From a virus (Duplodnaviria > Caudoviricetes), in IMG/VR virus record IMGVR_UViG_3300042445_001485: 64,000 nt of DNA; one strand, given 5' to 3'. The notes beneath the pieces are model-generated. The model did no database searches. It saw only the letters and a program-made list of their open reading frames with translations, and was not told the DNA's origin. Positions within the stretch are counted from its first letter, which is position 1; the number at the start of each line of letters is the position of its first letter. Position numbers and translations under genes: made by a program. This document shows positions 1 to 64,000 of this stretch, piece after piece.

Positions 1-1042
1 CGATCATTTTCAGAACAACAACATCCAAGAGTGGGCCATCTATCATGATTCGCCCACTTATTTTCTGCAATTTCAACATCGTGCTCGTGCGGCATTATTG
101 CATTGGCCATTTCCCGATAATCCCGAATTTGATACGCTAGTTGATCAGTTATACGATCATTGCGAAATTATTGTAATCACAATAACTGAATTACATAATA
201 GTAGTATCAATTTTATGCGTCGATTTGACCGACCTAAGATTGTGTTTTATATTGCTGGTTTTATACAAGAACCGTTAAAGTCAGCTCAAGTAAAAAACTA
301 CATGGATTGGTTCCACACCAGCAGGCATTTTTATCGAAACTACCTGCCTGAGATCCTACAGCGAATCAAACCTGGTGCTATTGAAAATTATTTTGACATA
401 CTGTTGGGTCGTAAAAAACCACACAGGGATTATATCAATCAATATGTTACTAAAAATCTTCGTACTGAACAATATTTCCTAACCTATTTCAACGAGCACG
501 ACATTGACTTTGCTGAAAATGAATTGCTATGGGCTTGGGAACAGCCCGGCCTTCGTTTCATTGATCGTCCAAAATGGACAGTAGACATGGTTGAATACTT
601 TGGTTTGAAGATGAGTATTAGCCAAGTAATTCCCATCGACATATACAATCGCACTGCTTATTCAGTTGTAGCAGAGACTTGCTACTCAAACGAGTTTGTA
701 TTCTTTACTGAAAAAACTGCCAAGCCAATAATTGCCAGGCGTCTATTTGTTATGTTTGCCGGACAAGGGTATCTGGCACGCCTACAACAACTAGGCTTTC
801 GAACCTTTGACAGTATAATTGATGAAAGTTATGATCAAGAATCAGATCCTGTTCGTAGATGGGGCATGGCCTGTGATCAACTACTATTGTTAACACAAAA
901 ACCTCAGGACCAAGTATTAACACAGATAAAGCCCATTGTGGATCATAATTTTAAAATTATGATGAACAGCAATTGGTATACTGATTTTAGTTCTGATTTA
1001 GAAAACCTGCTTGGTACACTTGCTGAGCAAACTCGGCGCTAG
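1..1042 (+). CDS. Glycosyltransferase-like phage protein, 5'-partial (paralog family with 8436-9572 and 36185-37273)
   Basis: Frame is open from base 2, so the gene starts before the window. C-terminal motif ET...FFTEKTAKP...GF.TF...IDESYD is shared with two other ORFs here and resembles the GT10-like C-terminus. Confidence 0.55.
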   Translation, partial: DHFQNNNIQEWAIYHDSPTYFLQFQHRARAALLHWPFPDNPEFDTLVDQLYDHCEIIVITITELHNSSINFMRRFDRPKIVFYIAGFIQEPLKSAQVKNYMDWFHTSRHFYRNYLPEILQRIKPGAIENYFDILLGRKKPHRDYINQYVTKNLRTEQYFLTYFNEHDIDFAENELLWAWEQPGLRFIDRPKWTVDMVEYFGLKMSISQVIPIDIYNRTAYSVVAETCYSNEFVFFTEKTAKPIIARRLFVMFAGQGYLARLQQLGFRTFDSIIDESYDQESDPVRRWGMACDQLLLLTQKPQDQVLTQIKPIVDHNFKIMMNSNWYTDFSSDLENLLGTLAEQTRR

Positions 1043-2030
1043 CCAGGTTCTTGCCCTTGGCCTCGCACATGATATCAAATTTCTGGCTAAATTGTGCGGC
1101 CCACTGATTGGTAGCTTGATTCCAAAAGAAATCACTGTGTGCCCGTAGTTTTTGTTTCTTGCGACCTTCTGCCAACAAGGCCTGATAGTCGGGACGCACA
1201 GTGGCATCATGTCCTACTAGGTAGTCTTCACGACTACAGGAATAATGCATAGTAGGACGTATGCCGCGCCAACTGTTAAGAATCCGTGAAATTCGGGCAT
1301 CGCCGGGATCCAAGTAATCCCCTTCTCGTATCCAATAATGATGGATGTCAAGAACAGTAGGTATAATATCGCTAAGACTGAGACAAGTATCAAGACCATG
1401 TGAATTCTCCTCGTTTTCTACGGTGATGCAGTTACGGGCCTCGGGACTGAGACGACCATGCACAGCTCGCATGCCTTCAGCACCGCGTTTGCCTGAAATA
1501 TGTATGTTGATTTTAAAATCCTGAAAAGACTTACCAAATCCCATCCACCGTGCCAGGTCTGCATGGTATTCAAATTCCAGTATGCTACGCTCCACAATCG
1601 CATCCGATTCAGAAGCCAACACACAAAATTGTCCAGGATGGAAACTAAGGCGCACACCCAGGCGTCGTGCCGCTTCACCCACAGGGGCAAATATCTTTGC
1701 ACAATGGTCTTGGATTTCTGTTCGTTGCCACCAGTCAATCCAGTCTTTCTCAGTATAACCCTGTAACATTTCGCTACCTAGTCGAACCATGCGTAAATGT
1801 GGTGCAAGACTACCCACACGCTCAACCAGTCTGGTAGCGGCAGCCGCATTGTGGTTCATGATGTCCCACTGGCGTTGGTCAGCCTCGCCCTTGTGCTCTC
1901 TGAGCCAACGCATGGTAGTTGACCTACCGTTTAGGTCACGGTCCACAGCATTGACTTTCATGCCCCCACATTCACTGGGGTCATTGAGCCATTTGCAAGC
2001 AAAACCTATTCGGGGTGTAACTGTAGTCAT
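987..2030 (-). CDS. uvsE: UV-damage endonuclease (UvsE/UVDE)
   Basis: IGFACK N-terminus, RLSFHPGQF, ENEE, LDIHH, HYS and AHSD motifs of the UVDE TIM barrel. Confidence 0.9.
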   Translation of the reverse strand: MTTVTPRIGFACKWLNDPSECGGMKVNAVDRDLNGRSTTMRWLREHKGEADQRQWDIMNHNAAAATRLVERVGSLAPHLRMVRLGSEMLQGYTEKDWIDWWQRTEIQDHCAKIFAPVGEAARRLGVRLSFHPGQFCVLASESDAIVERSILEFEYHADLARWMGFGKSFQDFKINIHISGKRGAEGMRAVHGRLSPEARNCITVENEENSHGLDTCLSLSDIIPTVLDIHHYWIREGDYLDPGDARISRILNSWRGIRPTMHYSCSREDYLVGHDATVRPDYQALLAEGRKKQKLRAHSDFFWNQATNQWAAQFSQKFDIMCEAKGKNLASAEFAQQVYQAGFLNQN

Positions 2031-2036
2031 ACTTGT

Positions 2037-2065
2037 ATTATATACATACTTTATTTTATTGTCAA
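2037..2065 (-). promoter_or_regulatory. sigma70-type promoter of uvsE
   Basis: TTGACA (2065-2060), 17 nt spacer, TATAAT (2042-2037), then 6 nt (ACAAGT) to the ATG at 2030. Confidence 0.9.
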
Positions 2066-2499
2066 CTGTAGATCCACCCTAAATGTTCCTTTTGGTGTAA
2101 CCAAGTAAAAATAGGTACCGTAAATGCCAATTCCCATCTGCCATTCCATCCCAAATGGGTCGCACCCCGAAGTATTTGATCCAGACTACTTTGTGAGTCT
2201 GCCCAAGGTTGTGGATAGTTGGGTGTATATGTTCCAGACCATTTTAGCCTGTCAGTTGTGATTCCTTCTACCGAGACCGAATCTACAACAACCATCATGT
2301 CTGGGGTGTCGTTGGTTTTGTTGGCAAACTCAAAGAAGAACCTGTGTGCTGTTGTAGATAAGTCTAGACTAAAGTGTAGCGTTACCTCATTGTCGATGAA
2401 AATTTTATTACATACTTCATTGTCTATGCCATAGGTAATCTCGGGACGACCCACACCCCGTAATGTAACAGCAAAGCTAGTATTATACTTGGTATCCAT
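2062..2499 (-). CDS. Hypothetical protein
   Basis: 145-aa ORF coupled to the upstream radical SAM gene. Confidence 0.7.
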   Translation of the reverse strand: MDTKYNTSFAVTLRGVGRPEITYGIDNEVCNKIFIDNEVTLHFSLDLSTTAHRFFFEFANKTNDTPDMMVVVDSVSVEGITTDRLKWSGTYTPNYPQPWADSQSSLDQILRGATHLGWNGRWELAFTVPIFTWLHQKEHLGWIYS

Positions 2500-3775
2500 G
2501 CTCTAATAAAAATTCTCGGTACTCGGGATAAATCTCTCGAGCATCCAATTTGAACTCGTTGTCCCATCTGGCCAACCAATGTATCAACTGCTCTCGTAAT
2601 TCTACAACATTGTCAGGTTCAGGTGCAGACAACATATTGATAACGGTTTCTGTGTGTCTGGCCAACATTTGTTCTATGTTGGCTACATTTCTTCCTGTGG
2701 TAAGTCCAACACGATCCGGAACCAGTTCAGTTAACTGTGCAAGTAGTTCTGTATATTTGGGAATCAAACCAGTTCTAATTTCCAAAGGCAATACACAGAT
2801 TTGTAAATATTCTGGTTCAGTCAACGGAATGCTTTGAATTGCCAACTTGTTTTGTAACGCCCATCTAATCAATTCATCATAGTTGTTCACGCTCAACAAT
2901 TGTGGCACTGTACGCAATACAATATTAAAAGTGTCGCTTTGATGTTGAGTCAATTCTAAAATAGTTTGCTTTACATCCGCGGTAACAGATCCTTGCCTAA
3001 TGTAATGGTTGTTGTCTTTGACACTTTCTATGCTGATTTCAATATCGCATGATCTAAATTGTTTTAGTCTAGCGACTGCTTGATCGTACAACATTGTGCC
3101 ATTGCTTACAAAACTAATGCTGATATCTGTGCGCCCCTGTGCTATTAGAAAATCCAGTAGTTCAATGAATCGTTTACTGAGCATGGGTTCGCCACCCATG
3201 AAATGTAGTCTATTTAAATGCTTGGTTTCTAGTATGCTGGTCTTAAAAGATTCCCAGGCTTGATCGTCCGCAGTCCAATTACGATTGGCAGTCGCATCTA
3301 TTAGTTTCCATTTTTGATAAATGCTACTAATCTTACTGCTGGCTCTAGGATAGCACATCTTACAGGCCAGGTTACACTCATTGCCCAAGTCTATGTGCCA
3401 ATCAACAGGCTGTCGATCTGTTACAGTAGCAAATGCATCACGCATGGGACTTTGAATATAACTGCGTTCGAATGCCCGCTCTGTAAAGATTACAGTTTTA
3501 AAGTTTTCACGGATGCGTCGACTTTCGTGCCCGTGTGCTTCTTCTTTGTAACAGTCCCTACAACCATTGATGGGTTCTGCTCCTTGGATAGCCCGACGCT
3601 TGGCCTGCATGGGCACAGAGTTGTACCACTGACCCACTGTCATGTTTTTAATATTGTATTGTGCAGGATCTGTGTGTGGCTGTTCTCGTTCACTGCAACA
3701 CAGGCCAAAACTGCCGTCCCAATAGATATGTGTATTCGTCCAAGGAACGCTACAAAATATTCGCTGATCAGGCAT
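2483..3775 (-). CDS. Radical SAM protein with N-terminal Cys-rich (twitch/SPASM-like) region
   Basis: CNLACKMC (CxxxCxxC), GGEP, N-terminal CSVPW..CC..CRDC. Confidence 0.85.
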   Translation of the reverse strand: MPDQRIFCSVPWTNTHIYWDGSFGLCCSEREQPHTDPAQYNIKNMTVGQWYNSVPMQAKRRAIQGAEPINGCRDCYKEEAHGHESRRIRENFKTVIFTERAFERSYIQSPMRDAFATVTDRQPVDWHIDLGNECNLACKMCYPRASSKISSIYQKWKLIDATANRNWTADDQAWESFKTSILETKHLNRLHFMGGEPMLSKRFIELLDFLIAQGRTDISISFVSNGTMLYDQAVARLKQFRSCDIEISIESVKDNNHYIRQGSVTADVKQTILELTQHQSDTFNIVLRTVPQLLSVNNYDELIRWALQNKLAIQSIPLTEPEYLQICVLPLEIRTGLIPKYTELLAQLTELVPDRVGLTTGRNVANIEQMLARHTETVINMLSAPEPDNVVELREQLIHWLARWDNEFKLDAREIYPEYREFLLEHGYQV

Positions 3776-3776
3776 G

Positions 3777-5033
3777 TTACTCTATTATGCCAAAGTTAGC
3801 CCAGCGAGCTTGCCCTAAACTAACCCACCCAAGCGGGCCACCAATGCTGGGATTACTGTTGAACACAATTGATCCTTTTTCGGTATCGTTATTGGGTGGA
3901 GTAGGCGATGTGCTAATACTAGTTGTTCCTAGTTGTAGTCGTGGAATAGTCACAGATCCATCGGTGTTCAACAACAAGTTAGATTTACCATTGGTCCCGA
4001 TGACCAATAACTGGTCTCTATTAGACCATATCTGTGCTACCCCTTGTTGTCGTTTGCCAATGTTAATATCAATTTCTTCTTCCCATATAGTCAGAGCACT
4101 ACTTGGTTCCATTGTATTAACACCCACTCGTTTACTTCCAGTATACAAAGTATTATATATTAAGGTTTCACCACGAACCATAAGTTCATGTAACACGCCA
4201 ACTTTTTGTAAATTACTTTCTATTATAGCATTGTCTAGTCTGTTACCAACTACTAGATCAACACCGTTTAATTTTATTTGATTAAGATCAAGTCCGTTGG
4301 CATCTATTTCGTTATATAAATGCTTACTAAATTTTGTAAACAGTTCGTCGTTTAATTCTTCTTGTACTTGCTTTTTAGCGGCACTAACCACAGTGACAAA
4401 ACCCGGACTGGTTTCTACTATAGTTCCGTTTAAAGATAAATTACCTTCAAATATGGTATTACCTTTAACAATTAGATCTTTAGTTAATAAATTATTTTCA
4501 ATTACTGTGACATCATCCATGATGGTAACACGACAACCGGTTGCTTTGTCATCTATGCCTGTGCTACCAAACTCTGTAATGATGCCGCCTTTGACTGTAT
4601 CTCCGCTGATTGTACCTACTTGTTTAATTGCGGTACTGTTGATACTTTCGTTGGGGAATGTAAAATCTTTTAATTTACTGTCGATAATGGATGTTAATGC
4701 AGAAGCAATAGCTCCATTAAAATCTATACTGCTGATTCTAGCTGTTATTGCTTCATTAACCAATCTCGACGCGGTATTGGAGATATTATCTACAATGGCC
4801 TTTGTTGATGCGGCAAGTTGTTTATCAATTTCACCCAACTTTGGTTTATATTGTACCGCGGCAACTCGGGCCTCAGCCTTTGCGGCTTCATCCACCCGTG
4901 CGGCAACATTTATTGCATCAAGTTGTCTATTGATTGTATCTTGTAGACTGTTATTGACTTTAGCTGATACTTCTTTAAGTATCTGTTGCGAAAGATTGTC
5001 AACTAAGCCAGATAGTATATTGTTAGATTCCAT
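3777..5033 (-). CDS. Hypothetical protein, coiled-coil N-terminus and beta-repeat C-terminus (possibly virion)
   Basis: 418-aa ORF; RVGVNT..P..AL motif typical of phage fibre-like proteins. Confidence 0.55.
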   Translation of the reverse strand: MESNNILSGLVDNLSQQILKEVSAKVNNSLQDTINRQLDAINVAARVDEAAKAEARVAAVQYKPKLGEIDKQLAASTKAIVDNISNTASRLVNEAITARISSIDFNGAIASALTSIIDSKLKDFTFPNESINSTAIKQVGTISGDTVKGGIITEFGSTGIDDKATGCRVTIMDDVTVIENNLLTKDLIVKGNTIFEGNLSLNGTIVETSPGFVTVVSAAKKQVQEELNDELFTKFSKHLYNEIDANGLDLNQIKLNGVDLVVGNRLDNAIIESNLQKVGVLHELMVRGETLIYNTLYTGSKRVGVNTMEPSSALTIWEEEIDINIGKRQQGVAQIWSNRDQLLVIGTNGKSNLLLNTDGSVTIPRLQLGTTSISTSPTPPNNDTEKGSIVFNSNPSIGGPLGWVSLGQARWANFGIIE

Positions 5034-5766
5034 CGAATGTTATTGAAATTACATGCTCATAATTTCGCTTGACCAAGCTCTTGTACATAAGATTTTTATG
5101 AACTAAAAAGTTACTTGCTCCTGAGTCTAAGCTGAATTTGGCTAATTGTTTGAAATACATAGTTCTGCGACTAAAAGGTCCGTGTGTTGTTAACTCATTT
5201 ATAGATTGATCAATTTCGTATACTGCTGTTTTCCATGACGCACGATCTTTAAGGTCCCAATCGTGACTTTCTATGTAGGTAGTTTTAGACAGCCCCGATC
5301 TTACCAAAACTGGTTGACTGTATTCACGGTCTTTGTAGTCTTGATTTTTATAATCCTTTAAAGTACTTATTAAAAATTCTCGGGCCAGGCTACAAAATAA
5401 TTTAATTTGGTGTTGCTGTTCTGCATCCGATTGAGCAAATGTAAAATACTCATCTAGTGCCACCACAACATCAAATCCTTTTTGATATTTGTGTAGATCT
5501 ACATAATCTATGTATCTAAATTTAACTCCGCGGTCTGTCAATGATTTTTGCGCCTCGGAACTAATTTCAGTGACTGCAATATCGCCAACAGTGGATGCAA
5601 TAATAGCTGGATTGTATCCAACAAACAAAATTGAATCAGGTGCCAGATTGTAAAAATCGTACACTCCGATTATAATTTCGTTTTTCTTGTTTATAACATC
5701 TTGTGCATGAGAGTTGCGATTAAATGCAGATAAGATACTGTCTGTATAGCTGTCAAATTCGGTCAT
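5023..5766 (-). CDS. Hypothetical protein, possible degenerate SAM-dependent methyltransferase fold
   Basis: ILFVG and FDVVVALDEYF segments resemble class I methyltransferase motifs. Confidence 0.4.
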   Translation of the reverse strand: MTEFDSYTDSILSAFNRNSHAQDVINKKNEIIIGVYDFYNLAPDSILFVGYNPAIIASTVGDIAVTEISSEAQKSLTDRGVKFRYIDYVDLHKYQKGFDVVVALDEYFTFAQSDAEQQHQIKLFCSLAREFLISTLKDYKNQDYKDREYSQPVLVRSGLSKTTYIESHDWDLKDRASWKTAVYEIDQSINELTTHGPFSRRTMYFKQLAKFSLDSGASNFLVHKNLMYKSLVKRNYEHVISITFDGI

Positions 5767-5787
5767 AGTTTTATTCTAATAATGCTA

Positions 5788-6708
5788 TTATTTAGCGACC
5801 CGAACCAAATCCAATGTAACACAATGAAACCCACCTCCCAGTGTACGACTGTGGCGTAGCTCCAAGGGAATGACTGTAAATTTATAACTCTCAAGAGACT
5901 TGATCAATTCTGTTTGATGTCGATCTACAATAACTGTATGTTGATCTACCACCAGCATGTTCATGGCAATCCACTTGCTGGCATAGGGATATTGATAGAA
6001 GTCTTGTGTCACCACATCATTGATCCATATCTTGTGCCATCCATCAAATGCACGGGGTACGGTGTCTGCGGTGACACGACTTCCGTTCAGCATTACCAGA
6101 CCTGGTCTCAAGGGAACTATGGTGCTGTCAATGTGTACTCCACTGTAGAAGTTACATAATTCGATGCTGGTGGTTGGGGGCAAGTTGGCCAATAGCCAAT
6201 AGTATGCCAGCCGATTGCCACTGGCACTTTCTAAGTACAGTAATTTATTCTCACCCAGTCGTAATATATTGGCCGCATCCAACACAAGTCCTTGATCTCT
6301 AGGCATGTGTAAGACCCGAGCATCTCGAAGTATGTCGTGATAACATTGTAGTTCCATATCCCTGCAGGGATACATCATTGGTGTGTCCACTACTGTATCA
6401 CCTAGCACTAATAATCTATCTCGGGGGCAGTAGTTATACATGCCATCGTGAGTTTGAAAGTTTAACGGGTCAGGTCGTACGACTTCAACACCCAGACTTG
6501 TCAATGTCGTGGCCAGTGTATCTAAGTCTTCGTTAGTTTCTTCTATTATGCGTTGTGGGACAGGGCCTCGTGGCACCGGAGTTTCTTTCCAAGTGGTCTT
6601 TTCGCTCTCTTTGTTAAAAACAGGATCGTTAACTGGCCAATTGGCATCGGTAGCATCACCAACTACAACTCTTTTTAAACTATCCCATTCATTCCATGTT
6701 GATATCAT
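5788..6708 (-). CDS. Amidinotransferase (glycine/inosamine-phosphate amidinotransferase family)
   Basis: WNEWD.LK.VVVG, CPRD, DAAN, HIDST and GGGFHCVTLD (catalytic Cys) motifs. Confidence 0.9.
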   Translation of the reverse strand: MISTWNEWDSLKRVVVGDATDANWPVNDPVFNKESEKTTWKETPVPRGPVPQRIIEETNEDLDTLATTLTSLGVEVVRPDPLNFQTHDGMYNYCPRDRLLVLGDTVVDTPMMYPCRDMELQCYHDILRDARVLHMPRDQGLVLDAANILRLGENKLLYLESASGNRLAYYWLLANLPPTTSIELCNFYSGVHIDSTIVPLRPGLVMLNGSRVTADTVPRAFDGWHKIWINDVVTQDFYQYPYASKWIAMNMLVVDQHTVIVDRHQTELIKSLESYKFTVIPLELRHSRTLGGGFHCVTLDLVRVAK

Positions 6709-7223
6709 ACATGCCCTGTAATTTGTAATGTGTAGCGCGGTTCCAATCCCATGTTGGCTGCCATATGTGGCGCATCATAACTCCACTCATTGGCCCAGCC
6801 TGCTGTCCAACCGACAAAAGGTTGATCATTATACTCAGCATAATGCCCAGGCTTCCAATCTTCTAAGAACACAACGGTACGCCGTATGGTCTGCTCTTGC
6901 CCTCGAAGTTTAAAAATATCAATATACCTCGTATACAAGTCACTGTGTGTGGGCAATATGGTTCCAGGCATCATTCTGTAGTAACTGGTGCCAACATCTT
7001 GCCAACCCAATTGTTCAAATATATTGACGAATTGTCGATTCCAGGTGGGCTGTACACTACGCATGTCACACATATCACCAGTGAACTTGTTTGCAAAACC
7101 TGATTCCGTCCAACGCTTCAAATTTTCATCGTCATTGAATGATTCATTGACATATGGTAACGACTTAAACTCGTCGTCCCAAAATTTGGGAATCTTATAC
7201 TTGGTTATTGCGTGTGTTACCAT
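6705..7223 (-). CDS. 2OG-Fe(II) oxygenase-like protein
   Basis: PTHSD (HxD) ... H.AAN.G..PRYTLQITG (distal His and Arg). Confidence 0.7.
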   Translation of the reverse strand: MVTHAITKYKIPKFWDDEFKSLPYVNESFNDDENLKRWTESGFANKFTGDMCDMRSVQPTWNRQFVNIFEQLGWQDVGTSYYRMMPGTILPTHSDLYTRYIDIFKLRGQEQTIRRTVVFLEDWKPGHYAEYNDQPFVGWTAGWANEWSYDAPHMAANMGLEPRYTLQITGHV

Positions 7224-8433
7224 AATGTATTACCTTAATATCGGGGTTAGTCGTCTTGTATGTTCGCCACGGATCAATGATTGTGCTACCTGATCCTATT
7301 TCACAGTACAGCGGTTGTTCAACAATATTGCCACTATAGCCATAAGTGATCTGCTGATTATGTGCCAACAAGAATACACCAATTGCAAATTGTAATTGTG
7401 TATCTTCGGCCAACGGATCAATGTAGTAAGGTTTGATACCCATTTCTTCTAGATAGTATCCCACTAGCAAACTGTAACTTCCTTCAGTATAGGCCACATT
7501 AGGTTTATATGCTTTGCCGTGAATGTAAACCGATTTATCAAGTCCCTGCTCAACAGCAACATCACGAATAAACCTTGCCATATTTTTGGCCTGTTGTTCT
7601 CTTGCTTTCATTATAGCATCAAATAAGTCATAACCCAAATCTAATTCTTCCGCAAGATAGCGCAAGGCAATATTATCCCTGGGATGACAAGGACCTGCAT
7701 CGCCCAAACCTGCAGTCATGTATTTTGGTCCCATAATACGCATTTTGCTATTGGCCAGGGCATTGGTAACTACATCTACATCGATGTTGCCTTGCTTCAT
7801 TGCTACATCTTGTATCATGTTGGCTAGTCCAAGTTTGGCACTGATAAATGTATTATAAAATACCTTGATACACTCAGCCTCATCCCAGGTGCCAACTTCG
7901 TATCGTGGATCATTTTGCATTATGGTTTTGTAAAATGTAATTAATTCTCGAGCATCGCCTGTTTCACTGCCGTCTTCTGTGCCAATAATAACCATTTCTG
8001 GATTGACCATATCCCACTCCACTGAGCCCATGGCAATTAAGTACGGATTGTAAATGAAACGAGCATTGGTAATGTTGGGTCTTAGTAGTCTACGGGTAGT
8101 ACCGGGCAGTACTGTACTAATTAACACAACCAATTGATCGGGTTGTGCCCAAGCATCAACATCTTTTAACACCTGTGTGACTTTTGTGTAGTCAAAATCT
8201 TTGTTCTTCAAGTGTGTGATAGGTTGTTCGCCTCCGTAAACAGGATCGTGCGGAGTTTGTACAGCAATAAAGATTATGTCTTGATTGACCACTGCACCAC
8301 GCAGGCTATCGGATATTCTAATCTTGTCACTTTTTCGTGGATAAATATCATACCCAGTAACTTCATGCTGAGTAGCCATTACTTCGGCGCACGACATTCC
8401 CAATTTGCCTATTCCAATAAATCCTATTTTCAT
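7195..8433 (-). CDS. UDP-glucose/GDP-mannose dehydrogenase family protein
   Basis: GFIGIGKLG Rossmann motif, AVQTP, STVLPGT, YNP, catalytic GPCHPRD, GKAYKP; SD AAAGGA before the ATG at 8433. Confidence 0.9.
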   Translation of the reverse strand: MKIGFIGIGKLGMSCAEVMATQHEVTGYDIYPRKSDKIRISDSLRGAVVNQDIIFIAVQTPHDPVYGGEQPITHLKNKDFDYTKVTQVLKDVDAWAQPDQLVVLISTVLPGTTRRLLRPNITNARFIYNPYLIAMGSVEWDMVNPEMVIIGTEDGSETGDARELITFYKTIMQNDPRYEVGTWDEAECIKVFYNTFISAKLGLANMIQDVAMKQGNIDVDVVTNALANSKMRIMGPKYMTAGLGDAGPCHPRDNIALRYLAEELDLGYDLFDAIMKAREQQAKNMARFIRDVAVEQGLDKSVYIHGKAYKPNVAYTEGSYSLLVGYYLEEMGIKPYYIDPLAEDTQLQFAIGVFLLAHNQQITYGYSGNIVEQPLYCEIGSGSTIIDPWRTYKTTNPDIKVIHYGNTRNNQV

Positions 8434-8435
8434 CA

Positions 8436-9572
8436 ATGAGTTCCTTTAATTTCGTTAGTTTTACCAATTGGTATCGAATTTTACATAGATACTTTTTTTC
8501 TAATTTAGATTTTGATCTGCACTATGTATCATCAATGCTGGATGAATCACCTTATTATCATATTTCATCCGATGGTACTAAAATAGATAACAGCAAACAT
8601 AGTATCTTGTTTTTTGACCAAGAACCTATTCACCCAGAGTTAATTCATTATGTCAGATCTGCGGCCGATTGGTATTTTACCCCAGGACGGCGTTTTTTTG
8701 TAACCAGTGAAAAGTCTAACACAGTTGATCGATATACACATGGCATGAATGCCCAAAGTATTTATTATTTCTTTCATGCCATTGCGGCAAATGAGTGGTA
8801 TCACCAATACAGATGGCGCAAACCTGTTTATAAAGATCATCAGCACCTGTATATAAGCTACAATAATCTAGTTAATCCTTACAGAGCGCATCGCATTGAT
8901 TTGCTGTGTAGATTATACAGCAAAAATCTAATAGATCAAGGGCTTGTTAGTTTTAATTCGCCCGGACAGAAATACCTGGCAAAGATAGTGGACGAATGCA
9001 CTTGGTATAGCACAAAGTCTCGAGACCTATTTCAACAACACACACATCAATTAACTAATAGAACTATCGACACAGACTCAATCGATGGCTTTCTAAGTGC
9101 CACCATTGATGTAGATCATTCAACTCAGTGCTTGCTTCAGATTGTAACCGAAACAGATTTTTACAAAGATAAATTGCATTTAACTGAAAAAGTATTTAAA
9201 CCTATAGTGAGCGGACAACCGTTTATGTTATTGGCAGGTCGAGGAAATTTAGCATACTTGCGTGAATATGGTTTTAAAACATTTGATGATTACTGGGATG
9301 AATCATATGATGACATATCTGATCCTGGTGACAGAGTGGGTGCTGTGGTAAATCAGCTAGAGCGACTTGCCAATTTGAGTCACACCCAACAACAATCAAT
9401 GCGACAAGATATGCAACATATCGTAGAACATAATTTTAATCACTTGTTCTTTGATCTAAGACTGTGCGTAGTAGCAGAACTTACAAACAACATAGCACAG
9501 GCATTGAAATTGCAAGATATTGCCTACAATCCTGCAGATTTACGCGAGCTTTACCGCCAGCTGGTCAATTAG
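8436..9572 (+). CDS. Glycosyltransferase-like phage protein (true start probably 8535)
   Basis: IVTET...LTEKVFKPI...GFKTFDDYWDESYD motif shared with two paralogs in the window. Confidence 0.55.
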   Translation: MSSFNFVSFTNWYRILHRYFFSNLDFDLHYVSSMLDESPYYHISSDGTKIDNSKHSILFFDQEPIHPELIHYVRSAADWYFTPGRRFFVTSEKSNTVDRYTHGMNAQSIYYFFHAIAANEWYHQYRWRKPVYKDHQHLYISYNNLVNPYRAHRIDLLCRLYSKNLIDQGLVSFNSPGQKYLAKIVDECTWYSTKSRDLFQQHTHQLTNRTIDTDSIDGFLSATIDVDHSTQCLLQIVTETDFYKDKLHLTEKVFKPIVSGQPFMLLAGRGNLAYLREYGFKTFDDYWDESYDDISDPGDRVGAVVNQLERLANLSHTQQQSMRQDMQHIVEHNFNHLFFDLRLCVVAELTNNIAQALKLQDIAYNPADLRELYRQLVN

Positions 9573-10311
9573 TATTGTAGATAAACTCAGCCTCGGGTAT
9601 GCGAGTTCGCCCGTCTTTACTGCCCAACACAACAACACGGCGTAATCCTCGTTCTGTTTCTACAGTTAAAACAATGCACCCACCGGCAGCATTTGTGGTT
9701 CCTGTTTTACTTACTATGAACTTATGTTTATGTCCTATTAGGGGATTGGTCTGTTTGAATACTAGCCACTTCTTTTTGTTTTTTATTGTAACCTTAGTCT
9801 TGCCGGCGGCACCAACAATTAAGTAATTTTTTTCGGCTATAGTTAATAGCTTTAACAGGTCTTCGGCTGTGCTGACATTACCAGACGATAAACCCGATGC
9901 ATCTGCAAATCGAGTATTTTCTAATCCGTATTTAATTGCCAGGTCGTTCATTGCTTCTATGCATTTTTTATAACCGCCCAAGTAGTTGTTACACAACACA
10001 TCTGCGGCATGATTGTCACTGCGTACCAATGTTATTTCTATCAACTCCTGCCTTGTTAGTCGAAGTTTTTTATTGTAAGTCAGATGTTGATCCATTAAAG
10101 GACGAGATTCCATTACAGCCAATACAGTCATAATTTTGGTAATACTACCAATGGAACGAACTGTTGTGGTATCTTTACTGGCCAAGATTCGATTGTCGGC
10201 ATCGGCCACAAGCCAGCTTTGTGCAGTGAGATCATTGGTATCAGTGATCAATTTGGCTGTTGCTGTGGTTGCCAAGGAAACAACCACCCATGTGATCCAT
10301 TTCTTCAGCAA
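9565..10311 (-). CDS. D-alanyl-D-alanine carboxypeptidase (peptidase S11, PBP5-like)
   Basis: Intact SxxK (SITK), SxN (SDN) and KTG motifs, hydrophobic signal-like N-terminus; probable TTG start at 10311. Confidence 0.85.
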   Translation of the reverse strand: MLKKWITWVVVSLATTATAKLITDTNDLTAQSWLVADADNRILASKDTTTVRSIGSITKIMTVLAVMESRPLMDQHLTYNKKLRLTRQELIEITLVRSDNHAADVLCNNYLGGYKKCIEAMNDLAIKYGLENTRFADASGLSSGNVSTAEDLLKLLTIAEKNYLIVGAAGKTKVTIKNKKKWLVFKQTNPLIGHKHKFIVSKTGTTNAAGGCIVLTVETERGLRRVVVLGSKDGRTRIPEAEFIYNTN

Positions 10312-10313
10312 TG

Positions 10314-11021
10314 TTAAATTTCCAATTGGTCTATATTTTTTCTTATGTGATCCCAAACACCTGTGGGATTACCATCTTCGAATGTAATAGTAGTGCCAAC
10401 CACATATCTGAAGCCGTCGCCCTGTATAACATGGTGAGCCAACTCTGTTCTTACCAGGGCACTGGGGCATGTAGTAACCGATGAAAATGCAGGTTTGGGT
10501 ATGTTATCCCAGGAGATCTTGCCTTGATGTAGATCTTCTACAAAATCAGCTATGCCTTTGACCCGAATAGGACCTGGGCGCAATGCCAAAGTAATTTTTA
10601 CATCATCTTCACTCCACCAACGAATTGCACCCGGACCGTCGCATAGTTCATAAAACGACATCCTTGCTTCTAATGTTGATACAGTATTGTTCAATCGATC
10701 TTGTTCGGTGAAGTATCCATCTTTGTGTACTGTCCATCCTGTTTGGTTTTTGTTACTTACAAAAGATGTCAAGTTGCGGCACACCAGGCCAATCGGGTTG
10801 AGAAATTTGTTACAGATTGCCAATGTTTTTTGCCACTGTGCTGGGTTTGCAGGCAATACCACATGTCCAACTTTTATATATCCATACTGTTCTCTTAGCT
10901 GGGCAACCGTGGTGTTAATTGCTAGTTCGCGTTCTTCAGGATCAATTCGAAACTGTAACGGTATAAAGTAATCTAAATTGCGTTTAGGCAACTGTGTAAA
11001 ATCATAATCTATGTTGAGCAT
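10314..11021 (-). CDS. Hypothetical cupin/2OG-oxygenase-like protein, tandem copy A
   Basis: VHKDG (HxD) ... LVRTELAHHV...R; paralog of 11041-11760. Confidence 0.55.
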   Translation of the reverse strand: MLNIDYDFTQLPKRNLDYFIPLQFRIDPEERELAINTTVAQLREQYGYIKVGHVVLPANPAQWQKTLAICNKFLNPIGLVCRNLTSFVSNKNQTGWTVHKDGYFTEQDRLNNTVSTLEARMSFYELCDGPGAIRWWSEDDVKITLALRPGPIRVKGIADFVEDLHQGKISWDNIPKPAFSSVTTCPSALVRTELAHHVIQGDGFRYVVGTTITFEDGNPTGVWDHIRKNIDQLEI

Positions 11022-11040
11022 TGAATATTTAGTGATAAGG

Positions 11041-11760
11041 CTAAACTGCCAATTGGTCTATATTTTTTATAATATGGTCCCATACCCCAATTGGATTACC
11101 ATCATCAAATGTAATAGTGAATCCAACAACATATCTAAAACCATCACCTTGTATAACATGATGTGCTAAATTTGTTCTTACTAATGCACTGGGACATGTG
11201 GTCACTGATGAAAATGCAGGTGCTGGTATTTCATTCCAGGAGATCTTGCCTTGCTGTAGATCTTCTACAAAATCGGCATTGCCTTTGACTCGTCTTGGGC
11301 CAATCATTAACCCAGAGTTCACTTCTAGATTAATTTTCACATCATCCTCACTCCACCAACGAATTGCACCCGGGGCTGTAGATAGTCCATAAAATGATAT
11401 CCTTGCCTCCAACGATGAAATTGTGTTGTTTAATCGATCATCATTGGTAAAGTATCCATCTTTGTGTACATTCCAGGCTGTTTGATTTTTGTTGCTGACA
11501 AAGACTGTCACATACCGACTTGCAAGTCCAATTGGATTAAGAAATTTGTTGCAAATTGCAAGGGTTTGGGTCCAGTCGGCCATATTGCCAGCTGACCCAT
11601 AATGACCAGTTTTCTTATGACCTTGGCTTGCTATTGCCCGAGGGACTGTGGTGTTGACTGCTGTGGCATACTCTGCGGGATCTGGCTGCAGATCCATTGG
11701 TATAAAGTAATCTAAATTGCGTTTAGGCAACTCTGTAAAATCATAATCTATGTTGAGCAT
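11041..11760 (-). CDS. Hypothetical cupin/2OG-oxygenase-like protein, tandem copy B
   Basis: Same motifs as copy A; near-identical 5' end. Confidence 0.55.
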   Translation of the reverse strand: MLNIDYDFTELPKRNLDYFIPMDLQPDPAEYATAVNTTVPRAIASQGHKKTGHYGSAGNMADWTQTLAICNKFLNPIGLASRYVTVFVSNKNQTAWNVHKDGYFTNDDRLNNTISSLEARISFYGLSTAPGAIRWWSEDDVKINLEVNSGLMIGPRRVKGNADFVEDLQQGKISWNEIPAPAFSSVTTCPSALVRTNLAHHVIQGDGFRYVVGFTITFDDGNPIGVWDHIIKNIDQLAV

Positions 11761-12401
11761 TGAATATTTAGTTGTTGTACAAAGTCTAAAAGTAATGCGT
11801 GATGTTGCCCATTATGATATCGGTCTCGCATCCATGAGTAACTGTCATACCAAAATTCTTCGCTTTCAGGATGGCAACCAATCAAACCGATATTGTTTTG
11901 TATGATGGCCATGCTGTCACCGTTGGCGTAGGTGGCAATGGTTTTAAATCGTCTATGATCTCCGGTCAAGGTACATCCATCATACCAAAACATATTGATA
12001 GGTTGTCCTTGCCAGGTGATGGGCATGTTCTTGGCATGTGGTCTACGAGTGTCTGAGCCTGGGCGTTTTAAATACTGCACAGCATCAACACCGTCTAAGA
12101 TATCAAGGTAATAACTACCGGCCCAGTATGCACCCATACATATACCCAAATATCTACCACCCTGTTTGACAAATTTTTTCACAGCCGACATGTTGTGTTT
12201 GAACCCAACATCAAAACTGGCTGCGTCTCCAAATCCCCCCGGAACTGCAACTATATCAACATCATCAAAGAAGTTATCTTCAATTTTGTTCTTGCTAAAG
12301 ATTTTGAAATTATAATGATTTTGTAAGGCTCGGATTATGCCATTACCCGACTGTACAGAGCATTTTGGATCATACAAAAATAACGCAATGGTGGGTTTCA
12401 T
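11748..12401 (-). CDS. BPL_N / class I glutamine amidotransferase-like protein
   Basis: VPGGFG, GGRYLGICMGAYWA nucleophile elbow, HPE motif. Confidence 0.8.
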   Translation of the reverse strand: MKPTIALFLYDPKCSVQSGNGIIRALQNHYNFKIFSKNKIEDNFFDDVDIVAVPGGFGDAASFDVGFKHNMSAVKKFVKQGGRYLGICMGAYWAGSYYLDILDGVDAVQYLKRPGSDTRRPHAKNMPITWQGQPINMFWYDGCTLTGDHRRFKTIATYANGDSMAIIQNNIGLIGCHPESEEFWYDSYSWMRDRYHNGQHHALLLDFVQQLNIQCST

Positions 12402-12431
12402 GTTTGAATATCAGTGTTTCTGTATTTAGTC

Positions 12432-12457
12432 ATAAAAAAACGGGCCTAAGCCCGTTT
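12432..12457 (-). terminator. Intrinsic terminator after dctP
   Basis: Stem AAACGGGC/GCCCGTTT with 4-nt loop, followed by a T7 run on the minus strand. Confidence 0.85.
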
Positions 12458-12472
12458 CTTCAATAAGCCATA

Positions 12473-13429
12473 TTAGGCTTGCTTACGGATAGCATCAACC
12501 AATCCTGGTGTGAACATGTCACGGAACTGATCATAAACTACAGCAGTTTGTGCTTTGGCCCAAGCCAATTCTTCTGTGCTCAAAGGTTGAATCTTTGCAC
12601 CTTCGGCAGTTAGCTTTTGCTTGGCAATTTCGCCATCACGGATTGTTTCTAAACGCTCTTCACGCCCGGCTTCAATTGCGGCCTGCTTGATAACAGCCTT
12701 GACCGCAGGGCTCAGACTTTCCCAGAAACGGTCACCAATGATCATAGTGGTCAAGAACAAACTGTGTTCTGTGTCTAACACAGTCTTGGTAACAGCATTT
12801 TGACCCAATGGGTAAATACGTGGATAATTAGTTTCTGCACCTTCACAGTTACCAGCTGTCATGTTGTCTACGATTTCTTCTAGTTCGCAAACAAATGGGT
12901 TCAATCCCAATGCACGGTAAGTTGCTTGTGCGACTGGGTTACGGTTGCTACGCTGTGTAGTTCCAGCCAACTCTGCCAGTGTACTGACTTCTTTGTTGGA
13001 AATCATTTGACGGAAACCACCCGAGTATGTGTAGCTCAAGCCACGAACATTGCTCTTTTCTTTCAATTTGGCCAACAAGCCTTCGCCAACTTCGCCTTCT
13101 AACACGCGAGTTGCGTGGTCATGACCTGCAAAGATGTATGGCAAATCAAATGCCAACATGTCTTGCTCATAGTGTTCAGCCAACCATGTGGTGTACATTT
13201 GGCTCATTTCAATCTTGCCTTGATCCATTAGATCTAACAAGTCGTGTTTTGTAACCAAGACGCCATCGTTATACTTGTGACTGTATTCAGTCAAAGTCAT
13301 GATTTCAACTTGAACTTTTTCGCTGTCATTGCTGATAGCGGCATTCAAGTGGTCTTGGAAGTCTTTGGCGGCACGAACAAATAGATTTAGTGGCTCGTGT
13401 GCGATTACCCAGCGGATTTTTGTAGTCAT
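12473..13429 (-). CDS. dctP: TRAP transporter solute-binding protein (DctP family), no signal peptide
   Basis: DLPYIF, GGFRQM, YRALG.NP and H.F...MII...FWESLSP motifs; SD GGAG precedes the ATG at 13429. Confidence 0.8.
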   Translation of the reverse strand: MTTKIRWVIAHEPLNLFVRAAKDFQDHLNAAISNDSEKVQVEIMTLTEYSHKYNDGVLVTKHDLLDLMDQGKIEMSQMYTTWLAEHYEQDMLAFDLPYIFAGHDHATRVLEGEVGEGLLAKLKEKSNVRGLSYTYSGGFRQMISNKEVSTLAELAGTTQRSNRNPVAQATYRALGLNPFVCELEEIVDNMTAGNCEGAETNYPRIYPLGQNAVTKTVLDTEHSLFLTTMIIGDRFWESLSPAVKAVIKQAAIEAGREERLETIRDGEIAKQKLTAEGAKIQPLSTEELAWAKAQTAVVYDQFRDMFTPGLVDAIRKQA

Positions 13430-13534
13430 ATATGGTTTCTCCATTTAAAATTTAGTAAGGGTTTGCAAGCGTTCTAGGCATTGTATGCTAGTAAAAGGGT
13501 CTCTACCCTAAGCGTTTCGACAGCGTCGTCGTCG

Positions 13535-13558
13535 TCAACATTGCGTTGGCGTTTGCAT
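13535..13558 (-). other. 7-aa upstream ORF MQTPTQC in the dctP leader
   Basis: ATG CAA ACG CCA ACG CAA TGT TGA, starting 5 nt after a TAAATA box (13569-13564). Confidence 0.4.
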
Positions 13559-13588
13559 AATAATATTTATCTTTTGTGAATAAAATTG

Positions 13589-13888
13589 TTATATACTGAT
13601 GCCAAAGCGCAACAATGTTGATTGTTCTCCTGTACCAATTATGCAGGCCATGGTATTGGTATATTCAATCAGAGTCCAGGTCTGAGTTTTGGGATTAACA
13701 AGCATGGTAAATTTGGTTTCGGCGCCCGAGCCGTTCCATTGCGGTTCTTCGCCGTAAGTCTTGGTTATTTGTTCTACAATCATACTAAATGTACCACAAA
13801 CAACTGGTTTGTTAAGTTGAACTATAGATTGGGCGTTTGCTACTGAGCCATACAAGCAGAATAGGAACGCCATTGCTAATCTTCGCAT
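13589..13888 (-). CDS. Hypothetical secreted protein
   Basis: Signal-peptide-like N-terminus, SD AAGGAG, two Cys. Confidence 0.7.
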   Translation of the reverse strand: MRRLAMAFLFCLYGSVANAQSIVQLNKPVVCGTFSMIVEQITKTYGEEPQWNGSGAETKFTMLVNPKTQTWTLIEYTNTMACIIGTGEQSTLLRFGISI

Positions 13889-13910
13889 ACTGGCTCCTTT
13901 ATTATACTTA

Positions 13911-16007
13911 TTAAAAACGCATCATTCCCCGTATAAACCAATTGTTAGTGGCTATATCGTCTTTTTGCTGTCTACTTGCATACACACCAATCGATTGATC
14001 TCGTGCTGGACTAAAAGCAACTCCTACTTCGGTATTTCTATATCCGTTGCTGGTACTAGATACATCACCCGATACGGTAAACTCATCAATTGCTTTTGCT
14101 ACACGCACACCTGCTTCGGCATAACCTGTGGAATTATTAACACCATCTATAGTTCTAGCACTTTGTATATCGCCTGACTCAGTATAACCGTTTCTGCGTG
14201 AAGTACCAAAAGTGTAGCCCACATAAGGGCGTACTTCTGCGGATTCTACGGGCAAGGTTGGTACATATAATCTGTTGCTAATCCAGGTGTCTGTGCCATT
14301 GGTTGTGTATGCATTGTTGAACAATCCACCAACACTACGATTTGTGGCTATATTGTTTCTAGCATGACCCAAATTGGTTGCCAATATATGCCCGTCATCA
14401 AATGTATAGATGCTGTATAAACCTGCCGCAACTTTGCCTTGTGTGGTTGTGCTGTCAGTGCCGGTCATTGTGGTATTGAATTGACTGTATTGAGCACCAA
14501 CACGCCAATTTGGTTCAACTTTAACATCGCCACCAATGTTGTACATGTTGCTGGCAGCACCATAGCCGTCGCCCGCGCCAGTTGTTTGTCTACCACCGCG
14601 AATAAAGAAACTCTTTTGACCATCTTCGCTTTTGTAAACATCCATACGGAACGGATCCATGTTTAAACTGCGATTAATACCTGTGTTAAGGACGGACAAC
14701 TTGGCCTGTTGGTCAATACGACCACTGAAACTGTCATTGACCACTGCGGTATCCACATTGTTTTCTACCGTGACTATACTGGTAGGAGCCGCATCAGTGA
14801 ATGTAGTGGTACCATCACTCCATGTAGATGTGGTACGAACCCGAGTTGTCACTGTACGATCATATGGTGTTGTGGTATTTGTAGTTGTTTCTCTACCAAC
14901 AGTCTGTACTGTGGCAGTTTCACCCGGAGTATGATGCGCCAGGCTGGCAATGATGACCGGAAATGAGGTATTAATAGTTCGTGTGTCGGACACTGCAATG
15001 GTTGATGTTGCTGTGCTTACCACTGTAGGAGAACTACTACCGCCAGTTGCCGCCGCATCAGTTGCTGAACCAACATCAGTTAAAGTGCCGCCACCTGGAA
15101 CAGAGCCTGCCGTGCCGCCACCTGCACCTCCGGTTATGGCATAGTTAGCCGCGCCAAAAGCGTTTGGTCCGAATATGTAAGCATACTGAAAGTTAACTAT
15201 GTCACCAGGTGCTACATTGTTTACTAGAAAGCCAAGCCCGATTGTAACATCACCGCGACCGTAGTCTACGGTAACACCACCTGATGTGTATGGACTGTAC
15301 CCGTTGTAGTATATCACCGGGTTAGTGGTCCAATTGTTGGCGTCACCACCAATACCTGCGCCCACATTTGCGGCCGCACTATACAGGCCCAGGGCATAAC
15401 GACTGGTTGTGGCTTCAGCGAAGGCCACATTTGTGCGTGGGATGGCACCGTAGCCCAACACATTGTCTGTGGCACTGGTATCACCGGTCATGGGCATGGC
15501 GTCTGGATCAATGAAACGACCAAAGTACAATCTGCCTATAGCAACACTAGCGGTAATGCCGGTGTTGATGTTGATGTAGCGTTGACCGCTGGGTAAACTA
15601 TAGTTATTTGTGATGGTGAAGTCGCTAGTAGAGGCACTCCATATGGCACCGGCGGCTGTGGGTGTTCCAACCCAGGCGCCGGTTGTGATACTTCTAGCAC
15701 CATTATTGTTGTTTGTGTATGTACTAACTAGTGTTCCGCTACTGTCTTCTAAACGAACAGTAAAGCCTTCAAAAGGTGAACCGGGTGTTAGGTAGTCACC
15801 TTGACATGTATCGCACGGAAATGTACCGGTACCAGTGTTGTCGTACTGTAGACCGGGACGAGTACTACCACCTGAGCCCAAGGTACCAGTAGATAGGTTT
15901 ACACCTGCACGAACATATTCGTTTTCAATTATGACATTTTGTGATATGGCTGTGGTGGCCACGAAGACAGAGAAGGCCGCGAGGGCCTTCGAAAAATAAT
16001 AGCGCAT
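13911..16007 (-). CDS. Autotransporter beta-barrel domain protein
   Basis: Signal peptide, Thr/Gly-rich passenger, amphipathic beta-strand C-terminus ending in Phe; SD AAGGA. Confidence 0.75.
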   Translation of the reverse strand: MRYYFSKALAAFSVFVATTAISQNVIIENEYVRAGVNLSTGTLGSGGSTRPGLQYDNTGTGTFPCDTCQGDYLTPGSPFEGFTVRLEDSSGTLVSTYTNNNNGARSITTGAWVGTPTAAGAIWSASTSDFTITNNYSLPSGQRYININTGITASVAIGRLYFGRFIDPDAMPMTGDTSATDNVLGYGAIPRTNVAFAEATTSRYALGLYSAAANVGAGIGGDANNWTTNPVIYYNGYSPYTSGGVTVDYGRGDVTIGLGFLVNNVAPGDIVNFQYAYIFGPNAFGAANYAITGGAGGGTAGSVPGGGTLTDVGSATDAAATGGSSSPTVVSTATSTIAVSDTRTINTSFPVIIASLAHHTPGETATVQTVGRETTTNTTTPYDRTVTTRVRTTSTWSDGTTTFTDAAPTSIVTVENNVDTAVVNDSFSGRIDQQAKLSVLNTGINRSLNMDPFRMDVYKSEDGQKSFFIRGGRQTTGAGDGYGAASNMYNIGGDVKVEPNWRVGAQYSQFNTTMTGTDSTTTQGKVAAGLYSIYTFDDGHILATNLGHARNNIATNRSVGGLFNNAYTTNGTDTWISNRLYVPTLPVESAEVRPYVGYTFGTSRRNGYTESGDIQSARTIDGVNNSTGYAEAGVRVAKAIDEFTVSGDVSSTSNGYRNTEVGVAFSPARDQSIGVYASRQQKDDIATNNWFIRGMMRF

Positions 16008-16085
16008 TTTTAGTTCCTTGTTATTTTTATTATTGCTAATAAATGCGTAAGTATTTACGCTAACAAAGTCTAGAGATTTATTATG

Positions 16086-16244
16086 CTATTTGGATTTTTT
16101 TGATTTAGTAGTTTTGCCACGCACCTGTTTTTTTATTTCCTCTAAGATCTTTTCGCTGACTGGACTTGATCGGTGCGGATGGGACACCGACCCTGTTGAT
16201 GTGTGGGGCGGGTATTTTGGGGGCTTGTGTTTAAACCAACTCAT
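16086..16244 (-). CDS. Small basic hypothetical protein (52 aa, MSWFKHKPP...)
   Basis: Read manually; below the ORF-track cutoff. Confidence 0.5.
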   Translation of the reverse strand: MSWFKHKPPKYPPHTSTGSVSHPHRSSPVSEKILEEIKKQVRGKTTKSKKSK

Positions 16245-16295
16245 ATTGTATATATATGTAGTTTAGTTTTCGAGAGAATAATCTAAATATATTAT

Positions 16296-16436
16296 ATGAG
16301 TAGCTTTTTTGAAGACCTAAACGACATAGTTGCAGAAACACCAGTGGGTAAAGTATTGGGTGTTACTCTGTTGATTCTTGTTTTTGCCGGAGTCGTTGCA
16401 CTTGGATTTGCCTACTGGTTTACCCACAGCCATTGA
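16296..16436 (+). CDS. Small membrane protein (46 aa, MSSFFEDL...)
   Basis: One TM segment; ATG 6 nt after a TAAATA box (16284-16289). Confidence 0.6.
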   Translation: MSSFFEDLNDIVAETPVGKVLGVTLLILVFAGVVALGFAYWFTHSH

Positions 16437-16437
16437 G

Positions 16438-17217
16438 TTATCTTCCTGAATATCGCTTGGGTTCAGCTTCTAGTTGTCGTTGACGATCTGTCTTGGGTAT
16501 GATGCCGGTACCCAATTGTGGATATTTTTCGATCCTATCTTGTATAACTATGGCAAAGATCAAGCCAACAGCAGCCGCAACAACTATACAGGCTATGCCC
16601 CAGGCAGCATTGGCCCACACAGCATCCATACGTTGTCGTTTACGAACTGCTCTAACATGATCATCTTGCATTTGCTTGGCCACAAGTAGTTTTTGTTGCT
16701 TGCCCATGACCTTCATCATCTGTTCCACTTCGGTGTGTAGGGCACCCAGTTCTTTTGGACTTTGATAAACCATTACTTCACGCAATTCCACACCCATTTG
16801 TTCCAGTTGCTTACGCATAAGCACACGTTGTAAAGCACGTTTGCCCAGGCTAGCGTCACCTTGGTATATTTCATGTTGGTGGTGTTTTTCTTCTTCTTCA
16901 AAGACAGCCATGCACTTGTAATAGTTGTCATAGTAGGTGCCCAGGTGCTCACCAAGTTCTTGATAGATGCTTACAGTCTCACCATCACGTTTGTTCAGTT
17001 CAATTACACGATTCTTTTCTTTTACAAACTGGTTGCGTTGTTCAACTGTGGCAGTTTTACCCTTGGCCTCAAATGCGCCATGGAACTGTGCATCGAGATC
17101 CTTGAGCACATCCTTGACATCTCCCGCGGCACCTTTGATGTCTTTGTAAAGTTTGCAGCCGGCTTTGACTGCAGAAACTGCACCATTGGCCAGTGCAAAC
17201 AGGGTTAAGGGATCCAT
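16438..17217 (-). CDS. Hypothetical coiled-coil membrane protein
   Basis: MDPLTLFALANGAVSAVK N-terminal helix; C-terminal TM segment. Confidence 0.7.
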   Translation of the reverse strand: MDPLTLFALANGAVSAVKAGCKLYKDIKGAAGDVKDVLKDLDAQFHGAFEAKGKTATVEQRNQFVKEKNRVIELNKRDGETVSIYQELGEHLGTYYDNYYKCMAVFEEEEKHHQHEIYQGDASLGKRALQRVLMRKQLEQMGVELREVMVYQSPKELGALHTEVEQMMKVMGKQQKLLVAKQMQDDHVRAVRKRQRMDAVWANAAWGIACIVVAAAVGLIFAIVIQDRIEKYPQLGTGIIPKTDRQRQLEAEPKRYSGR

Positions 17218-17492
17218 TACTTAACCTCCTTCTTCAAGCGATACTCAACACAGATCAAGGTTCTGTTGTTGACATCTCCTATCCAGGCTGTTCTAACACA
17301 TTCAGCTGTGCCAGAATTAAGCCGGACTTCTCGTTCTCGAGGGGGTAGCTCTCGTGCTACAGCAGATTTATCGTAGTGATGTCGATCTCCGCCGTACAGG
17401 GGAGATGATACAGTGTGTTGAGATCGTGACAATCCCAGCAACAACAAAGTCGCCAGGACAAATACCTTGAAGTACTGTAGTATTATTGACAT
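17217..17492 (-). CDS. Hypothetical secreted/membrane protein
   Basis: Hydrophobic N-terminus; overlaps the next gene start. Confidence 0.6.
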   Translation of the reverse strand: MSIILQYFKVFVLATLLLLGLSRSQHTVSSPLYGGDRHHYDKSAVARELPPREREVRLNSGTAECVRTAWIGDVNNRTLICVEYRLKKEVK

Positions 17493-17547
17493 GATCCGAT
17501 CCCACTTATCTCTATTTAAGTGGAAAACGGATAAAAATTATCTAGTG

Positions 17548-17853
17548 TTAGATACTTATTCTTTGTATAATTTCTTGGTAAAAAGTGTCTACTTCTCCGC
17601 CAAACTTACCAATTATGTGCGGAAAAAGATCGTTACAGATCTTGTAGTCTTTGATGTTATAAGCATCAACAAATGCTTGATGTAACTTGCAGTTGTGATC
17701 AAGTTGTGGTAATTCTGACAAGTTAATTCGATCCGCGGGAATAACACAATATGCATCTAAAGTTATGCCATCTTTCACAATGGTTTCTAACTCCAACACA
17801 GTATGTTGTTTTCGTAATTCTTCTGCTACCACACGACTAAAAATTATTTGCAT
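17548..17853 (-). CDS. Hypothetical protein
   Basis: 101-aa ORF coupled to the upstream gene. Confidence 0.65.
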   Translation of the reverse strand: MQIIFSRVVAEELRKQHTVLELETIVKDGITLDAYCVIPADRINLSELPQLDHNCKLHQAFVDAYNIKDYKICNDLFPHIIGKFGGEVDTFYQEIIQRISI

Positions 17854-18383
17854 TATTGTTTTTGTATCCCTAGTTTATTATATACCTGTTGTACCGCAGT
17901 GGCTTGGCTAACACAGTCTTCCAAGGCATTGTGTAGTCCTGCTTTGCCTTTGACTCTTGGATCTCCGTGTACTCCAAATAGTGTACGACTGTCACGGATT
18001 TGCCAGTATTGCCAAGGAGTAGGCCACCCCATCTGTCTATACAAGTTTTCCAATATAGCAAAATCGAACAAAGGACCTTGAGCCCAAATATTGTTGGCGC
18101 CTACTAGAAATCTATTTAAGTCTCGATACAGGGTATCTAAACTAACACGCTCGTTTTCGCCCAGGGCTTCTTCACGGATGTCATCGGCCTGGCTAATCCA
18201 CCAAGCAAGAGTGTCTTCTTGCACTTCGCGACCCAGTGCTGTTTGTTCATCTACATCCACACGAAAGTAAATACCTGGTCCCGGGTCACTTAATGTATAA
18301 GGGTCAAACTTAATTGCACCCAGAGTAAGTATGACGCAATCTGGGCGAGTTCCTAGTGTTTCTAAATCAAGCATGATGTCCAT
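17853..18383 (-). CDS. DEDDh 3'-5' exoribonuclease (Rv2179c-like)
   Basis: MLDLETLG, FDFAIL, RDSRTL and HNALEDC motifs. Confidence 0.85.
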   Translation of the reverse strand: MDIMLDLETLGTRPDCVILTLGAIKFDPYTLSDPGPGIYFRVDVDEQTALGREVQEDTLAWWISQADDIREEALGENERVSLDTLYRDLNRFLVGANNIWAQGPLFDFAILENLYRQMGWPTPWQYWQIRDSRTLFGVHGDPRVKGKAGLHNALEDCVSQATAVQQVYNKLGIQKQ

Positions 18384-18389
18384 ACTTGT

Positions 18390-18418
18390 ATTATATGCTA
18401 TTATTTACTTTGTGTCAA
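18390..18418 (-). promoter_or_regulatory. sigma70-type promoter of the exoribonuclease gene
   Basis: TTGACA, 17 nt, TATAAT, then ACAAGT-ATG (same 6 nt as the uvsE promoter). Confidence 0.9.
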
Positions 18419-18880
18419 GAGTTTTTGGCTTTCTGCGGCAACCACACGGCTACGCAGACCCGAACTGGAGAACGAATGATCTCTGCCGTTGAACACTAGT
18501 TCAATCCCGCGCATTCCACATTCCTCCATGCCAGAGAAATTTATATGTTGATATTCCACACCCAAGATGCGTACATCCACAGGCAAGATCAACAACAGGT
18601 CCCTAAGGTCCTGTTCAGTTTGATACACAACAACTTCGTCCACATAACGGCATGCGGCCAATTGTATTTGTCGTTCCACAATACTTTGTACAGGTTTGTT
18701 TTTGGTATCCGGGCGATCGATTGTGGGATCTGTTTGCAAGCCACAAATTAGATAATCGCAATGATTCTTGGCTTCACTCAACATGGCAATATGTCCGGCA
18801 TGGAGCATGTCGAATGTGCTGAATGTTATACCAATTTTTTTACCTGCGTCTTTGAGTTCTCTAATGTGATTGAATATCAT
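18401..18880 (-). CDS. Cytidylyltransferase (glycerol-3-phosphate cytidylyltransferase-like)
   Basis: FDMLHAGH (HxGH), ERQIQL, RDHSFSSS motifs. Confidence 0.85.
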   Translation of the reverse strand: MIFNHIRELKDAGKKIGITFSTFDMLHAGHIAMLSEAKNHCDYLICGLQTDPTIDRPDTKNKPVQSIVERQIQLAACRYVDEVVVYQTEQDLRDLLLILPVDVRILGVEYQHINFSGMEECGMRGIELVFNGRDHSFSSSGLRSRVVAAESQKLLTQSK

Positions 18881-19188
18881 GTTTCTATTTCAAGTTTGAC
18901 ACTCAGCGGGAATCCGTGACTGCGAGCCAGCAAGGTGACTTCGACACCTTTTTGTTCTGCAATCTCATAGGGTAGTACTGCTACCACCGCCGATCCTGCT
19001 TCGTGAATCTTTTCTGTGATTGCCACAGCGGCCGATTCATCATAGTAAAACATTATCTTTAATGTTTCCACAACAAATTCCATGGTGGTTACTTCATCAT
19101 TGATGTAGATCACTCTATATTGACTAGGTTCTTTGAGTTTAACCTTAGGAGCAATCTTTGGTTTATTTTTAGTTTCAGGTTCTGCCAT
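18877..19188 (-). CDS. clpS: ATP-dependent Clp protease adaptor ClpS
   Basis: YRVIYINDEVTTMEFVV, IHEAG.AVV, EIAEQK, FPL motifs. Confidence 0.9.
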   Translation of the reverse strand: MAEPETKNKPKIAPKVKLKEPSQYRVIYINDEVTTMEFVVETLKIMFYYDESAAVAITEKIHEAGSAVVAVLPYEIAEQKGVEVTLLARSHGFPLSVKLEIET

Positions 19189-19204
19189 AGTATAGTATTT
19201 AACA

Positions 19205-19228
19205 CAAGGGTGGATGAGTCCACCCTTG
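19205..19228. terminator. Perfect 10-bp hairpin downstream of hsp20
   Basis: CAAGGGTGGA-TGAG-TCCACCCTTG; only a weak U-tract. Confidence 0.6.
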
Positions 19229-19239
19229 CTTAGATTATA

Positions 19240-19683
19240 TTACTTTGTGAAAGTAATTGCAATCTTTTTGGGCTTGTCTTCTTCAGGCACTAGTTGTTCT
19301 AGTGCAATAGAAAGAATACCGTTTTTAACAGTGGCCCCACAAACTTCAATATGTTCTGCCAATGGAAATGTGCGAGCAAAATTGCGGGCACTAATACCTT
19401 TGTGTAGGTATTCAACTTCTGTTTCGTCTTTGGCTTTGTCGCCACGGACTGTCAAGATGTTGTCCTTTAGTTCTACATCAATTTCGCTGTCAGCAAAGCC
19501 AGCAACTGCCAACTCAATCACATAGTGTGTGTCGTCAATTTTGATTACATTATGTGGGGGATAGTTGCCATCGCTTTTGCTGTTGGCAAAAGTGCGATTT
19601 AACTGTGCAAACAATTGGTCAAAGCCAATGGCATGACGGTGTAGGCTAGGTAAATCGAGGGTGTGAAGTGTGAATTGTGTCAT
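19240..19683 (-). CDS. Small heat-shock protein (Hsp20/IbpA-like)
   Basis: IGFD, YPPHN, ELAVAGF, YLHKGISARNFARTF and NGILSI motifs. Confidence 0.92.
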   Translation of the reverse strand: MTQFTLHTLDLPSLHRHAIGFDQLFAQLNRTFANSKSDGNYPPHNVIKIDDTHYVIELAVAGFADSEIDVELKDNILTVRGDKAKDETEVEYLHKGISARNFARTFPLAEHIEVCGATVKNGILSIALEQLVPEEDKPKKIAITFTK

Positions 19684-19747
19684 GTTGTTTCTCCTTTAAT
19701 AAGCAAGTTATGACTTTTGTAATGTAGCCCCATAATGGGCGCTACAT
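19679..19747 (-). promoter_or_regulatory. ROSE-like RNA thermometer in the hsp20 5' UTR
   Basis: UUGCU can pair with the SD AGGA (bulged G), GUCAU pairs with AUGAC over the start codon, plus an upstream ATGTAGC/GCTACAT hairpin. Confidence 0.65.
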
Positions 19748-19774
19748 GTTTATTTATTATACAGAAAAAATTAT

Positions 19775-20014
19775 TTAATACAACTTTTTTGGTAATTCTT
19801 GGTCACGCAACTTTTTACGCCAACGGGCCTGTGCCGCACCTCGTTTGCGTTTGCGTTCGGTTGTGGGTTTTTCAAAATGTTGGCGTTCTTTTATTTCTTC
19901 AAGTAGTCCCGACTCTTGGATTTTTTTCTTGAATTTGCGTAGAGCTTTATCCACTTGATCATTTTGAACAATTACGCTACATCCGCGAATTGGTTTTGGT
20001 TTGTAATATGACAT
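19775..20014 (-). CDS. rpsU: 30S ribosomal protein bS21
   Basis: V.V.N..VDKALRKFKKK..ESG...E...R.HFEKPTTERKRK pattern. Confidence 0.9.
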   Translation of the reverse strand: MSYYKPKPIRGCSVIVQNDQVDKALRKFKKKIQESGLLEEIKERQHFEKPTTERKRKRGAAQARWRKKLRDQELPKKLY

Positions 20015-20025
20015 GTACTATTTAC

Positions 20026-21516
20026 TTAAATTTTACCTTGTTGTTGATTTTTTAAATATTCAGCTATTTGGGTTTGTTCTGTTTCACTGAGCTCGTCCGG
20101 ATCGTACTCGCCCGAAGCAATTTTATCTACCAGATGTTTGATATATGCTTCATTAAATACGTAGTTATCTGTTAGTGATTTATCACTTTCAACCCACTTG
20201 GACCCATTCCATTTGAACAATTTACTGGGTAGATAATCTGTACGCAAAAACATGTCACCCTTGTTTGGCTTCAACGGAAACGATGTTCCGAAGTCAGCAT
20301 TTGATGCGTTGCCTAAACTGGGATGATTATCTGCTAGGGCACTTAATTCTGGAAACTGTTGTTTAAACGAGTCAATGCTATAACTACGGCCGTTATGCAT
20401 TAAATGATCGCTGTTTGTTAAAAATACCAAGTTATCGTCGGGTGGTAGCGGTTCATCTAATGCCGCAACTTCCGCTTCAGTAAAAGGTCTAGTTTCAACA
20501 GCGGAAATCTCCCCAGGGGCGAGTATAGCCATTGCGGCCGCATCTTCGTGTATGGCATGTGTGCTGGGTGGGGGTGGCGCCACCATGGGCATAAGATTCT
20601 TAAAATGTTCAAATGGCCGTTTTAAATATGCCAAAGGGTCAAACTTAGTTTGAGGTTCATCGGGCTCGTTCTGAGCTATGGGCTCAGCGACTTCCGGCGC
20701 TGTTGGTGCCTCTACCGTTGGTTCATCTAAAATTGATCCCGATTCTTTCTTGTCTCGTTCTTCTTGGGCCCACTTGATGCTTTGTTGTGCGGCTAGTATT
20801 AATACCAGTGCCAAGGGATCAAACACCAGCACAATAATAATGATCACCAGCCTGACAGCTCGTTCTAATACATTCTGATCAGGATTGTCGCCATACACCA
20901 GGGCCGCTATGTATTTTATAGGACCGACTTCTGATTCGATCTTCCTGTTCTCTGCGGCGAGAGGTGCCCGGTCTTCATTAAGTTGACTAATTTTTTTCTG
21001 TTCGGCCTCGATCTCGGCTTGTAAACGGGTTCGCTCTTTTTGCTGAGATCTGCGTATAGAGACTGCTTTATCGGCACCCTTTTCATCTGAGCTTCGGCCC
21101 ATGACTTGATCCACTGCCTCATCATACTGTTTAAGAACTTTGCGGTTAGCATCGATATTGTCCCTTGCTATTTTGATTTTTTCATCGTATATGGCTACCC
21201 GGGCCATTGAATCACCTGATACTAAACTTTGATCACTGTGTGCTTTACTCAGGAATCCAAAGATGCCCATGCTTGTTAACAGCATTAAGAATGCCACAGC
21301 CGGAACAAGATAAAACTTGTACAACAGGCTGGCTCGTTCCCAATACATCTTTAGCCAAATAGCCGCAGTGACTTTGCCAACTTCTAGGCTGGCACCCATG
21401 ATCATGATGGGGATCACAGCGGCTGAGAAAATGGCAGTTAGGCCTATAATACTGTAGTAGGCCGCAATGGCACTGATGATCAGTGCAACGATTAGAGTGA
21501 AGTATCCAAATATCAT
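20026..21516 (-). CDS. Membrane protein with coiled coil and acidic/Pro-rich tail
   Basis: N-terminal TM helices, coiled coil, IILVFDPLA TM segment; preceded by both a sigma70 (TTGACA-17-TATACT) and an exact TATAAATA box. Confidence 0.7.
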   Translation of the reverse strand: MIFGYFTLIVALIISAIAAYYSIIGLTAIFSAAVIPIMIMGASLEVGKVTAAIWLKMYWERASLLYKFYLVPAVAFLMLLTSMGIFGFLSKAHSDQSLVSGDSMARVAIYDEKIKIARDNIDANRKVLKQYDEAVDQVMGRSSDEKGADKAVSIRRSQQKERTRLQAEIEAEQKKISQLNEDRAPLAAENRKIESEVGPIKYIAALVYGDNPDQNVLERAVRLVIIIIVLVFDPLALVLILAAQQSIKWAQEERDKKESGSILDEPTVEAPTAPEVAEPIAQNEPDEPQTKFDPLAYLKRPFEHFKNLMPMVAPPPPSTHAIHEDAAAMAILAPGEISAVETRPFTEAEVAALDEPLPPDDNLVFLTNSDHLMHNGRSYSIDSFKQQFPELSALADNHPSLGNASNADFGTSFPLKPNKGDMFLRTDYLPSKLFKWNGSKWVESDKSLTDNYVFNEAYIKHLVDKIASGEYDPDELSETEQTQIAEYLKNQQQGKI

Positions 21517-21583
21517 AGTCGTATATTTATAGGTTTTAGTCCTATAGTATACGCAGATAAATGGGAGTTGTCAATGATTATGG

Positions 21584-21735
21584 TTAATCTACTAACCAGG
21601 TTAAACCAATAGCAGACCTTGTTAAGGAGCCACCACTGCTGACAAACACACTGATTGTTTCGCCAGGTGCTAGTGTTAGATTATAATCCAACAGGTCAAA
21701 TGTAGGTTGGTCGAGTTAGGATTTTGTACACCCAT
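21584..21735 (-). pseudogene. Probable internally deleted gene remnant
   Basis: Coupled ATG (TAATG) reads MGVQNPNSTN..., then a protein-like C-terminus (...PTFDLLDYNLTLAPGETISVFVSS...LTWLVD*) continues in another frame without a start. Confidence 0.4.
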
Positions 21736-22595
21736 TATGCTTTAATACCAATAAAGAGTTGACTAGTACGATCAGCAGTCCATGTGTTGCTGTTAGTAGA
21801 ACCATACCCATTATTGATTGCTGTTCTTACGGTGGCATTTAATGCAGAGGCATCCCAAACAGTAAGTACCACAATGTTACCACTGGCAACTCCGTTTAAT
21901 GCGTTTGCCAACAAAGTTAAATCACCAGCAACTCCATATGTGTCATAATTTGCTGTACTAACTAAATCACCATAAGAATCCAACACCACCATATTATGGC
22001 CTCTATCGCCAATATTCAATAGTTCAATGTCGTTTACAACTACTCTGCTATTCTGATATTCAGGTACATCCCATGTTGATGCATACACATAAATCTTATT
22101 ACCACTCACATACTGTGTGGTTGTTAATGCCGCGGTTGTTCCAAATGCTTCGTAGAATGTAAATGCGGATACTGTTTCAATCCAAGGACGACCAGTAACA
22201 AGCCCGCCAACATTGGGATTGTCCACGATAGAGTTGCCCGCAAATTGTGTGGGCAATGATGTAAGGTCATAAGTGGCTCTTGGTTTGCTTGATGCCGCCC
22301 GGTCTAGTGCGGCCAAATCTAATTTGGCTTTTTGTCTAATTTCTCTAGAAGCCAATCTGCCAATCTTGTTGTGTGTTCTTAGTGCTGTGCCAGTGATGAT
22401 GCTCAAACTAGCAAGTGTGGCAGATTCCGTCAAAATGGTTTCTGCCTTAGATATGTCGTACCAAGTAGAATTAAACCCACGGGCTGTGTTGATGGCTGTT
22501 TTTAACTGTGCCACGGTCTGACCATTGTCGATGGTGTAGCTGTCATAAACGGCTGTGTTTAACAAGCTCTGTACTGTAATGGTGATATTGGCCAT
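21735..22595 (-). CDS. Late protein with ubiquitin-like N-terminus and ILEI/PANDER-like C-terminal domain
   Basis: ITITVQSL...YTIDNGQTVAQLKTAI beta-grasp pattern; RGHNMVVLD...YDTYG...IVVLTVWDAS ILEI-like pattern; TAAATA box and SD upstream. Confidence 0.5.
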   Translation of the reverse strand: MANITITVQSLLNTAVYDSYTIDNGQTVAQLKTAINTARGFNSTWYDISKAETILTESATLASLSIITGTALRTHNKIGRLASREIRQKAKLDLAALDRAASSKPRATYDLTSLPTQFAGNSIVDNPNVGGLVTGRPWIETVSAFTFYEAFGTTAALTTTQYVSGNKIYVYASTWDVPEYQNSRVVVNDIELLNIGDRGHNMVVLDSYGDLVSTANYDTYGVAGDLTLLANALNGVASGNIVVLTVWDASALNATVRTAINNGYGSTNSNTWTADRTSQLFIGIKA

Positions 22596-22647
22596 ATTTG
22601 TCCCTGTATAGGATATTTAGCCAAAAGACCACCCGCCGGGGCGGTGT

Positions 22648-22830
22648 TTACTGCACTACTGCTTGTAAGTATTCTTCACCAGCAACCTTAAGCATGGCAG
22701 TATGAGTTACCAATCTAGCAAATTCATCAATTTCTTCAGCAGATGCATATATTTCTGGAAGTGTGCTGTGACATACTGCCCACAGGCGTTCAATGTCGGC
22801 TTCTGTTAACCAAGTATCAAATTCCATCAT
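22648..22830 (-). CDS. Small hypothetical protein
   Basis: 60-aa ORF in an ATGA-coupled series. Confidence 0.6.
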   Translation of the reverse strand: MMEFDTWLTEADIERLWAVCHSTLPEIYASAEEIDEFARLVTHTAMLKVAGEEYLQAVVQ

Positions 22831-22973
22831 TCTTCCACTCCGATCCTAATTAGAAAACCACGAGAGTTTCTTAACTTATCTAATTCAGAGAGTTCGTTGT
22901 CTGAACCCACTGTGGTCCAATTGGCGTATAATGCAACGATTGCAATAACTATGAAACCAATTGTTTCTTTCAT
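22827..22973 (-). CDS. Small membrane protein (MKETIGFIVIAIVALYANW...)
   Basis: Read manually; ATGA overlaps at both ends. Confidence 0.55.
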   Translation of the reverse strand: MKETIGFIVIAIVALYANWTTVGSDNELSELDKLRNSRGFLIRIGVEE

Positions 22974-23482
22974 TCTGCAACTCCAAACTGTTTTATCAAT
23001 CGTGAGATATCGGTAATATCGTTTTTTGTAATATTAAACCATTCTCCTCTTACCCATTTTTTTTCAAAATGCTTGTGTAATTTTTTTTCAATAATATCTA
23101 CTCGGTTCAGCAAGTCTGATTTCCAAACTAATTTAAGATCCAACCAATGCGCTGTCTGTAAAGATCTTTTTCTTTTATCTGTGTTTGATCCCGAAGTTAT
23201 TCCAATTTTATAAGGTGTTCCTGGGATATCTGGACCTATAACATAAATGGTTCCAGTAACAGCACCTGCCATGACCAATGTAGTTTTTTGACTACGAACT
23301 AGTCCTTTGGCCTTTATTGCGCTACGCCATTGTGTGGCATATTGTTTGGCACAGGATTTACATTGGGGAATAGCAAGTTGATTCAAATTTTTAGCAACCT
23401 TCTTGAGACCGCTAGGAAAAAAATACTCTTCTGTTGCTTCCAGTAACAGTTTACATTTTGAGCAGGTGTAATGTAATTTCAT
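22970..23482 (-). CDS. Zn-ribbon + T5orf172/GIY-YIG-like endonuclease
   Basis: CSKC..CKSC ribbon, IYVIG..YKIGIT, IEKKLHKHF...RGEWF; probable start MKLHYTC at 23482. Confidence 0.75.
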   Translation of the reverse strand: MKLHYTCSKCKLLLEATEEYFFPSGLKKVAKNLNQLAIPQCKSCAKQYATQWRSAIKAKGLVRSQKTTLVMAGAVTGTIYVIGPDIPGTPYKIGITSGSNTDKRKRSLQTAHWLDLKLVWKSDLLNRVDIIEKKLHKHFEKKWVRGEWFNITKNDITDISRLIKQFGVAE

Positions 23483-23653
23483 TCTAATTCCTATCCACTG
23501 GTAAACAAACATATTGTCGAGCAGTGGTATTGGGTTGTTTAGCAGATACACAATCCTGTTTGGTTCGATAATGCTCGACCACTTGATAATCCTTGATAGG
23601 ACCATTATTGGATCCCGGAGACAACAATACAACAACCAATACCCAATTGAGCA

Positions 23654-23833
23654 TCACAGACCTTTGATAAAGTCTATAACTGCACGGGCTTGAGTTAAAT
23701 CCATGTCGGTGTCGTCTGCTGTTTTATCTGCCGGACGGAATACATAGTGTGTATTCTTAATGGCATACAGACTGGTGTTGTTGGTGGGTACAACATTGAA
23801 TCGGTCATAGCTCATTTGGCGTTTCTTGTTCAT
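23654..23833 (-). CDS. Small hypothetical protein (MNKKRQMSYDRF...)
   Basis: SD AAGGAG; read manually; followed by a coupled 55-aa ORF MLNWVLVV... Confidence 0.55.
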   Translation of the reverse strand: MNKKRQMSYDRFNVVPTNNTSLYAIKNTHYVFRPADKTADDTDMDLTQARAVIDFIKGL

Positions 23834-23842
23834 ACTTGCTCC

Positions 23843-24223
23843 TTAGGTGATTAAAATATGTTTCTGGTTGGCTCGGTCGCTGTACAACTGGTTGCCACGC
23901 TCACGAATCATGTCGGCCGCTGTCTGCGGTGTGGACTCAAACAGGTCACGCAAATCTTGTTGAGTAATACCACGGTCTGTTGTTACTGTATAAATTTCGT
24001 AATGTCGCTGTGGGTTTTTTCGGGCTCGCATGATCATCATACCAACCATTTGGTTGACTTTTACCAGGTGTTCATTGCGTGGTACTGTGTCTGGATCGCG
24101 GATTATGTCGAACAGTTTTTCTTGTTCAAATGTTTCTGAGCGATCACGGTCTTGTGTAATGTCAACACAGGCTTCAAGTCCGGTGTTGTCCCAACTAAGA
24201 ATAAAAAGATTTTGTTTCTTCAT
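23843..24223 (-). CDS. Hypothetical early protein
   Basis: Start MKKQNL placed 6 nt after a TTGACT-17-TACAAT promoter (24258-24230). Confidence 0.7.
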   Translation of the reverse strand: MKKQNLFILSWDNTGLEACVDITQDRDRSETFEQEKLFDIIRDPDTVPRNEHLVKVNQMVGMMIMRARKNPQRHYEIYTVTTDRGITQQDLRDLFESTPQTAADMIRERGNQLYSDRANQKHILIT

Positions 24224-24250
24224 AGTGCTATTGTACAATAGATGCCATTG

Positions 24251-24649
24251 TTAGTCAATGGCTCTACGGAACACAATTTCCTGTCGTGCAAAGGCTTCTT
24301 GTTCCCAGGGTTGATCCAAATACGGAGTGCGTCTTGAGTAGAACTTGCCACACCATTTTTTACCTCGTGGTGTTATCTTTAATATACCTTTGGCCATTTG
24401 ACGCACATGCACCAATTCATGTGCAAGTGTTACTCCCAATTCCAGGCAATTGCGTTTGGGCTTTAACACAACCAAAACGGTATCTATGCCTGTCATTGGC
24501 ACTGTGGTGCCGTGGTCTTTGAGATCACGATCTACTTTAATCATTAAAAATTTACGGCTACTGTCCAACCCAAGTTGGGTCAGCATACTGGGCAGTACCG
24601 CTTCAATAAATCGTCGAGTCTTGGGGCCTGCTTCAACATGGAATTCCAT
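24251..24649 (-). CDS. HEXXH metallopeptidase-like protein
   Basis: TLAHELVHVRQ ... PWEQEA motif. Confidence 0.65.
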   Translation of the reverse strand: MEFHVEAGPKTRRFIEAVLPSMLTQLGLDSSRKFLMIKVDRDLKDHGTTVPMTGIDTVLVVLKPKRNCLELGVTLAHELVHVRQMAKGILKITPRGKKWCGKFYSRRTPYLDQPWEQEAFARQEIVFRRAID

Positions 24650-24659
24650 TGTGTGTTCC

Positions 24660-24986
24660 TTAGTGGCTGTTCAGAGCAGGATTAAATTCGGCAATCAATT
24701 CACGCTCACGAGCATGAGCAGGCTTGCGTCCACGCACAAACTCCACAATGCCGTAAGTGTGAGCCAATGTGCCGTATTCGCGAATTGACTTACACAAAGC
24801 CCAATCTTTGTTTTCTGTAACTGCACGGCGTACATGTTTCTGCATACGCACTTTTAGAGCTTTACGAACTTGTTGTCCGCAAACTGTAATACCAATGTAT
24901 TGTTGGCCTGTTGTTGTATTGGTAATACAGTAAACGACATGCTTGGTATCTTGGCGTCTTTTTCGGGGTTGCTTTTTAAGTTCCAT
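24660..24986 (-). CDS. GIY-YIG nuclease family protein
   Basis: VVYCITNTTTGQQYIGIT, R..H, ERELI...LN; TTGTCC-17-TATAAT promoter 6 nt upstream of the ATG. Confidence 0.8.
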   Translation of the reverse strand: MELKKQPRKRRQDTKHVVYCITNTTTGQQYIGITVCGQQVRKALKVRMQKHVRRAVTENKDWALCKSIREYGTLAHTYGIVEFVRGRKPAHARERELIAEFNPALNSH

Positions 24987-25031
24987 ACAAGTATTATAGC
25001 AATGATTCCTTTTTCGGACAAATTTCGGCCA

Positions 25032-25108
25032 TAAAAAAAGTACTACAAAAGTAGTACTTTTTGAGCCCTAAAAGTAGTACTTTTTATGTAGTACTTTAGT
25101 ATTACTTT
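25032..25108. repeat. GTAGTACTTT repeat cluster including a terminator hairpin
   Basis: Copies at 25051, 25074 and 25088, variant at 25099, inverted copy at 25037; 12-bp hairpin 25035-25062 with a T-run on the minus strand. Confidence 0.8.
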
Positions 25109-25335
25109 TAGTGCAGAGTTGCGTCATTGTCAATGTCGTCTATGTCCCTGACCCCAAATATTTTCAATATTCTTTGTACACTTTTAGGTGCAGTAAAGGA
25201 TCCAGTTTCGGGTAACAATACGCTTTTTAATTTGCCATCGGGGCTAATAATAAAAGCATAGTCCTCGTCTGCCCAATCTACTTCATTAAGAAATTCGTCA
25301 ATTTCTTCTTCCGACTCTCGCGTGACCTTGGACAT
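25108..25335 (-). CDS. Small acidic hypothetical protein
   Basis: 75-aa ORF with SD AAGGAGG. Confidence 0.7.
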   Translation of the reverse strand: MSKVTRESEEEIDEFLNEVDWADEDYAFIISPDGKLKSVLLPETGSFTAPKSVQRILKIFGVRDIDDIDNDATLH

Positions 25336-25359
25336 GTCTGTCCTCCTTGTTATTATTAT

Positions 25360-25692
25360 TTACTTAAAAAGTATCATTGCCATTATGGTTGCTTGAGCAA
25401 TAAACCCAATTCCGATTGTGACAATATTCAGGGTGTCTTTGAGAATCACTGCACGGCCAAACAGCAGTACAAGTCCGGCCCACATGAACAGCACAATGTC
25501 CAGTCCTGGAGTGCGATCACTGAGCCCGGTCAACAGAGCCAACAAACTGGGAACTGTGGCACAATGTATCACTATTGCGGCCAACCAACCCAGGGTGTCT
25601 GCTGAGATTTTACCAAAATGATCTTCAAAAAACTTGATGATGTTGAATTTAACTTTGGCCACAGTGAATAGATTCATGTCAGGAAATTTCAT
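25360..25692 (-). CDS. Small membrane protein
   Basis: Three hydrophobic helices. Confidence 0.7.
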   Translation of the reverse strand: MKFPDMNLFTVAKVKFNIIKFFEDHFGKISADTLGWLAAIVIHCATVPSLLALLTGLSDRTPGLDIVLFMWAGLVLLFGRAVILKDTLNIVTIGIGFIAQATIMAMILFK

Positions 25693-25695
25693 TGC

Positions 25696-26271
25696 TTAGT
25701 CCTTGTAAAAAATATGGCGGCCAATTTGGCTAATTTTCTTCTTGCCCCAGTTGGGACTGACATAATCGCCATGGAAGTAAAGTGCATCACGCATTGTACT
25801 AAGTCCAAAGTTTTCTAGCAACACTTTCTTTGCCACTTCTTCACTTTCTCGATAAAGTGCAGGATATATGGGTCGGATTTTGTGTGTGGCTTCGCAGACC
25901 CAGCTGAATTGGCAAACTATTTTGCCAAGGTAATTGTTCTGTTGATATACCACTCCGCATACTCCTTCGCCAAATCGACCTGATGTAACTCGGTTCATGG
26001 TAACTTGAGCCACAGCAACTTTGCCTTCAAACGGCTCACTTGCGGCTTCCCAATAGATGTTCCTGGTCAAACAATCCAACTGACGAGTACGATCTGCTGT
26101 ACTGACGAAACCTTGACGGTAAGCTTCTGAGCCTTCCCTTAGGTTTTCGAATTTAATATTGACTACCTGTACCAGTACAGCGGCAATTAACATTAAACCT
26201 AAAAATTTCAACAGCATTGTAGTGAATGCCGCTAAAAGGTCTTGGTTGATACGAGACATGAGTGTCATCAT
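25696..26271 (-). CDS. Cell wall hydrolase (SleB/Hydrolase_2 family) with N-terminal TM anchor
   Basis: CLTRNIYWEAASEP..GKVAVAQVTMNRV, CQFSW, ALYFH, IGRHIFY. Confidence 0.9.
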   Translation of the reverse strand: MMTLMSRINQDLLAAFTTMLLKFLGLMLIAAVLVQVVNIKFENLREGSEAYRQGFVSTADRTRQLDCLTRNIYWEAASEPFEGKVAVAQVTMNRVTSGRFGEGVCGVVYQQNNYLGKIVCQFSWVCEATHKIRPIYPALYRESEEVAKKVLLENFGLSTMRDALYFHGDYVSPNWGKKKISQIGRHIFYKD

Positions 26272-26410
26272 ATTTTACCTCCTTCTATAGGTGTGTAGTT
26301 TTATATAACCCATTAAGTCTTGGGGTAAACGACTACTATAACCCAATGACTGAGTATATTATAGCGTTTTTTTCGTAGAAAAGCAAGTAATATGGGCAGT
26401 TAATGCCCAT

Positions 26411-27970
26411 TTATTTTTTGTATTTTGTACCAATCAGCAACGAGTTGCGAGACTGCACCAACAGATTTCTTCCCTCAACCAGAGCGGCATGAATGGCATC
26501 GCCACCAGCATTGCTCTGGCGGCATCCTTCAAAAAGTGTGGCATAATTTAGTCCCTGACTATCAACTCCATAGTCATGTAAATTATTAACCATGCTCAAA
26601 ATACCGGTAACTCCGGCTGGGGTTATGTCGTCCAGTTGTATTCCCGCCAATAATAAATTATTCAATTCAGTTGTCACTTGAGATTGCATGGCAGTGACAG
26701 CAGAATTTCCTGTGGTGGCCGTTGAGCTGAGTGCTGTTGTGGTGTTGAAGGTATTGGCCGCCGACCAAAGCGCCACAAATGCATTATCAATTTTGCTGGC
26801 TAGGCCGGTTGCACATTGTGTAATGACATTTGCTAAATTTGCGTTAAGGGCTGTACCTGCTGTGTCAGACTCTGCTGTGGTTAAACAACTGCTGATGGTT
26901 GTAAGTGCCGTACTGTGGGTAACTCCTGCTATAGAACCCATAACATCTGTTATAGTTGGGTTACCTAGACTGCCTGTACCTGTACCTATAGAAGCAGACA
27001 AATTGGCATAATCAGAATCTGATATAATATCAGTATAGGCATCCAAGTAAGTGAGGACAGGAACTTCAATGTTGTTTAATAAATCAGCAACTTCTGTAAA
27101 AGATTTAAATCTGCCGCCTAAGTTAATGAACTCATTGGCCAAGCCTGCAAAGTCACCACCGGGAACAACTGCCAGCTCTGCACTATTAAAGATCTTACTC
27201 AAGTCAAGCAATTGACTTAAATCTGTTATGGTAGAATTTGGTCTAAGGCCTGTTTGAGAAATAATTTTGTTTAGTGTGTCGCCTTTGATACTTGATAAGA
27301 ATATAAGTAGTGTATTGGCGTCATCTGTTCTCCAAGTGGTAGGCAATAAGTAACCACCGATTATATAATCGGATTTCTGCGTTTCTGCAAAGCCATAGTC
27401 TATTAGATTCTGTATAAATGTTGCAGGGTCGCCTAATTTGTTTAGATTTTTAACATCATAGGCAGTACCAAAGCGGCGAATGCCATTGCTTAATGTGGCC
27501 ATTTGTGCATCAGTGCCGAAGATGTTACTAAGTCCATTAGCAACTGCGCTACTGTGATTTGTAACACTGATACCCAGATCATCAAATGTTTGATCATAAA
27601 AAGTTTCCAACATGGTCTGTGTTGCTAGACTTGCTGTAACAAATGCACCGGCTTGTGATAGTATAGCAGTAAACTTTGTGATATCGTATAGGCCGTTGCC
27701 AATGCTGGGCAACATTTTATTGTAGTGTGATGACACCGTGGAAATTGTTGTGTTAGCGTTAGCAATATACAAGGGCAAGTATAAGTTAGTTACTGTCCAT
27801 CCTCTAGCAGACAGGGTATTGCCGTGTGTGGTTCCAGGTTGTAGATTTGAATAGTTGCTGACTAGACCATTGGTGCTGATAGTGGTCATAGCCGAGGTCA
27901 TAATGGCATTGGGTTGCAGGCCAACATTGCCAAGTAGATTTGACGCTGAGATCATCAATGACGGAGTCAT
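26411..27970 (-). CDS. Hypothetical Asn/Thr/Ser-rich protein, probably virion
   Basis: 519-aa ORF directly downstream of the PAAR gene. Confidence 0.55.
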   Translation of the reverse strand: MTPSLMISASNLLGNVGLQPNAIMTSAMTTISTNGLVSNYSNLQPGTTHGNTLSARGWTVTNLYLPLYIANANTTISTVSSHYNKMLPSIGNGLYDITKFTAILSQAGAFVTASLATQTMLETFYDQTFDDLGISVTNHSSAVANGLSNIFGTDAQMATLSNGIRRFGTAYDVKNLNKLGDPATFIQNLIDYGFAETQKSDYIIGGYLLPTTWRTDDANTLLIFLSSIKGDTLNKIISQTGLRPNSTITDLSQLLDLSKIFNSAELAVVPGGDFAGLANEFINLGGRFKSFTEVADLLNNIEVPVLTYLDAYTDIISDSDYANLSASIGTGTGSLGNPTITDVMGSIAGVTHSTALTTISSCLTTAESDTAGTALNANLANVITQCATGLASKIDNAFVALWSAANTFNTTTALSSTATTGNSAVTAMQSQVTTELNNLLLAGIQLDDITPAGVTGILSMVNNLHDYGVDSQGLNYATLFEGCRQSNAGGDAIHAALVEGRNLLVQSRNSLLIGTKYKK

Positions 27971-27971
27971 A

Positions 27972-28265
27972 TCACGATCCTACCGTTACTGTTGCGGCGC
28001 CCGGGCCTGTGATGGGACCTGGTCCCCAAAACTCTCTGCGATTTTTTTTAACTGATACTGTGGTAGTATCTCCAACAAAACTCAATGCTTTACCTTCAAT
28101 GGTTACAGTACTGGATCCCGGACCCGTAACAGTTTCGCCGTGATCTGTTTTGTCGCTTGATACCAGTGTTGGTGGTTTGCCTTCAATCGTGACTGTACTT
28201 GCTCCAGGGCCTGCTACGCTTTCGCCCTTGGCAGTTGCATCACCGAGTAACGAAGGTACGGCCAT
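27972..28265 (-). CDS. PAAR-like spike-tip protein
   Basis: Three repeats of (T/A)GPG(A/S)xTVT(I/V)(E)G; size and pattern of gp5.4/PAAR. Confidence 0.7.
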   Translation of the reverse strand: MAVPSLLGDATAKGESVAGPGASTVTIEGKPPTLVSSDKTDHGETVTGPGSSTVTIEGKALSFVGDTTTVSVKKNRREFWGPGPITGPGAATVTVGS

Positions 28266-28266
28266 G

Positions 28267-28581
28267 TTATACTATGATCTTTTGTTTTGGTGCAACATCA
28301 ATACCTGTTGTGGTTTTGATATAGTGCGATTTCATTTGTTCTAGAGACTCGGCATGGAACATGACATGTTGCCTACTTAGAAATACCTTGGCATCTTGTT
28401 CGGCACTGAATAAACTCTGAATCAAGCCTATACCTTGTTGACTTGGCATGACCGTACAGGGACTGGCAACACTGAAGCCTTCGCCTGTTTCTTCCACAAC
28501 CTTGGCTACTAGCTCGTCACCGTTGACCATTTTAAAACTTGCTATGTCGCCTGCGGCATATTGTTGATTTGTTACTAGCAT
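28267..28581 (-). CDS. Conserved T4-like phage hypothetical protein
   Basis: FKMVNGDELVAK ... Y...TTGI pattern. Confidence 0.6.
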   Translation of the reverse strand: MLVTNQQYAAGDIASFKMVNGDELVAKVVEETGEGFSVASPCTVMPSQQGIGLIQSLFSAEQDAKVFLSRQHVMFHAESLEQMKSHYIKTTTGIDVAPKQKIIV

Positions 28582-28582
28582 G

Positions 28583-28825
28583 TTATACCCTTAGTTCTGC
28601 CCAAAACTCTTCGCCTTTGCCAGCGATGCCTTGGTAACCACCCGGAACAAGAGTTGTGCCATTGAATATCTGCGGAACACTACGCAGGCCCAAGTCTACC
28701 AGATGTTGTCTTGCATCCGAATCTTCTTCGATGCTGACTGTGGTATATTCTACACCACGACTCTCTAATAGACTTTTAGCCCGATCGCAAAACGGGCAAT
28801 TACTTTTTGAATAAACTGTTATCAT
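28583..28825 (-). CDS. Glutaredoxin
   Basis: CPFC active site, SVPQIF, GGY. Confidence 0.92.
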   Translation of the reverse strand: MITVYSKSNCPFCDRAKSLLESRGVEYTTVSIEEDSDARQHLVDLGLRSVPQIFNGTTLVPGGYQGIAGKGEEFWAELRV

Positions 28826-29952
28826 TATAAACTAAAACCTTTAAATGTGTCGTTGTCGACATCTTGTTTTGTACCACCCACTACATAACTGCTGATTTCA
28901 GTTTCTTGCGGTGCCACTTGTACTTCTGCGCCTGCAATCCATTTAGCAGTCCACGGTAGGGGATTAGATCCGGGCTTCATACCACAATCCAATCCTACTG
29001 CTGTCATACGCTTGCAAGTCAACCAATCAACATACTGTCCCAATAATTGCTCATTGAGTCCAATCATTGATCCGTCCTTAAACAAATATTTAGCCCATGC
29101 TTTTTCCTGTTCTGCGGCCTTTAAAAACATTGCTTCACATTCAGCTTTTGTTTCTTGTTTGAGTTCGGCAAACGCAGGATCATCGCCGGGCAACAATTTG
29201 ATCAACATCTGAGTACTACCCAAGTGGACATTCTCGTCACGGCAGATTAATTTAATAATCTTGGCATTGCCTTCCATCTTCTTGAGCTCAGCAAAGGCCC
29301 AAGAGCAGGCAAACGAAACATAGAAGCGAATACCTTCTAGTGCGTTTACGCTATTGATAGCAAGCCATAGTTTCTTCTTGAGTTGGTATGTGTCAATCAC
29401 TAGTTCTCGGCCGTTAATGACATGTGTGCCTGCGCCCAATAGGTTATAATAACCACCGTACTCAATCACATCATCATAGTATTTGCTAATGTCTTTGGCA
29501 CAATTAACGATGGGCTCAATGTCCATGAGTTCGTCAAAAATTCTACCGGGGTCTGAGTATACATTGCGAATAATGTGAGTATAACTGCGGCTATGGATGG
29601 TTTCATTAAATGCCCAAGTTTGTATCCAGGTCTCTAACTCCGGAATCGAAACAAAGGGTAAGAACGCCAGATTAGGACTGCGTCCTTGTACGCTATCCAA
29701 TAGAATTTGTCTTTTTAAGTTGCTGGTAAAAATATGCTGTTCAAATTCTGTTAACTCTTTGAAGTCTTTGCTGTCACGCATGACATCAACTTCTTCAGGC
29801 CTCCAAAAAAATCCCAACTGCTTGTCAGTTAGTTTGTCAAACTGTCTGTACTTCAGTGTCTCATATCGTTGTAGTGTTACTGACCCACTGGGGTCTAAAA
29901 AGGCCAGGGCCTCAGTATGTTTTTTATTATTGTTAATATTGAATACACTCAT
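28825..29952 (-). CDS. nrdB: Ribonucleotide reductase class Ia beta subunit
   Basis: FFWRPEEVD, LDSVQ, ETIHSRSY, LEGIRFYVSF, RDENVH, VAPQETE. Confidence 0.97.
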   Translation of the reverse strand: MSVFNINNNKKHTEALAFLDPSGSVTLQRYETLKYRQFDKLTDKQLGFFWRPEEVDVMRDSKDFKELTEFEQHIFTSNLKRQILLDSVQGRSPNLAFLPFVSIPELETWIQTWAFNETIHSRSYTHIIRNVYSDPGRIFDELMDIEPIVNCAKDISKYYDDVIEYGGYYNLLGAGTHVINGRELVIDTYQLKKKLWLAINSVNALEGIRFYVSFACSWAFAELKKMEGNAKIIKLICRDENVHLGSTQMLIKLLPGDDPAFAELKQETKAECEAMFLKAAEQEKAWAKYLFKDGSMIGLNEQLLGQYVDWLTCKRMTAVGLDCGMKPGSNPLPWTAKWIAGAEVQVAPQETEISSYVVGGTKQDVDNDTFKGFSL

Positions 29953-29967
29953 ACCACTATGTTATCC

Positions 29968-30663
29968 TTATGTTTTTTCAAATACGATCCTAACAGTACC
30001 ATCAAGTTCATTCATGTACTCCATGGAGTCAAGATCAAATACCAAATACTTACAAGGCAAGTTACTCAGTTGATCTCTAACATAGTCGTCAACTTCATAA
30101 TATGAAGGATCAGGAGTACCAAACAAACCATCTAGTACCTCAGCATCTTCTCTCTGCAACATGGGTGCCAAATCCAGGGCAATATAACCACGACCGCCAG
30201 GGCTAACAATGGATACAAAATTTTCAACTATTTCTTTGACCTGTGACAACGGACTATAATGCAAAGAACAGATACTTATAGCCGACTCGAATTGTCCTTC
30301 GTTGTACATAACAAAATTTTGATCAAAGAAATCATGACTATCGCCATAATAATTTGGATCTCCTTCCACATCAGGGGATATGCCCACAATTTGCGGAACA
30401 TACTTTTTAAACATATTCCAACCACAGCCAATGTCAAAAATGCTGTCGGGGGTTTTTTCTAATATGTACTGCAGGTAGTAAAAACTAGTTACCGTACAAA
30501 TGCGTAGACCAAGGGCTTGTCGTAGTGTAGGGTATATGTTAAAGGGCATGGTGTGTTTGTCCCATATCAGAGTATCAAAATCTTTTTCAAGTTTTTGGAA
30601 CATCTCAGTTTTACTAAACTGTTCTTCAAATTCTTCTTGGTTATATTCGTTTAAATTATGCAT
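29968..30663 (-). CDS. SAM-dependent methyltransferase-like protein between nrdA and nrdB
   Basis: IFDIGCG motif I, FESAISICSLHY, PGG. Confidence 0.6.
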   Translation of the reverse strand: MHNLNEYNQEEFEEQFSKTEMFQKLEKDFDTLIWDKHTMPFNIYPTLRQALGLRICTVTSFYYLQYILEKTPDSIFDIGCGWNMFKKYVPQIVGISPDVEGDPNYYGDSHDFFDQNFVMYNEGQFESAISICSLHYSPLSQVKEIVENFVSIVSPGGRGYIALDLAPMLQREDAEVLDGLFGTPDPSYYEVDDYVRDQLSNLPCKYLVFDLDSMEYMNELDGTVRIVFEKT

Positions 30664-32957
30664 GAGTCACAATCCTCTTGATTTTCAATTGTTTCTGCCA
30701 TAGGGAGAGTTTGTTTTTCACCTATTTTGTCAACATCAATTTCGCCCTGGCCGTCATTGGTGTTAAAATAGTATAATTGCTTAGTTCCATATTTATAGCA
30801 CATGATCAAGTGCTTGAGCATTTCACTCATGGGGATCTTTTCATCATCGTAAAACTTAGGGTTATACGAAGTGTTGGTACTGATACCTTGATCAATATAT
30901 TTTTGCAATACTGCACAAATTTTTAGATATCCTTCTGGACTCTTTTGATCCCACAATAGTTCATATTTGTTTTTCAATTTACGATACTCTGGTACAACCT
31001 GTCGTAATACGCCATGTTTGCTTTGTTTAATGCTTACATAACTTCTAGGTGGTTCTATTCCGTTAGTAGCATTACTTATCTGTGCTGAGGTCTCTGCAGG
31101 CATTAATGCCATCAAAGTGGCATTGCGAATGCCTGTGTTGAGAATTTGCTCACGCAAGGCACGCCACGGCATGCGCTCTTGATGTGGCACTAATTCATCC
31201 ACTTCTTGCTTTCGTGTATCGATTGGCAATAGGCCGTCTGCATACTTTAAATTTTTCCAGGCAAGGCATGGTCCCTGCTCAACGGCAAGATCAGCACTGG
31301 CTTTAATTAAATAATAACTCCAGGCTTCTGCATATTCATCTACTAATGCTAATGCTTTTGGATCACTGTAACTAATATCATGTTTGGCCAAAAAGTAAGC
31401 AAAGTTAATAATACCGTTACCCAGTGGGCGGTATTCTTGTGTTGATAGTTCAGCGGCTCGAACAGGATAATTCTGATAACTGAGTAACGCATCTAATCCA
31501 CGAACACTCAATGTACACATACGCTCAAAATCTCGGGGGGATCGAACATTACCCCAATTTTGTGCGCTGAGTGTACACAATGCAATACGACCATTTTCAT
31601 CCCGAATATCATTGAGTGGTACTGTTGGCAAGTCAATTTCACTGCATAAATTGCTCATCTTAATTGGAGCAATCTTTTCCTTAAATGGGCTGTGTGTGTT
31701 GGCATGATCTACATTTTGCAAATAGATGCGGCCTGTATCTTTACGCTCAGTCATAAACCGGCTAAACAAGTCCGCGGCTCTGAATGTTTTCTTACGCAAT
31801 TTAGTATTACGCTCGGCCTTTTCATATAACTCTTTAAAACGATCTTGATCGTTAAAAAATGCATTATACATTTCCGGAACATCATGCGGACTAAAACAAG
31901 TAATGTCTCCACCTGTTATCAATCGTTCATACATGAGTTTATTAAACTGAACACCATAATCCATTTGACGCACACGATTTTCTTCTGTGCCTTTATTGTT
32001 CTTTAGTACCAACAAGTCTTCAATTTCTAAATGCCATAGTGGATAATAAGCAGTGGCGGCACCATTGCGTACACCACCCTGACTGCAACTGCGAGTTGCG
32101 GCTTGAAATAGTTTTAAGAAGGGAGTAACACCAGTATGGTATGCATCACCGCTACGAATAGGGCTGCCAAGGGCTCTAATACTGCCTGCACCAATTCCGA
32201 TTCCGGCTTTTTGGCTAACATACTTGACAATACTTGCGGCAGTAGCGTTAATGGAATCCAGACTATCATCAGACTCAATAAGAACACAACTGCTGAATTG
32301 TTTTTGCGGTGTTCGTACACCAGCCATAACAGGGGTAGGTAAAGAGATATCAAAAGTACTGATTGCATCATAGTAATCCTTTACCCATTGTAGTCTAGTA
32401 GTTCGGGGATAGGCCATAAACAAGGTTGCGGCTATCATCATATAGGCCACTTGCGGAGTTTCGTAAATCTCATTGGTGACGCGATTTTGTACCAGGTACT
32501 TGCCGCGCCACTGCTCCATTGCCACATAAGTAAATGTTTCATCACGCTCATGCTTGATGTAAGTATCAAGTTGAACTATTTCATCTTCTGTGTAGTTGGC
32601 CAATAACTCCGGTGTATAATAGCCAATATCTGTATTTCTTTTAATCAACCGTAGCAAGGGCCACGGTTTGTAACCACCATAGACCTGTTTGTGTATATGA
32701 TATGTAAGTAACCGTCCGGCTACATATTGATAATTGGGTGTATCTTCAGATATTAAATCTGCCGCACTTTTAATCAGTGTTTCTTGAATGTCGGTACTTT
32801 TGATGCCATTATAAAATTGTATATGGCTTTTGATTTCAACTTCACTGGCGCTAACTCCTGTTATACCTTCTGTGGCCCAGAAAACAACCCGGTGTAGTTT
32901 TTCTAGATCCAGTGGTTCCCGACGACCATCTCGCTTGGTGACTTGTATTTGACTCAT
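30651..32957 (-). CDS. nrdA: Ribonucleotide reductase class Ia alpha subunit with ATP cone
   Basis: VTKRDG ATP cone, PTPVMAG, SSCVL, SNLCSEI, MPAETS, C-terminal CDSC. Confidence 0.98.
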   Translation of the reverse strand: MSQIQVTKRDGRREPLDLEKLHRVVFWATEGITGVSASEVEIKSHIQFYNGIKSTDIQETLIKSAADLISEDTPNYQYVAGRLLTYHIHKQVYGGYKPWPLLRLIKRNTDIGYYTPELLANYTEDEIVQLDTYIKHERDETFTYVAMEQWRGKYLVQNRVTNEIYETPQVAYMMIAATLFMAYPRTTRLQWVKDYYDAISTFDISLPTPVMAGVRTPQKQFSSCVLIESDDSLDSINATAASIVKYVSQKAGIGIGAGSIRALGSPIRSGDAYHTGVTPFLKLFQAATRSCSQGGVRNGAATAYYPLWHLEIEDLLVLKNNKGTEENRVRQMDYGVQFNKLMYERLITGGDITCFSPHDVPEMYNAFFNDQDRFKELYEKAERNTKLRKKTFRAADLFSRFMTERKDTGRIYLQNVDHANTHSPFKEKIAPIKMSNLCSEIDLPTVPLNDIRDENGRIALCTLSAQNWGNVRSPRDFERMCTLSVRGLDALLSYQNYPVRAAELSTQEYRPLGNGIINFAYFLAKHDISYSDPKALALVDEYAEAWSYYLIKASADLAVEQGPCLAWKNLKYADGLLPIDTRKQEVDELVPHQERMPWRALREQILNTGIRNATLMALMPAETSAQISNATNGIEPPRSYVSIKQSKHGVLRQVVPEYRKLKNKYELLWDQKSPEGYLKICAVLQKYIDQGISTNTSYNPKFYDDEKIPMSEMLKHLIMCYKYGTKQLYYFNTNDGQGEIDVDKIGEKQTLPMAETIENQEDCDSCII

Positions 32958-32966
32958 TGATTCCTC

Positions 32967-33407
32967 TCAGTAACTGTCTAATTTTAATTCTGTTGGCCCA
33001 TAACATTTATGGATTATTAATTTGTTAACTTGTGCTTTATTTACTACCGCTTGATCACTCATATTAAGTATATATTTTCCTTGCTCAATCCAAACTAAAT
33101 TATATTGTACTCTGGATTCAGTATCATTATATACTCGTATTTCTACTTCGGGGTTGTGTATTGTAAGTTTTATAGTATACAGCATTCCAAGACTTTTTGC
33201 AAGGTCACACCAATAATTTTCTTCCACTAGTGTCCAAGGATCAGGCCAATTGTGTGGCTTATCTGGATCCAAGTAGTAGGCGTTGTACGGACAAGAACAC
33301 CAAAATTCTGCAACCAAGTCGATTGCTTGGTCGAGAGGCATACCATCAAGAGTTTTTCGAAGTTCACGCCACCGAGACAGTCTCTCGGCAGGATTGAGTT
33401 TCCACAT
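32967..33407 (-). CDS. Hypothetical protein
   Basis: 146-aa ORF in operon. Confidence 0.7.
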   Translation of the reverse strand: MWKLNPAERLSRWRELRKTLDGMPLDQAIDLVAEFWCSCPYNAYYLDPDKPHNWPDPWTLVEENYWCDLAKSLGMLYTIKLTIHNPEVEIRVYNDTESRVQYNLVWIEQGKYILNMSDQAVVNKAQVNKLIIHKCYGPTELKLDSY

Positions 33408-33418
33408 TGGACTATGTT

Positions 33419-34009
33419 TTAATTAAATGAACTAATTCTGTATTGTAAATTACCAGCTGTTGTTGCTGTATAATTTAAACTTGCGGTGGTTGCATTGGCA
33501 TTCATTGTAAACACAACATCTGTGTCTACCGTCTCTGTGTATTCTTCAGTAAAACTGACCGTGCTGGCTGATCGACTTAGAGTAATAGAACCAGTCCTAA
33601 CCGAAGAACCTTGTCCCATGGTATAGTTAATTACTGAATTGTTTGCTGTTATAGTTGTTATAGTGGCTGCAGATGCTCCGGCTAGTAAATTAACAGAAGT
33701 AGATAAAAGCGATCCACTTTCTAGGGTGCTTACGCGAGTTGATAGTGCCGTTACATTGCCGTTAACCAGGACAAGATTACTCTGTAGTGCAATAATGTTG
33801 GCCGTAAATGTTGTCTGAAAATCAATGATACTATACTGAGTTAATATTTCAGTTCGACCAAGGCTTGGTGCGCCTTCTTCGATTGTACCATTACCGATGT
33901 AAAGTTTGCGTGTGTCTACACTCCATCCCAGTTCAGCTGATGCCAAATTGGGTAAATCTGATTCTAAACCGCGTCTGTGTTGAATTCTTGAGATTTGGAT
34001 AACTGCCAC
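33419..34009 (-). CDS. Virion protein with Mtd_N-like N-terminus
   Basis: IQHRRG...LP.L...ELGW..DTRKLYIG.G fibre N-terminal motif; TAAATA box and SD upstream. Confidence 0.65.
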   Translation of the reverse strand: MAVIQISRIQHRRGLESDLPNLASAELGWSVDTRKLYIGNGTIEEGAPSLGRTEILTQYSIIDFQTTFTANIIALQSNLVLVNGNVTALSTRVSTLESGSLLSTSVNLLAGASAATITTITANNSVINYTMGQGSSVRTGSITLSRSASTVSFTEEYTETVDTDVVFTMNANATTASLNYTATTAGNLQYRISSFN

Positions 34010-34029
34010 GATGTATTCCTTTAATTATA

Positions 34030-34710
34030 TTATTTATTGCGCCAAACCCGTTTATCATTAACAATAGTCCAAGTTTTTCCTAGACATCCGTTGTCTTTGA
34101 TTACTTTTCCACGGTTATTTTCATAAGGACCAAGCAAAGGCATATCTGCTCTACGTATACGCCAACCTTTTGTTTGTTTTTGAAATAAATGGCTGTTAGG
34201 GTTGTTAAGGGACGACGGCATTGACTTATCGACCTTATTTAACTCACACCATTTACTGATATTTTGCACATAAGTTTCGGTAGGGTTTGTTGTAGTACTA
34301 ACATACCATCCTTTTGTCCTCTTGAGTGCTTGGGCGTGGTGCATAGATTGTTTTGCAATATCCGATAATGAGTTATACCAGACCTGCCTTCCGGCAAATC
34401 TATCCCCTGCTTTTCTTGCAGAATAATCTATGTATCTACTCAAATCGCCACCTTCGCCACCACTAGCTAGATTGTAGCTTGTTGAGTCGTTTGTGGCATC
34501 TGTAGTTGCTATCCAGAATTTTTCTCTTTCCGATAAATGCTCTTTATTATTACAAGTTTCTAGGATAGTCTTTTCAAAATTTTCTTTCCCGTACTTGCCA
34601 ATGGCATTTTTAATTGCAACGCCAGATCCGTAATAGTAAGGTCGATTTGCCGCATCTTTGCCAATGTACCATTTGCCGTTTAACTTATTAATAACTTTAT
34701 ATATTACCAT
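34030..34710 (-). mobile_element. Free-standing GIY-YIG homing endonuclease (Seg-like)
   Basis: VIYKVINKLNGKWYIG, YYGSG, GKENF, ERE.FWI, YNL..GG.GG; own TAAATA box 5 nt upstream of the ATG at 34710. Confidence 0.8.
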
Positions 34711-34737
34711 ATAGTTATTTATCTGAACGACGGGCAT

Positions 34738-35448
34738 TTAGTTTGTTCGGTAATACTGCTCTACCCTCTTGGTCCACTCGTTGGTCCAGTGATCAAATTC
34801 GTCACCTTCAATAACAAATTCCAAGTATTCCGGCGTGGAATATGTCTGATCTGGCTGTAATCGAGGCTGTACTGCCATCAAAATTATCCCGGTATTGATT
34901 TCAGTGCTGTGTGTGGCATTGTGTGCCTGTGCATAGGCCGCCAACTGTACAAAATAATCATCAATATATTCACGCTTTTTAACTTTGTTGCTTTGTTTAA
35001 AGTCCATGATAGCAGGCCGACCCTTCCACAGACCCACACAGTCTGTAGTGCCGGCATATAACCCACTATAATACACAGGAACTTCATTGCCCCAGAATTC
35101 ATCCACATGACACAATCCGTTTAGTATGACTTCAGCGGCCATGTACCAACTTGCGTGTGCAAATGGATTTGTAGGCAAGGGTTTCATATCATCATTGAGT
35201 ATAAATGATTCAAGATAACTATGCATTCTAGTTCCGCGGTTGGCAGCTTCTGTGGTAATGGCCTGTGCTCTATCATGCCCAATGGCGTCGCGCCATTTTT
35301 GTAGTGCTTGTCTTGACTCTTCGCTTTTGGTTCGATCTAAGATGGTGGTAACACTGGGTACTGCACTACCATCGGGCAAACAGTAGTGTCGTTTGCCATC
35401 AATGGTTGTTCTTGATATTGGAGTATAGTTGTAAGGTGATTTGATCAT
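34738..35448 (-). CDS. PD-(D/E)XK exonuclease (Cas4/RecB-like)
   Basis: PSVTTIL, RGTRMH, YAGTTD, IMDFKQS, QLAAY; start placed 7 nt after a TTGACT-17-TATAAT promoter (35484-35456). Confidence 0.85.
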   Translation of the reverse strand: MIKSPYNYTPISRTTIDGKRHYCLPDGSAVPSVTTILDRTKSEESRQALQKWRDAIGHDRAQAITTEAANRGTRMHSYLESFILNDDMKPLPTNPFAHASWYMAAEVILNGLCHVDEFWGNEVPVYYSGLYAGTTDCVGLWKGRPAIMDFKQSNKVKKREYIDDYFVQLAAYAQAHNATHSTEINTGIILMAVQPRLQPDQTYSTPEYLEFVIEGDEFDHWTNEWTKRVEQYYRTN

Positions 35449-35495
35449 AATTTGTATTATAACATCTACTTCGTACTTAGTCAATAAATATCAGC

Positions 35496-36221
35496 ATGAA
35501 TATACTAATAAGTGGGTGTAGTTTTAGTCAATGGCCCGATCAACCCGGAGGCAAAAATATTTGTTGGCCTGCGTACATACAGGGACATCAAGTCAAAACG
35601 GTGGCCGAGGCAGCCGCGGGCAATCAATATATTTGCGACAGTGTCATACGAGAAGTACTGGAAGAGACGCCAGACATGGTATTGGTCATGTGGAGTGGGG
35701 TCAGCAGACTTGATTACTTAACCAGTTTAGAAGACTCTGCCTGGGACAGTCTGTTTGACAGCTATGGTTTCTACCGCAGGCTCCCCGGTAACAAATTGGG
35801 TTGGATCTTCAGTGGTGGACAAATGGGCACCTGGTTCAAACATCCAGTGGCACATAAAATGTTTTATGAAATGTACAAAGTGTCAAGTGAACTTAGTCTG
35901 GCACATATCAACTTGACAGAAATTGTAAAATTACAAAACTTCTTAAAAGCCAAGAGCATTCCTTATCGTTTCATGAGTTATGTAAACTACTGGGGAACTG
36001 GTGGTAATATTAGCCCCAATGGAGACTTTGGTGTTGATCGGTTTCCTGAGTTGAGATACTTAGTCAACGAGATTGATTTTACCCAATGGATATTTACAAA
36101 TACCAATAAAGATGGCATTTATGAAATGGCAAAAGAAACAAATGATTTTATGCCCGACGGATTCCACCCCGGCACAGCAACACATCAAAGCTGGGCTGAT
36201 TTAATTATGTCTTGTATTTGA
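35496..36221 (+). CDS. SGNH/GDSL-hydrolase-like hypothetical protein
   Basis: ISGCSFS, AGNQYI, DGFHP motifs; TAAATA box 5 nt upstream. Confidence 0.55.
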   Translation: MNILISGCSFSQWPDQPGGKNICWPAYIQGHQVKTVAEAAAGNQYICDSVIREVLEETPDMVLVMWSGVSRLDYLTSLEDSAWDSLFDSYGFYRRLPGNKLGWIFSGGQMGTWFKHPVAHKMFYEMYKVSSELSLAHINLTEIVKLQNFLKAKSIPYRFMSYVNYWGTGGNISPNGDFGVDRFPELRYLVNEIDFTQWIFTNTNKDGIYEMAKETNDFMPDGFHPGTATHQSWADLIMSCI

Positions 36222-37273
36222 TTTGCACCGTACCGTGTCCAATCAGTTTCCATGATGAGTCTGTGGTTATGTTCTAGCACAGGCTTTATCTTTTCAACAA
36301 TTATATCAGGGTCTGTGCTACACAAATATTTAACTTGTTCAAATGCCATTGTGTAGCGTTTTTCGTCATTGATCTCTAGGTCATAACTTTCGTCAATGAC
36401 ATCACTGAAAGTTTGAAAACCATATTGTCTGAGGTTGTGTAAAAAATTATAACCAGTGAATGCCACAAACAATCGTCGTGCTATCAAGGGCTTGGCAGTT
36501 TTTTCACTAAAGAAACTCAGTGTATTGTCATGATCAGTTTCTGCAACAACACTAAAGTAAGTGTCGTTAAACACCTGTATGGGAATAACTCGACTTAATC
36601 CTGTGCGTAATCCACAGTAGTCAACAAAGTCAGCAGTTCCAATAATCTTCCCCACTGGTACACAGTCTGGTTCCCAAGCAAAGTACTGGTCTGCGTAAAA
36701 AGAGTTGTCGTTCCAGGCGCCACCATAAGTCATTACAAACTTATCTTCTAAGTTATTAGACTTGACAGCGTTATACACAAAATCTCTATGTGGCTTTAAC
36801 ACACCCAGCAATGCATCAAACCTGCGTGGTTTAGCTATGTAAGGTTTTATTTCTGCTAGTTTTTGCGGCAAAGTCTTGTATACTTCACTGGTGGTTTTAA
36901 ACCAATCACCCCAATAAACAATGTGACTATTGATGTCTTCTCTATCATTTACTGCTCCTGGTACAACCCAGTACACATTATCACTATGACACAATTCCCA
37001 TATACGCCAATGGAAGTTGTGTAATTCACTTTCAAAAGTAAATACCAATTGGCTATGGCTACTCAATTGGCGTATTTTATCTTCAAAGCCTTGATAAGCA
37101 GTACAGTTACCATCATAGTCGCAATGTAGTCGATGGGTGGTAAAAGCAATCTTCACAGGATCTGTGCTGGCCACATATTCGTCAAAGCTATGACATAATG
37201 TATACGCTTGATTAAATTCAATGTTGGGAAGCCATTCTAAATCAATGATTTCACTGTCACTGTAAACTATCAT
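36185..37273 (-). CDS. Glycosyltransferase-like phage protein
   Basis: VVAET...FFSEKTAKP...GFQTFSDVIDESYD; third paralog in the window. Confidence 0.55.
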   Translation of the reverse strand: MIVYSDSEIIDLEWLPNIEFNQAYTLCHSFDEYVASTDPVKIAFTTHRLHCDYDGNCTAYQGFEDKIRQLSSHSQLVFTFESELHNFHWRIWELCHSDNVYWVVPGAVNDREDINSHIVYWGDWFKTTSEVYKTLPQKLAEIKPYIAKPRRFDALLGVLKPHRDFVYNAVKSNNLEDKFVMTYGGAWNDNSFYADQYFAWEPDCVPVGKIIGTADFVDYCGLRTGLSRVIPIQVFNDTYFSVVAETDHDNTLSFFSEKTAKPLIARRLFVAFTGYNFLHNLRQYGFQTFSDVIDESYDLEINDEKRYTMAFEQVKYLCSTDPDIIVEKIKPVLEHNHRLIMETDWTRYGANQIQDIIKSAQL

Positions 37274-37296
37274 ATTCTAAAACTTTTCCTGTCTTA

Positions 37297-37929
37297 TTAC
37301 TCGTTCATGCGCCATTTGTTTTCTGGTAGGCCGTAGTCCCATTTTGGATCTATTTCAACATTCCATCTAGTAGTGGCAACATTAAAATCTGGTATCTTCA
37401 TTTCTTTGGGATTACTTGCTGGTTCCAATATAACAATACGATTATTTGGCTGTGCGGCAAATTGCCCATTGTCACATTTTATAAAGTTAAAACTTTTATG
37501 ATCCTCAACATCTTCACTGTGCCCACAATCAAGAATGTTAAAATCTGGATGTGAAGAGTCCACTGTAAAAAGATATTCACCTTCCAACCAGGAGCCATCT
37601 TTCATTTTGATTTTACATCTCATATTTGCTATCATTGCTTTTTTAATCACAGTGATATCATAGGACATGCTGTTCCATAATTGTAAAAAATCTAACGGAT
37701 ATGGGTCACCTTCTATAGGTTTCCAACAGTAGGCATGTAGTGGAAGTTTGTCATATAGCGCACCATATTGATTCAAATACGATTCAATTCTAAACGCTTG
37801 GCTTCTTTGAGATTTTATTGTTATCCACCAGCAAGGTTCAAGTTCTCCATGACCTTTTTCAAAGTCGTACAGAAATTCTCTACGAACAAAACATTTTACT
37901 GGTGGTAGATTTGCAACGATATGTGCCAT
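37297..37929 (-). CDS. Conserved phage hypothetical protein
   Basis: 210-aa ORF in the isc operon; GALYDKLPLHA and NGQFAAQPNNR segments. Confidence 0.7.
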   Translation of the reverse strand: MAHIVANLPPVKCFVRREFLYDFEKGHGELEPCWWITIKSQRSQAFRIESYLNQYGALYDKLPLHAYCWKPIEGDPYPLDFLQLWNSMSYDITVIKKAMIANMRCKIKMKDGSWLEGEYLFTVDSSHPDFNILDCGHSEDVEDHKSFNFIKCDNGQFAAQPNNRIVILEPASNPKEMKIPDFNVATTRWNVEIDPKWDYGLPENKWRMNE

Positions 37930-38253
37930 TTATATCCTAAAACTTTCTCCACACCCGCAACGATCGCGTTCGTTTGGATTGGAGAACTCAAAGCCTTCGT
38001 TGAGTCCTTGGCGTACATAGTCCACTGTCATGTTTTGCAGATAAACATTGTCTTTGACATCAACCAATACTACAAAATCATTTTGAGCGTAATTAATAAT
38101 ATAAGGGTCAGGGGTATACTCTTTAACATACTCTAGCACATACGCAAGTCCCGAACAACCTGTAGTTTTTACTCCAAGGCGGATACCAGCATAGCCCTTG
38201 GCTGTGACTAATTTTTGTATTTTGTTTTGTGCTGTGTCACTGAACGAGATCAT
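37930..38253 (-). CDS. iscA: Fe-S cluster assembly A-type carrier IscA
   Basis: RLGVKTTGCSGLAY, F.F.NPN....CGCGESF. Confidence 0.93.
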   Translation of the reverse strand: MISFSDTAQNKIQKLVTAKGYAGIRLGVKTTGCSGLAYVLEYVKEYTPDPYIINYAQNDFVVLVDVKDNVYLQNMTVDYVRQGLNEGFEFSNPNERDRCGCGESFRI

Positions 38254-38990
38254 AGTGTTTTAATAAATCCTGGTAAATCACTTTCCCATACTATCGTTAC
38301 TGTGTAACCAAGTGATTCAAGGTGCTCGACCCTACCTTCGTCCGCTTGCCATTTTTCTTTAGCAGTCATCTTTAATTGAGAATGATAAAAGTCTTCTTTA
38401 AACAAATTTGGGTTGCAATGCCAATAGTCGCCATACACTTCAATGATATGTTTTGTTTCTTCATTTAAGTAATCTGGTTTACATGTTCCTATACGCTTAT
38501 TTGGATAATACCCAGGTAAGAGATTTTCTAATAGTCTTTCTTTTTTGCTTTGCGGAGAAGTTTTAGCAAGGTGTCCAACATTTTCTGTACCGTATCTTTC
38601 AAGATTAGTTTTTTTAACTTTCTCGAAATAACTAGGTTTATGTATCTTTCCTTTAAAATTACCAGGTAGCCCTTTATTCCATGCAACTTGTAATCCCTGT
38701 GTATCTTTATTCCAAGGAGTTCTTCCTTTGCAAGCATTTGACAAGTTTTTAACCCAAGTATCTCTATGCTGTTCTCTAGTAGCATATCGATCGGCATTCC
38801 AAGTTCTAGATTCTGCCATATCTGGATTTCTTTGCCAGTGCAATTTAGCAGAACAAGATTTTGAACAGCACTCTATACCGGAACCCTTTACTAATGTCCC
38901 GCAAATAGGACACGGTTTATGACCTTTTTGGTATCCAGTTTTATTATCTTTTCTCAAAGATATGCCACATCCACATTTACACATATTCAT
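38250..38990 (-). mobile_element. Free-standing homing-type endonuclease (NUMOD3-like repeats + Vsr/DUF559-like nuclease) between iscU and iscA
   Basis: CKCGCG, PWNK/AWNK repeats, KPDY...IEVYGDYWH, LGY.VTIVWE; own TAAATA box. Confidence 0.75.
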
Positions 38991-39016
38991 AACTTTATTT
39001 AGTAAAGTTATTTGTT

Positions 39017-39403
39017 CTATGTTAGGTTATGTTTCTTTTTATAGTCTTCAACGGCTGCGTAAATTGCCGATTCGGCCAGGATACTGCAATGTATTTTGAC
39101 TGGTGGAAGAGCCAACTCCTCAGCGATGTCGCTGTTTTTAATACTTGACGCTTGATCAAGTGACATGCCTTTGACAAGTTCTGTGATGAGCGAAGAGGAA
39201 GCGATTGCAGATCCGCATCCATATGTCTTGAAACGAGCATCTCTAATAATACCATGTTCATCTACCTTTATTTGTAACTTCATTACATCGCCACAAGCCG
39301 GCGCTCCCACCATGCCGGTGCCAACATCGGCATCACTGGCATCAAATTTGCCCACATTGCGCGGATTTTCGTAGTGGTCAACCACTTTTTCTGAATAGGC
39401 CAT
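39017..39403 (-). CDS. iscU: Fe-S cluster scaffold IscU
   Basis: YSEKVVDHYENPRNVG, APACGDVM, FKTYGCGSAIASSS, LPPVKIHCS. Confidence 0.97.
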   Translation of the reverse strand: MAYSEKVVDHYENPRNVGKFDASDADVGTGMVGAPACGDVMKLQIKVDEHGIIRDARFKTYGCGSAIASSSLITELVKGMSLDQASSIKNSDIAEELALPPVKIHCSILAESAIYAAVEDYKKKHNLT

Positions 39404-39534
39404 TATTGTACATCTTCCGTGTGTTTATGTTTGTGAGACTTTTTAAGAATCTTGAGCCATACCTGTTTCTCTTTGACACCATCATGTGCAAAGATGGCCT
39501 TGTACATCTTTTTTCTTAGTTTGCGTAGCTTCAT
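39403..39534 (-). CDS. Small basic protein (MKLRKLRKK..., 43 aa)
   Basis: Read manually; coupled on both sides. Confidence 0.55.
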   Translation of the reverse strand: MKLRKLRKKMYKAIFAHDGVKEKQVWLKILKKSHKHKHTEDVQ

Positions 39535-39845
39535 TGTGAGCAGGTCCTTGTTCTAGTAATGGTTCCATCAAAGTTTTGTACTTCGGTCCACACAGTACAT
39601 TGTTGACTTTGTCCATAATAAACTGTGGACGGCGCCTGTTGTATTACAACAGGTTGTTGCACAATTACAGGAGGATAGTTCCGTGCAATTTCATAACCAA
39701 TTACGCCACCGATTATGGTAGGAGCAATCCAGTTGTAATTGTGACCTGAGTGATATCCATGATGGTGATGATGATGCCTAAAACCATGTTGGGCCATGGC
39801 TGACGCACTAGCAAATGCTAAAATCAAAACTAGGATTCTTTTCAT
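39531..39845 (-). CDS. Hypothetical secreted His/Gly-rich protein
   Basis: Signal peptide, His run, SD AAGGAG. Confidence 0.7.
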   Translation of the reverse strand: MKRILVLILAFASASAMAQHGFRHHHHHHGYHSGHNYNWIAPTIIGGVIGYEIARNYPPVIVQQPVVIQQAPSTVYYGQSQQCTVWTEVQNFDGTITRTRTCSQ

Positions 39846-39933
39846 AACTATCTCCTTTAAGACTGTACATATACAACGCCATACAGGGCAGAAATGTTGA
39901 CGGTCTTATATAGTTATTTACATTATATAGGAA

Positions 39934-40353
39934 TTAACTACGATTTGCAATGGCTTTGTTAGCCATACTGGATACAACTTTTTCCGGTTCAGTTTTAACT
40001 ACATTCGCCCCTTCGGCTGATCCATCTATTTGATCTGGATCGTCCGATTCTGTGGGTTGTAGGTACACATATTTGATACCGGTGCTTTCATCATCTTTGA
40101 TATCTGCAATCAAATTCTTGACCACTTCATTGGATTTGAATGCATTCATTAGACTGGGATTACTGAAAGTTTCGTTGCCATTGTGCATGTTTATCATGTT
40201 GATCAAACTGTCCACACGCACACGAGGTACCAGGTGTTTGCCAGCACTTTGATTTCTTAGGAATTCCAAAGTGGTGATAAGGTCTATATCTCCGCGGGCT
40301 TCTGCCTCGTCTTCAACGATGTCCTCATCATAAACAAATTCATTTAAACGCAT
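39934..40353 (-). CDS. Hypothetical late protein
   Basis: 139-aa ORF starting MRLNE. Confidence 0.7.
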   Translation of the reverse strand: MRLNEFVYDEDIVEDEAEARGDIDLITTLEFLRNQSAGKHLVPRVRVDSLINMINMHNGNETFSNPSLMNAFKSNEVVKNLIADIKDDESTGIKYVYLQPTESDDPDQIDGSAEGANVVKTEPEKVVSSMANKAIANRS

Positions 40354-41054
40354 TATCTGCGCTCTCTGCCCAATTCTGCTTCACCGCCTGCGGCTGCATC
40401 AGTGGCGCCAAATGCATCACCTTCTGGTTCACCACCCATTGGTGCTTCTGCACCAGGTAGTCCGCCTTCTGGTGCGCCAGGCATACCACCCATACCACCA
40501 CCCATACCCATGTCCATACCAGCTTCTTGTTCGCCGGCCAATACACGAGCGGCACTGTCTGCTGATTCACGACCTTGCTGTAATGTCTGTGATAGGTCTT
40601 GTAGGATTGGGCTGACTGCGTTCTTAAAGCCGTCGGCCTTCTCTGAACTAATTTGATCACGGATTGTGTCTAACAGTGCAGGCATCTGCTCGTTCTGCAT
40701 CTTGCTGATCTTTTCCAACATGTCTTGGATTTCATCAACCATGCTCTTGGCGGCCAGGATTGCTTCTGACTTGGCCATTTCACTTTCAACAATGAAGTGG
40801 CGCTTGTTTTGTGCCATCCAACTGTGAATACCTTCACGGACCATCAACAATTCCATATACTGAGGATTCTTTTCAGCAACATGAATACCATGTGTACGCT
40901 TAATAGTATCTAGTCCTTCTGTAATACCAGTGGCTAGACTGTAAGCCTTTTTAAAGGTCATATTGTCAAAGTCAATTTTGAAGCCAAAGCGGCTTTCAGT
41001 AACTTTGTTTATTTTCCGTGGTGTTGGCTTGTAGCCCAGATCATTTAGTTTCAT
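40353..41054 (-). CDS. Hypothetical late protein (possible prohead core/scaffold-type)
   Basis: Coiled coil plus acidic Gly/Pro tail; TAAATA box upstream within the previous gene. Confidence 0.55.
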   Translation of the reverse strand: MKLNDLGYKPTPRKINKVTESRFGFKIDFDNMTFKKAYSLATGITEGLDTIKRTHGIHVAEKNPQYMELLMVREGIHSWMAQNKRHFIVESEMAKSEAILAAKSMVDEIQDMLEKISKMQNEQMPALLDTIRDQISSEKADGFKNAVSPILQDLSQTLQQGRESADSAARVLAGEQEAGMDMGMGGGMGGMPGAPEGGLPGAEAPMGGEPEGDAFGATDAAAGGEAELGRERR

Positions 41055-41616
41055 AGTTGTTTCCAGTTTCCCAAACTTTTAAGTATTTATTCATTCTTAA
41101 AGTTTTTTCTAATTCATTTCTAGCTTCGTTTAGCAGAAGTTGTGTATCATAGTATCTAGCGGCCAAAATATCAATGACTTCATGGTTTTTACGCTCAATT
41201 GCTCGATGCATGTTATACGAATAATGATTAAAGTCTGCTTCTAACTTACTTAGCATTTGATCTGTTCGTAGTACAGTATCAGCTGATGAATATTTTGACT
41301 GTTGATAAAGAATGCTGTATAGAACAGCACTTTTCTTGTGAGAGAATTCTGCTATCTGCTCATTGTAACGATTAAACAGTTTCCAACATGCATTGTTGTG
41401 TTTTATTACCTTGTGCAGGTTAACTTGAAGTCCATTTTTAATAGGTACAATCACTGGATTTGCACTATCAAGTATTAGTTTGTTGACTTCGGTCTTGGCC
41501 CAACTTTTTACATATGAGCTGGCCAAATCTGCGGCAGTCTCGACCAGTTCAATTTTGACTTGCCTAACTGCTTGGCGTTTGATTTTAGACTTTTTTGCTG
41601 TAGGTGATTTTGCCAT
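41041..41616 (-). CDS. Hypothetical protein
   Basis: ORF in the late block. Confidence 0.65.
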   Translation of the reverse strand: MAKSPTAKKSKIKRQAVRQVKIELVETAADLASSYVKSWAKTEVNKLILDSANPVIVPIKNGLQVNLHKVIKHNNACWKLFNRYNEQIAEFSHKKSAVLYSILYQQSKYSSADTVLRTDQMLSKLEADFNHYSYNMHRAIERKNHEVIDILAARYYDTQLLLNEARNELEKTLRMNKYLKVWETGNNYETK

Positions 41617-41791
41617 CTGTATTTTTTCGAATTAAGACATCTTTGTTGACTAGTTGATTGGCTATGTATATTTCGCGCTCGTTTAGCTCACTGCGTGACA
41701 CTCGAGTATTTGTGAATTTTCCCAGCACTTCTGCTTCTTCGTTTGTGATAGGAAGCTGTAGTTTGCCGCCGGCAATTTCAATGATTTTCAT
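41585..41791 (-). CDS. Small hypothetical protein
   Basis: 68-aa ORF starting MKIIE. Confidence 0.65.
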   Translation of the reverse strand: MKIIEIAGGKLQLPITNEEAEVLGKFTNTRVSRSELNEREIYIANQLVNKDVLIRKNTDGKITYSKKV

Positions 41792-42045
41792 TTTTGCGCT
41801 AGATGAATAACTAGAGCAACTATGGCTGTAATCAGTACACCAATTATGGTGGTACCAATGGCAATCAATTGCTTGCTCTGGCCATTATTAGATTGTTCAA
41901 TGGCTTCTTTGATGTCCACCATATGGCCCTCAATTTTTTCCATTCGGGTTTCAACCCCTATAAGTCTTTTGTCCAATTGTTCATACCTTTCAGCACATAA
42001 TTCTACGTGCGCCTCAAGGCTTTTCTTTTCAATCTCGGTGGCCAT
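41788..42045 (-). CDS. Coiled-coil + C-terminal TM protein (holin/XhlA-like architecture)
   Basis: Heptad region followed by one TM helix. Confidence 0.5.
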   Translation of the reverse strand: MATEIEKKSLEAHVELCAERYEQLDKRLIGVETRMEKIEGHMVDIKEAIEQSNNGQSKQLIAIGTTIIGVLITAIVALVIHLAQK

Positions 42046-42174
42046 ACTCTAAATTCGCTTTCAAAATGAGCGATGCGTTTCTTTGTGCCTAAGTAAGCCG
42101 TAATTGTGAGCCTTGATGGTGCCGTAGCATCAATGTAGTATTTAGTGTTTGTGCTAAAATGATATAGGTAATGT

Positions 42175-42627
42175 TTATCTTAGCAAGCCGGGCTTGAATG
42201 CAATGTTCTTGATAGCACCGTGGCTGTAAAATATAGGTAGTATAAATCTAGCTGTTTCATCTAGGCCTGTGATCACCGGTACTTGATTAAAATCTTCTTC
42301 TAATAGTGCCAACTGATCTTCATCTTTTTTATAAACATCTCTATGTTCAATGCTAAACCCCACAGCCCATATACGCTGTTCGCCTGAGTACATGTCCCCA
42401 AACAAATTTTTAACAACAAACTCTTCAACTGTGTCTGTGATGGGACCATCAGTAACAGTGGGCTGAGCCCTTATACCTAACACCTGTAATACTGTTTCCC
42501 AGTTACGCTGTTGATCACGAAGATGCTCTTCGCCGGTGTAGTTGCGAGTTATACCAGTCCTGGTAATATCAACCAGTGTAATTATTGTAAAGTGTTCTAG
42601 GTTGCTCATGCTATTACTTATGGCCAT
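42175..42627 (-). CDS. Hypothetical protein (start possibly 42609)
   Basis: ITLVDIT.TG ... QQRNWETVLQVLGIRAQP. Confidence 0.7.
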   Translation of the reverse strand: MAISNSMSNLEHFTIITLVDITRTGITRNYTGEEHLRDQQRNWETVLQVLGIRAQPTVTDGPITDTVEEFVVKNLFGDMYSGEQRIWAVGFSIEHRDVYKKDEDQLALLEEDFNQVPVITGLDETARFILPIFYSHGAIKNIAFKPGLLR

Positions 42628-42653
42628 AAAAAAAGCACAGTCGAAACTGTGCT
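42628..42653 (-). terminator. Intrinsic terminator with UUCG tetraloop
   Basis: AGCACAGT-TTCG-ACTGTGCT followed by a T-run on the minus strand. Confidence 0.9.
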
Positions 42654-42676
42654 CTTTTCGTTGAGTTAATTAAAAA

Positions 42677-43048
42677 TTAACCAAAAGTTGCGCCACTTAG
42701 GCCGCTGTAAATAGTCCATGTAGATGTCAAACCATTGGCTGCATCTGCGTCAGTTGCTAGTTTACTAGCAATTGCTGTACCACCACTTTGGTCTGCTGAG
42801 CTATCACCAACTTTAGTTGGCAAACCTTCAACCATGAATACACAGTTATCAGCGGCTGGAGTACCAACTACTGTAATTGTGCAATACTTGGCCAACACAT
42901 TAACTGCCTTTTCAAAGTTGCTGCCTGCTGCCGCATAAGCGGTATGTATACCTGTTGCCGCACATTTTACGAATTTGATATCGCGTCCAACAAATTCACC
43001 GCCTGCGCCGCCAACTGCCCAACCGTTTGTTCTTGTAAATTCTGCCAT
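42677..43048 (-). CDS. Small late virion-like protein, MAEFTRTNG paralog 1
   Basis: Ala/Gly/Thr-rich; own late promoter, strong SD and terminator. Confidence 0.65.
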   Translation of the reverse strand: MAEFTRTNGWAVGGAGGEFVGRDIKFVKCAATGIHTAYAAAGSNFEKAVNVLAKYCTITVVGTPAADNCVFMVEGLPTKVGDSSADQSGGTAIASKLATDADAANGLTSTWTIYSGLSGATFG

Positions 43049-43113
43049 TTTATTTTTCCTTTAAAATATATGGGCTATTCGCCTCATGTAAATATTTATC
43101 ATTTAGACAAAAA
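43023..43113. repeat. Direct repeat copy 1 (promoter + leader + first codons)
   Basis: About 91 bp, near-identical to 43558-43648 (offset 535). Confidence 0.95.
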
Positions 43114-43135
43114 AAGCCCGCTTCATTGCGGGCTT
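43109..43135 (-). terminator. Intrinsic terminator
   Basis: AAGCCCGC-6 nt-GCGGGCTT followed by a T-run on the minus strand. Confidence 0.9.
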
Positions 43136-43157
43136 GTCTTTATGCCAAAAACAACTA

Positions 43158-43583
43158 TTAGGCTAGTTTGATACCGCCAGTTGATGAAACTGTTGCGGCG
43201 CCAACCCAGGTGTTAGCTAGTTTGCCGATGTTACCAGCACCATCACCAGCTGTAGTAGCACGAATGTTGGCTTGCAGGAACGTATCTGTCCAACTTGAAC
43301 GCTCAACAATCACGCTCAACTGTTGATTAGAGTCTGTTTGGTATGCCAAGATCGATGCCTGACCAGCAACGATGCGTAAGATTGTCTCAACTGCACCGCC
43401 GGTTGTTAATTCTGCTGCCAAGTTGCCTGCGCCGCCGCCTGTTGGGATGATACCGGCAATTTTGTATGCTGTGATTGGAGACCCAATGCCTGTGTTGATG
43501 ATGGTTGCGTTGGCGAAAGCACGGCCGCCGCCTACATTGTTAACACCAGCTGAATCGCCGTTTGTTCTTGTAAATTCTGCCAT
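43158..43583 (-). CDS. Small late virion-like protein, MAEFTRTNG paralog 2
   Basis: Same N-terminus and upstream cassette as 42677-43048. Confidence 0.65.
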   Translation of the reverse strand: MAEFTRTNGDSAGVNNVGGGRAFANATIINTGIGSPITAYKIAGIIPTGGGAGNLAAELTTGGAVETILRIVAGQASILAYQTDSNQQLSVIVERSSWTDTFLQANIRATTAGDGAGNIGKLANTWVGAATVSSTGGIKLA

Positions 43584-43648
43584 TTTGTTTTTCCTTTAAG
43601 ATATATGGGCGTATAGCCTCATGTAAATATTTATCATTTAGACAAAAA
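43558..43648. repeat. Direct repeat copy 2
   Basis: Matches 43023-43113 apart from a few substitutions, mostly in the hairpin loop. Confidence 0.95.
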
Positions 43649-43661
43649 CTATCCGTTACCG

Positions 43662-44726
43662 TTACTTGTTAAAGTGCGCCGCACCAAAACCTGCGCGATT
43701 TACCAGTTTGATCAAGCCTTGACTAGTGGGGAATACAAATCCCTCGCCAGCTCGTTGTCCGCCTGTCCACTGTTCAAAGCCCTTGACCTGCGGTTCCAGC
43801 TGTTGAGCCAGGTTGTCCTTGAGGCGGTAAATTGCGTTCCAAATAGCAAAAACAGCCGTGAGTCCTGCTTCATTTTGTATCAAATAGCCATCGTTATTGG
43901 CACCTATTAGCAACTGCACTTGTTTGTTACTGACATTGCTCTGTAACCAGGTGGCCAATTCGTCATTGGTCTGTTTGGTAATCTTCTTGTTCATGTAGGT
44001 TTGTATTGCACTCTTGACTGTACCGGCAAGACCCGCCATGAAATCATCTGCCAACTTGCCCTGTGTGGCAACTGCTTTTTCTGCGTCTGACAATAACTTA
44101 ACAGGATTCTTTAGAGTGAATGTGATGCCTGCTGTGGGTGTCAATATGGCCACATTGCCGGCGTTGGTCAATCCTGATTTGCCATCCCATGGAGCATCAT
44201 TGAATTGATGTACAACTAGGCCACCAACTTTGCCTGCAACCAATTTTCCTAGGGCACTGGCCACAGGAATCCGATATTGTACTGTAACAGGCCCAAAAAC
44301 ATACTGACCGTCTTGGGGTTGTAATACTCCAGTCCACATCAAGTCGCCTTTGAACAGGCCTTGTGTTGAGCCCACTGCGGCTTCTAGTCCTGGCCAAATT
44401 AGTTCTATCTTGGCGTACAGGTCACTGCGGTCTGCACCGCGTTGACGATCGTACTCCACCCAGGCTTCGGGGCTGGTGGGATACACACCCTTGGCCGGCA
44501 TGTACTTGTCAGCGCACACAAACTGGCCTGCTTGATTGCGACCAAAGAACAGGGCAATACCACCATCCCACTTGATACTGCCTTTGCCGGGGTTGGCAAT
44601 AATTTCTTTTAAGGCACCAATGGATTTGGTGGCGGCCGCACTACCTGCAAAGATACTGTCCTCGGGGTGGGGAATACGGGGACCTTCGCCGGCCTCAAAT
44701 ATGTAATCTAAAAAATCTAATTTCAT
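43662..44726 (-). CDS. ATP-dependent ligase-superfamily (RNA ligase-like) protein
   Basis: KWDG (motif I), FKGDLM (III-like), EGFVF (IV), IKLVNR (V). Confidence 0.55.
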   Translation of the reverse strand: MKLDFLDYIFEAGEGPRIPHPEDSIFAGSAAATKSIGALKEIIANPGKGSIKWDGGIALFFGRNQAGQFVCADKYMPAKGVYPTSPEAWVEYDRQRGADRSDLYAKIELIWPGLEAAVGSTQGLFKGDLMWTGVLQPQDGQYVFGPVTVQYRIPVASALGKLVAGKVGGLVVHQFNDAPWDGKSGLTNAGNVAILTPTAGITFTLKNPVKLLSDAEKAVATQGKLADDFMAGLAGTVKSAIQTYMNKKITKQTNDELATWLQSNVSNKQVQLLIGANNDGYLIQNEAGLTAVFAIWNAIYRLKDNLAQQLEPQVKGFEQWTGGQRAGEGFVFPTSQGLIKLVNRAGFGAAHFNK

Positions 44727-45550
44727 ATACGATCAGCCATCACCCGGAACCAGTGGGCCGAACCGGCAGCAGGTGCTGATTCTGGAAGTTGTATGCCACT
44801 CTTGCCCAGGGTTTCACGGGCCGCGGCAATGATGGTTTGGTAGTCGGGACGCCGTTGTACAGCCGCAATGATCTTGTCTGCTGACATTAAACTGGCTAAC
44901 GGAATGCCTGTTACTTGGCTCAACATCTGTGGATCCTGGCCGCCTTCTATAGTTTGATTTGTGGCACGGTCAACCAGCCCATGTTTGTAACTCCACTTTA
45001 GTTCAGGAGCAACAGCATTAACTATGCTGGACAATATAATTTGTTTGCTCATGCCAGAGTATTGGTCGCCTTGTCGGGCACCTTTCATGGCAAATGCTTG
45101 CCACTTGGGATCGCCAAACATAAAGTCTGTTTGTGCGAATCCATTTTTGGCATTGCCATTGATGGGTGTTTTAAAGTGTACTGAGTCACCAGTTAACTCA
45201 ATCCAACCTTCTTTCCAAGCAGGAGCCAGTTTTGTTTTGGCACGATTGCGTATTTGGTCTGGGGGAATACCTTGTTGCTGACACCAACGGCTCAGTACAT
45301 CTGCCAATACTTCTTTGGTAATGGCCTTGTCGTCAACTGCTAGATCCAAGTCTCCGCTGTCGTCTTTGCGTCCTGTGCTTCCTAGCCATTTGGTAGGAAC
45401 ATCTTCTTCGTCCCGTTCTTCACTGAAATCCAATCCAGTGATTTTTTCTAGCCAGGCAATGGTGGTAGGAATTTCAGCACGAACAATGCGACGAGTGAGT
45501 TCAGCACCCTCGGCATTTTTAAATATGTTTCCACCTTCAGTTAACATCAT
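44723..45550 (-). CDS. Pol-beta superfamily nucleotidyltransferase-like protein
   Basis: LGSTGRKDDSGDLDLAVD (GS...DxD) and a third acid in QTDFM. Confidence 0.65.
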   Translation of the reverse strand: MMLTEGGNIFKNAEGAELTRRIVRAEIPTTIAWLEKITGLDFSEERDEEDVPTKWLGSTGRKDDSGDLDLAVDDKAITKEVLADVLSRWCQQQGIPPDQIRNRAKTKLAPAWKEGWIELTGDSVHFKTPINGNAKNGFAQTDFMFGDPKWQAFAMKGARQGDQYSGMSKQIILSSIVNAVAPELKWSYKHGLVDRATNQTIEGGQDPQMLSQVTGIPLASLMSADKIIAAVQRRPDYQTIIAAARETLGKSGIQLPESAPAAGSAHWFRVMADRI

Positions 45551-48500
45551 ACTCGTTCTTTCATTTTGCGTAACAATGCGGCACTAAAGTCAATGCCGGC
45601 TGTAAGTACAGGTTCTGGTTGTTTTACACCGCCACCGTTTAGTTTGGTCTGCTGGAATCCTGGTACTGCTGGAGCAGTTTGTTGTGCTTTTTTAGCGGCT
45701 TGGTCTTTCCTGAACTGATCCAAATCCAATGTGGTACCTTGTGGCTCTGGTTGTGCCGGTTGTGTAGTGGCATTGGTAGTGACAGGTACTGCCGGTTTGG
45801 TCACAGCAGGAACACCTGTGGGCGCATTGATTGTGGTCTTGCCATAGCCAGTCATTTGTTTGCTGAAGTCTGGTGTGGGCTGTGCAGGACCGCCTGCGGG
45901 TGGTGTGCCCAACTGCTTGGTCATGCGGTTCATCACATCGTTGGTGGCTGTTTGAGCTTGCTGTGTAGAAGCAGCCATTTGTCCCTGCGCCGCTGTTGCG
46001 GCATCGGCTTGCTTGGCCTTGCGAATGTCTTCTGGGCTCTGTCCAGCCGGTGTTGTAGTTGCGGCCGGAGGTGTTGCACCTGTTTTGGCCCGGTTTTTAG
46101 CAATAGATTTCTCTGTTGCATCAACTGTGCCGTCTTTGTTAAGATCGCGTGGATCCAATTTGGCAGGTGCTTGCTGTGTTGTTGCCGGAGGTGCGGCATC
46201 TGGCTGTTGCGCCAGTGGTTTGCCTGTTTCTGTATCAAACTTCTGACCTGGTTTGATGGGTTTGCCGTCGCTTTGTGTACCAAGGTCGGGAGGTGTTGCA
46301 CCTGTTGCAGGCGCTGTTTGTCCTGCTTGTTGTGTGCCACCCGGGGCTTGTTGTACTTGTGCAATTAACTTGGCACTGGCTGGATCTTTGGGATCTAATT
46401 TCTGACCACCAATTGATATTGGCTCCGCTTTGGCCGAGGCGGCAGGAGCCGTTGTGGCTACTGGTTCTTGTGCTGTTTGCTGTGCAGGTGTTTTTGCCTT
46501 GGTCAAGGCCGCTTGCTGTTCTGCTTGTTTGGCCAACATGGCCGCTATGGCAGATGGTACTTCTTTGTTTTCTGTATCGTACCATTTGTTTCCAACTTTT
46601 TTGTAGGCATGATCTTGGCCATATTCGTCTTTGATCTTGACTGAGTCTCGGCCTGCGCCCTCGCCTCCGGGTGCGTAGGCACCGCGTACTAGACTCTGTC
46701 CACCGGCGCCCATGCCCTTGCCCGACTGCACAGCTCTATTTAAATCGTTAACAGTGTCTGCAACCGCTGTGCCGCCTGTGTTGACGGCAGATCCCATATT
46801 ATCCAGGCTTTTTTGGTAGTTACTTGTCCTGCGATCGGAGGTGGTAACATCATTGCCGGTGTCTGTGGTACCCTGTGCTGTGGCGGATGCAGAACCAGGT
46901 GCCGCAGGTCCTTGTGATCTTGGAGTTGAGCGAGGTGCTACTCCGTATGCTTGCGGTGCCGCCCCTTGACCATAACTGGGTTGTTGTCCTTGTGGATCTT
47001 GGCCCGGCTGTGCATCTTGTTTTGCATAGGGATTGGCTTCGCCTGTGGCGCCAACTGCGTCTCCGGCTTGACTGGTACGAGCTGAATCAAAGCCGGTTTC
47101 TTGGCCTTTGGCAAATGCATCTTTGGTGCCGGCAATGGCTCCTTTGACTCCACCAATTGCGCCACCAATTGCTCCAGCGGCCTTGCCCAATAAACCTTGT
47201 CCGGGTGCTTTTGCTGGTGCTTCTGGTGCCGCTGTCACCGTGCTGGCACCTGCAGGTAATCCCAGATTTTGAAACACTTGGTCTACAGTTTCTTGCGGAA
47301 CTCCAGCACTGACCATGATGCCGGCAACTTGTCCCGAATCTGTGGGGTTGCCGGCCTTCTTCCAGGCCTGTTGCAGTTTGTCTGCTGTGACCTTGTTGGT
47401 CACATTACCGGCCTTGGTCTTTAACCAATTGCCGGCTTTCTTAAACATGTCACCAATGCCAGCTTCGGTCAAGTGTATGTTGCCACGAGGCTTGCCAACG
47501 CTTTCACGGATGTACCACATGCGGGCTGTTAGCTCGTAGTCCACATATTCGTTAATGGCCGCTACTGGGCTATGTCCTGATCTTAATAAGATACCGTTAG
47601 CCCGGGCCGCCGCTTTGTTGGCCCAATAGTTTTGTGCATTTTGTGTACCTTGGGCATCATCGGCGGCTTGCTGTTGTTGTTTTGCTGTAACTGCGGCCTG
47701 TTGGTCCGGAGTCATTTGATCCCAGGTTGGTGCAGGTTCAAATGGTTTTCCTGTTAATCTATTAGTGTCCGGCTGAGTTGCCGCGGCAGCACTGGTATCG
47801 GTTGGTGCAGGAATAGCTCCTGTATCAACTTTGTTTTGAACCATCTTGTTCAAATCAACTTGTTGTTGTCCAGCATTGGGATTGATGGGAGCTTCACCAC
47901 CTTGGTTTGGTTGTTCGCCACCAAATTGTTTCATATAGCCAGGAGACGAATTTCCACCAGATCGTTCAATTGGTGTACCATCGGGAAAAGTATCTTTACC
48001 CACTATTGGATTAGGGCTTCGTGCCTGTCCATCCCAGCCTTTGCCCGGCCCCGAATCAAATGCGCCCAAGTCCGTGCTGGATTTTAAATCATTGCTTACA
48101 GCAATATCCTGTAGTTGTGCACCGGGCATTCCGGTTGTTTGTTCAATTCTTGCTCGCTCTGCTGGATCGGCATTGATCCATTCTTGTGCGGCTTTGATAT
48201 CAACACTTTGATTTTGTGCTTGGGCATCCACTGGTAATTCACCGGTTGTTGCTTGCTGTTGTGCTTCTGCACCCCGATTCTGCATGTATGCTTGAGCACC
48301 TTGTGCCACTGCTCCGGCTATACCACCGCCTGCGGCGCCAAGTCCGGCGCCCATGGCACCTTGCTTCAATGCACCTGTTAGGCCTTGACCTTGCATGAGT
48401 CCTCTAACAGCACCTGTCAGGCCACCCACCACAGTACCTGTTAAAGCACCTGTGGCTGCCATACCTAGGCCTAGTCCAGCAATGGCAGGACCAGCCACCA

Positions 48501-49056
48501 CAGTGGCAATGCCAGCAATACCTGCCAACACCAGGGTCTGTACCGCAGGATTCTTGGCAGCCTGTTTGACCAAGTCCATTAGACTTTTCTTGGCTTTGGG
48601 GTCTTGTACCTGTGCAATTTGTTCTTGTGCTTTTTGTTCAAATCCCTCAACAGGACCTGCATCTGCAGGCGGCAAACTCTGTACCAGTTTGTCTTTGTTT
48701 TGTGCCAATAATTTGTTGGCAAGTTCTTTGACACCCGACGCACCTTTTTTGGCTAGATCAACTGCACCCGCACCAACTGCACCCGCGGCATCTGCGCCCT
48801 TGCCCAACATGCTACGATTGTCTCCGCCAGCTGTGGCAATCTTTTCTGCTGATCCAAATGCGTTTTGAATCTGCTGTGCGGTCATTGCCGCTTCTGTTAG
48901 GATATCAATATTATTAATGCTGGCAATAAATGGTAGGGTAAAATTCTCACGCACCTTCTGCATATAACCCGTAGTCTTAGGATCCATACCTGCTGTCAAG
49001 CGTGAATACATTTTGGTTTCGTATAGTCGTTGTTCTAGGATAATGCTGGGTTTCAT
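45547..49056 (-). CDS. Large low-complexity Ala/Gln/Pro/Gly-rich protein (possible internal virion protein)
   Basis: 1169 aa with hydrophobic Gly/Ala helices and long disordered tracts. Confidence 0.6.
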   Translation of the reverse strand: MKPSIILEQRLYETKMYSRLTAGMDPKTTGYMQKVRENFTLPFIASINNIDILTEAAMTAQQIQNAFGSAEKIATAGGDNRSMLGKGADAAGAVGAGAVDLAKKGASGVKELANKLLAQNKDKLVQSLPPADAGPVEGFEQKAQEQIAQVQDPKAKKSLMDLVKQAAKNPAVQTLVLAGIAGIATVVAGPAIAGLGLGMAATGALTGTVVGGLTGAVRGLMQGQGLTGALKQGAMGAGLGAAGGGIAGAVAQGAQAYMQNRGAEAQQQATTGELPVDAQAQNQSVDIKAAQEWINADPAERARIEQTTGMPGAQLQDIAVSNDLKSSTDLGAFDSGPGKGWDGQARSPNPIVGKDTFPDGTPIERSGGNSSPGYMKQFGGEQPNQGGEAPINPNAGQQQVDLNKMVQNKVDTGAIPAPTDTSAAAATQPDTNRLTGKPFEPAPTWDQMTPDQQAAVTAKQQQQAADDAQGTQNAQNYWANKAAARANGILLRSGHSPVAAINEYVDYELTARMWYIRESVGKPRGNIHLTEAGIGDMFKKAGNWLKTKAGNVTNKVTADKLQQAWKKAGNPTDSGQVAGIMVSAGVPQETVDQVFQNLGLPAGASTVTAAPEAPAKAPGQGLLGKAAGAIGGAIGGVKGAIAGTKDAFAKGQETGFDSARTSQAGDAVGATGEANPYAKQDAQPGQDPQGQQPSYGQGAAPQAYGVAPRSTPRSQGPAAPGSASATAQGTTDTGNDVTTSDRRTSNYQKSLDNMGSAVNTGGTAVADTVNDLNRAVQSGKGMGAGGQSLVRGAYAPGGEGAGRDSVKIKDEYGQDHAYKKVGNKWYDTENKEVPSAIAAMLAKQAEQQAALTKAKTPAQQTAQEPVATTAPAASAKAEPISIGGQKLDPKDPASAKLIAQVQQAPGGTQQAGQTAPATGATPPDLGTQSDGKPIKPGQKFDTETGKPLAQQPDAAPPATTQQAPAKLDPRDLNKDGTVDATEKSIAKNRAKTGATPPAATTTPAGQSPEDIRKAKQADAATAAQGQMAASTQQAQTATNDVMNRMTKQLGTPPAGGPAQPTPDFSKQMTGYGKTTINAPTGVPAVTKPAVPVTTNATTQPAQPEPQGTTLDLDQFRKDQAAKKAQQTAPAVPGFQQTKLNGGGVKQPEPVLTAGIDFSAALLRKMKERV

Positions 49057-49322
49057 AACTGCTCTTTATTTTTTTTGGCTGCTTCTCTGATACCGCGTAC
49101 TTTACGGGTAAATTTTGCCGGATCTTGACTGCGTATGCTGTTTAATAGTCTACGTTCAAGCTCGTCGGCTGTGTCAGCATCGTAGTTTTCCTTGATATAC
49201 TTCATCAAATTGATTGCACTAGTAATCACATTATTAGCACGGCTTTCAACAAGGCTTTCCTTGTCTCTTTGCACACTAATACTGGTTAGCTCTTCCAGAA
49301 TACTACGGGTCTGTTTACGCAA
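49053..49322 (-). CDS. Conserved small late protein
   Basis: TRSILEEL...ESRANNVI.SAINL...ERRLLNSIR; TTG start with SD GGAG and a TAAATA box. Confidence 0.7.
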   Translation of the reverse strand: MRKQTRSILEELTSISVQRDKESLVESRANNVITSAINLMKYIKENYDADTADELERRLLNSIRSQDPAKFTRKVRGIREAAKKNKEQL

Positions 49323-49382
49323 GATTTACTCCAATTTAGTATATTTAGTTGTTGTTTTAATTATGAGTATTTCAGTTTACCA

Positions 49383-50507
49383 TTAAATATACTTGCCTGA
49401 TATAGCAAACTTACTGTAAAACTCTGCAACTTCGGGAAATACCTTGGTCCAGTCTTGATTCCTTAGTGTATCAAACTTGTGTATTTCTTCTAGCATTTTC
49501 TTTATACCTCTGGAACTTTCGTTAAATTCCGGTCTAAGCATCTTTTTAAAATTTGAATCAATTGATCTAATATACTCGTTGGATAGATTATGTATTCCAA
49601 ATATGCCTTCTGCCATGTGTCTAGTGTGATTTACAGCATCACCCAATCTATTGATTTTAAAGTTCTGCTCAATCCAGGTGGCCAATTCCTGTTGATAATA
49701 CAAATTAAAAATACTAACTGTTTCTTCTATTAAAAACATAACATTAACTGGTAAGTTTTGATTCGATTGCAATACGTTGTTGGTTACTTGATTCCAATCG
49801 GCGGGCCAACGCAAATAGTTAAATCTTTCTTTAATGCCGTCAAGACTAATGTGTAGTTTAACCAAATGAAACTTTTCAATAATACTGTAATATTCTTTAT
49901 CAATAGTTTGTGTGCCATTGGTTTGAAAACTAACTGTTAGTTTTTCCTTGGCGTTGGGCACAAGTCTTGCTAGTTCTTCGGCAACTTGCCAGTAGCTGTT
50001 GCCCAGTAGAGTTTCGCCACCACAAAAAACAACTAACCCAAGGTTTGAAAGATCTAGTGTTCTTAATAAATCAATCATGTCATCCACACGACTAACAGGA
50101 CGAGGTGCGGTAAATGCTATTTTGTGTTCTTTAAGATGTCGTTGCCAGTAGGTGCTTAACTGTGGTCCACATGTCCTACAGGCCAGGTTGCAACCAATAT
50201 CAAACATAAGGTCAAGTCTAACCGGTCCGGACAAGTTGGTCTGCACACCGAATTGTTCAAGCGTGCCTGTACGCAGACTGGGTGTATTGACTTTTTCATT
50301 TGCTTGACAAGTCCAACAGGCACTATCCCAAATATTTTGATTGTTCTTTTCTCGAAGTTTAGTAAACTGCTGATTGTTCCACAGATCGTCAGTGACTTCA
50401 ATCATGTCTGGTCGAAGACAGCACTGATTTACAAAAACCTTATTGTGATCTTTTTTTAAGTTTATCTGTAGACCGCCATGAATCATGGGGCAATGTATAT
50501 TGCTCAT
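49383..50507 (-). CDS. Radical SAM protein with N-terminal Cys-rich region
   Basis: CNLACRTC, GGET, N-terminal CP..CC..CWTC. Confidence 0.85.
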   Translation of the reverse strand: MSNIHCPMIHGGLQINLKKDHNKVFVNQCCLRPDMIEVTDDLWNNQQFTKLREKNNQNIWDSACWTCQANEKVNTPSLRTGTLEQFGVQTNLSGPVRLDLMFDIGCNLACRTCGPQLSTYWQRHLKEHKIAFTAPRPVSRVDDMIDLLRTLDLSNLGLVVFCGGETLLGNSYWQVAEELARLVPNAKEKLTVSFQTNGTQTIDKEYYSIIEKFHLVKLHISLDGIKERFNYLRWPADWNQVTNNVLQSNQNLPVNVMFLIEETVSIFNLYYQQELATWIEQNFKINRLGDAVNHTRHMAEGIFGIHNLSNEYIRSIDSNFKKMLRPEFNESSRGIKKMLEEIHKFDTLRNQDWTKVFPEVAEFYSKFAISGKYI

Positions 50508-51931
50508 TCTGCTTTCTTGAGTCCTGCCAACATGCTCTTGAGTCTATTGCTGTTGACTTCTCCGGTGGCCTTGGGAGCCTGTTCCCACGCAGGGGTTCCA
50601 GTAGCACGCTCAAAACTAGTTTCTTCTGCGGACTCTGCAACCTTGCTTTTTATTTGACTCATGATACTGGAAACTTTAGCAGGTCCACCCGAATCGTTGG
50701 CATCAAGTCCAGGATCTGTGATACGCATGGATTCAATGTTGTATTCAAGATCAATCTTTTGTCCAACACCGGTACTACTACGCGACTTCATACACTGAAT
50801 TTGATAACGACCACGCTCACGCATTTGCCTGCTGGTAAAGATACCAAACACATTGTCTGCTGTGTTGATCTTACTAATACCACCAGCAATGTGGCTATGG
50901 TCAAATTCCACTTCTTCAACAGCACTACGATTCAACTGACTGGCTGTGACCAGTAATACGCCCAGTTCTTTGGCCAAGTTACGCAATTCTTCTGCCACAT
51001 ATTTGTCTTTGATAAACTGATCATTGGGGTTGACCTTGACACTCACAGGCATGACCAAGTCCAGATAGTCTACCATAACAAAGTCTACTCGAATCCCGGT
51101 CTGTATCTGCACTTCTTTCAAGTAACTGCGAATGTCGTTCACTGTGCTCTGCGCCGGCAGGGCCTTGACACGATACTGTCCGGCTTTTTTACTGACCAGG
51201 CGCACTTTCATTGTGGTTGTGTCAATGTCCTTGCGAATTTCTTTGGTACCTGTGCCAGTCAACATGGCATCTGTACGTAGACTTGTAAGTTCTTCACTCA
51301 GTTCCAGTGTGATGTAAACTCCGCTGAGTCCGGCCTGCAACCAACTCAGCGCAATGTTCATCATCACAAGGCTCTTGCCCGAACCCGATCCGCCAGCAAA
51401 GATGTTGAGTTCACCCCTACTAAAACCGCCATACAACAATCTATCTAATTGCGGCCATCCTGTTGAGACCTGCCCGCCCGAGTTGAAGTATCGGTCAATG
51501 CGAGCCTTAGGATCAGCAAAGTAATCCGTACCCATGTCTTTGGTGAGTGATATCTGTACTGCGTCTTTGATAAGTTTTTCAACTGGGTCATATTCGCCCT
51601 TTTCCAGCAAGTCTGCTGATTTTAAAATTGCTCGCTCTAGTTCTTGTCTACGGGTAAAACTTTCAAACTCGGTCATGAACCATTCATAGTGGCCTTCATT
51701 TAGTTCAGGTACCGGTTTCAAGTCCACACCTGTGGTGGCTTTTATTTGCTCGTATGTGGGTAGAGTTTTGTGATCTTCACTATGCTTTTTAAGAAACTCT
51801 GCCACTGCTCGCAGACTACGATCAAAGTTTTCAGGATTGTAAATGTTCTGCACCCGCACATAACTAGTGGCATCCTGCAACATCATTTCTAAAAACAACT
51901 GCTGTAGTTCTCTTGTGTATTCTTTGTTCAT
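50504..51931 (-). CDS. Replicative helicase (T4 gp41/DnaB-like)
   Basis: Walker A GGSGSGKS, ITLEL, VDYLD, TASQLNR, KSRSS. Confidence 0.93.
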   Translation of the reverse strand: MNKEYTRELQQLFLEMMLQDATSYVRVQNIYNPENFDRSLRAVAEFLKKHSEDHKTLPTYEQIKATTGVDLKPVPELNEGHYEWFMTEFESFTRRQELERAILKSADLLEKGEYDPVEKLIKDAVQISLTKDMGTDYFADPKARIDRYFNSGGQVSTGWPQLDRLLYGGFSRGELNIFAGGSGSGKSLVMMNIALSWLQAGLSGVYITLELSEELTSLRTDAMLTGTGTKEIRKDIDTTTMKVRLVSKKAGQYRVKALPAQSTVNDIRSYLKEVQIQTGIRVDFVMVDYLDLVMPVSVKVNPNDQFIKDKYVAEELRNLAKELGVLLVTASQLNRSAVEEVEFDHSHIAGGISKINTADNVFGIFTSRQMRERGRYQIQCMKSRSSTGVGQKIDLEYNIESMRITDPGLDANDSGGPAKVSSIMSQIKSKVAESAEETSFERATGTPAWEQAPKATGEVNSNRLKSMLAGLKKAE

Positions 51932-52974
51932 AAGTTAGTATTTAATTTTTTCTTTAGTAGTTCAATTTTTAAGCGACTCGTTTGCTTGGCCTCCAGGATA
52001 CTTTTCAACACAAACAGTCTACCATAGGCCACAACTGCTGAGTTGACATCTTTGTGTGTTTCTTGCCATATGGGATAACTCACACTCCAACCATACTCAA
52101 TGGCCGCATCAATCAACTTGATACCTGCACGGTCCACATCAGGTACCACAATAACTTCTCGTCCCAGGCTGTCAATGATGTCGGCCTGCACTTCACTACA
52201 TTCATTACTTAACACAGCAATACCATCAATGGCCATGGCATCAAACGGACCTTCCACAACGATAACAAATTTACTAGTGGGCCGTTGTCTATCCACATTG
52301 AACACATAGTTGCCTTCATAACTGTTGTGATACTTGGGTCGGACATCATCTTGTGTGGCACGGGCAGTATATCCAATGATCTTGTTCTGCCAAGTACAGG
52401 GCACAATTACTCGCCGATCTAAATTGTACTGGCGCTCAGGAGTCCAATAAAAATCATATTTACTTAGATCAATAGCCCTGGCCGCTGGATATAACACGGC
52501 ATTGTGAAACGACGCAGGTACATTGGTGACCGCAGGATTATCTGCACTCAATGTATGAAACATTTCCCAGGCATGAAGTGTCTGTGCTTCCTCAGGCAAG
52601 GACCTGGCCTTAAAGACGACTTCTTCTCGGACTACTTCCGCCGTCTCAGGCTCTACCAGTTCCTTGATACGGATGGCATCTATGACCAATCGCTTGATGG
52701 TATTTTCATCAGCACCCAGCCAACTCAGGAGCTTTCTAAACTTGTAGTTTAGGTGGCGTCCTGGTGTGTAGTTGGTGGTGTAATTGCAGTTAAAACAACT
52801 ATAACTAATGCTACCTGTAGGATTGGTAATAATGCCGCCTCTGCCTCGAGAGTCCGAGGACTCCCCACGGTGATGACAGCAGACGGCATTAAAACTGGTC
52901 CACCCTGATACCGAATTGGTCTTTCGCCGAACCGGAAGCAATGAGTTTACTGTGTCAAGAATCGAGTTTAGCAT
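51928..52974 (-). CDS. DNA primase (T4 gp61-like)
   Basis: Zn ribbon CCHH..CFNC, TOPRIM EGPFDA and DVD, KDVN; TTGACC-17-TATAAT promoter 6 nt upstream of the ATG. Confidence 0.88.
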   Translation of the reverse strand: MLNSILDTVNSLLPVRRKTNSVSGWTSFNAVCCHHRGESSDSRGRGGIITNPTGSISYSCFNCNYTTNYTPGRHLNYKFRKLLSWLGADENTIKRLVIDAIRIKELVEPETAEVVREEVVFKARSLPEEAQTLHAWEMFHTLSADNPAVTNVPASFHNAVLYPAARAIDLSKYDFYWTPERQYNLDRRVIVPCTWQNKIIGYTARATQDDVRPKYHNSYEGNYVFNVDRQRPTSKFVIVVEGPFDAMAIDGIAVLSNECSEVQADIIDSLGREVIVVPDVDRAGIKLIDAAIEYGWSVSYPIWQETHKDVNSAVVAYGRLFVLKSILEAKQTSRLKIELLKKKLNTNL

Positions 52975-53019
52975 CCTACTATTATATAGGAAAATTTGGA
53001 CAAGGTCAATTAAATTGAA

Positions 53020-54396
53020 CTAGATTCCATAGGTTGACCTATTTGCATTGTAGTTCTGTAGTACTTGTTCGGCTGTGAGTGCGGCATTGTACAGTCTGGT
53101 TATACCTATTTTACCATCAAAATATTGCGAGTATTCTCCACCGTTGTATGATCCTATATACAAGTTTGTTGATGCATTGAGTATGCTTGAAAAACTGTGT
53201 GCAGTTGATCCTATGCTTACGCCATTTATATAGGCTTCTAAACTATTAGATGCTACATTTTTCCAAACATAAACTACTTGTACCCAAGTACTCAGTACAG
53301 TTTGGTAGTTTGGACTGTTTACAACTGTTGTGCCATTGCCAATTTGAGCATACACAATACCGGTGTTGTTAGTTCTAATACTATATGACACATCTTGTGA
53401 CGCACCACCTGGATCAAATTTGCCTAATATCGTGCCAGCACTGCCTGTTTTAAATGCAGTGGTATTGAACCATGCTTCCATAGTCCAGTCACCTGCACCG
53501 GGTTCTAGTAGTGCGTTGTCAGCGATATTAACCTGACTACTAGTACCATTGTAAGTAAAGTACGGATCAGTGTAAGTGATGTTGCTCATTGTGCCGTTTA
53601 GGCCGTTACCGGAAATATCAAATAGTGTGGTGCCTGATCCTGGGTAACTGGTTGTTAAGTCGGGATTGTAGTAAGCAACCAAGTTAGTGGTCACCGCAGT
53701 ATCAACTCTACCGCGTAGTGCGTTAAAGTTTTGCGTGATTTCATCAGCTGACAAGGCACGATTGTAGATCACTGCTGTGGCTATCTTACCATTGAAATAT
53801 CTAATGTCAACTTCATCTCGACCAATTTTTATATCGTCTAGGATGGTGCTGGTATGATTAACGGTATTAGTGGCAGAGGTGATTCCACTGGATTGACACA
53901 GATATGCCGTCGCTGTGGTGCTGGTAACGGAAACTGCGATCATGCACCATGTCAAATCTGGTATGGTCAATCCACTATCCCAACTCCAGGTATTAACGGC
54001 ATCGTTCCAGGTATATGAAATTTTATTAGTTGTACCAAAAAACGATATTCCGGTAGCAACCGATCCTCTAGAATATATGATACCGGCATAATTGGCTTGA
54101 CTTCCGTTTCGTCTCATCCAAACTAAAAAAGTGGCTGCTGTTACTGTAGGTGATCCTAAACATTGAACGTAATCATTTGTTCCATCAAAAACCATAGAAC
54201 CGCCATCTGCTCTGTTATAAGTTGGTCCACTTATTAATGTTCCATTACGACCATTACCACTTAAATCAGTCCAGGCTGTTCCTGTGCCAGGATAACTGGC
54301 GGTGTTGCCAGCATCTACATATAGTAACGCACCGTTACTGTTAAACGATGCGTCATATACATTTATATTCCTTAGAGTTATCCCTTGGATGATCAT
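53020..54396 (-). CDS. Tandem LamG/concanavalin-A-like lectin domain virion protein
   Basis: Two copies of D...SYPG.GT..TDLSGNG.NGT..FDG...Y.ALSA.E..QN.NA; probable start MIIQG at 54396. Confidence 0.8.
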   Translation of the reverse strand: MIIQGITLRNINVYDASFNSNGALLYVDAGNTASYPGTGTAWTDLSGNGRNGTLISGPTYNRADGGSMVFDGTNDYVQCLGSPTVTAATFLVWMRRNGSQANYAGIIYSRGSVATGISFFGTTNKISYTWNDAVNTWSWDSGLTIPDLTWCMIAVSVTSTTATAYLCQSSGITSATNTVNHTSTILDDIKIGRDEVDIRYFNGKIATAVIYNRALSADEITQNFNALRGRVDTAVTTNLVAYYNPDLTTSYPGSGTTLFDISGNGLNGTMSNITYTDPYFTYNGTSSQVNIADNALLEPGAGDWTMEAWFNTTAFKTGSAGTILGKFDPGGASQDVSYSIRTNNTGIVYAQIGNGTTVVNSPNYQTVLSTWVQVVYVWKNVASNSLEAYINGVSIGSTAHSFSSILNASTNLYIGSYNGGEYSQYFDGKIGITRLYNAALTAEQVLQNYNANRSTYGI

Positions 54397-54406
54397 GATT
54401 GATCCA

Positions 54407-57400
54407 TTAACTGATTGCGATCCAACCGTAACGCACAGTGACATTACCGCCACTGGTGTTGTTGAGGCCAAAGTCAAATCTATTGGTAGTTGCACTGGGA
54501 GCCGTATTGCTACGAACTATGGTGTTGGCAGTGCCTGTAAACTGATTGGGTATGCTGACAAAGTCAATGGGTGTGCCGCCCCCGTTGTAGACCCAGGCAT
54601 ACTGAGCACCCACAACAGGCACATTGGTATTGCTAACAGTAGCCATGGCGTTCCAAACCAAGATACCATTGGGGATATTGCAATCAACCCACAACTGATA
54701 TGTGCCTGATGCTGGAACAGTGAAACTGTAGGTGTTGGTACCAGTGGTCACTGTCCAAGAGCCTGTGGTTTTTAAGGCAACTCCGGTTAGCCCTGAGCCG
54801 CTGCCACTTAGGGTACCTGTTGCTGTTATATTGCCGCCAACTGTAACACCAGTATTGGCCACTGTCATAGCAATTGCCGATGATGTTGTGCCGCCGGTAA
54901 AGAATTTAATAGTCTTGCCTGTGGTTGTTGTACCAATTGCTAGGTTACCACCACTTTGATTTGCATTGCTGGTGTTACCTTGTGCATAGATGTAGGAATC
55001 TGCGGCAAATACAATATTGCCCAGGCTATTACTTGGCGTAGTGTTATCGTATCCACTGTTGATAATACCTAGATCCAGAAAGTTAACTGTGTCACTGCCG
55101 TTATTGGCAGTCACAATATAATCTGCTGTGGCATCGTTACCACTGTTCTTGTTCTGCAGGGTCACCTGAGAATAATAATTAACATTGGCACTAAAACTAG
55201 CCACGGTGTTTGGTAAGAAGGTATTGGTCACACCAACAAACACATTGGCCGGAAGTGTAACATTGCCAGTATTATCAAACGTATATGAATAGTTACCAGC
55301 CACCAAGGTTACATTGCTACTTGTACCAACAATATTGCCAGCCGCACTCACTGTCACATTAGTTAGGCCCGCCCCATTACCAACAAAATTAGTTGCTATC
55401 ACATTGGCTGTGGTTGTGATATTAGCTGATGTGCTGATTGAAGTTACAAAGTTTTGTAGGTTGGCAATTACATTGGCATTGGCATAACTACTGGTGCCAT
55501 AGTTCAAGTTGGCATAGGTATAAAAACTGCCAATGTTGGCTGTGATAGCATTGATGCTGGTGGCCTGTGTGGCCGCATTGGAATACAATGTGCCAATATT
55601 GGCACCAATGTAGGCTTCAACGTTGGTGTTGCTGTATGTCCCAGTCACAGTGGACAGGATGTTTACACCATTGCCTTGGAATTTAAAATTCTCTGCACTG
55701 ATGCTACTGAATCCAGAAATAACCGGAGCCGGACTTGATGCAAATCCAGCCACAATGCCCGAGCCCACCTTCAGGTATCCAGTTTCGGGTAATGTTAGGT
55801 TACCATTGGTGCCAAACTGCCAACTGTTTCGGCCTCCGATAACAATAATGAATGTGGCATCGGATGTGCCGCTTGTGACTGTTATAACATCGCCGTTGGT
55901 GTATCCTGTACCGGCAGTGGCTATAGCAATAGTACTGGCATATCCACCAGTCTCAGTGACATCTACAGTTAGTCCAGTTCCCGAGCCTCCTGTTGTGGCC
56001 AAGTTGGACCTGGGATTGACTTCCCAACTGCCAGTAGTGCTGTTGATAACAGCAACATTGGTTGGCACACCATTGGGAACCTTTATGCCCAATGCTTGGA
56101 TGGTATCTATATTGCCAGTGGTGTCAAATGTCCAGGCCGCCTGAGCAGACAAATTTGCAGTGGTAGCTCGTATTTCTACGTTGCCGCCATCAACCAACTT
56201 GACATAGTGAAGGTCATTGCCAAGATACAGTTCAGTTGAGCCGCCACCTGCGGTCAAGTGTACATGATCACCGTCTCCTGCCGCAGTTGGATAAATCAAC
56301 AATGCTTGATTAGCATTGGCACCGCCTGCCGGTGTGAGTCGAATAGCACCAGTGAGTCCGCCACCTTCTGAAATGACGCCGCCTGCAGGAAATGTTGTAG
56401 TACCATCTGTGCCAAAAGCCCAGGTGTATCCGTTCTTGGCAATGTTGCTGGCAATGTTGCCTGTGTATGTGGGCAAGTATTCAGCCACATTACTATTAGT
56501 ATATGTACCACCAATTCCCGCCAATATACTTGTGCCGTTTGCATAGGTAAAACTATTTGCAGAAATAACGTTGGTACTAAAATTGTTGACGACTGTCAGG
56601 TTTCCTGCGCCAACATTGCTGGTAGTGCTGGCTGACAAGTATGCGGCCACATTGGTGTTGCTGTAGGTTCCGCTTGCGGCTGCAATGGCCAGATTGGCCG
56701 CTGTGATGTTGGCCTGTAGGCTCGTAATGGCATCTGCTTGTACACCAGCATTGGCAGTCAATGAGACGATAGCATCAGCTTGTACACCTGCGTTGGCTTG
56801 CCAAGCAGTATTGGCCGCAGTGATACTGCCGTACAGGCCAGCAACGTTGGCATTAGCCCAGATATAGTAGCCGCCCAGGTTGGCTTGTAATGTGTCTATT
56901 GCAGTGTTGGCGGCAGTTATGTTTGCAGTTATGTTGCCTAACCAAGTTACCATTACACCCGAGAAGTTGGCGTTGTTGCCCAATGCATTACCAATTTCCA
57001 ATAGTGTATCTAGTGCTGTTGATGCTCCATTGGTTAGAGTACTGAGTTGAGTGTCAACATAACCTTTTACTGCTGTATTGGCTGTGATGATTGCGGCATT
57101 AGCACCAGCAATGGCATCTGCTTGTACTCCGGCATTGGCGGTTAGTGATGTAATAGCATCTGCTTGTACTCCGGCATTGGCAACCAAAGTAGCAATATTT
57201 GCAGACTGTATACCTGCATTGGACCATAGATTTGTGATTTGTAGATTAGCGGCTGTTACATTGGCGTCAATACCCGTGATGACATTGCTTGTTGTCAAGT
57301 AACTGGCCACATTGGAATTGCCAAAGTTACTGGTACCAAATGTGGTATTGGCATAAGTTTGAAATGCACTTAAATTTGCACCAAGATTGGCTGTTGTGGT

Positions 57401-57661
57401 GTTGGCATAAGTCTGGAATGCACTTAAATTTGCACTGAGGTTGGCAGTTGTGGTCTGTAGGTTGGCAATGTTTCCGGATAACTGATTAAATCCAGTTAGT
57501 GTGGACAGTACTGCCATACCGCCGGCTGTTACACCGTCCTGAACTCGAACTGTTTGTAATCCTGTGTCGACCAATAGCTCACCCAAGGGACCTATATAGT
57601 TTCCGGCCGCGGCTGTATTGCCACGTTTCATCAAGATCTGTGATATTCTGATATTGGCCAT
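54407..57661 (-). CDS. Long tail fibre/receptor-binding protein with coiled-coil repeats
   Basis: KRGNT...GELLVDT..RVQDG.T.GG N-terminus; repeated ANAGVQADAI and ANLSAFQTYANTT units. Confidence 0.75.
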   Translation of the reverse strand: MANIRISQILMKRGNTAAAGNYIGPLGELLVDTGLQTVRVQDGVTAGGMAVLSTLTGFNQLSGNIANLQTTTANLSANLSAFQTYANTTTANLGANLSAFQTYANTTFGTSNFGNSNVASYLTTSNVITGIDANVTAANLQITNLWSNAGIQSANIATLVANAGVQADAITSLTANAGVQADAIAGANAAIITANTAVKGYVDTQLSTLTNGASTALDTLLEIGNALGNNANFSGVMVTWLGNITANITAANTAIDTLQANLGGYYIWANANVAGLYGSITAANTAWQANAGVQADAIVSLTANAGVQADAITSLQANITAANLAIAAASGTYSNTNVAAYLSASTTSNVGAGNLTVVNNFSTNVISANSFTYANGTSILAGIGGTYTNSNVAEYLPTYTGNIASNIAKNGYTWAFGTDGTTTFPAGGVISEGGGLTGAIRLTPAGGANANQALLIYPTAAGDGDHVHLTAGGGSTELYLGNDLHYVKLVDGGNVEIRATTANLSAQAAWTFDTTGNIDTIQALGIKVPNGVPTNVAVINSTTGSWEVNPRSNLATTGGSGTGLTVDVTETGGYASTIAIATAGTGYTNGDVITVTSGTSDATFIIVIGGRNSWQFGTNGNLTLPETGYLKVGSGIVAGFASSPAPVISGFSSISAENFKFQGNGVNILSTVTGTYSNTNVEAYIGANIGTLYSNAATQATSINAITANIGSFYTYANLNYGTSSYANANVIANLQNFVTSISTSANITTTANVIATNFVGNGAGLTNVTVSAAGNIVGTSSNVTLVAGNYSYTFDNTGNVTLPANVFVGVTNTFLPNTVASFSANVNYYSQVTLQNKNSGNDATADYIVTANNGSDTVNFLDLGIINSGYDNTTPSNSLGNIVFAADSYIYAQGNTSNANQSGGNLAIGTTTTGKTIKFFTGGTTSSAIAMTVANTGVTVGGNITATGTLSGSGSGLTGVALKTTGSWTVTTGTNTYSFTVPASGTYQLWVDCNIPNGILVWNAMATVSNTNVPVVGAQYAWVYNGGGTPIDFVSIPNQFTGTANTIVRSNTAPSATTNRFDFGLNNTSGGNVTVRYGWIAIS
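56720..57450. repeat. Coding repeats in the fibre stalk
   Basis: GCATCTGCTTGTACTCCGGCATTGGC tandem near 57113-57181, variants near 56729-56797, and a 54-nt-period repeat near 57350-57450. Confidence 0.8.
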
Positions 57662-57662
57662 A

Positions 57663-58172
57663 TTACAGTGATCCGCCGTCTAGTGTGTATGTGTCTGATT
57701 CTGCAGGTGGTGTTGAGTTGGCATAGTAAGCTGGGAGAATCTCCAAATCTAAAGGAACACCGTAGTTGTCATCAATGTATACCGGACGAGTAACATCTGT
57801 GCTGGTAACTGTTGAACTAAACGCCAATTTGTAAAATCTTTGCTCTAATCCGTTGATTGTGTTGGCGTCAAATGTAAAAGTACCCTGTCCCAACTGTATG
57901 TTTCCGCCCACATTGGCATTGAAGTTAACAGCGTAGCTCTTTACTGTGAGCAAGTTAACCGGATCTTGTATGCTGGCAGTTACACTACTGCCAGTGAGAT
58001 TGACCTTCTTCTGGTCTTGGTTCTTAACTACAACTTGTATGGGATTGTCTACACCTTGGTAAACTTTGATTGGGCGGCTGTACACGGTTCTATTCCTCAC
58101 GGTGAATATTGCTGGGTCCATAATTTGAACCTCCGCAATTTGGTTTACTAAATATAGTTTGATAGTCTGCAT
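57663..58172 (-). CDS. Hypothetical tail/baseplate-associated protein
   Basis: Ig-like beta-rich pattern (IKVYQGVDNPIQVVVKNQDQK); exact TATAAATA box upstream. Confidence 0.55.
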   Translation of the reverse strand: MQTIKLYLVNQIAEVQIMDPAIFTVRNRTVYSRPIKVYQGVDNPIQVVVKNQDQKKVNLTGSSVTASIQDPVNLLTVKSYAVNFNANVGGNIQLGQGTFTFDANTINGLEQRFYKLAFSSTVTSTDVTRPVYIDDNYGVPLDLEILPAYYANSTPPAESDTYTLDGGSL

Positions 58173-58206
58173 TTTTTAGGCAATCTTTAACATATTTATA
58201 GCAAAA

Positions 58207-58581
58207 GTGGAAATAGATATTAAGGCATTATTAGCACAGTACCCGTATTTGACTTACATAGTTTATGGAGGAAACGACTATGTAGGCATTGTGCAAAATG
58301 CCGACGAACAAATCACCACCATTTATGACTACGGTATCCTGCGTACCACCGAACAAAAAGCATATTTCCTAGAGCTAGGCGAGCAGTGGTGGTGGGAAAG
58401 CAACAGAATAATCCCAATCAATGTGTTTCTAAAACAAGATTGGGCCATTTTCAAGTTCTGTGTTAGAACCATGAACAGCAAAGATGTGGAAATCAAGTAC
58501 GGCCCGCAGACCAGCCTGAAAGAAATGGCCATGAAGCGTAGCAAGCGTCGTTCAATTACCTTGGTGCGTAAAACCAGTTAA
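58207..58581 (+). CDS. Conserved phage hypothetical protein
   Basis: YPYLT..YGGNDYVGIVQN...WWWESNR.IPINVFL. Confidence 0.7.
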   Translation: MEIDIKALLAQYPYLTYIVYGGNDYVGIVQNADEQITTIYDYGILRTTEQKAYFLELGEQWWWESNRIIPINVFLKQDWAIFKFCVRTMNSKDVEIKYGPQTSLKEMAMKRSKRRSITLVRKTS

Positions 58582-59168
58582 CTGTATTGGTAGCTGATGC
58601 CTTCGACAATCAAGTTGATGTGTACCGCCACCAGGTGTGCGTAGGCCACAGCATGAGCCTTTTTAAACACATACCCGTCTTCTGTGGCCGTCCATATGGT
58701 TTCGGCCACTTTGTCCCAAGGCAGTCCAATTAGATTCCTTTTACCCGGGCGGATAATGGCCAGAAACATGGCCAGTCTGGGAATTGTGTTCACAGGCTCG
58801 GGCATTTTCATCAGTGTGTCGTAGTGATTGCCGATGTGTATCAGCAGACTACAAAAATCTCTGTCTTGTAACAAGTCCCATACAGGTTCTTGCGCCATCA
58901 ATGCTGTAAGATGTTGCTCGTTTCTAATCTGCGTGTACAACGACACATTCAAAAAGTCTAGTTTTGTGTATCCACGGTCTTCGGCCACTTTGTAATCAAT
59001 GCTGGCAATGCCTGTGAATGGATCTGTGGGAATGTCTGTTGCATACACACCAGTGTTGTGCCGGATCAAAGAACCATCACGCATGATGCCTGCAGGATGA
59101 TACCGTAACAGATTCAACGCCTGTGTGCGATCTGCGAAATCAATATCAATGTCTGACTTAAATTTCAT
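58578..59168 (-). CDS. Minimal DNA polymerase III alpha (DnaE, family C)-like catalytic protein
   Basis: SDIDIDF (PDIDxDF), HNTGVY (H.aGvv), KLDFL (K.D.LG), GYVFKKAHAVAY (YgFnKsHa.aY), all within 196 aa. Confidence 0.75.
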   Translation of the reverse strand: MKFKSDIDIDFADRTQALNLLRYHPAGIMRDGSLIRHNTGVYATDIPTDPFTGIASIDYKVAEDRGYTKLDFLNVSLYTQIRNEQHLTALMAQEPVWDLLQDRDFCSLLIHIGNHYDTLMKMPEPVNTIPRLAMFLAIIRPGKRNLIGLPWDKVAETIWTATEDGYVFKKAHAVAYAHLVAVHINLIVEGISYQYS

Positions 59169-59865
59169 TTAATTTGTTCTCTAATAGATACTCAGCAAAG
59201 TCTAGATGTGCCGGTTCTGCATGATGTCCATAAATTCCAAATTGGTCCGAATCGTAGGGAATATATCCTTTGATTATACTACAGTACTTAGAAAAACTAA
59301 AATCAAATATGTCCAGTACATTAGGGTCTGATTGCACTTGTTTGTAAAAACTACTGATAAATGGTGTAGTAAAGTCCGAAGATTTGAGAGACTGTGAGCC
59401 TTGCCAAATCAAATATTTTATATCATTGTTTTTAAAAAACGCAGTTAATAAAATTATATCTACAAACAAGTTGGTATTGGCCGCTTCATCATTGTGGGTT
59501 TCGATATGTGCTCGTTGTAGTCGTTTTGCCGATTCGGGAACAACTGATCCGGGTTGGAAACTTGTAAAGTGCCCGTCATTGTTGGTTGCAATATCTCCCC
59601 AATATTCAGATCTATTGATATCACCCAATCCAATAATTGCAGTAATATCTGTATTTTGTTTTTTCAGGGATAACAAATCTCTTATAGTGGTTCTAACAAT
59701 TCTACGGTTACAACTACCCCTTACCCCACTGTTGATCGCTTGGGTTGCATTTAGTGCAGATCCAATAAAGTCTACGTATGTTTTTCCGGTACTACATACA
59801 CCATAACTATCGCTATTGGCATATAAAATCATAGTCCTGCCTCTGCCAGTACTGCCTTGGTCCAC
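59158..59865 (-). CDS. SGNH-like hypothetical protein
   Basis: ANSDSY, GSCNRRI, GHH motifs; similar architecture to 35496-36221. Confidence 0.5.
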   Translation of the reverse strand: MDQGSTGRGRTMILYANSDSYGVCSTGKTYVDFIGSALNATQAINSGVRGSCNRRIVRTTIRDLLSLKKQNTDITAIIGLGDINRSEYWGDIATNNDGHFTSFQPGSVVPESAKRLQRAHIETHNDEAANTNLFVDIILLTAFFKNNDIKYLIWQGSQSLKSSDFTTPFISSFYKQVQSDPNVLDIFDFSFSKYCSIIKGYIPYDSDQFGIYGHHAEPAHLDFAEYLLENKLNEI

Positions 59866-60566
59866 TCAGTATCTGCCATATGGTCCACGAATTTGCGTTG
59901 CCAATAGTCCGGATCTATATAGGCAATGATCATTGCTACTTGGTCTTCCATGAGTTGATCAAGAAACGCCACGCCGCTGGCACAATTGAATACAATCCAA
60001 GGACTAATGCGACCGGTAACAATATGATGGCAAATACGATTACCATTACCATATCGAAAATAGTCATTAAATCCGTTTTTAAGCTCTGAGTGGTCATCGG
60101 CATAGTCTTGCATTTCCTTCAATGCCCGCTCTAAGGCATCTTGCACTGCTTCTCGTTTGAGATATTCTGGAAGCCACTCTGTATATAGTCGATCACTGCA
60201 CCAATTATCTAACTTCTTATTATTCTTCAACAGCCAATCGCAGAAATTAATAAAGTTTATACAGCGAATGCCAACACAATAGCGACCAAACTTTACAAAT
60301 GCATTGTAGTATGGACTGGTCGCAAAGTCATCGTATGTTTTCAACTTGGCACTGCCCTGTGCATATTCGTAAAATCGCAAGTATGCTCTAAGACCAAACT
60401 GTACACCAGTTTCCTTTTCCTGTTGCCATCTGCGTTTTTGCTCACACAGATGCACAGTTAATGTGCTTTCTTTGCGAAATTCTTTTTCGCAATAGCGACA
60501 TTTATAGATCTGATTTAATTCGCTTGTCATCCCATCCATGTGCTCGTGCCAACTGTTTGAGGTCAT
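59829..60566 (-). CDS. Zinc-finger protein in the replication cluster
   Basis: YKCRYCEKEF.....L..HLC finger. Confidence 0.6.
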   Translation of the reverse strand: MTSNSWHEHMDGMTSELNQIYKCRYCEKEFRKESTLTVHLCEQKRRWQQEKETGVQFGLRAYLRFYEYAQGSAKLKTYDDFATSPYYNAFVKFGRYCVGIRCINFINFCDWLLKNNKKLDNWCSDRLYTEWLPEYLKREAVQDALERALKEMQDYADDHSELKNGFNDYFRYGNGNRICHHIVTGRISPWIVFNCASGVAFLDQLMEDQVAMIIAYIDPDYWQRKFVDHMADTEWTKAVLAEAGL

Positions 60567-60966
60567 CTGTGGAATTCAATTCCACCATTAATTGTATTTC
60601 ATCCGACTTGGCTGTGGGGTATATTTCGCGCAGGAACCGGCTGGCTTTGTTTGTGTTTTCTTTTTTATTCCCGGCTAACCATTTGTGATATTGCTTGCCT
60701 ATGCCTGGACTAACTGTGGTGGCCAACAACCAGTGTAATTTTTTATGTTGTGTAGTACTGATGTCAAAGAAGTGTTTGTTTATTCGCTCATTGGCACTGA
60801 TCAAGTAGTAGGCCTGTAGATCTGCATCACCTTCTACTGTTGCACCCCACCGAATCATCAAGAAAGGACTAAACTTTTTCTTTTCATCTTCTGTTAAGTC
60901 GTCGTAAAAGTCGCGGTTCTTCCTATCGAACTGCAACATTTCGTTTGAGATGGCCAGTTTATCCAT
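60502..60966 (-). CDS. Clamp-loader small subunit-like protein (T4 gp62-like)
   Basis: FSPFLM.RW ... N..FF ... K.YHKWL; position among replication genes. Confidence 0.5.
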   Translation of the reverse strand: MDKLAISNEMLQFDRKNRDFYDDLTEDEKKKFSPFLMIRWGATVEGDADLQAYYLISANERINKHFFDISTTQHKKLHWLLATTVSPGIGKQYHKWLAGNKKENTNKASRFLREIYPTAKSDEIQLMVELNSTDDLKQLARAHGWDDKRIKSDL

Positions 60967-61228
60967 TGTCTTTGATCAAGTGATAGGTTGCAATCACACG
61001 ATCTACTTCTTCTTGTAGTGTAGCATTGGTTCGTGCCAGGCGCCTGATTTCGCCCCACATCTGGTCTTCCTGAATATGGTCACGCAGGGGTCTACCATCA
61101 GGAGTTCGGCTATCGTAGTCCCAACTTACCGGTGTACGAGTAGATGGATCTGCACCAGACTCTCTAGAATACACAATACCATCGGCTCGTTCGTATACGA
61201 GTGTCACACCTTCTTTAAGTCGTCCCAT
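60959..61228 (-). CDS. Hypothetical protein
   Basis: 89-aa ORF. Confidence 0.7.
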   Translation of the reverse strand: MGRLKEGVTLVYERADGIVYSRESGADPSTRTPVSWDYDSRTPDGRPLRDHIQEDQMWGEIRRLARTNATLQEEVDRVIATYHLIKDNG

Positions 61229-61237
61229 AACATCTCC

Positions 61238-61741
61238 TTACCAACATTTACTGTAGTTTACTACTTCACTTTGCCTTGATATGTCTTTGACAAAGTAAGC
61301 ACACAAGGGCTTGTCTGCATTTTCTTCTAGTGGTATGGCCAACATCTGTCCAGGCTTTAGTTTTGGAAAGTACCATTTGACATCCTGATAGATGTCTACA
61401 ATCTCAACTGGTTTAAATTCCGGCCTAAAACTACTCATTGGGTTAAAACAAAACACACTAAAGCCACGATCATTGATACTGGTCAGCGGAACAACTTCTA
61501 AATCGCCCAGGTCAGGCTCACCTATTAGTAATTGCCAATCCACCGGCATCTTAATAATGCTGTCGCCAATCTTTAACACCAGTGCAGGGCTATTGAAACT
61601 CTCTAAAAAGATCAGGGGAATGTAAAAGTAATCAGGTTCCTTGGGGTCGCTGTTGTCAAGTACACAAAATCTCAGATCCTCAACTTCGTCTGGGATTTCA
61701 TTCATTTCAAAACTGCGATTGTCTAAGGTCAATATTCTCAT
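61238..61741 (-). CDS. Hypothetical beta-rich protein
   Basis: 167-aa ORF; upstream TTGACT-18-TATAAT promoter. Confidence 0.7.
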   Translation of the reverse strand: MRILTLDNRSFEMNEIPDEVEDLRFCVLDNSDPKEPDYFYIPLIFLESFNSPALVLKIGDSIIKMPVDWQLLIGEPDLGDLEVVPLTSINDRGFSVFCFNPMSSFRPEFKPVEIVDIYQDVKWYFPKLKPGQMLAIPLEENADKPLCAYFVKDISRQSEVVNYSKCW

Positions 61742-61864
61742 AAGTTAAGTTCTTTGTTAAATGTATTATAATATAATGTATTAGTACTAGTCAACCATTT
61801 AGAGTGCAATGTCTGAATAGACAGGTTGCCGCTTGCGCCCGAGAAAAATACACAACAACCGACT

Positions 61865-63322
61865 CTACTGCCATTCTGCTTTCTCTGTAGAGAAGGGATA
61901 ACTGGCTTCTCGATAAAAAGCCTTGCGTTTGGTCAAATGTCTCTTGGCAAATTTACATGTACTGGTGATATCCCAGATCTGGACGAAGTCTTTGTCTTCG
62001 GCTTTCCTAATACCTCGCCCAATTGATTGTATAACCCTAACAAAGCTCTTTCCGGGCTCCACAAGAACCAAATTAAAAATCCTAGGGATATTAATACCCA
62101 CAGCGGCCACACCGTAAGTCGCCACAATAATCTTGTCATCGCTAATCGCAACATCATCGTACTCCTGTTTTCGATTCTTTGCTTTGGTTGATCCACTAAC
62201 AAATACTGCTCTATCACCCAGGCGCTCCGTCAACATCTGCCCGGTGGCAATACGGTCTACCAACACTAGAGTATTGCCTGTTTCGTTTACACCGGTAACC
62301 AACCGGCTCATGTAGTCTAGTCGACCTTCTGTTTCAGTCAAATACTTGAGCTCGTCTTGATATTCTCGGTACTCCACATGGTCTACCAACTGCACAATAT
62401 TAACATGACAGTTGGCAAGATGGCCGGCTTGTTGTAGTTCGCTGGCACTGAGCCGGCCCACAACAGGACCTAGACTGCAAAAGATACTGACCTTTTCAAA
62501 GTCCTCTTTGGGAATAGTTCCTGTTAGTCCCCAACGAATTGGCACATGTGCAAACACCCCAGTCAATAAAGTCTTTAGTGCATCTGCTTTAGCCATGTGT
62601 ACTTCGTCAACCATGATACAAACCACACCTTCAATAAACTCACCTATAGTAACTTCTGCTTCGTAATTCTTTGTATTCTTTAACAAGATGTTTAGACTCT
62701 GCCAAGTACAGATGGTATGTGTTTTGCCAAACTCCTTGCGGTCTCCAAAGTAAACCCCAACATCTAGTCCTAGGTTAATATAATCTTCTTCTGTTTGTGT
62801 AACTAGACTTTTGTTGGGTACAATAATGATACTGCGGCCATAGGCTTCGATGCTCCGACTCAGTGCGGCAGTCATAATGGTCTTACCTGCACCTGTGGCC
62901 ACTTCCTGTACGCATTGAGGATTCTCTAGGAACCTGTTTAAGATCTCAACCTGGTAGTCACGTAACATGATAGGTTCGCCTTCAGCAGTATGTCCTTTGG
63001 GCCAAGGTGTGTCAGCAAAAGTATCCTCGGCAACTGGGGCCAAATCAAACTTGGTTGAGTATGTGCGTAGGTCTTCAACTTCAATGTCATAGCCCTCGCT
63101 GTCAAGGAATGGGATGATCTCGGGCAACAAGTTAATGTAAGTACTGCCACCTAATTGTGCAAACGCAACTTTACCATCCCACCGGCCTAATCGCACACTT
63201 GGTTGATAACGGGCACCAGGAATTTCGTACTTGAATTTATCTACCAGTTTCTTCCTAGTACTTAATTCTAAGCCTTCAATTTTGACATTAACTTCATCAC
63301 GAATTATGAGTTTAGCCTGCAA
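61865..63322 (-). CDS. uvsW: SF2 DNA helicase (T4 UvsW-like)
   Basis: LRDYQ, ATGAGKT, DEVH, GLTGT, VGINIP, QSIGRGIR. Confidence 0.9.
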   Translation of the reverse strand: MQAKLIIRDEVNVKIEGLELSTRKKLVDKFKYEIPGARYQPSVRLGRWDGKVAFAQLGGSTYINLLPEIIPFLDSEGYDIEVEDLRTYSTKFDLAPVAEDTFADTPWPKGHTAEGEPIMLRDYQVEILNRFLENPQCVQEVATGAGKTIMTAALSRSIEAYGRSIIIVPNKSLVTQTEEDYINLGLDVGVYFGDRKEFGKTHTICTWQSLNILLKNTKNYEAEVTIGEFIEGVVCIMVDEVHMAKADALKTLLTGVFAHVPIRWGLTGTIPKEDFEKVSIFCSLGPVVGRLSASELQQAGHLANCHVNIVQLVDHVEYREYQDELKYLTETEGRLDYMSRLVTGVNETGNTLVLVDRIATGQMLTERLGDRAVFVSGSTKAKNRKQEYDDVAISDDKIIVATYGVAAVGINIPRIFNLVLVEPGKSFVRVIQSIGRGIRKAEDKDFVQIWDITSTCKFAKRHLTKRKAFYREASYPFSTEKAEWQ

Positions 63323-64000
63323 GTTTCTTTACCTCGTTAGTCTTTCTATTATACACTTCAGATGCACAATATACAATCTTTTCGGCTTGCTGTAGCATGA
63401 TCTCTTTCTGGCCGCCGTATATCATACCTGCTGTACTTATCAATAACGGAATTGTTGTATTAACCGGTTTAGTTATGTAGACCACTTTGGTCTTGCTATT
63501 GATTGCGTCTAAAACCGCGTTGTGTTTAACTTCAACAAGTTCTTCCTCAGCAAACATCAATTTAACTTTGTTTAATAGTTTATAACTTAAATCAGGTTCA
63601 TAGATATACACAGGTAACCGATCACAAGTAATAGCGTAGTCAATTATACTAGCAAAATTATCATCTGCTAACATTGTATTGGGATCTAGTTTGAGTTCTC
63701 TGTTGGTTAGTAAATGTGTAAACCTGTAACCATATTCCTGTGCCAATGCTGTTTCAAGATCAGGATGCAATGTATAACCCAATATACTGCTATAGTCTGC
63801 TAGTTGTAATAAATTATTGAATGTCAACTCACCTATGTATGTTGAAATATATTCAGTCAAGGACTCTGGCGCATTACATAACTGTAACTGATTGTCACTT
63901 ACACTCAATTCAATTTGGTATTGGGTTGTTTCTGCGGCTAATAACAATTCGACTAGGTCTTGCACACTTGACACAATTTCAAATTTGTTGATACTGGCAA
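63312..64000 (-). CDS. Hypothetical protein, 5'-partial
   Basis: Frame stays open to the window end. Confidence 0.65.
   Translation of the reverse strand, partial: ASINKFEIVSSVQDLVELLLAAETTQYQIELSVSDNQLQLCNAPESLTEYISTYIGELTFNNLLQLADYSSILGYTLHPDLETALAQEYGYRFTHLLTNRELKLDPNTMLADDNFASIIDYAITCDRLPVYIYEPDLSYKLLNKVKLMFAEEELVEVKHNAVLDAINSKTKVVYITKPVNTTIPLLISTAGMIYGGQKEIMLQQAEKIVYCASEVYNRKTNEVKKLAG

Follow-up and report, generated by a model that had tools for sequence, protein, structure and literature searches.

Sigma70-type promoters placed 6-7 nt ahead of start codons suggest leaderless transcripts in a T4-related jumbo phage from fresh water

The window analyzed here (64,000 nt, IMG/VR record IMGVR_UViG_3300042445_001485) comes from a freshwater (lake-water) jumbo phage that has T4-type phages and Pseudomonas phage PA5oct as relatives; no match to near-identical phage DNA was detected in the phage collection. 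Six genes on its minus strand were each found to be preceded by a -35 box, a 17-nt spacer and a -10 box that ends 6-7 nt from an ATG (Table 1), as an earlier note on this DNA had claimed. The gene names proposed in that note were upheld by profile and homology comparison: UvdE matched PF03851 (E 4e-29) with the conserved RIGFACKW motif beginning at residue 7, the exoribonuclease alignment to PF16473 began at residue 2, and the exonuclease was assigned to phrog_298 (E 5e-52). The -35 box reads TTGAyy at five sites and TTGTCC at the GIY-YIG gene, and the -10 box is either TATAAT or TACAAT. The same 15-nt stretch from -10 box to ATG, TATAATACAAGTATG, is common to two of the six sites, again as proposed, and the spacer sequences are unrelated among the six promoters. 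Likewise, the claim that Shine-Dalgarno (SD) sequences are missing held, with no SD of at least 4 nt present at any site. At UvdE, the preceding gene ends with a TGA that falls within the -35 box.

Table 1. Promoters, genes and other features of the window.
Feature	Coordinates (strand)	Details
UvdE promoter	2028..2065 (-)	-35 TTGACA 2065-2060; 17-nt spacer; -10 TATAAT 2042-2037; gap ACAAGT (6 nt); ATG 2030-2028
UvdE gene	987-2030 (-)	
Exoribonuclease promoter	18381..18418 (-)	-35 TTGACA; 17 nt; -10 TATAAT 18395-18390; gap ACAAGT (6 nt); ATG 18383
Rv2179c-like 3'-5' exoribonuclease gene	17853-18383 (-)	
126-aa gene promoter	24221..24258 (-)	-35 TTGACT; 17 nt; -10 TACAAT 24235-24230; gap AGCACT (6 nt); ATG 24223
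126-aa gene	23843-24223 (-)	no assigned function
GIY-YIG promoter	24984..25021 (-)	-35 TTGTCC; 17 nt; -10 TATAAT 24998-24993; gap ACTTGT (6 nt); ATG 24986
GIY-YIG endonuclease-like gene	24660-24986 (-)	
Hairpin	25035..25062 (-)	perfect 12 bp + U run; directly upstream of GIY-YIG promoter
Exonuclease promoter	35446..35484 (-)	-35 TTGACT; 17 nt; -10 TATAAT 35461-35456; gap ACAAATT (7 nt); ATG 35448
phrog_298 exonuclease gene	34738-35448 (-)	
Primase promoter	52972..53009 (-)	-35 TTGACC; 17 nt; -10 TATAAT 52986-52981; gap AGTAGG (6 nt); ATG 52974
DnaG-type primase gene	51928-52974 (-)	
TAAATA box, T4-late-like	20012..20024 (-)	4 nt before ATG 20014 of bS21 gene, no SD
Phage ribosomal protein bS21 gene	19775-20014 (-)	PF01165
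TAAATA box of 241-aa ORF	35485..35498 (+)	TAAATA, 5 nt, ATG 35496; start of 241-aa plus-strand ORF

All six genes begin with ATG, and these starts are, as judged from Pfam and ortholog N-terminal alignments and from orthologs in which this ATG serves as a coupled start, correctly assigned. Alternative TTG starts at 35484 and 24238, listed by the ORF finder, were rejected; they fall inside promoter boxes or a spacer, and the orthologs use the ATG. Upstream of the GIY-YIG gene, which is preceded by a 121-nt gap, the hairpin folds at -20.3 kcal/mol (z -4.9) and was matched by none of 200 shuffles. It was not called by a simple terminator scan but looks like a terminator, and if it acts as one, the GIY-YIG promoter would be the sole source of transcript for this gene. 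This was the one region among the six for which stem-loop folding was performed.

The distance from -10 box to start codon was compiled for the 76 gene starts of the window. Five starts were found at 6 nt, one at 7 nt and one at 16 nt, with zero at every other value from 0 to 21 nt. The coding strand carries six promoters that score at least 10/12 and are fused in this way to an ATG, the opposite strand has none, and about 0.12 are expected. When the 76 upstream regions were shuffled by dinucleotides, such sites averaged 0.107 per shuffle and never exceeded 3, and none of 2000 shuffles reached six; thus, the spacing is peaked beyond shuffled controls, one of the points on which the earlier note had let its proposal depend. 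Chance matches in AT-rich intergenic DNA would agree with the outcome of a simple promoter scan, in which weak promoter-like sites were about as frequent as in shuffles (58 vs 51.8). However, the strong sites of fixed spacing far exceed their shuffled expectation, are absent from the other strand and are kept in dozens of diverged orthologs. A chance origin, to which we assign practically no probability, is refuted by the shuffles together with conservation among primase, GIY-YIG and 126-aa orthologs.

Conservation of the layout was examined in IMG/VR relatives, where counts of orthologs represent non-independent events. The GIY-YIG promoter was kept in all 57 distinct orthologs, the first ATG lying 6 nt (5 nt once) past the -10 box, and the layout of the 126-aa gene was retained in 5/5. 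Among distinct primase orthologs (55-95% amino acid identity), 53 of 56 keep the -35/17/-10 arrangement at 6-8 nt from the ATG, and the spacer sequence diverges while the layout stays. For the three remaining genes the promoter was found in a fraction of orthologs: about 26-29 of 61 for UvdE (fused at 5-7 nt), 22 of 58 for the exoribonuclease (21 at 6 nt and one at 5 nt) and 8 of 59 wild orthologs for the exonuclease (up to 10 with weaker -35 boxes). In these families the promoter is present where the gene heads a transcription unit, with spacing unchanged. Most exonuclease orthologs lacking the fusion lie directly behind another gene, and in promoter-less relatives the same ATG abuts or overlaps the preceding stop codon, as seen for the exonuclease and for most such exoribonuclease orthologs. 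When a promoter is present, its -10 box is nearly always 5-8 nt, mostly 6 nt, from the ATG. A wider sample of related loci (1.45 Mb) contained 175 distinct strong promoters, of which 82 lie 5-8 nt (55 of them 6 nt) ahead of an ATG that opens an ORF, compared to zero for scrambled motifs; after removal of the orthologs of four query genes, 14 of 39 were still fused, in 9 protein families.

The spacing was compared to the known start-site preference of bacterial RNA polymerase, which initiates 6, 7 or 8 bp past the -10 box in 8%, 55% (modal) and 29% of cases, respectively (PMC5730371). This agrees with the premise of the earlier note that sigma70 starts about 7 nt past the box, and a 6-nt gap makes the A of the ATG the modal start. 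This A is at 7 bp at five of the sites and at 8 bp at the exonuclease. In distinct promoters with a 6-nt gap, the base at -1 was a pyrimidine in 104 of 114 and an A in only 1, compared to 59% pyrimidine and A in 25 of 70 at non-fused starts (Fisher p = 2.5e-7). A pyrimidine before the A fits the Y(-1)/R(+1) start rule (PMC5730371). The T at +2 of a fused ATG, unlike the G that is preferred just past a transcription start, counts against a start on the A. Public contigs encoding the exoribonuclease, primase, GIY-YIG and 126-aa proteins span the promoters or, in one case, begin 14 nt upstream of the ATG; RNA and DNA origins are indistinguishable for these contigs.

Several aspects of the six sites resemble the promoter-early stem-loop (PeSL) cassettes of T4-type phages, known shuffling units that end in an SD and start codon (Arbiol et al. 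2010, PMC2839356). Both have strong sigma70-like early promoters in short intergenic spaces, and a stem-loop lies just upstream at GIY-YIG, the sole site folded. By contrast to PeSLs, which are near-identical repeats, the six sites have unrelated spacers and no SD before the start codon. T4-type phages modify host RNA polymerase. A modified enzyme or other choice of start (giving a short leader or a start within the codon), or PeSL-like recombination or regulatory cassettes, could thus place the start elsewhere than at the ATG. The shuffling of PeSLs is in line with this alternative, as are the exonuclease promoters of Xanthomonas XbC2, Serratia BF and E. coli BF17, which lie 13 nt from the ATG with GGAG in between, such that the spacing is not universal. 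Nevertheless, the spacings (6 nt far above 5, 7 and 8 nt) centre on position 7, the modal sigma70 start; the differing spacers do not correspond to repeated cassettes, and no usable SD is found between -10 box and ATG for a short leader to carry. We consider this alternative quite improbable.

Leaderless transcripts are the best explanation of the sites, as judged from their sequence. The six sites are probably functional sigma70-family promoters whose transcripts begin with the A of the ATG and are translated as leaderless mRNAs. Host-type sigma70-family promoters would be placed to yield a 5'-pppAUG mRNA devoid of 5' UTR and ribosome-binding site, so the first gene of the unit would have to use the leaderless pathway. 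A ribosome with initiator tRNA would bind the 5'-terminal AUG directly, either as a 70S particle or as a 30S subunit with IF2, and the later genes of the unit would start via stop/start overlap or their own SD. Initiation by 70S ribosomes in particular, which the earlier note had inferred, is a supposition.

A different possibility is that transcription does start at or near the ATG, yet the leaderless first gene is poorly translated, with the promoters mainly boosting downstream genes and the first gene made chiefly through read-through and re-initiation. Read-through transcripts could indeed serve as a further template for several of the fused genes; at four of the six sites the ATG comes only 17-45 nt after the end of an upstream gene, and over the whole window the distance to the preceding gene is within 5 nt for 34 of 76 genes. 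The many promoter-less orthologs that start by stop/start overlap or abutment show that coupling is a working alternative. However, exact 6-nt spacing and a pyrimidine at -1 are conserved, which would be needless if the promoters served downstream genes alone; the GIY-YIG unit lies behind a terminator-like hairpin and a wide gap; and each of the six starts is ATG, a leaderless requirement. Poor translation of the first gene is regarded as unlikely.

Leaderless initiation was proposed in the earlier note to be systematic and directed to early repair and replication genes. The systematic use is supported by six conserved sites but must be qualified, as other modes coexist: an SD of at least 5 nt (core AAGGAG, at -12/-13) precedes 20 of 76 genes (26%), stop/start coupling is used, and 3 of 9 strong gene-proximal sigma70-type promoters give leaders of 16-29 nt. 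The directed use did not stand. Among the six are a GIY-YIG homing-endonuclease-like gene and a 126-aa protein with no assigned function, and most replication genes of the window (helicase, RNR and others) are operon-internal, with starts by stop/start coupling or SD. A putative second promoter type that abuts ATGs is the T4-late-like TAAATA box, which is kept 4-7 nt ahead of the ATG in 10/10 bS21 orthologs. The TAAATA of the 241-aa ORF lies back to back with the exonuclease -35 box, with 47 bp between the two start codons.

Leaderless genes of Deinococcus-Thermus and Actinobacteria likewise have a -10 box that ends 6-7 nt from the ATG, no SD and an mRNA predicted to open at the start codon (Zheng et al. 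2011, PMC3160421; PMC12340547). The six sites share with those genes the -10 spacing, the lack of an SD and a correctly assigned AUG start. They differ in having the full consensus -35/17/-10, in belonging to a group of T4-related jumbo phages of which those in culture have Gram-negative proteobacteria as hosts, and in that the predicted leaderless starts are confined to the opening genes of some units, alongside SD-led genes. Sevostyanova et al. 2007 are said to have provided a phage precedent for leaderless genes in Thermus phage phiYS40, and the lambda cI mRNA from PRM is reportedly the textbook case of a leaderless message in an E. coli phage (Shean and Gottesman 1992). Lambda is similarly a proteobacterial phage with a sigma70 start on the A of AUG (a start that is predicted here); however, it has a single such regulatory gene, compared to six or more candidate genes in 64 kb here, kept throughout a large clade. 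In the literature searched on leaderless transcripts in jumbo phages, T4-like phages and cyanophages, the architecture is not described. The mechanism itself is known; those sources yielded no account of conserved use by T4-related jumbo phages.

The closest comparison among cultured phages is PA5oct, for which 32 promoters with TTGAC and TATAATA motifs were mapped around transcription start sites (Lood et al. 2020, PMC7318152); the word 'leaderless' is absent from the text of that paper (PMC7318152). The same motifs occur in the window, and the same fusion is found at exonuclease and primase. The PA5oct exonuclease ortholog (42% identity) has TTGACA/17/TATAAT and 7 nt before the annotated ATG; its primase ortholog has the same fused layout, but the start would be GTG, and the annotated start abuts the -10 box. 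Thus, at least one phage infecting a proteobacterium has the layout. This bears on the statement of the earlier note that leaderless initiation would be unusual if the host is a proteobacterium, which is only partly sustained: leaderless mRNAs are scarce in mapped proteobacteria (55 of 2187 transcription start sites in P. aeruginosa PAO1), few proteobacterial genomes have had any detected, and phiKZ was reported without a leaderless transcript, but PA5oct shares the layout. Should the host be a proteobacterium, the efficiency of leaderless translation is uncertain. Hints of a Gram-negative host are limited to an autotransporter beta-domain protein and the proteobacterial hosts of cultured relatives. 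A search for the host with the phage bS21 returned a single match, of 53%, to a Chitinophagales MAG contig.

Leaderless mRNAs are independent of SD pairing and protein S1 and favour 70S ribosomes. It is conceivable, although doubtful, that selection has established leaderless initiation as a translation regime throughout the clade of T4-related jumbo phages that infect Gram-negatives, served by sigma70 early and TAAATA late promoters and tied to a phage bS21, with ribosomes remodelled to favour SD-less and leaderless mRNAs. Confirmation of the 5' ends would mean that aquatic jumbo phages of a large, abundant group and the cultured therapy candidate PA5oct express key early enzymes (primase, exonuclease, UV endonuclease and exoribonuclease) without ribosome-binding sites. 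For annotation, gene callers that expect an SD would mis-place such starts, as may be the case for the PA5oct primase, which is annotated upstream of the predicted +1. The independence of leaderless mRNAs from SD pairing and S1 would be relevant to host take-over. The fused promoters may also bear on why phages encode bS21, and PA5oct infecting PAO1 would be a tractable model for leaderless expression.

Six sigma70-type promoters with -35 and -10 boxes 17 nt apart, each followed after 6-7 nt by an ATG, had been described in the earlier note, and all six were found when the minus strand was read. The -35 boxes are TTGACA (two sites), TTGACT (two), TTGACC and TTGTCC (one each), and the -10 boxes are TATAAT at five sites and TACAAT at one. 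Each ATG opens a long ORF and is separated from the -10 box by 6 nt at five sites and by 7 nt at the exonuclease. The identical string that two sites were said to share was confirmed as TATAATACAAGTATG. Promoters of this layout, with a -10 box ending about 5-8 nt before the ATG, are termed fused here. Four of the six fit into gaps as small as 17-45 nt, with bases sometimes common to the upstream stop codon.

Features of the window, with the occurrence of each fused promoter among distinct ortholog upstreams of IMG/VR relatives
Feature	Coordinates (strand)	Family or content	Relatives	Details in relatives
Promoter, UvdE UV endonuclease	2065-2037 (-)	PF03851	fused ~26-29/61	at 5-7 nt; spacer 16 nt in many
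Promoter, Rv2179c-like 3'-5' exoribonuclease	18418-18390 (-)	PF16473	consensus promoter 22/58	21 at 6 nt, 1 at 5 nt
Promoter, 126-aa protein	24258-24230 (-)	no family	fused 5/5	
Promoter, GIY-YIG endonuclease-like protein	25021-24993 (-)		fused 57/57	first ATG 6 nt (5 nt once) past -10; tandem ATGATG in 20
Promoter, exonuclease	35484-35456 (-)	phrog_298	fused 8/59, up to 10 with weaker -35 boxes	others mostly directly behind another gene
Promoter, primase	53009-52981 (-)	DnaG/Toprim	fused 53/56	protein identity 55-95%; -35/17/-10 retained at 6-8 nt; spacer and flanks diverge
ATGs with TAAATA 4-7 nt upstream	51931, 38990, 21516, 20014, 19188, 11760, 11021 (-)			
ATG with TAAATA 4-7 nt upstream	35496 (+)			
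Hairpin before GIY-YIG promoter	25035-25062 (-)	12 bp, U run		
Repeat patch	25022-25109	AGTACT-rich		
Divergent control region	35449-35495	47 bp		
Terminator-like hairpin	42627-42660 (-)	GC-containing, T7		
Upstreams of paralogous 123-aa and 141-aa genes	43048-43100, 43583-43635 (-)	near-identical, ~50 nt		
Ribosomal protein bS21 gene with its TAAATA box	19775-20024 (-)			
Autotransporter beta-domain protein, 698 aa	13911-16007 (-)	PF03797		

Sites were counted when the two hexamers together matched at least 10 of 12 positions. By this threshold, the coding strand has 25 sites, and in six of them the -10 box is followed after 6-7 nt by an ATG that opens an ORF; the opposite strand has 15, none of them fused; simple expectation gives about 0.12 fused sites versus the six observed. 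Across 76 curated gene starts, the -10-to-ATG distance was 6 nt at five, 7 nt at one and 16 nt at one, with no other case from 0 to 21 nt. Dinucleotide-preserving shuffles of the corresponding upstream 60-mers yielded a mean of 0.107 fused sites (maximum 3), and six were reached in none of 2000; therefore, the real spacing is clearly more peaked than that of shuffled controls. That the six sites are chance matches is considered exceedingly improbable.

The ATGs themselves are well assigned. The same ATG is used as start by orthologs of all six genes, the alignment of the exoribonuclease to its Pfam model begins at residue 2, and the conserved N-terminal motif of UvdE is found from residue 7 with no intervening in-frame ATG. 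Relatives in which the exoribonuclease or exonuclease has no promoter use this ATG too, there placed directly behind, or overlapping, the stop of the preceding gene; the start is thus fixed independently of the promoter. Two TTG 'starts' called by the ORF finder were rejected: 35484 lies within a -35 box and 24238 within a promoter spacer.

Bacterial RNA polymerase prefers to start 7 bp past the -10 box (8%, 55% and 29% at positions 6, 7 and 8) and favours a purine at +1 after a pyrimidine at -1 (PMC5730371). With a gap of 6 nt, the A of the ATG is position 7. The spacings are centred on this preferred position, 6 nt being far more common than 5, 7 or 8 nt. Among 114 distinct promoters of relatives with a 6-nt gap, C or T occupied -1 in 104 cases and A in just one, compared to 59% pyrimidine, and A in 25, at 70 non-fused starts of the window (Fisher p = 2.5e-7, many of the sequences being orthologous sites and so not fully independent). 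A transcription start elsewhere, or boxes that are cassettes, is regarded as quite improbable. The stem-loop of PeSLs (promoter-early stem-loop cassettes of T4-type phages) is resembled by the AGTACT hairpin upstream of the GIY-YIG promoter. PeSLs, however, carry a Shine-Dalgarno (SD) sequence and the six sites have none; thus, the six sites are not PeSLs, and this candidate was ruled out. The GIY-YIG hairpin is perfect (z -4.9) and stands with its U run immediately before the -35 box, making upstream read-through unlikely at this site. It is part of the AGTACT-rich repeat patch, and 'agtact'-like words were observed upstream of the promoters in many GIY-YIG orthologs.

Conservation was analyzed by collecting IMG/VR relatives for each gene and inspecting the 55 nt upstream of each ortholog ATG, with distinct upstreams counted. 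For the exoribonuclease, the remainder of the 58 mostly have the ATG after or overlapping the upstream stop, without an SD. Gain and loss of the promoter thus follow operon structure; whenever present in these sequences, it is joined tightly to the ATG. Of 175 distinct promoters (at least 11/12) in 1.45 Mb of related loci, an ORF-opening ATG was present at 5-8 nt for 82, 55 of them at 6 nt, compared to zero for three scrambled-motif controls. With orthologs of the four query genes removed, 14 of 39 promoters were still at 5-8 nt, in nine protein families.

The window is about 42% G+C with nearly all genes on the minus strand. In its replication proteins it most resembles the jumbo phages PA5oct, Atu_ph07 and Phosso, with 31-48% identity. 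The autotransporter beta-domain protein hints at a Gram-negative (diderm) host. The exonuclease of PA5oct, a cultured Pseudomonas phage, (EST35_0240) is 42% identical to that of the window, aligned from residue 1, and is preceded by TTGACA/17/TATAAT and 7 nt before the annotated ATG at 158242 (MK797984.1), a geometry equal to that of the window site. The PA5oct primase has a perfect TTGACA/17/TATAAT (MK797984.1, 145855-145892); its annotated GTG adjoins the -10 box and so would fall upstream of the predicted +1. If the promoter is used, translation more probably begins at an in-frame GTG 6 nt further on, at 145890. The PA5oct paper lists 32 promoters, whose TTGAC and TATAATA motifs lie around transcription start sites, and the word 'leaderless' is absent from its text (PMC7318152). 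The exonuclease genes of Xanthomonas XbC2, Serratia BF and E. coli BF17 have TATAAT and 13 nt including GGAG before the ATG, and in Atu_ph07 a leader of some 28 nt containing AAGG precedes the primase. Thus, by sequence comparison, PA5oct shares the fused form with the lake clade, and some jumbo relatives lack it. A position-7 start in XbC2, BF and BF17 would land in or just past GGAG, giving a very short leader.

Other modes of initiation were also detected in the window. An SD match of at least 5 nt to AAGGAGG is present in 20 of 76 genes (26% versus 4% background), centred at -12/-13, and 34 genes overlap the upstream gene or lie within 5 nt of it. Nine strong sigma70-type promoters face a gene, six fused and three with 16-29 nt leaders. 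A further motif is TAAATA, similar to the TATA box of T4 late promoters; that box occupies position -10, roughly a helical turn upstream of the start (PMC2988020, PMC7892883). TAAATA is found 4-7 nt before eight ATGs and, in a bimodal distribution, 18-23 nt before about ten others, which suggests that late-type promoters may also yield leaderless or near-leaderless mRNAs. At the bS21 gene, TAAATA is only 4 nt before the ATG, without an SD, and in 10 of 10 orthologs examined it is kept at 4-7 nt, again with no SD; for ClpS, this layout was not conserved among orthologs. Leaderless design had been taken as a mark of early repair and replication genes; based on this survey of SD, coupling and TAAATA, the predicted leaderless design is restricted neither to such genes nor to early promoters and is one among three initiation modes in the window.

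Several individual loci were observed in this survey. HSP20, ClpS and CTP_transf_like genes neighbour bS21. The gene starting at 21516 has a perfect TATAAATA at 7 nt plus a sigma70-type promoter at 29 nt. In the divergent control region, a plus-strand TAAATA stands back to back with the exonuclease -35 box, followed after 5 nt by the ATG of a 241-aa ORF with no family match; at neither gene is there space for a 5' UTR. The terminator-like hairpin runs straight into the ATG, at 42627, of a 150-aa gene, with neither an SD nor a recognisable promoter between them. The paralog upstreams share a promoter-like TTTACA/16/TATATT with an AAGGA SD; few other strong promoters have a leader.

The cI gene of lambda is a well-known leaderless case. 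Deinococcus-Thermus and Actinobacteria are well known for leaderless genes with a -10 box adjoining the ORF (PMC3160421, PMC12340547), and such genes have been found in few proteobacterial genomes (PMC3160421); P. aeruginosa PAO1 has 55 among 2187 mapped transcription start sites, and phage phiKZ has zero leaderless transcripts. No description of the promoter-ATG layout in T4-related or jumbo phages was found in the literature searched. Poor translation of the leaderless copy, with promoters serving chiefly the downstream genes, is judged unlikely. Taken together, the promoter-ATG fusion is real and well conserved at the sequence level, and leaderless mRNA is predicted. The best explanation, held with good though not full confidence, is that host sigma70 holoenzyme would start RNA on the A of the ATG and that the resulting 5'-AUG mRNA would be translated without SD pairing, with downstream genes translated via coupling or their own SD. 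Such a layout may serve compaction, may provide freedom from SD/S1-dependent initiation during take-over, or may be connected to the phage bS21.

Follow-up and report, generated by a model that had tools for sequence, protein, structure and literature searches.

A conserved leader with a T4-late-type promoter box, an AUG-bearing hairpin and a strong Shine-Dalgarno sequence before two paralogous genes of a giant lake phage

Two adjacent small genes, called A and B here, begin with the same nine codons (MAEFTRTNG) and are preceded by nearly identical leaders, which raises the question of what these leaders do and which of their parts matter. They are found in a 64-kb stretch of DNA, which we analysed as a whole and refer to as the window. 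It is a fragment of the genome of a large uncultured (giant) phage from lake water. Almost all genes of the window lie on one strand, and they include genes for a ribonucleotide reductase, a primase, a DnaB-type helicase and radical SAM enzymes. Comparison of the region with GenBank phage DNA yielded no match.

A repeat search identified the leader as a 91-nt direct repeat before both genes, on the minus strand and with 93% identity between the copies (Table 1). Each copy reads, in order, GATAAATA, TTTAC, ATG-A-GGC, a 5-nt loop, GCC-CAT, an A/T-rich run, TAA-AGGA, 8 nt and ATG. This is exactly the shared layout given in an earlier note on this DNA, namely TAAATA, 5 nt, ATG...TAA AGGA and the main ATG. 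Six positions differ between the copies, four of them in the 5-nt loop, and within the window the 17-mer TAAATATTTACATGAGG occurs only at the two leaders. Both copies also fold into the described hairpin with a bulged A, AUG-A-GGC-[loop]-GCC-CAU, with the structure (((.(((.....)))))) and z-scores of -2.1 (A) and -3.4 (B) for 27-nt pieces. These hairpins are small and only moderately stable. In the predicted pairing, the 5' AUG is unpaired about 40% of the time, and the Shine-Dalgarno sequence (SD) is predicted to be open (0.80 unpaired in short RNAs, 0.70 in long RNAs).

Table 1. Features of the two leaders and of genes A and B in the window.
Feature	Position	Strand	Details
Leader repeat, copy A	43558..43648	-	From promoter box to codon 9 of gene A; covariance model score 67.1 bits
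Leader repeat, copy B	43023..43113	-	From promoter box to codon 9 of gene B; covariance model score 71.4 bits
Promoter box, copy A	43628..43635	-	GATAAATA, T4-late-type; TAAATA at 43633-43628, then TTTAC; matches T4 late consensus TATAAATA
Promoter box, copy B	43093..43100	-	GATAAATA; TAAATA at 43098-43093
Hairpin A	43605..43622	-	AUG-A-GGC UAUAC GCC-CAU; begins at predicted +1; MFE -5.3 kcal/mol
Hairpin B	43070..43087	-	AUG-A-GGC GAAUA GCC-CAU; MFE -6.3 kcal/mol, z -3.4
Mini-ORF A	43596..43622	-	MRLYAHIS*; ATG at 43622-43620; ATG AGG CTA TAC GCC CAT ATA TCT TAA; not conserved as an ORF
Mini-ORF B	43061..43087	-	MRRIAHIF*; ATG at 43087-43085; not conserved as an ORF
Shine-Dalgarno, gene A	43592..43596	-	AAGGA; AGGA at 43595-43592; 8 nt before main ATG at 43583
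Shine-Dalgarno, gene B	43057..43061	-	AAGGA; AGGA at 43060-43057; main ATG at 43048
Gene A	43158..43583	-	141 aa, MAEFTRTNGD...; large uncharacterised lake-phage family
Gene B	42677..43048	-	123 aa, MAEFTRTNGW...; distant paralogue of gene A (31% identity in alignment)
Intrinsic terminator, gene A	43107..43135	-	AAGCCCGC..GCGGGCTT + T-run; adjoins leader B
Intrinsic terminator, gene B	42628..42653	-	AGCACAGT TTCG ACTGTGCT + T7

A search with gene A returned 223 homologues at E<=0.001, on contigs of up to 366 kb, none of which carries a functional name or a Pfam domain. The two window proteins matched neither Pfam nor PHROG entries, and no RNA-binding family was detected in either of them by these searches. 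The model of protein A (pLDDT 72.7) showed an alpha/beta fold of the ferredoxin-like kind and an N-terminus that is both conserved and disordered. A Foldseek search of the PDB with this model gave nothing below E 0.001, BFVD returned uncharacterised phage proteins only, and the ESM Atlas gave no usable match; a wide structural search with VIA retrieved generic ferredoxin/RRM-like folds with Z at most 6.8. The neighbour upstream of the pair is a DUF6267 gene, as identified by Pfam/PHROGs searches. As genes A and B each end in an intrinsic terminator, each would form its own transcription unit. A single RNA-library contig stops within the T-run of the gene B terminator, at 42629, which is a weak hint of termination there.

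We collected relatives of the leader from IMG/VR by protein and DNA pattern, and 80 of the 193 matching stretches were taken in. The comparison set comprised 62 homologous leaders, all of them distinct and from contigs of lake phages. With 34 leaders we built a covariance model, which recovered 93 copies in 84 loci, and in the window the two known copies only. All 62 leaders contain TAAATA, preceded by A in 50 and by C in 12, and 5 nt of variable sequence invariably separate it from the AUG. The nucleotide at -1 is C or T in 62/62 leaders. The A at +1 is likewise present in all of them, the U at +2 in 60 and the G at +3 in 61; three leaders thus have no AUG (ATA once, AAG twice), and the hairpin is retained in all three. 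An SD containing GGA (AAGGA or AGGAG) is found in all leaders, 7 to 10 nt and mostly 8 nt before the main AUG. Judged by this conservation, the leader is a real, cis-acting element. Its description as a portable expression cassette in the earlier note was half right. It is a conserved expression leader common to both paralogous genes, but it does not appear to be portable, with two copies in the whole window and, elsewhere, an occurrence limited to members of the gene A/B family.

Comparison of the leaders also showed the hairpin to be genuine. Among 33 distinct main-type leaders, 95% of the upper-stem cells pair, versus 24-44% in controls in which the 3' partners were slid, and double-sided changes were found at three of the four upper pairs (AU/GC, CG/UA/UG and CG/GC). 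The earlier note had proposed to follow both the stem and the frame of the upstream ORF in related phages. Upper-stem pairing has been kept through compensatory changes and the AUG has been kept as well, while the frame has been lost freely, as detailed below. The AUG:CAU base pairs showed no covariation in any leader. In a deeper clade, whose proteins start with MPIGVT or MAIGVT, the bulge is absent, the stem reads UGCG/CGCA and the A of the AUG has no partner, as CAA stands on the 3' side; since the AUG is nevertheless kept there, it is the AUG side that is constrained in sequence.

The conserved box points to a late promoter of the T4 type. The T4 late box TATAAATA lies at -13..-6, and a CTAAATA variant is known in phage Aeh1 (PMC1524935). 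The leader boxes match this type, with TATAAATA, CATAAATA, GATAAATA and GCTAAATA among their variants. Also like T4-type late promoters, the leaders are devoid of a conserved -35 element; in two leader alignments, the columns upstream of the box are not conserved, apart from a loose T-run in some of the sequences. The fixed distance would place +1 on the A of the AUG. Elsewhere in the window, TAAATA-N5-ATG starts full-length ORFs without SD at 38990, 34710 and 35496(+), and TAAATA-N4-ATG starts others at 20014, 11760 and 11021. An ATG at N5 follows 5 of the 39 coding-strand TAAATA boxes of the window, versus approximately 0.7 estimated by chance. Many other window genes display TTGACA-17-TATAAT, followed after 6 nt by ATG. 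Judging from these layouts, the phage clearly makes leaderless mRNAs, on which a 5'-terminal AUG would act as a start signal. Based on the T4 late-box geometry, together with the SD-less ORFs that share the same distance between box and ATG, we infer that transcription of the leaders begins with the A of the AUG, 6 nt past the box. Other TAAATA boxes of the window are followed by AAG, ACA or TAC. Thus, the ATG is not a general requirement of the promoter.

Taken together, there is an even chance in our view that the element is a leader for high expression, in which a late box of the T4 type is combined with a hairpin that protects the RNA at its 5' terminus, an AUG at this same terminus and a strong SD; the roles in stabilization and ribosome binding are assigned by analogy. 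The (N)ATAAATA late-type box would direct RNA polymerase to the A of the AUG, and the first 18-22 nt of the RNA would be the small hairpin that the covariation shows, with AUG:CAU at its base. Having no free 5' tail, this hairpin might shield the RNA from decay that depends on the 5' end, by analogy with ompA-type stem-loops. As the hairpin is weak and its AUG is predicted to be frequently unpaired, the stem would open and leave the 5'-terminal AUG to ribosomes, as on leaderless mRNAs. The codons after this AUG would be irrelevant, AUG-UAG being frequent. An A/U-rich spacer, the strong SD 8 nt before the main AUG and the intrinsic terminator would complete the unit.

Stabilizing 5' hairpins of the ompA type are stem-loops located at the RNA 5' end or within a nucleotide of it. 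The leader hairpin is similarly at the predicted 5' end of an RNA whose gene is expected to be highly expressed. Unlike those hairpins, it is far smaller and less stable, the sequence of its base is fixed and its position at the 5' end is a prediction. Other observations also weigh against a leader for high expression. Leaderless initiation is disfavoured when the AUG is part of a stem, and the AUG is dispensable, as the three leaders that have lost it still keep the hairpin. The hairpins are weak throughout, with stabilities ranging from -3 to -7.5 kcal/mol. Unlike for T4, no gp55/gp33 homologue was found in the available sequence, which consists of fragments: searches for a gp55-like sigma factor with phrog_234 gave no match in five partial relatives (7-35% complete), and a phmmer search with T4 gp55 against all ORFs of the window, itself a partial genome, gave nothing better than E 0.009 and 10 bits. 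Lastly, four RNA libraries contain contigs with a 92-93% relative of gene B and its leader, and these cross the predicted start into the upstream gene; these contigs, which cannot show RNA ends, may reflect read-through or DNA. Some of the RNA-library contigs break within the variable loop, which is probably an effect of assembly.

The 5' AUG in its breathing hairpin might in addition serve as a landing pad that captures 70S ribosomes and passes them on to the SD-led start 35-40 nt downstream, an extension that we regard as rather unlikely. The closest parallel described comes from E. coli, in which the 5'-terminal AUGs of SD-led mRNAs bind 70S ribosomes, and the 5' AUG of ptrB supports downstream expression in part independently of the translation of its uORF, with a start-stop version restoring expression partly (Beck, Fleming & Janssen 2016, PMC4965119). 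These mRNAs resemble the phage leaders in having both an AUG at the RNA 5' end, which is predicted in our case, and a normal SD-led gene. Furthermore, the ptrB start-stop result fits the pattern of the leaders, in which the AUG is kept and the ORF behind it is free. In contrast with the E. coli mRNAs, the leader AUG forms the base of a conserved hairpin, lies behind a phage late-type box and is conserved over some 60 divergent phage leaders, while its binding by ribosomes is a prediction.

The leader combines known kinds of elements, namely a late-promoter leader, a 5' stem-loop and a 5'-uAUG. If transcription does start at the AUG, it would represent a naturally conserved mRNA design that is both leaderless-type and SD-led, with approximately 60 divergent examples; this design was previously known mainly from scattered E. 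coli transcripts, and its significance was unclear. If the AUG does act as a landing pad, late phage mRNAs would gain both protection and a translational advantage. Proteins A and B, two small proteins that are abundant and uncharacterised in the giant, uncultured phages of lakes, would be marked as probable top-expressed late products. The leader family also offers a compact natural test bed, as hairpin, AUG, bulge and start-stop variants exist in nature, and these variants could show how a 5' AUG and a 5' hairpin jointly affect mRNA stability and ribosome loading.

Alternatively, the hairpin might be an operator, with a phage protein, possibly A or B, binding to the AUG, the bulge and the lower stem and thereby controlling translation or stability. 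The lower stem AUG-N-RG...CY-CAU is indeed conserved in sequence beyond what pairing demands, the 5' bulge is kept throughout the main clade, and both leaders of one genome carry the same type of hairpin. The best matches of the protein A model also include RRM domains, but with Z of 6-6.8 and for a common arrangement. This reading is nevertheless unlikely, as bulge, stem length and loop are variable. The base at +4 is C in 34, U in 18 and A in 10 of the 62 leaders, and in the bulgeless clade it is paired. The stem between bulge and loop comprises 3 to 6 pairs, and the loops, of 4 to 7 nt, are free in sequence. The loop of copy A, TATAC, is the exact inversion of GTATA in the relative L001. 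From the end of the hairpin it is another 10-20 nt to the SD, so that the hairpin covers neither the SD nor the main AUG, and neither protein belongs to a detectable RNA-binding family.

It is less probable still that the element acts at the level of DNA or as a promoter only, either with the ATG and the inverted repeat contributing to recognition of the start site, or with the hairpin as part of the spacer in a sigma-70-type promoter whose start is close to the SD. The invariant pyrimidine at -1 and A at +1 would fit the first version, and the loop inversion shows the inverted repeat to be active as DNA. For the second version, a consensus scan detected TTTACA-16-TATATT (10/12) spanning hairpin B and TTTACA-18-TATCTT (9/12) spanning hairpin A. 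However, other TAAATA boxes of the window do without an ATG, and a start 7 nt past TATATT would land inside the strictly conserved SD. The sigma-70 scan found 5 sites, versus 2.4 expected in shuffled sequences, which is not significant. The compensatory changes in the upper stem also argue for pairing rather than for a spacer.

A further possibility, and the first of the options in the earlier note, is translational coupling, in which ribosomes would translate the leaderless mini-ORF, stop on the SD or beside it and then start again at the main AUG. Both mini-ORFs of the window end in TAA directly before AGGA, and leaderless starts appear plainly in use by this phage, given its SD-less ORFs behind TAAATA-N5-ATG. 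The earlier note had observed that the 8-codon length and the frame are kept. This is true of the two near-identical window copies, but it does not extend to the relatives. Among the 59 leaders that bear an AUG, the mini-ORF ranges from 1 to 12 codons, with a single codon (AUG-UAG) in 18, two in 19 and 3 to 12 in the rest; 37/59 therefore have at most two codons. Eight codons occur in 6/59, the TAA-before-AGGA layout likewise in 6/59, and the distance from the stop to the main AUG ranges from 1 to 36 nt, being 1 nt in four leaders. The 8-codon ORF stopping on the SD is thus not a conserved layout. Near-identical leaders of close relatives alternate between AUG-UAG and AUG-CAG through a U or a C at the bulge alone. 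As the length of the mini-ORF and the position of its stop are free among relatives, the peptide, its length, its frame and the stop on the SD are not under selection. In addition, the SD is predicted to be accessible with no need for unmasking. Based on these features, we consider coupling to be quite improbable.

Recognition by MS2 coat protein requires a loop of 4 nt in which A residues are fixed, and an unpaired purine two base pairs further down the stem. The likeness to the MS2 replicase operator as quoted in the earlier note consists of ACAUGAGG and CCCAU, a chance identity of 8 + 5 nucleotides, and of the bulged A of the two window copies. An operator of this type has next to no probability here: the window loops have 5 nt (UAUAC, GAAUA) and those of relatives 4 to 7, 3-6 pairs separate the bulge from the loop, most relatives have U or C as the bulged base, the regulated start site is outside the hairpin, and this is a large DNA phage in which no coat-like cognate protein was seen. 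The MS2-like letters are not retained in the leaders of relatives, where bulge base, stem length and loop vary and one clade is bulgeless. The caution in the earlier note that the resemblance could be coincidental was therefore well placed, as the comparative data contradict an MS2-type operator.

Two other models were considered and rejected. In a model of the T4 gene e type, read-through RNA would mask the SD and a late start would free it, but we found no consistent masking (0.80 versus 0.70 unpaired, as above). An attenuator composed of the hairpin and a U-run was also discarded, as the U-run is absent in many relatives.

We also searched for known RNA families. No Rfam family reached its gathering threshold in the window or in 19 relatives. 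Matches to Trp_leader, MicC and similar families were subthreshold and derived from the terminator. The window leaders scored 25.2 and 20.8 bits against freshwater-2 (RF02980), a candidate cis-regulatory motif from freshwater metagenomes, below its gathering score of 49.9; these matches have the correct strand and the register of the main AUG, but they stem from the terminator and the SD region, and the second hairpin is missing from the alignment. We obtained true freshwater-2 members by pattern search. Like the leaders described here, they follow a TAAATA box and end in AAGGAGAAAACAA-AUG. Nevertheless, the hairpin that defines them, UUAUGCGG/CCGCGUA, and their further hairpins are absent from the window leaders. 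The true members are also longer and precede genes starting with MGRP, and their AUG is 30-40 nt from the box, hence off the RNA end. Membership of the window leaders in this family was thus rejected, given their score and the missing UUAUGCGG/CCGCGUA hairpin. The leader is absent from Rfam, and freshwater-2 is a different leader.

The history of the paired leaders can be partly traced. The leader precedes both A/B genes in at least 12 relatives and in the window itself. The leaders within one genome are 73-93% identical, while the protein bodies are 20-26% identical. In the relatives L003 and L004, the orthologous B leader is almost identical to the A leader of the window, and the A leader differs. 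Based on this distribution, the near-identical copies point to an old arrangement in which each gene of the pair had a leader, and shared constraint, probably together with gene conversion, would have kept the two similar. The converted tract would span the region from the box to codon 9. As for the loop, in which most of the differences between the window copies are found, the GAATA of copy B is one change away from the GTATA of L001, of which the TATAC of copy A is the inversion. Thus, the loop difference is probably in large part the outcome of one flip at the DNA level and one substitution.

Comparison of the leaders of the MAEFTRTNG paralogues with their homologues revealed that the hairpin loop GTATA of IMG/VR contig stretch L001 (leader region 2588-2650, minus strand) matches exactly, as its reverse complement, the loop in copy A, the leader of gene A (TATAC; window 43611-43615). 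The stems flanking the two loops are identical. The difference between L001 and copy A is thus a hairpin-loop inversion, showing that the inverted repeat of the leader is active at the DNA level. Sigma-70-like promoter matches span the hairpins of both copy A and copy B, the leader of gene B. They are probably fortuitous, because their transcription start would fall inside the Shine-Dalgarno (SD) sequence.

Features of the window discussed in the text
Feature	Position	Strand	Description
SD-less ORF	ATG at 38990		TAAATA-N5-ATG
SD-less ORF	ATG at 34710		TAAATA-N5-ATG
SD-less ORF	ATG at 35496	plus	TAAATA-N5-ATG
SD-less ORF	ATG at 20014		TAAATA-N4-ATG
SD-less ORF	ATG at 11760		TAAATA-N4-ATG
SD-less ORF	ATG at 11021		TAAATA-N4-ATG
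Candidate uAUG leader	13558-13535	minus	TAAATA-N5-ATG and 7-codon ORF (MQTPTQC), upstream of 323-aa gene at 13444
Hairpin leader	about 19756-19684	minus	hairpin and SD design, leader of 147-aa gene at 19683
Sigma-70-like match, copy B	43092-43065	minus	TTTACA-16-TATATT, 10/12
Sigma-70-like match, copy A	43627-43598	minus	TTTACA-18-TATCTT, 9/12
Low-complexity protein	45547-49056	minus	1169 aa, A/Q/G/P-rich, upstream of two coupled genes

Elsewhere in the window, the TAAATA-N5-ATG and short ORF preceding the 323-aa gene form a third candidate leader with an AUG at the predicted RNA 5' end. The leader of the 147-aa gene, ordered TATAATAAATAAAC, then ATGTAGCGCCC-ATTAT-GGGGCTACAT, then TTAAAGGAG-ATG, is analogous in design to those of genes A and B, with a hairpin starting with AUG-UAG and ending with CAU followed by a strong SD, but unrelated to them in sequence; the match of the covariance model, built from 34 homologous leaders, is limited to its SD part (22.5 bits). 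The six SD-less ORFs located 4-5 nt after TAAATA boxes (79-246 codons) are candidate leaderless late mRNAs. In other window genes, e.g. at 2030 and 18383, the ATG is preceded by TTGACA-17-TATAAT and a 6-nt spacer. Two paralogous genes of 235 and 239 aa lie in tandem at 10310-11772, with CTAAATA 4 nt before both starts and DNA blocks 76-99% identical (repeat families D1, D2 and D6).

In IMG/VR contig stretches L095-L212 (e.g. L096, L101 and L123), freshwater-2, an Rfam motif consisting of UUAUGCGG-loop-CCGCGUA with flanking hairpins, is preceded by a (G/A)ATAAATA(C) box ~25-40 nt upstream and followed by AAGGAGAAAACAA-ATG of genes starting with MGRP(L/I). SD and ATG occur within 60 nt 3' of the pattern in 94 of 120 matches. 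This placement suggests that freshwater-2 serves late genes of aquatic phages as a structured 5' leader.

Contigs of about 10x word depth from small lake metatranscriptome libraries (35-65 million letters) extend over a 92-93% relative of gene B and its leader (window 42629-43115), and one of them stops within the T-run of the terminator, at 42629. These contigs hint weakly at high expression; they may derive from DNA carry-over.

Gene A is directly preceded by two coupled genes, coding for proteins of 275 aa, for which a family search gave no match, and 354 aa (DUF6267).
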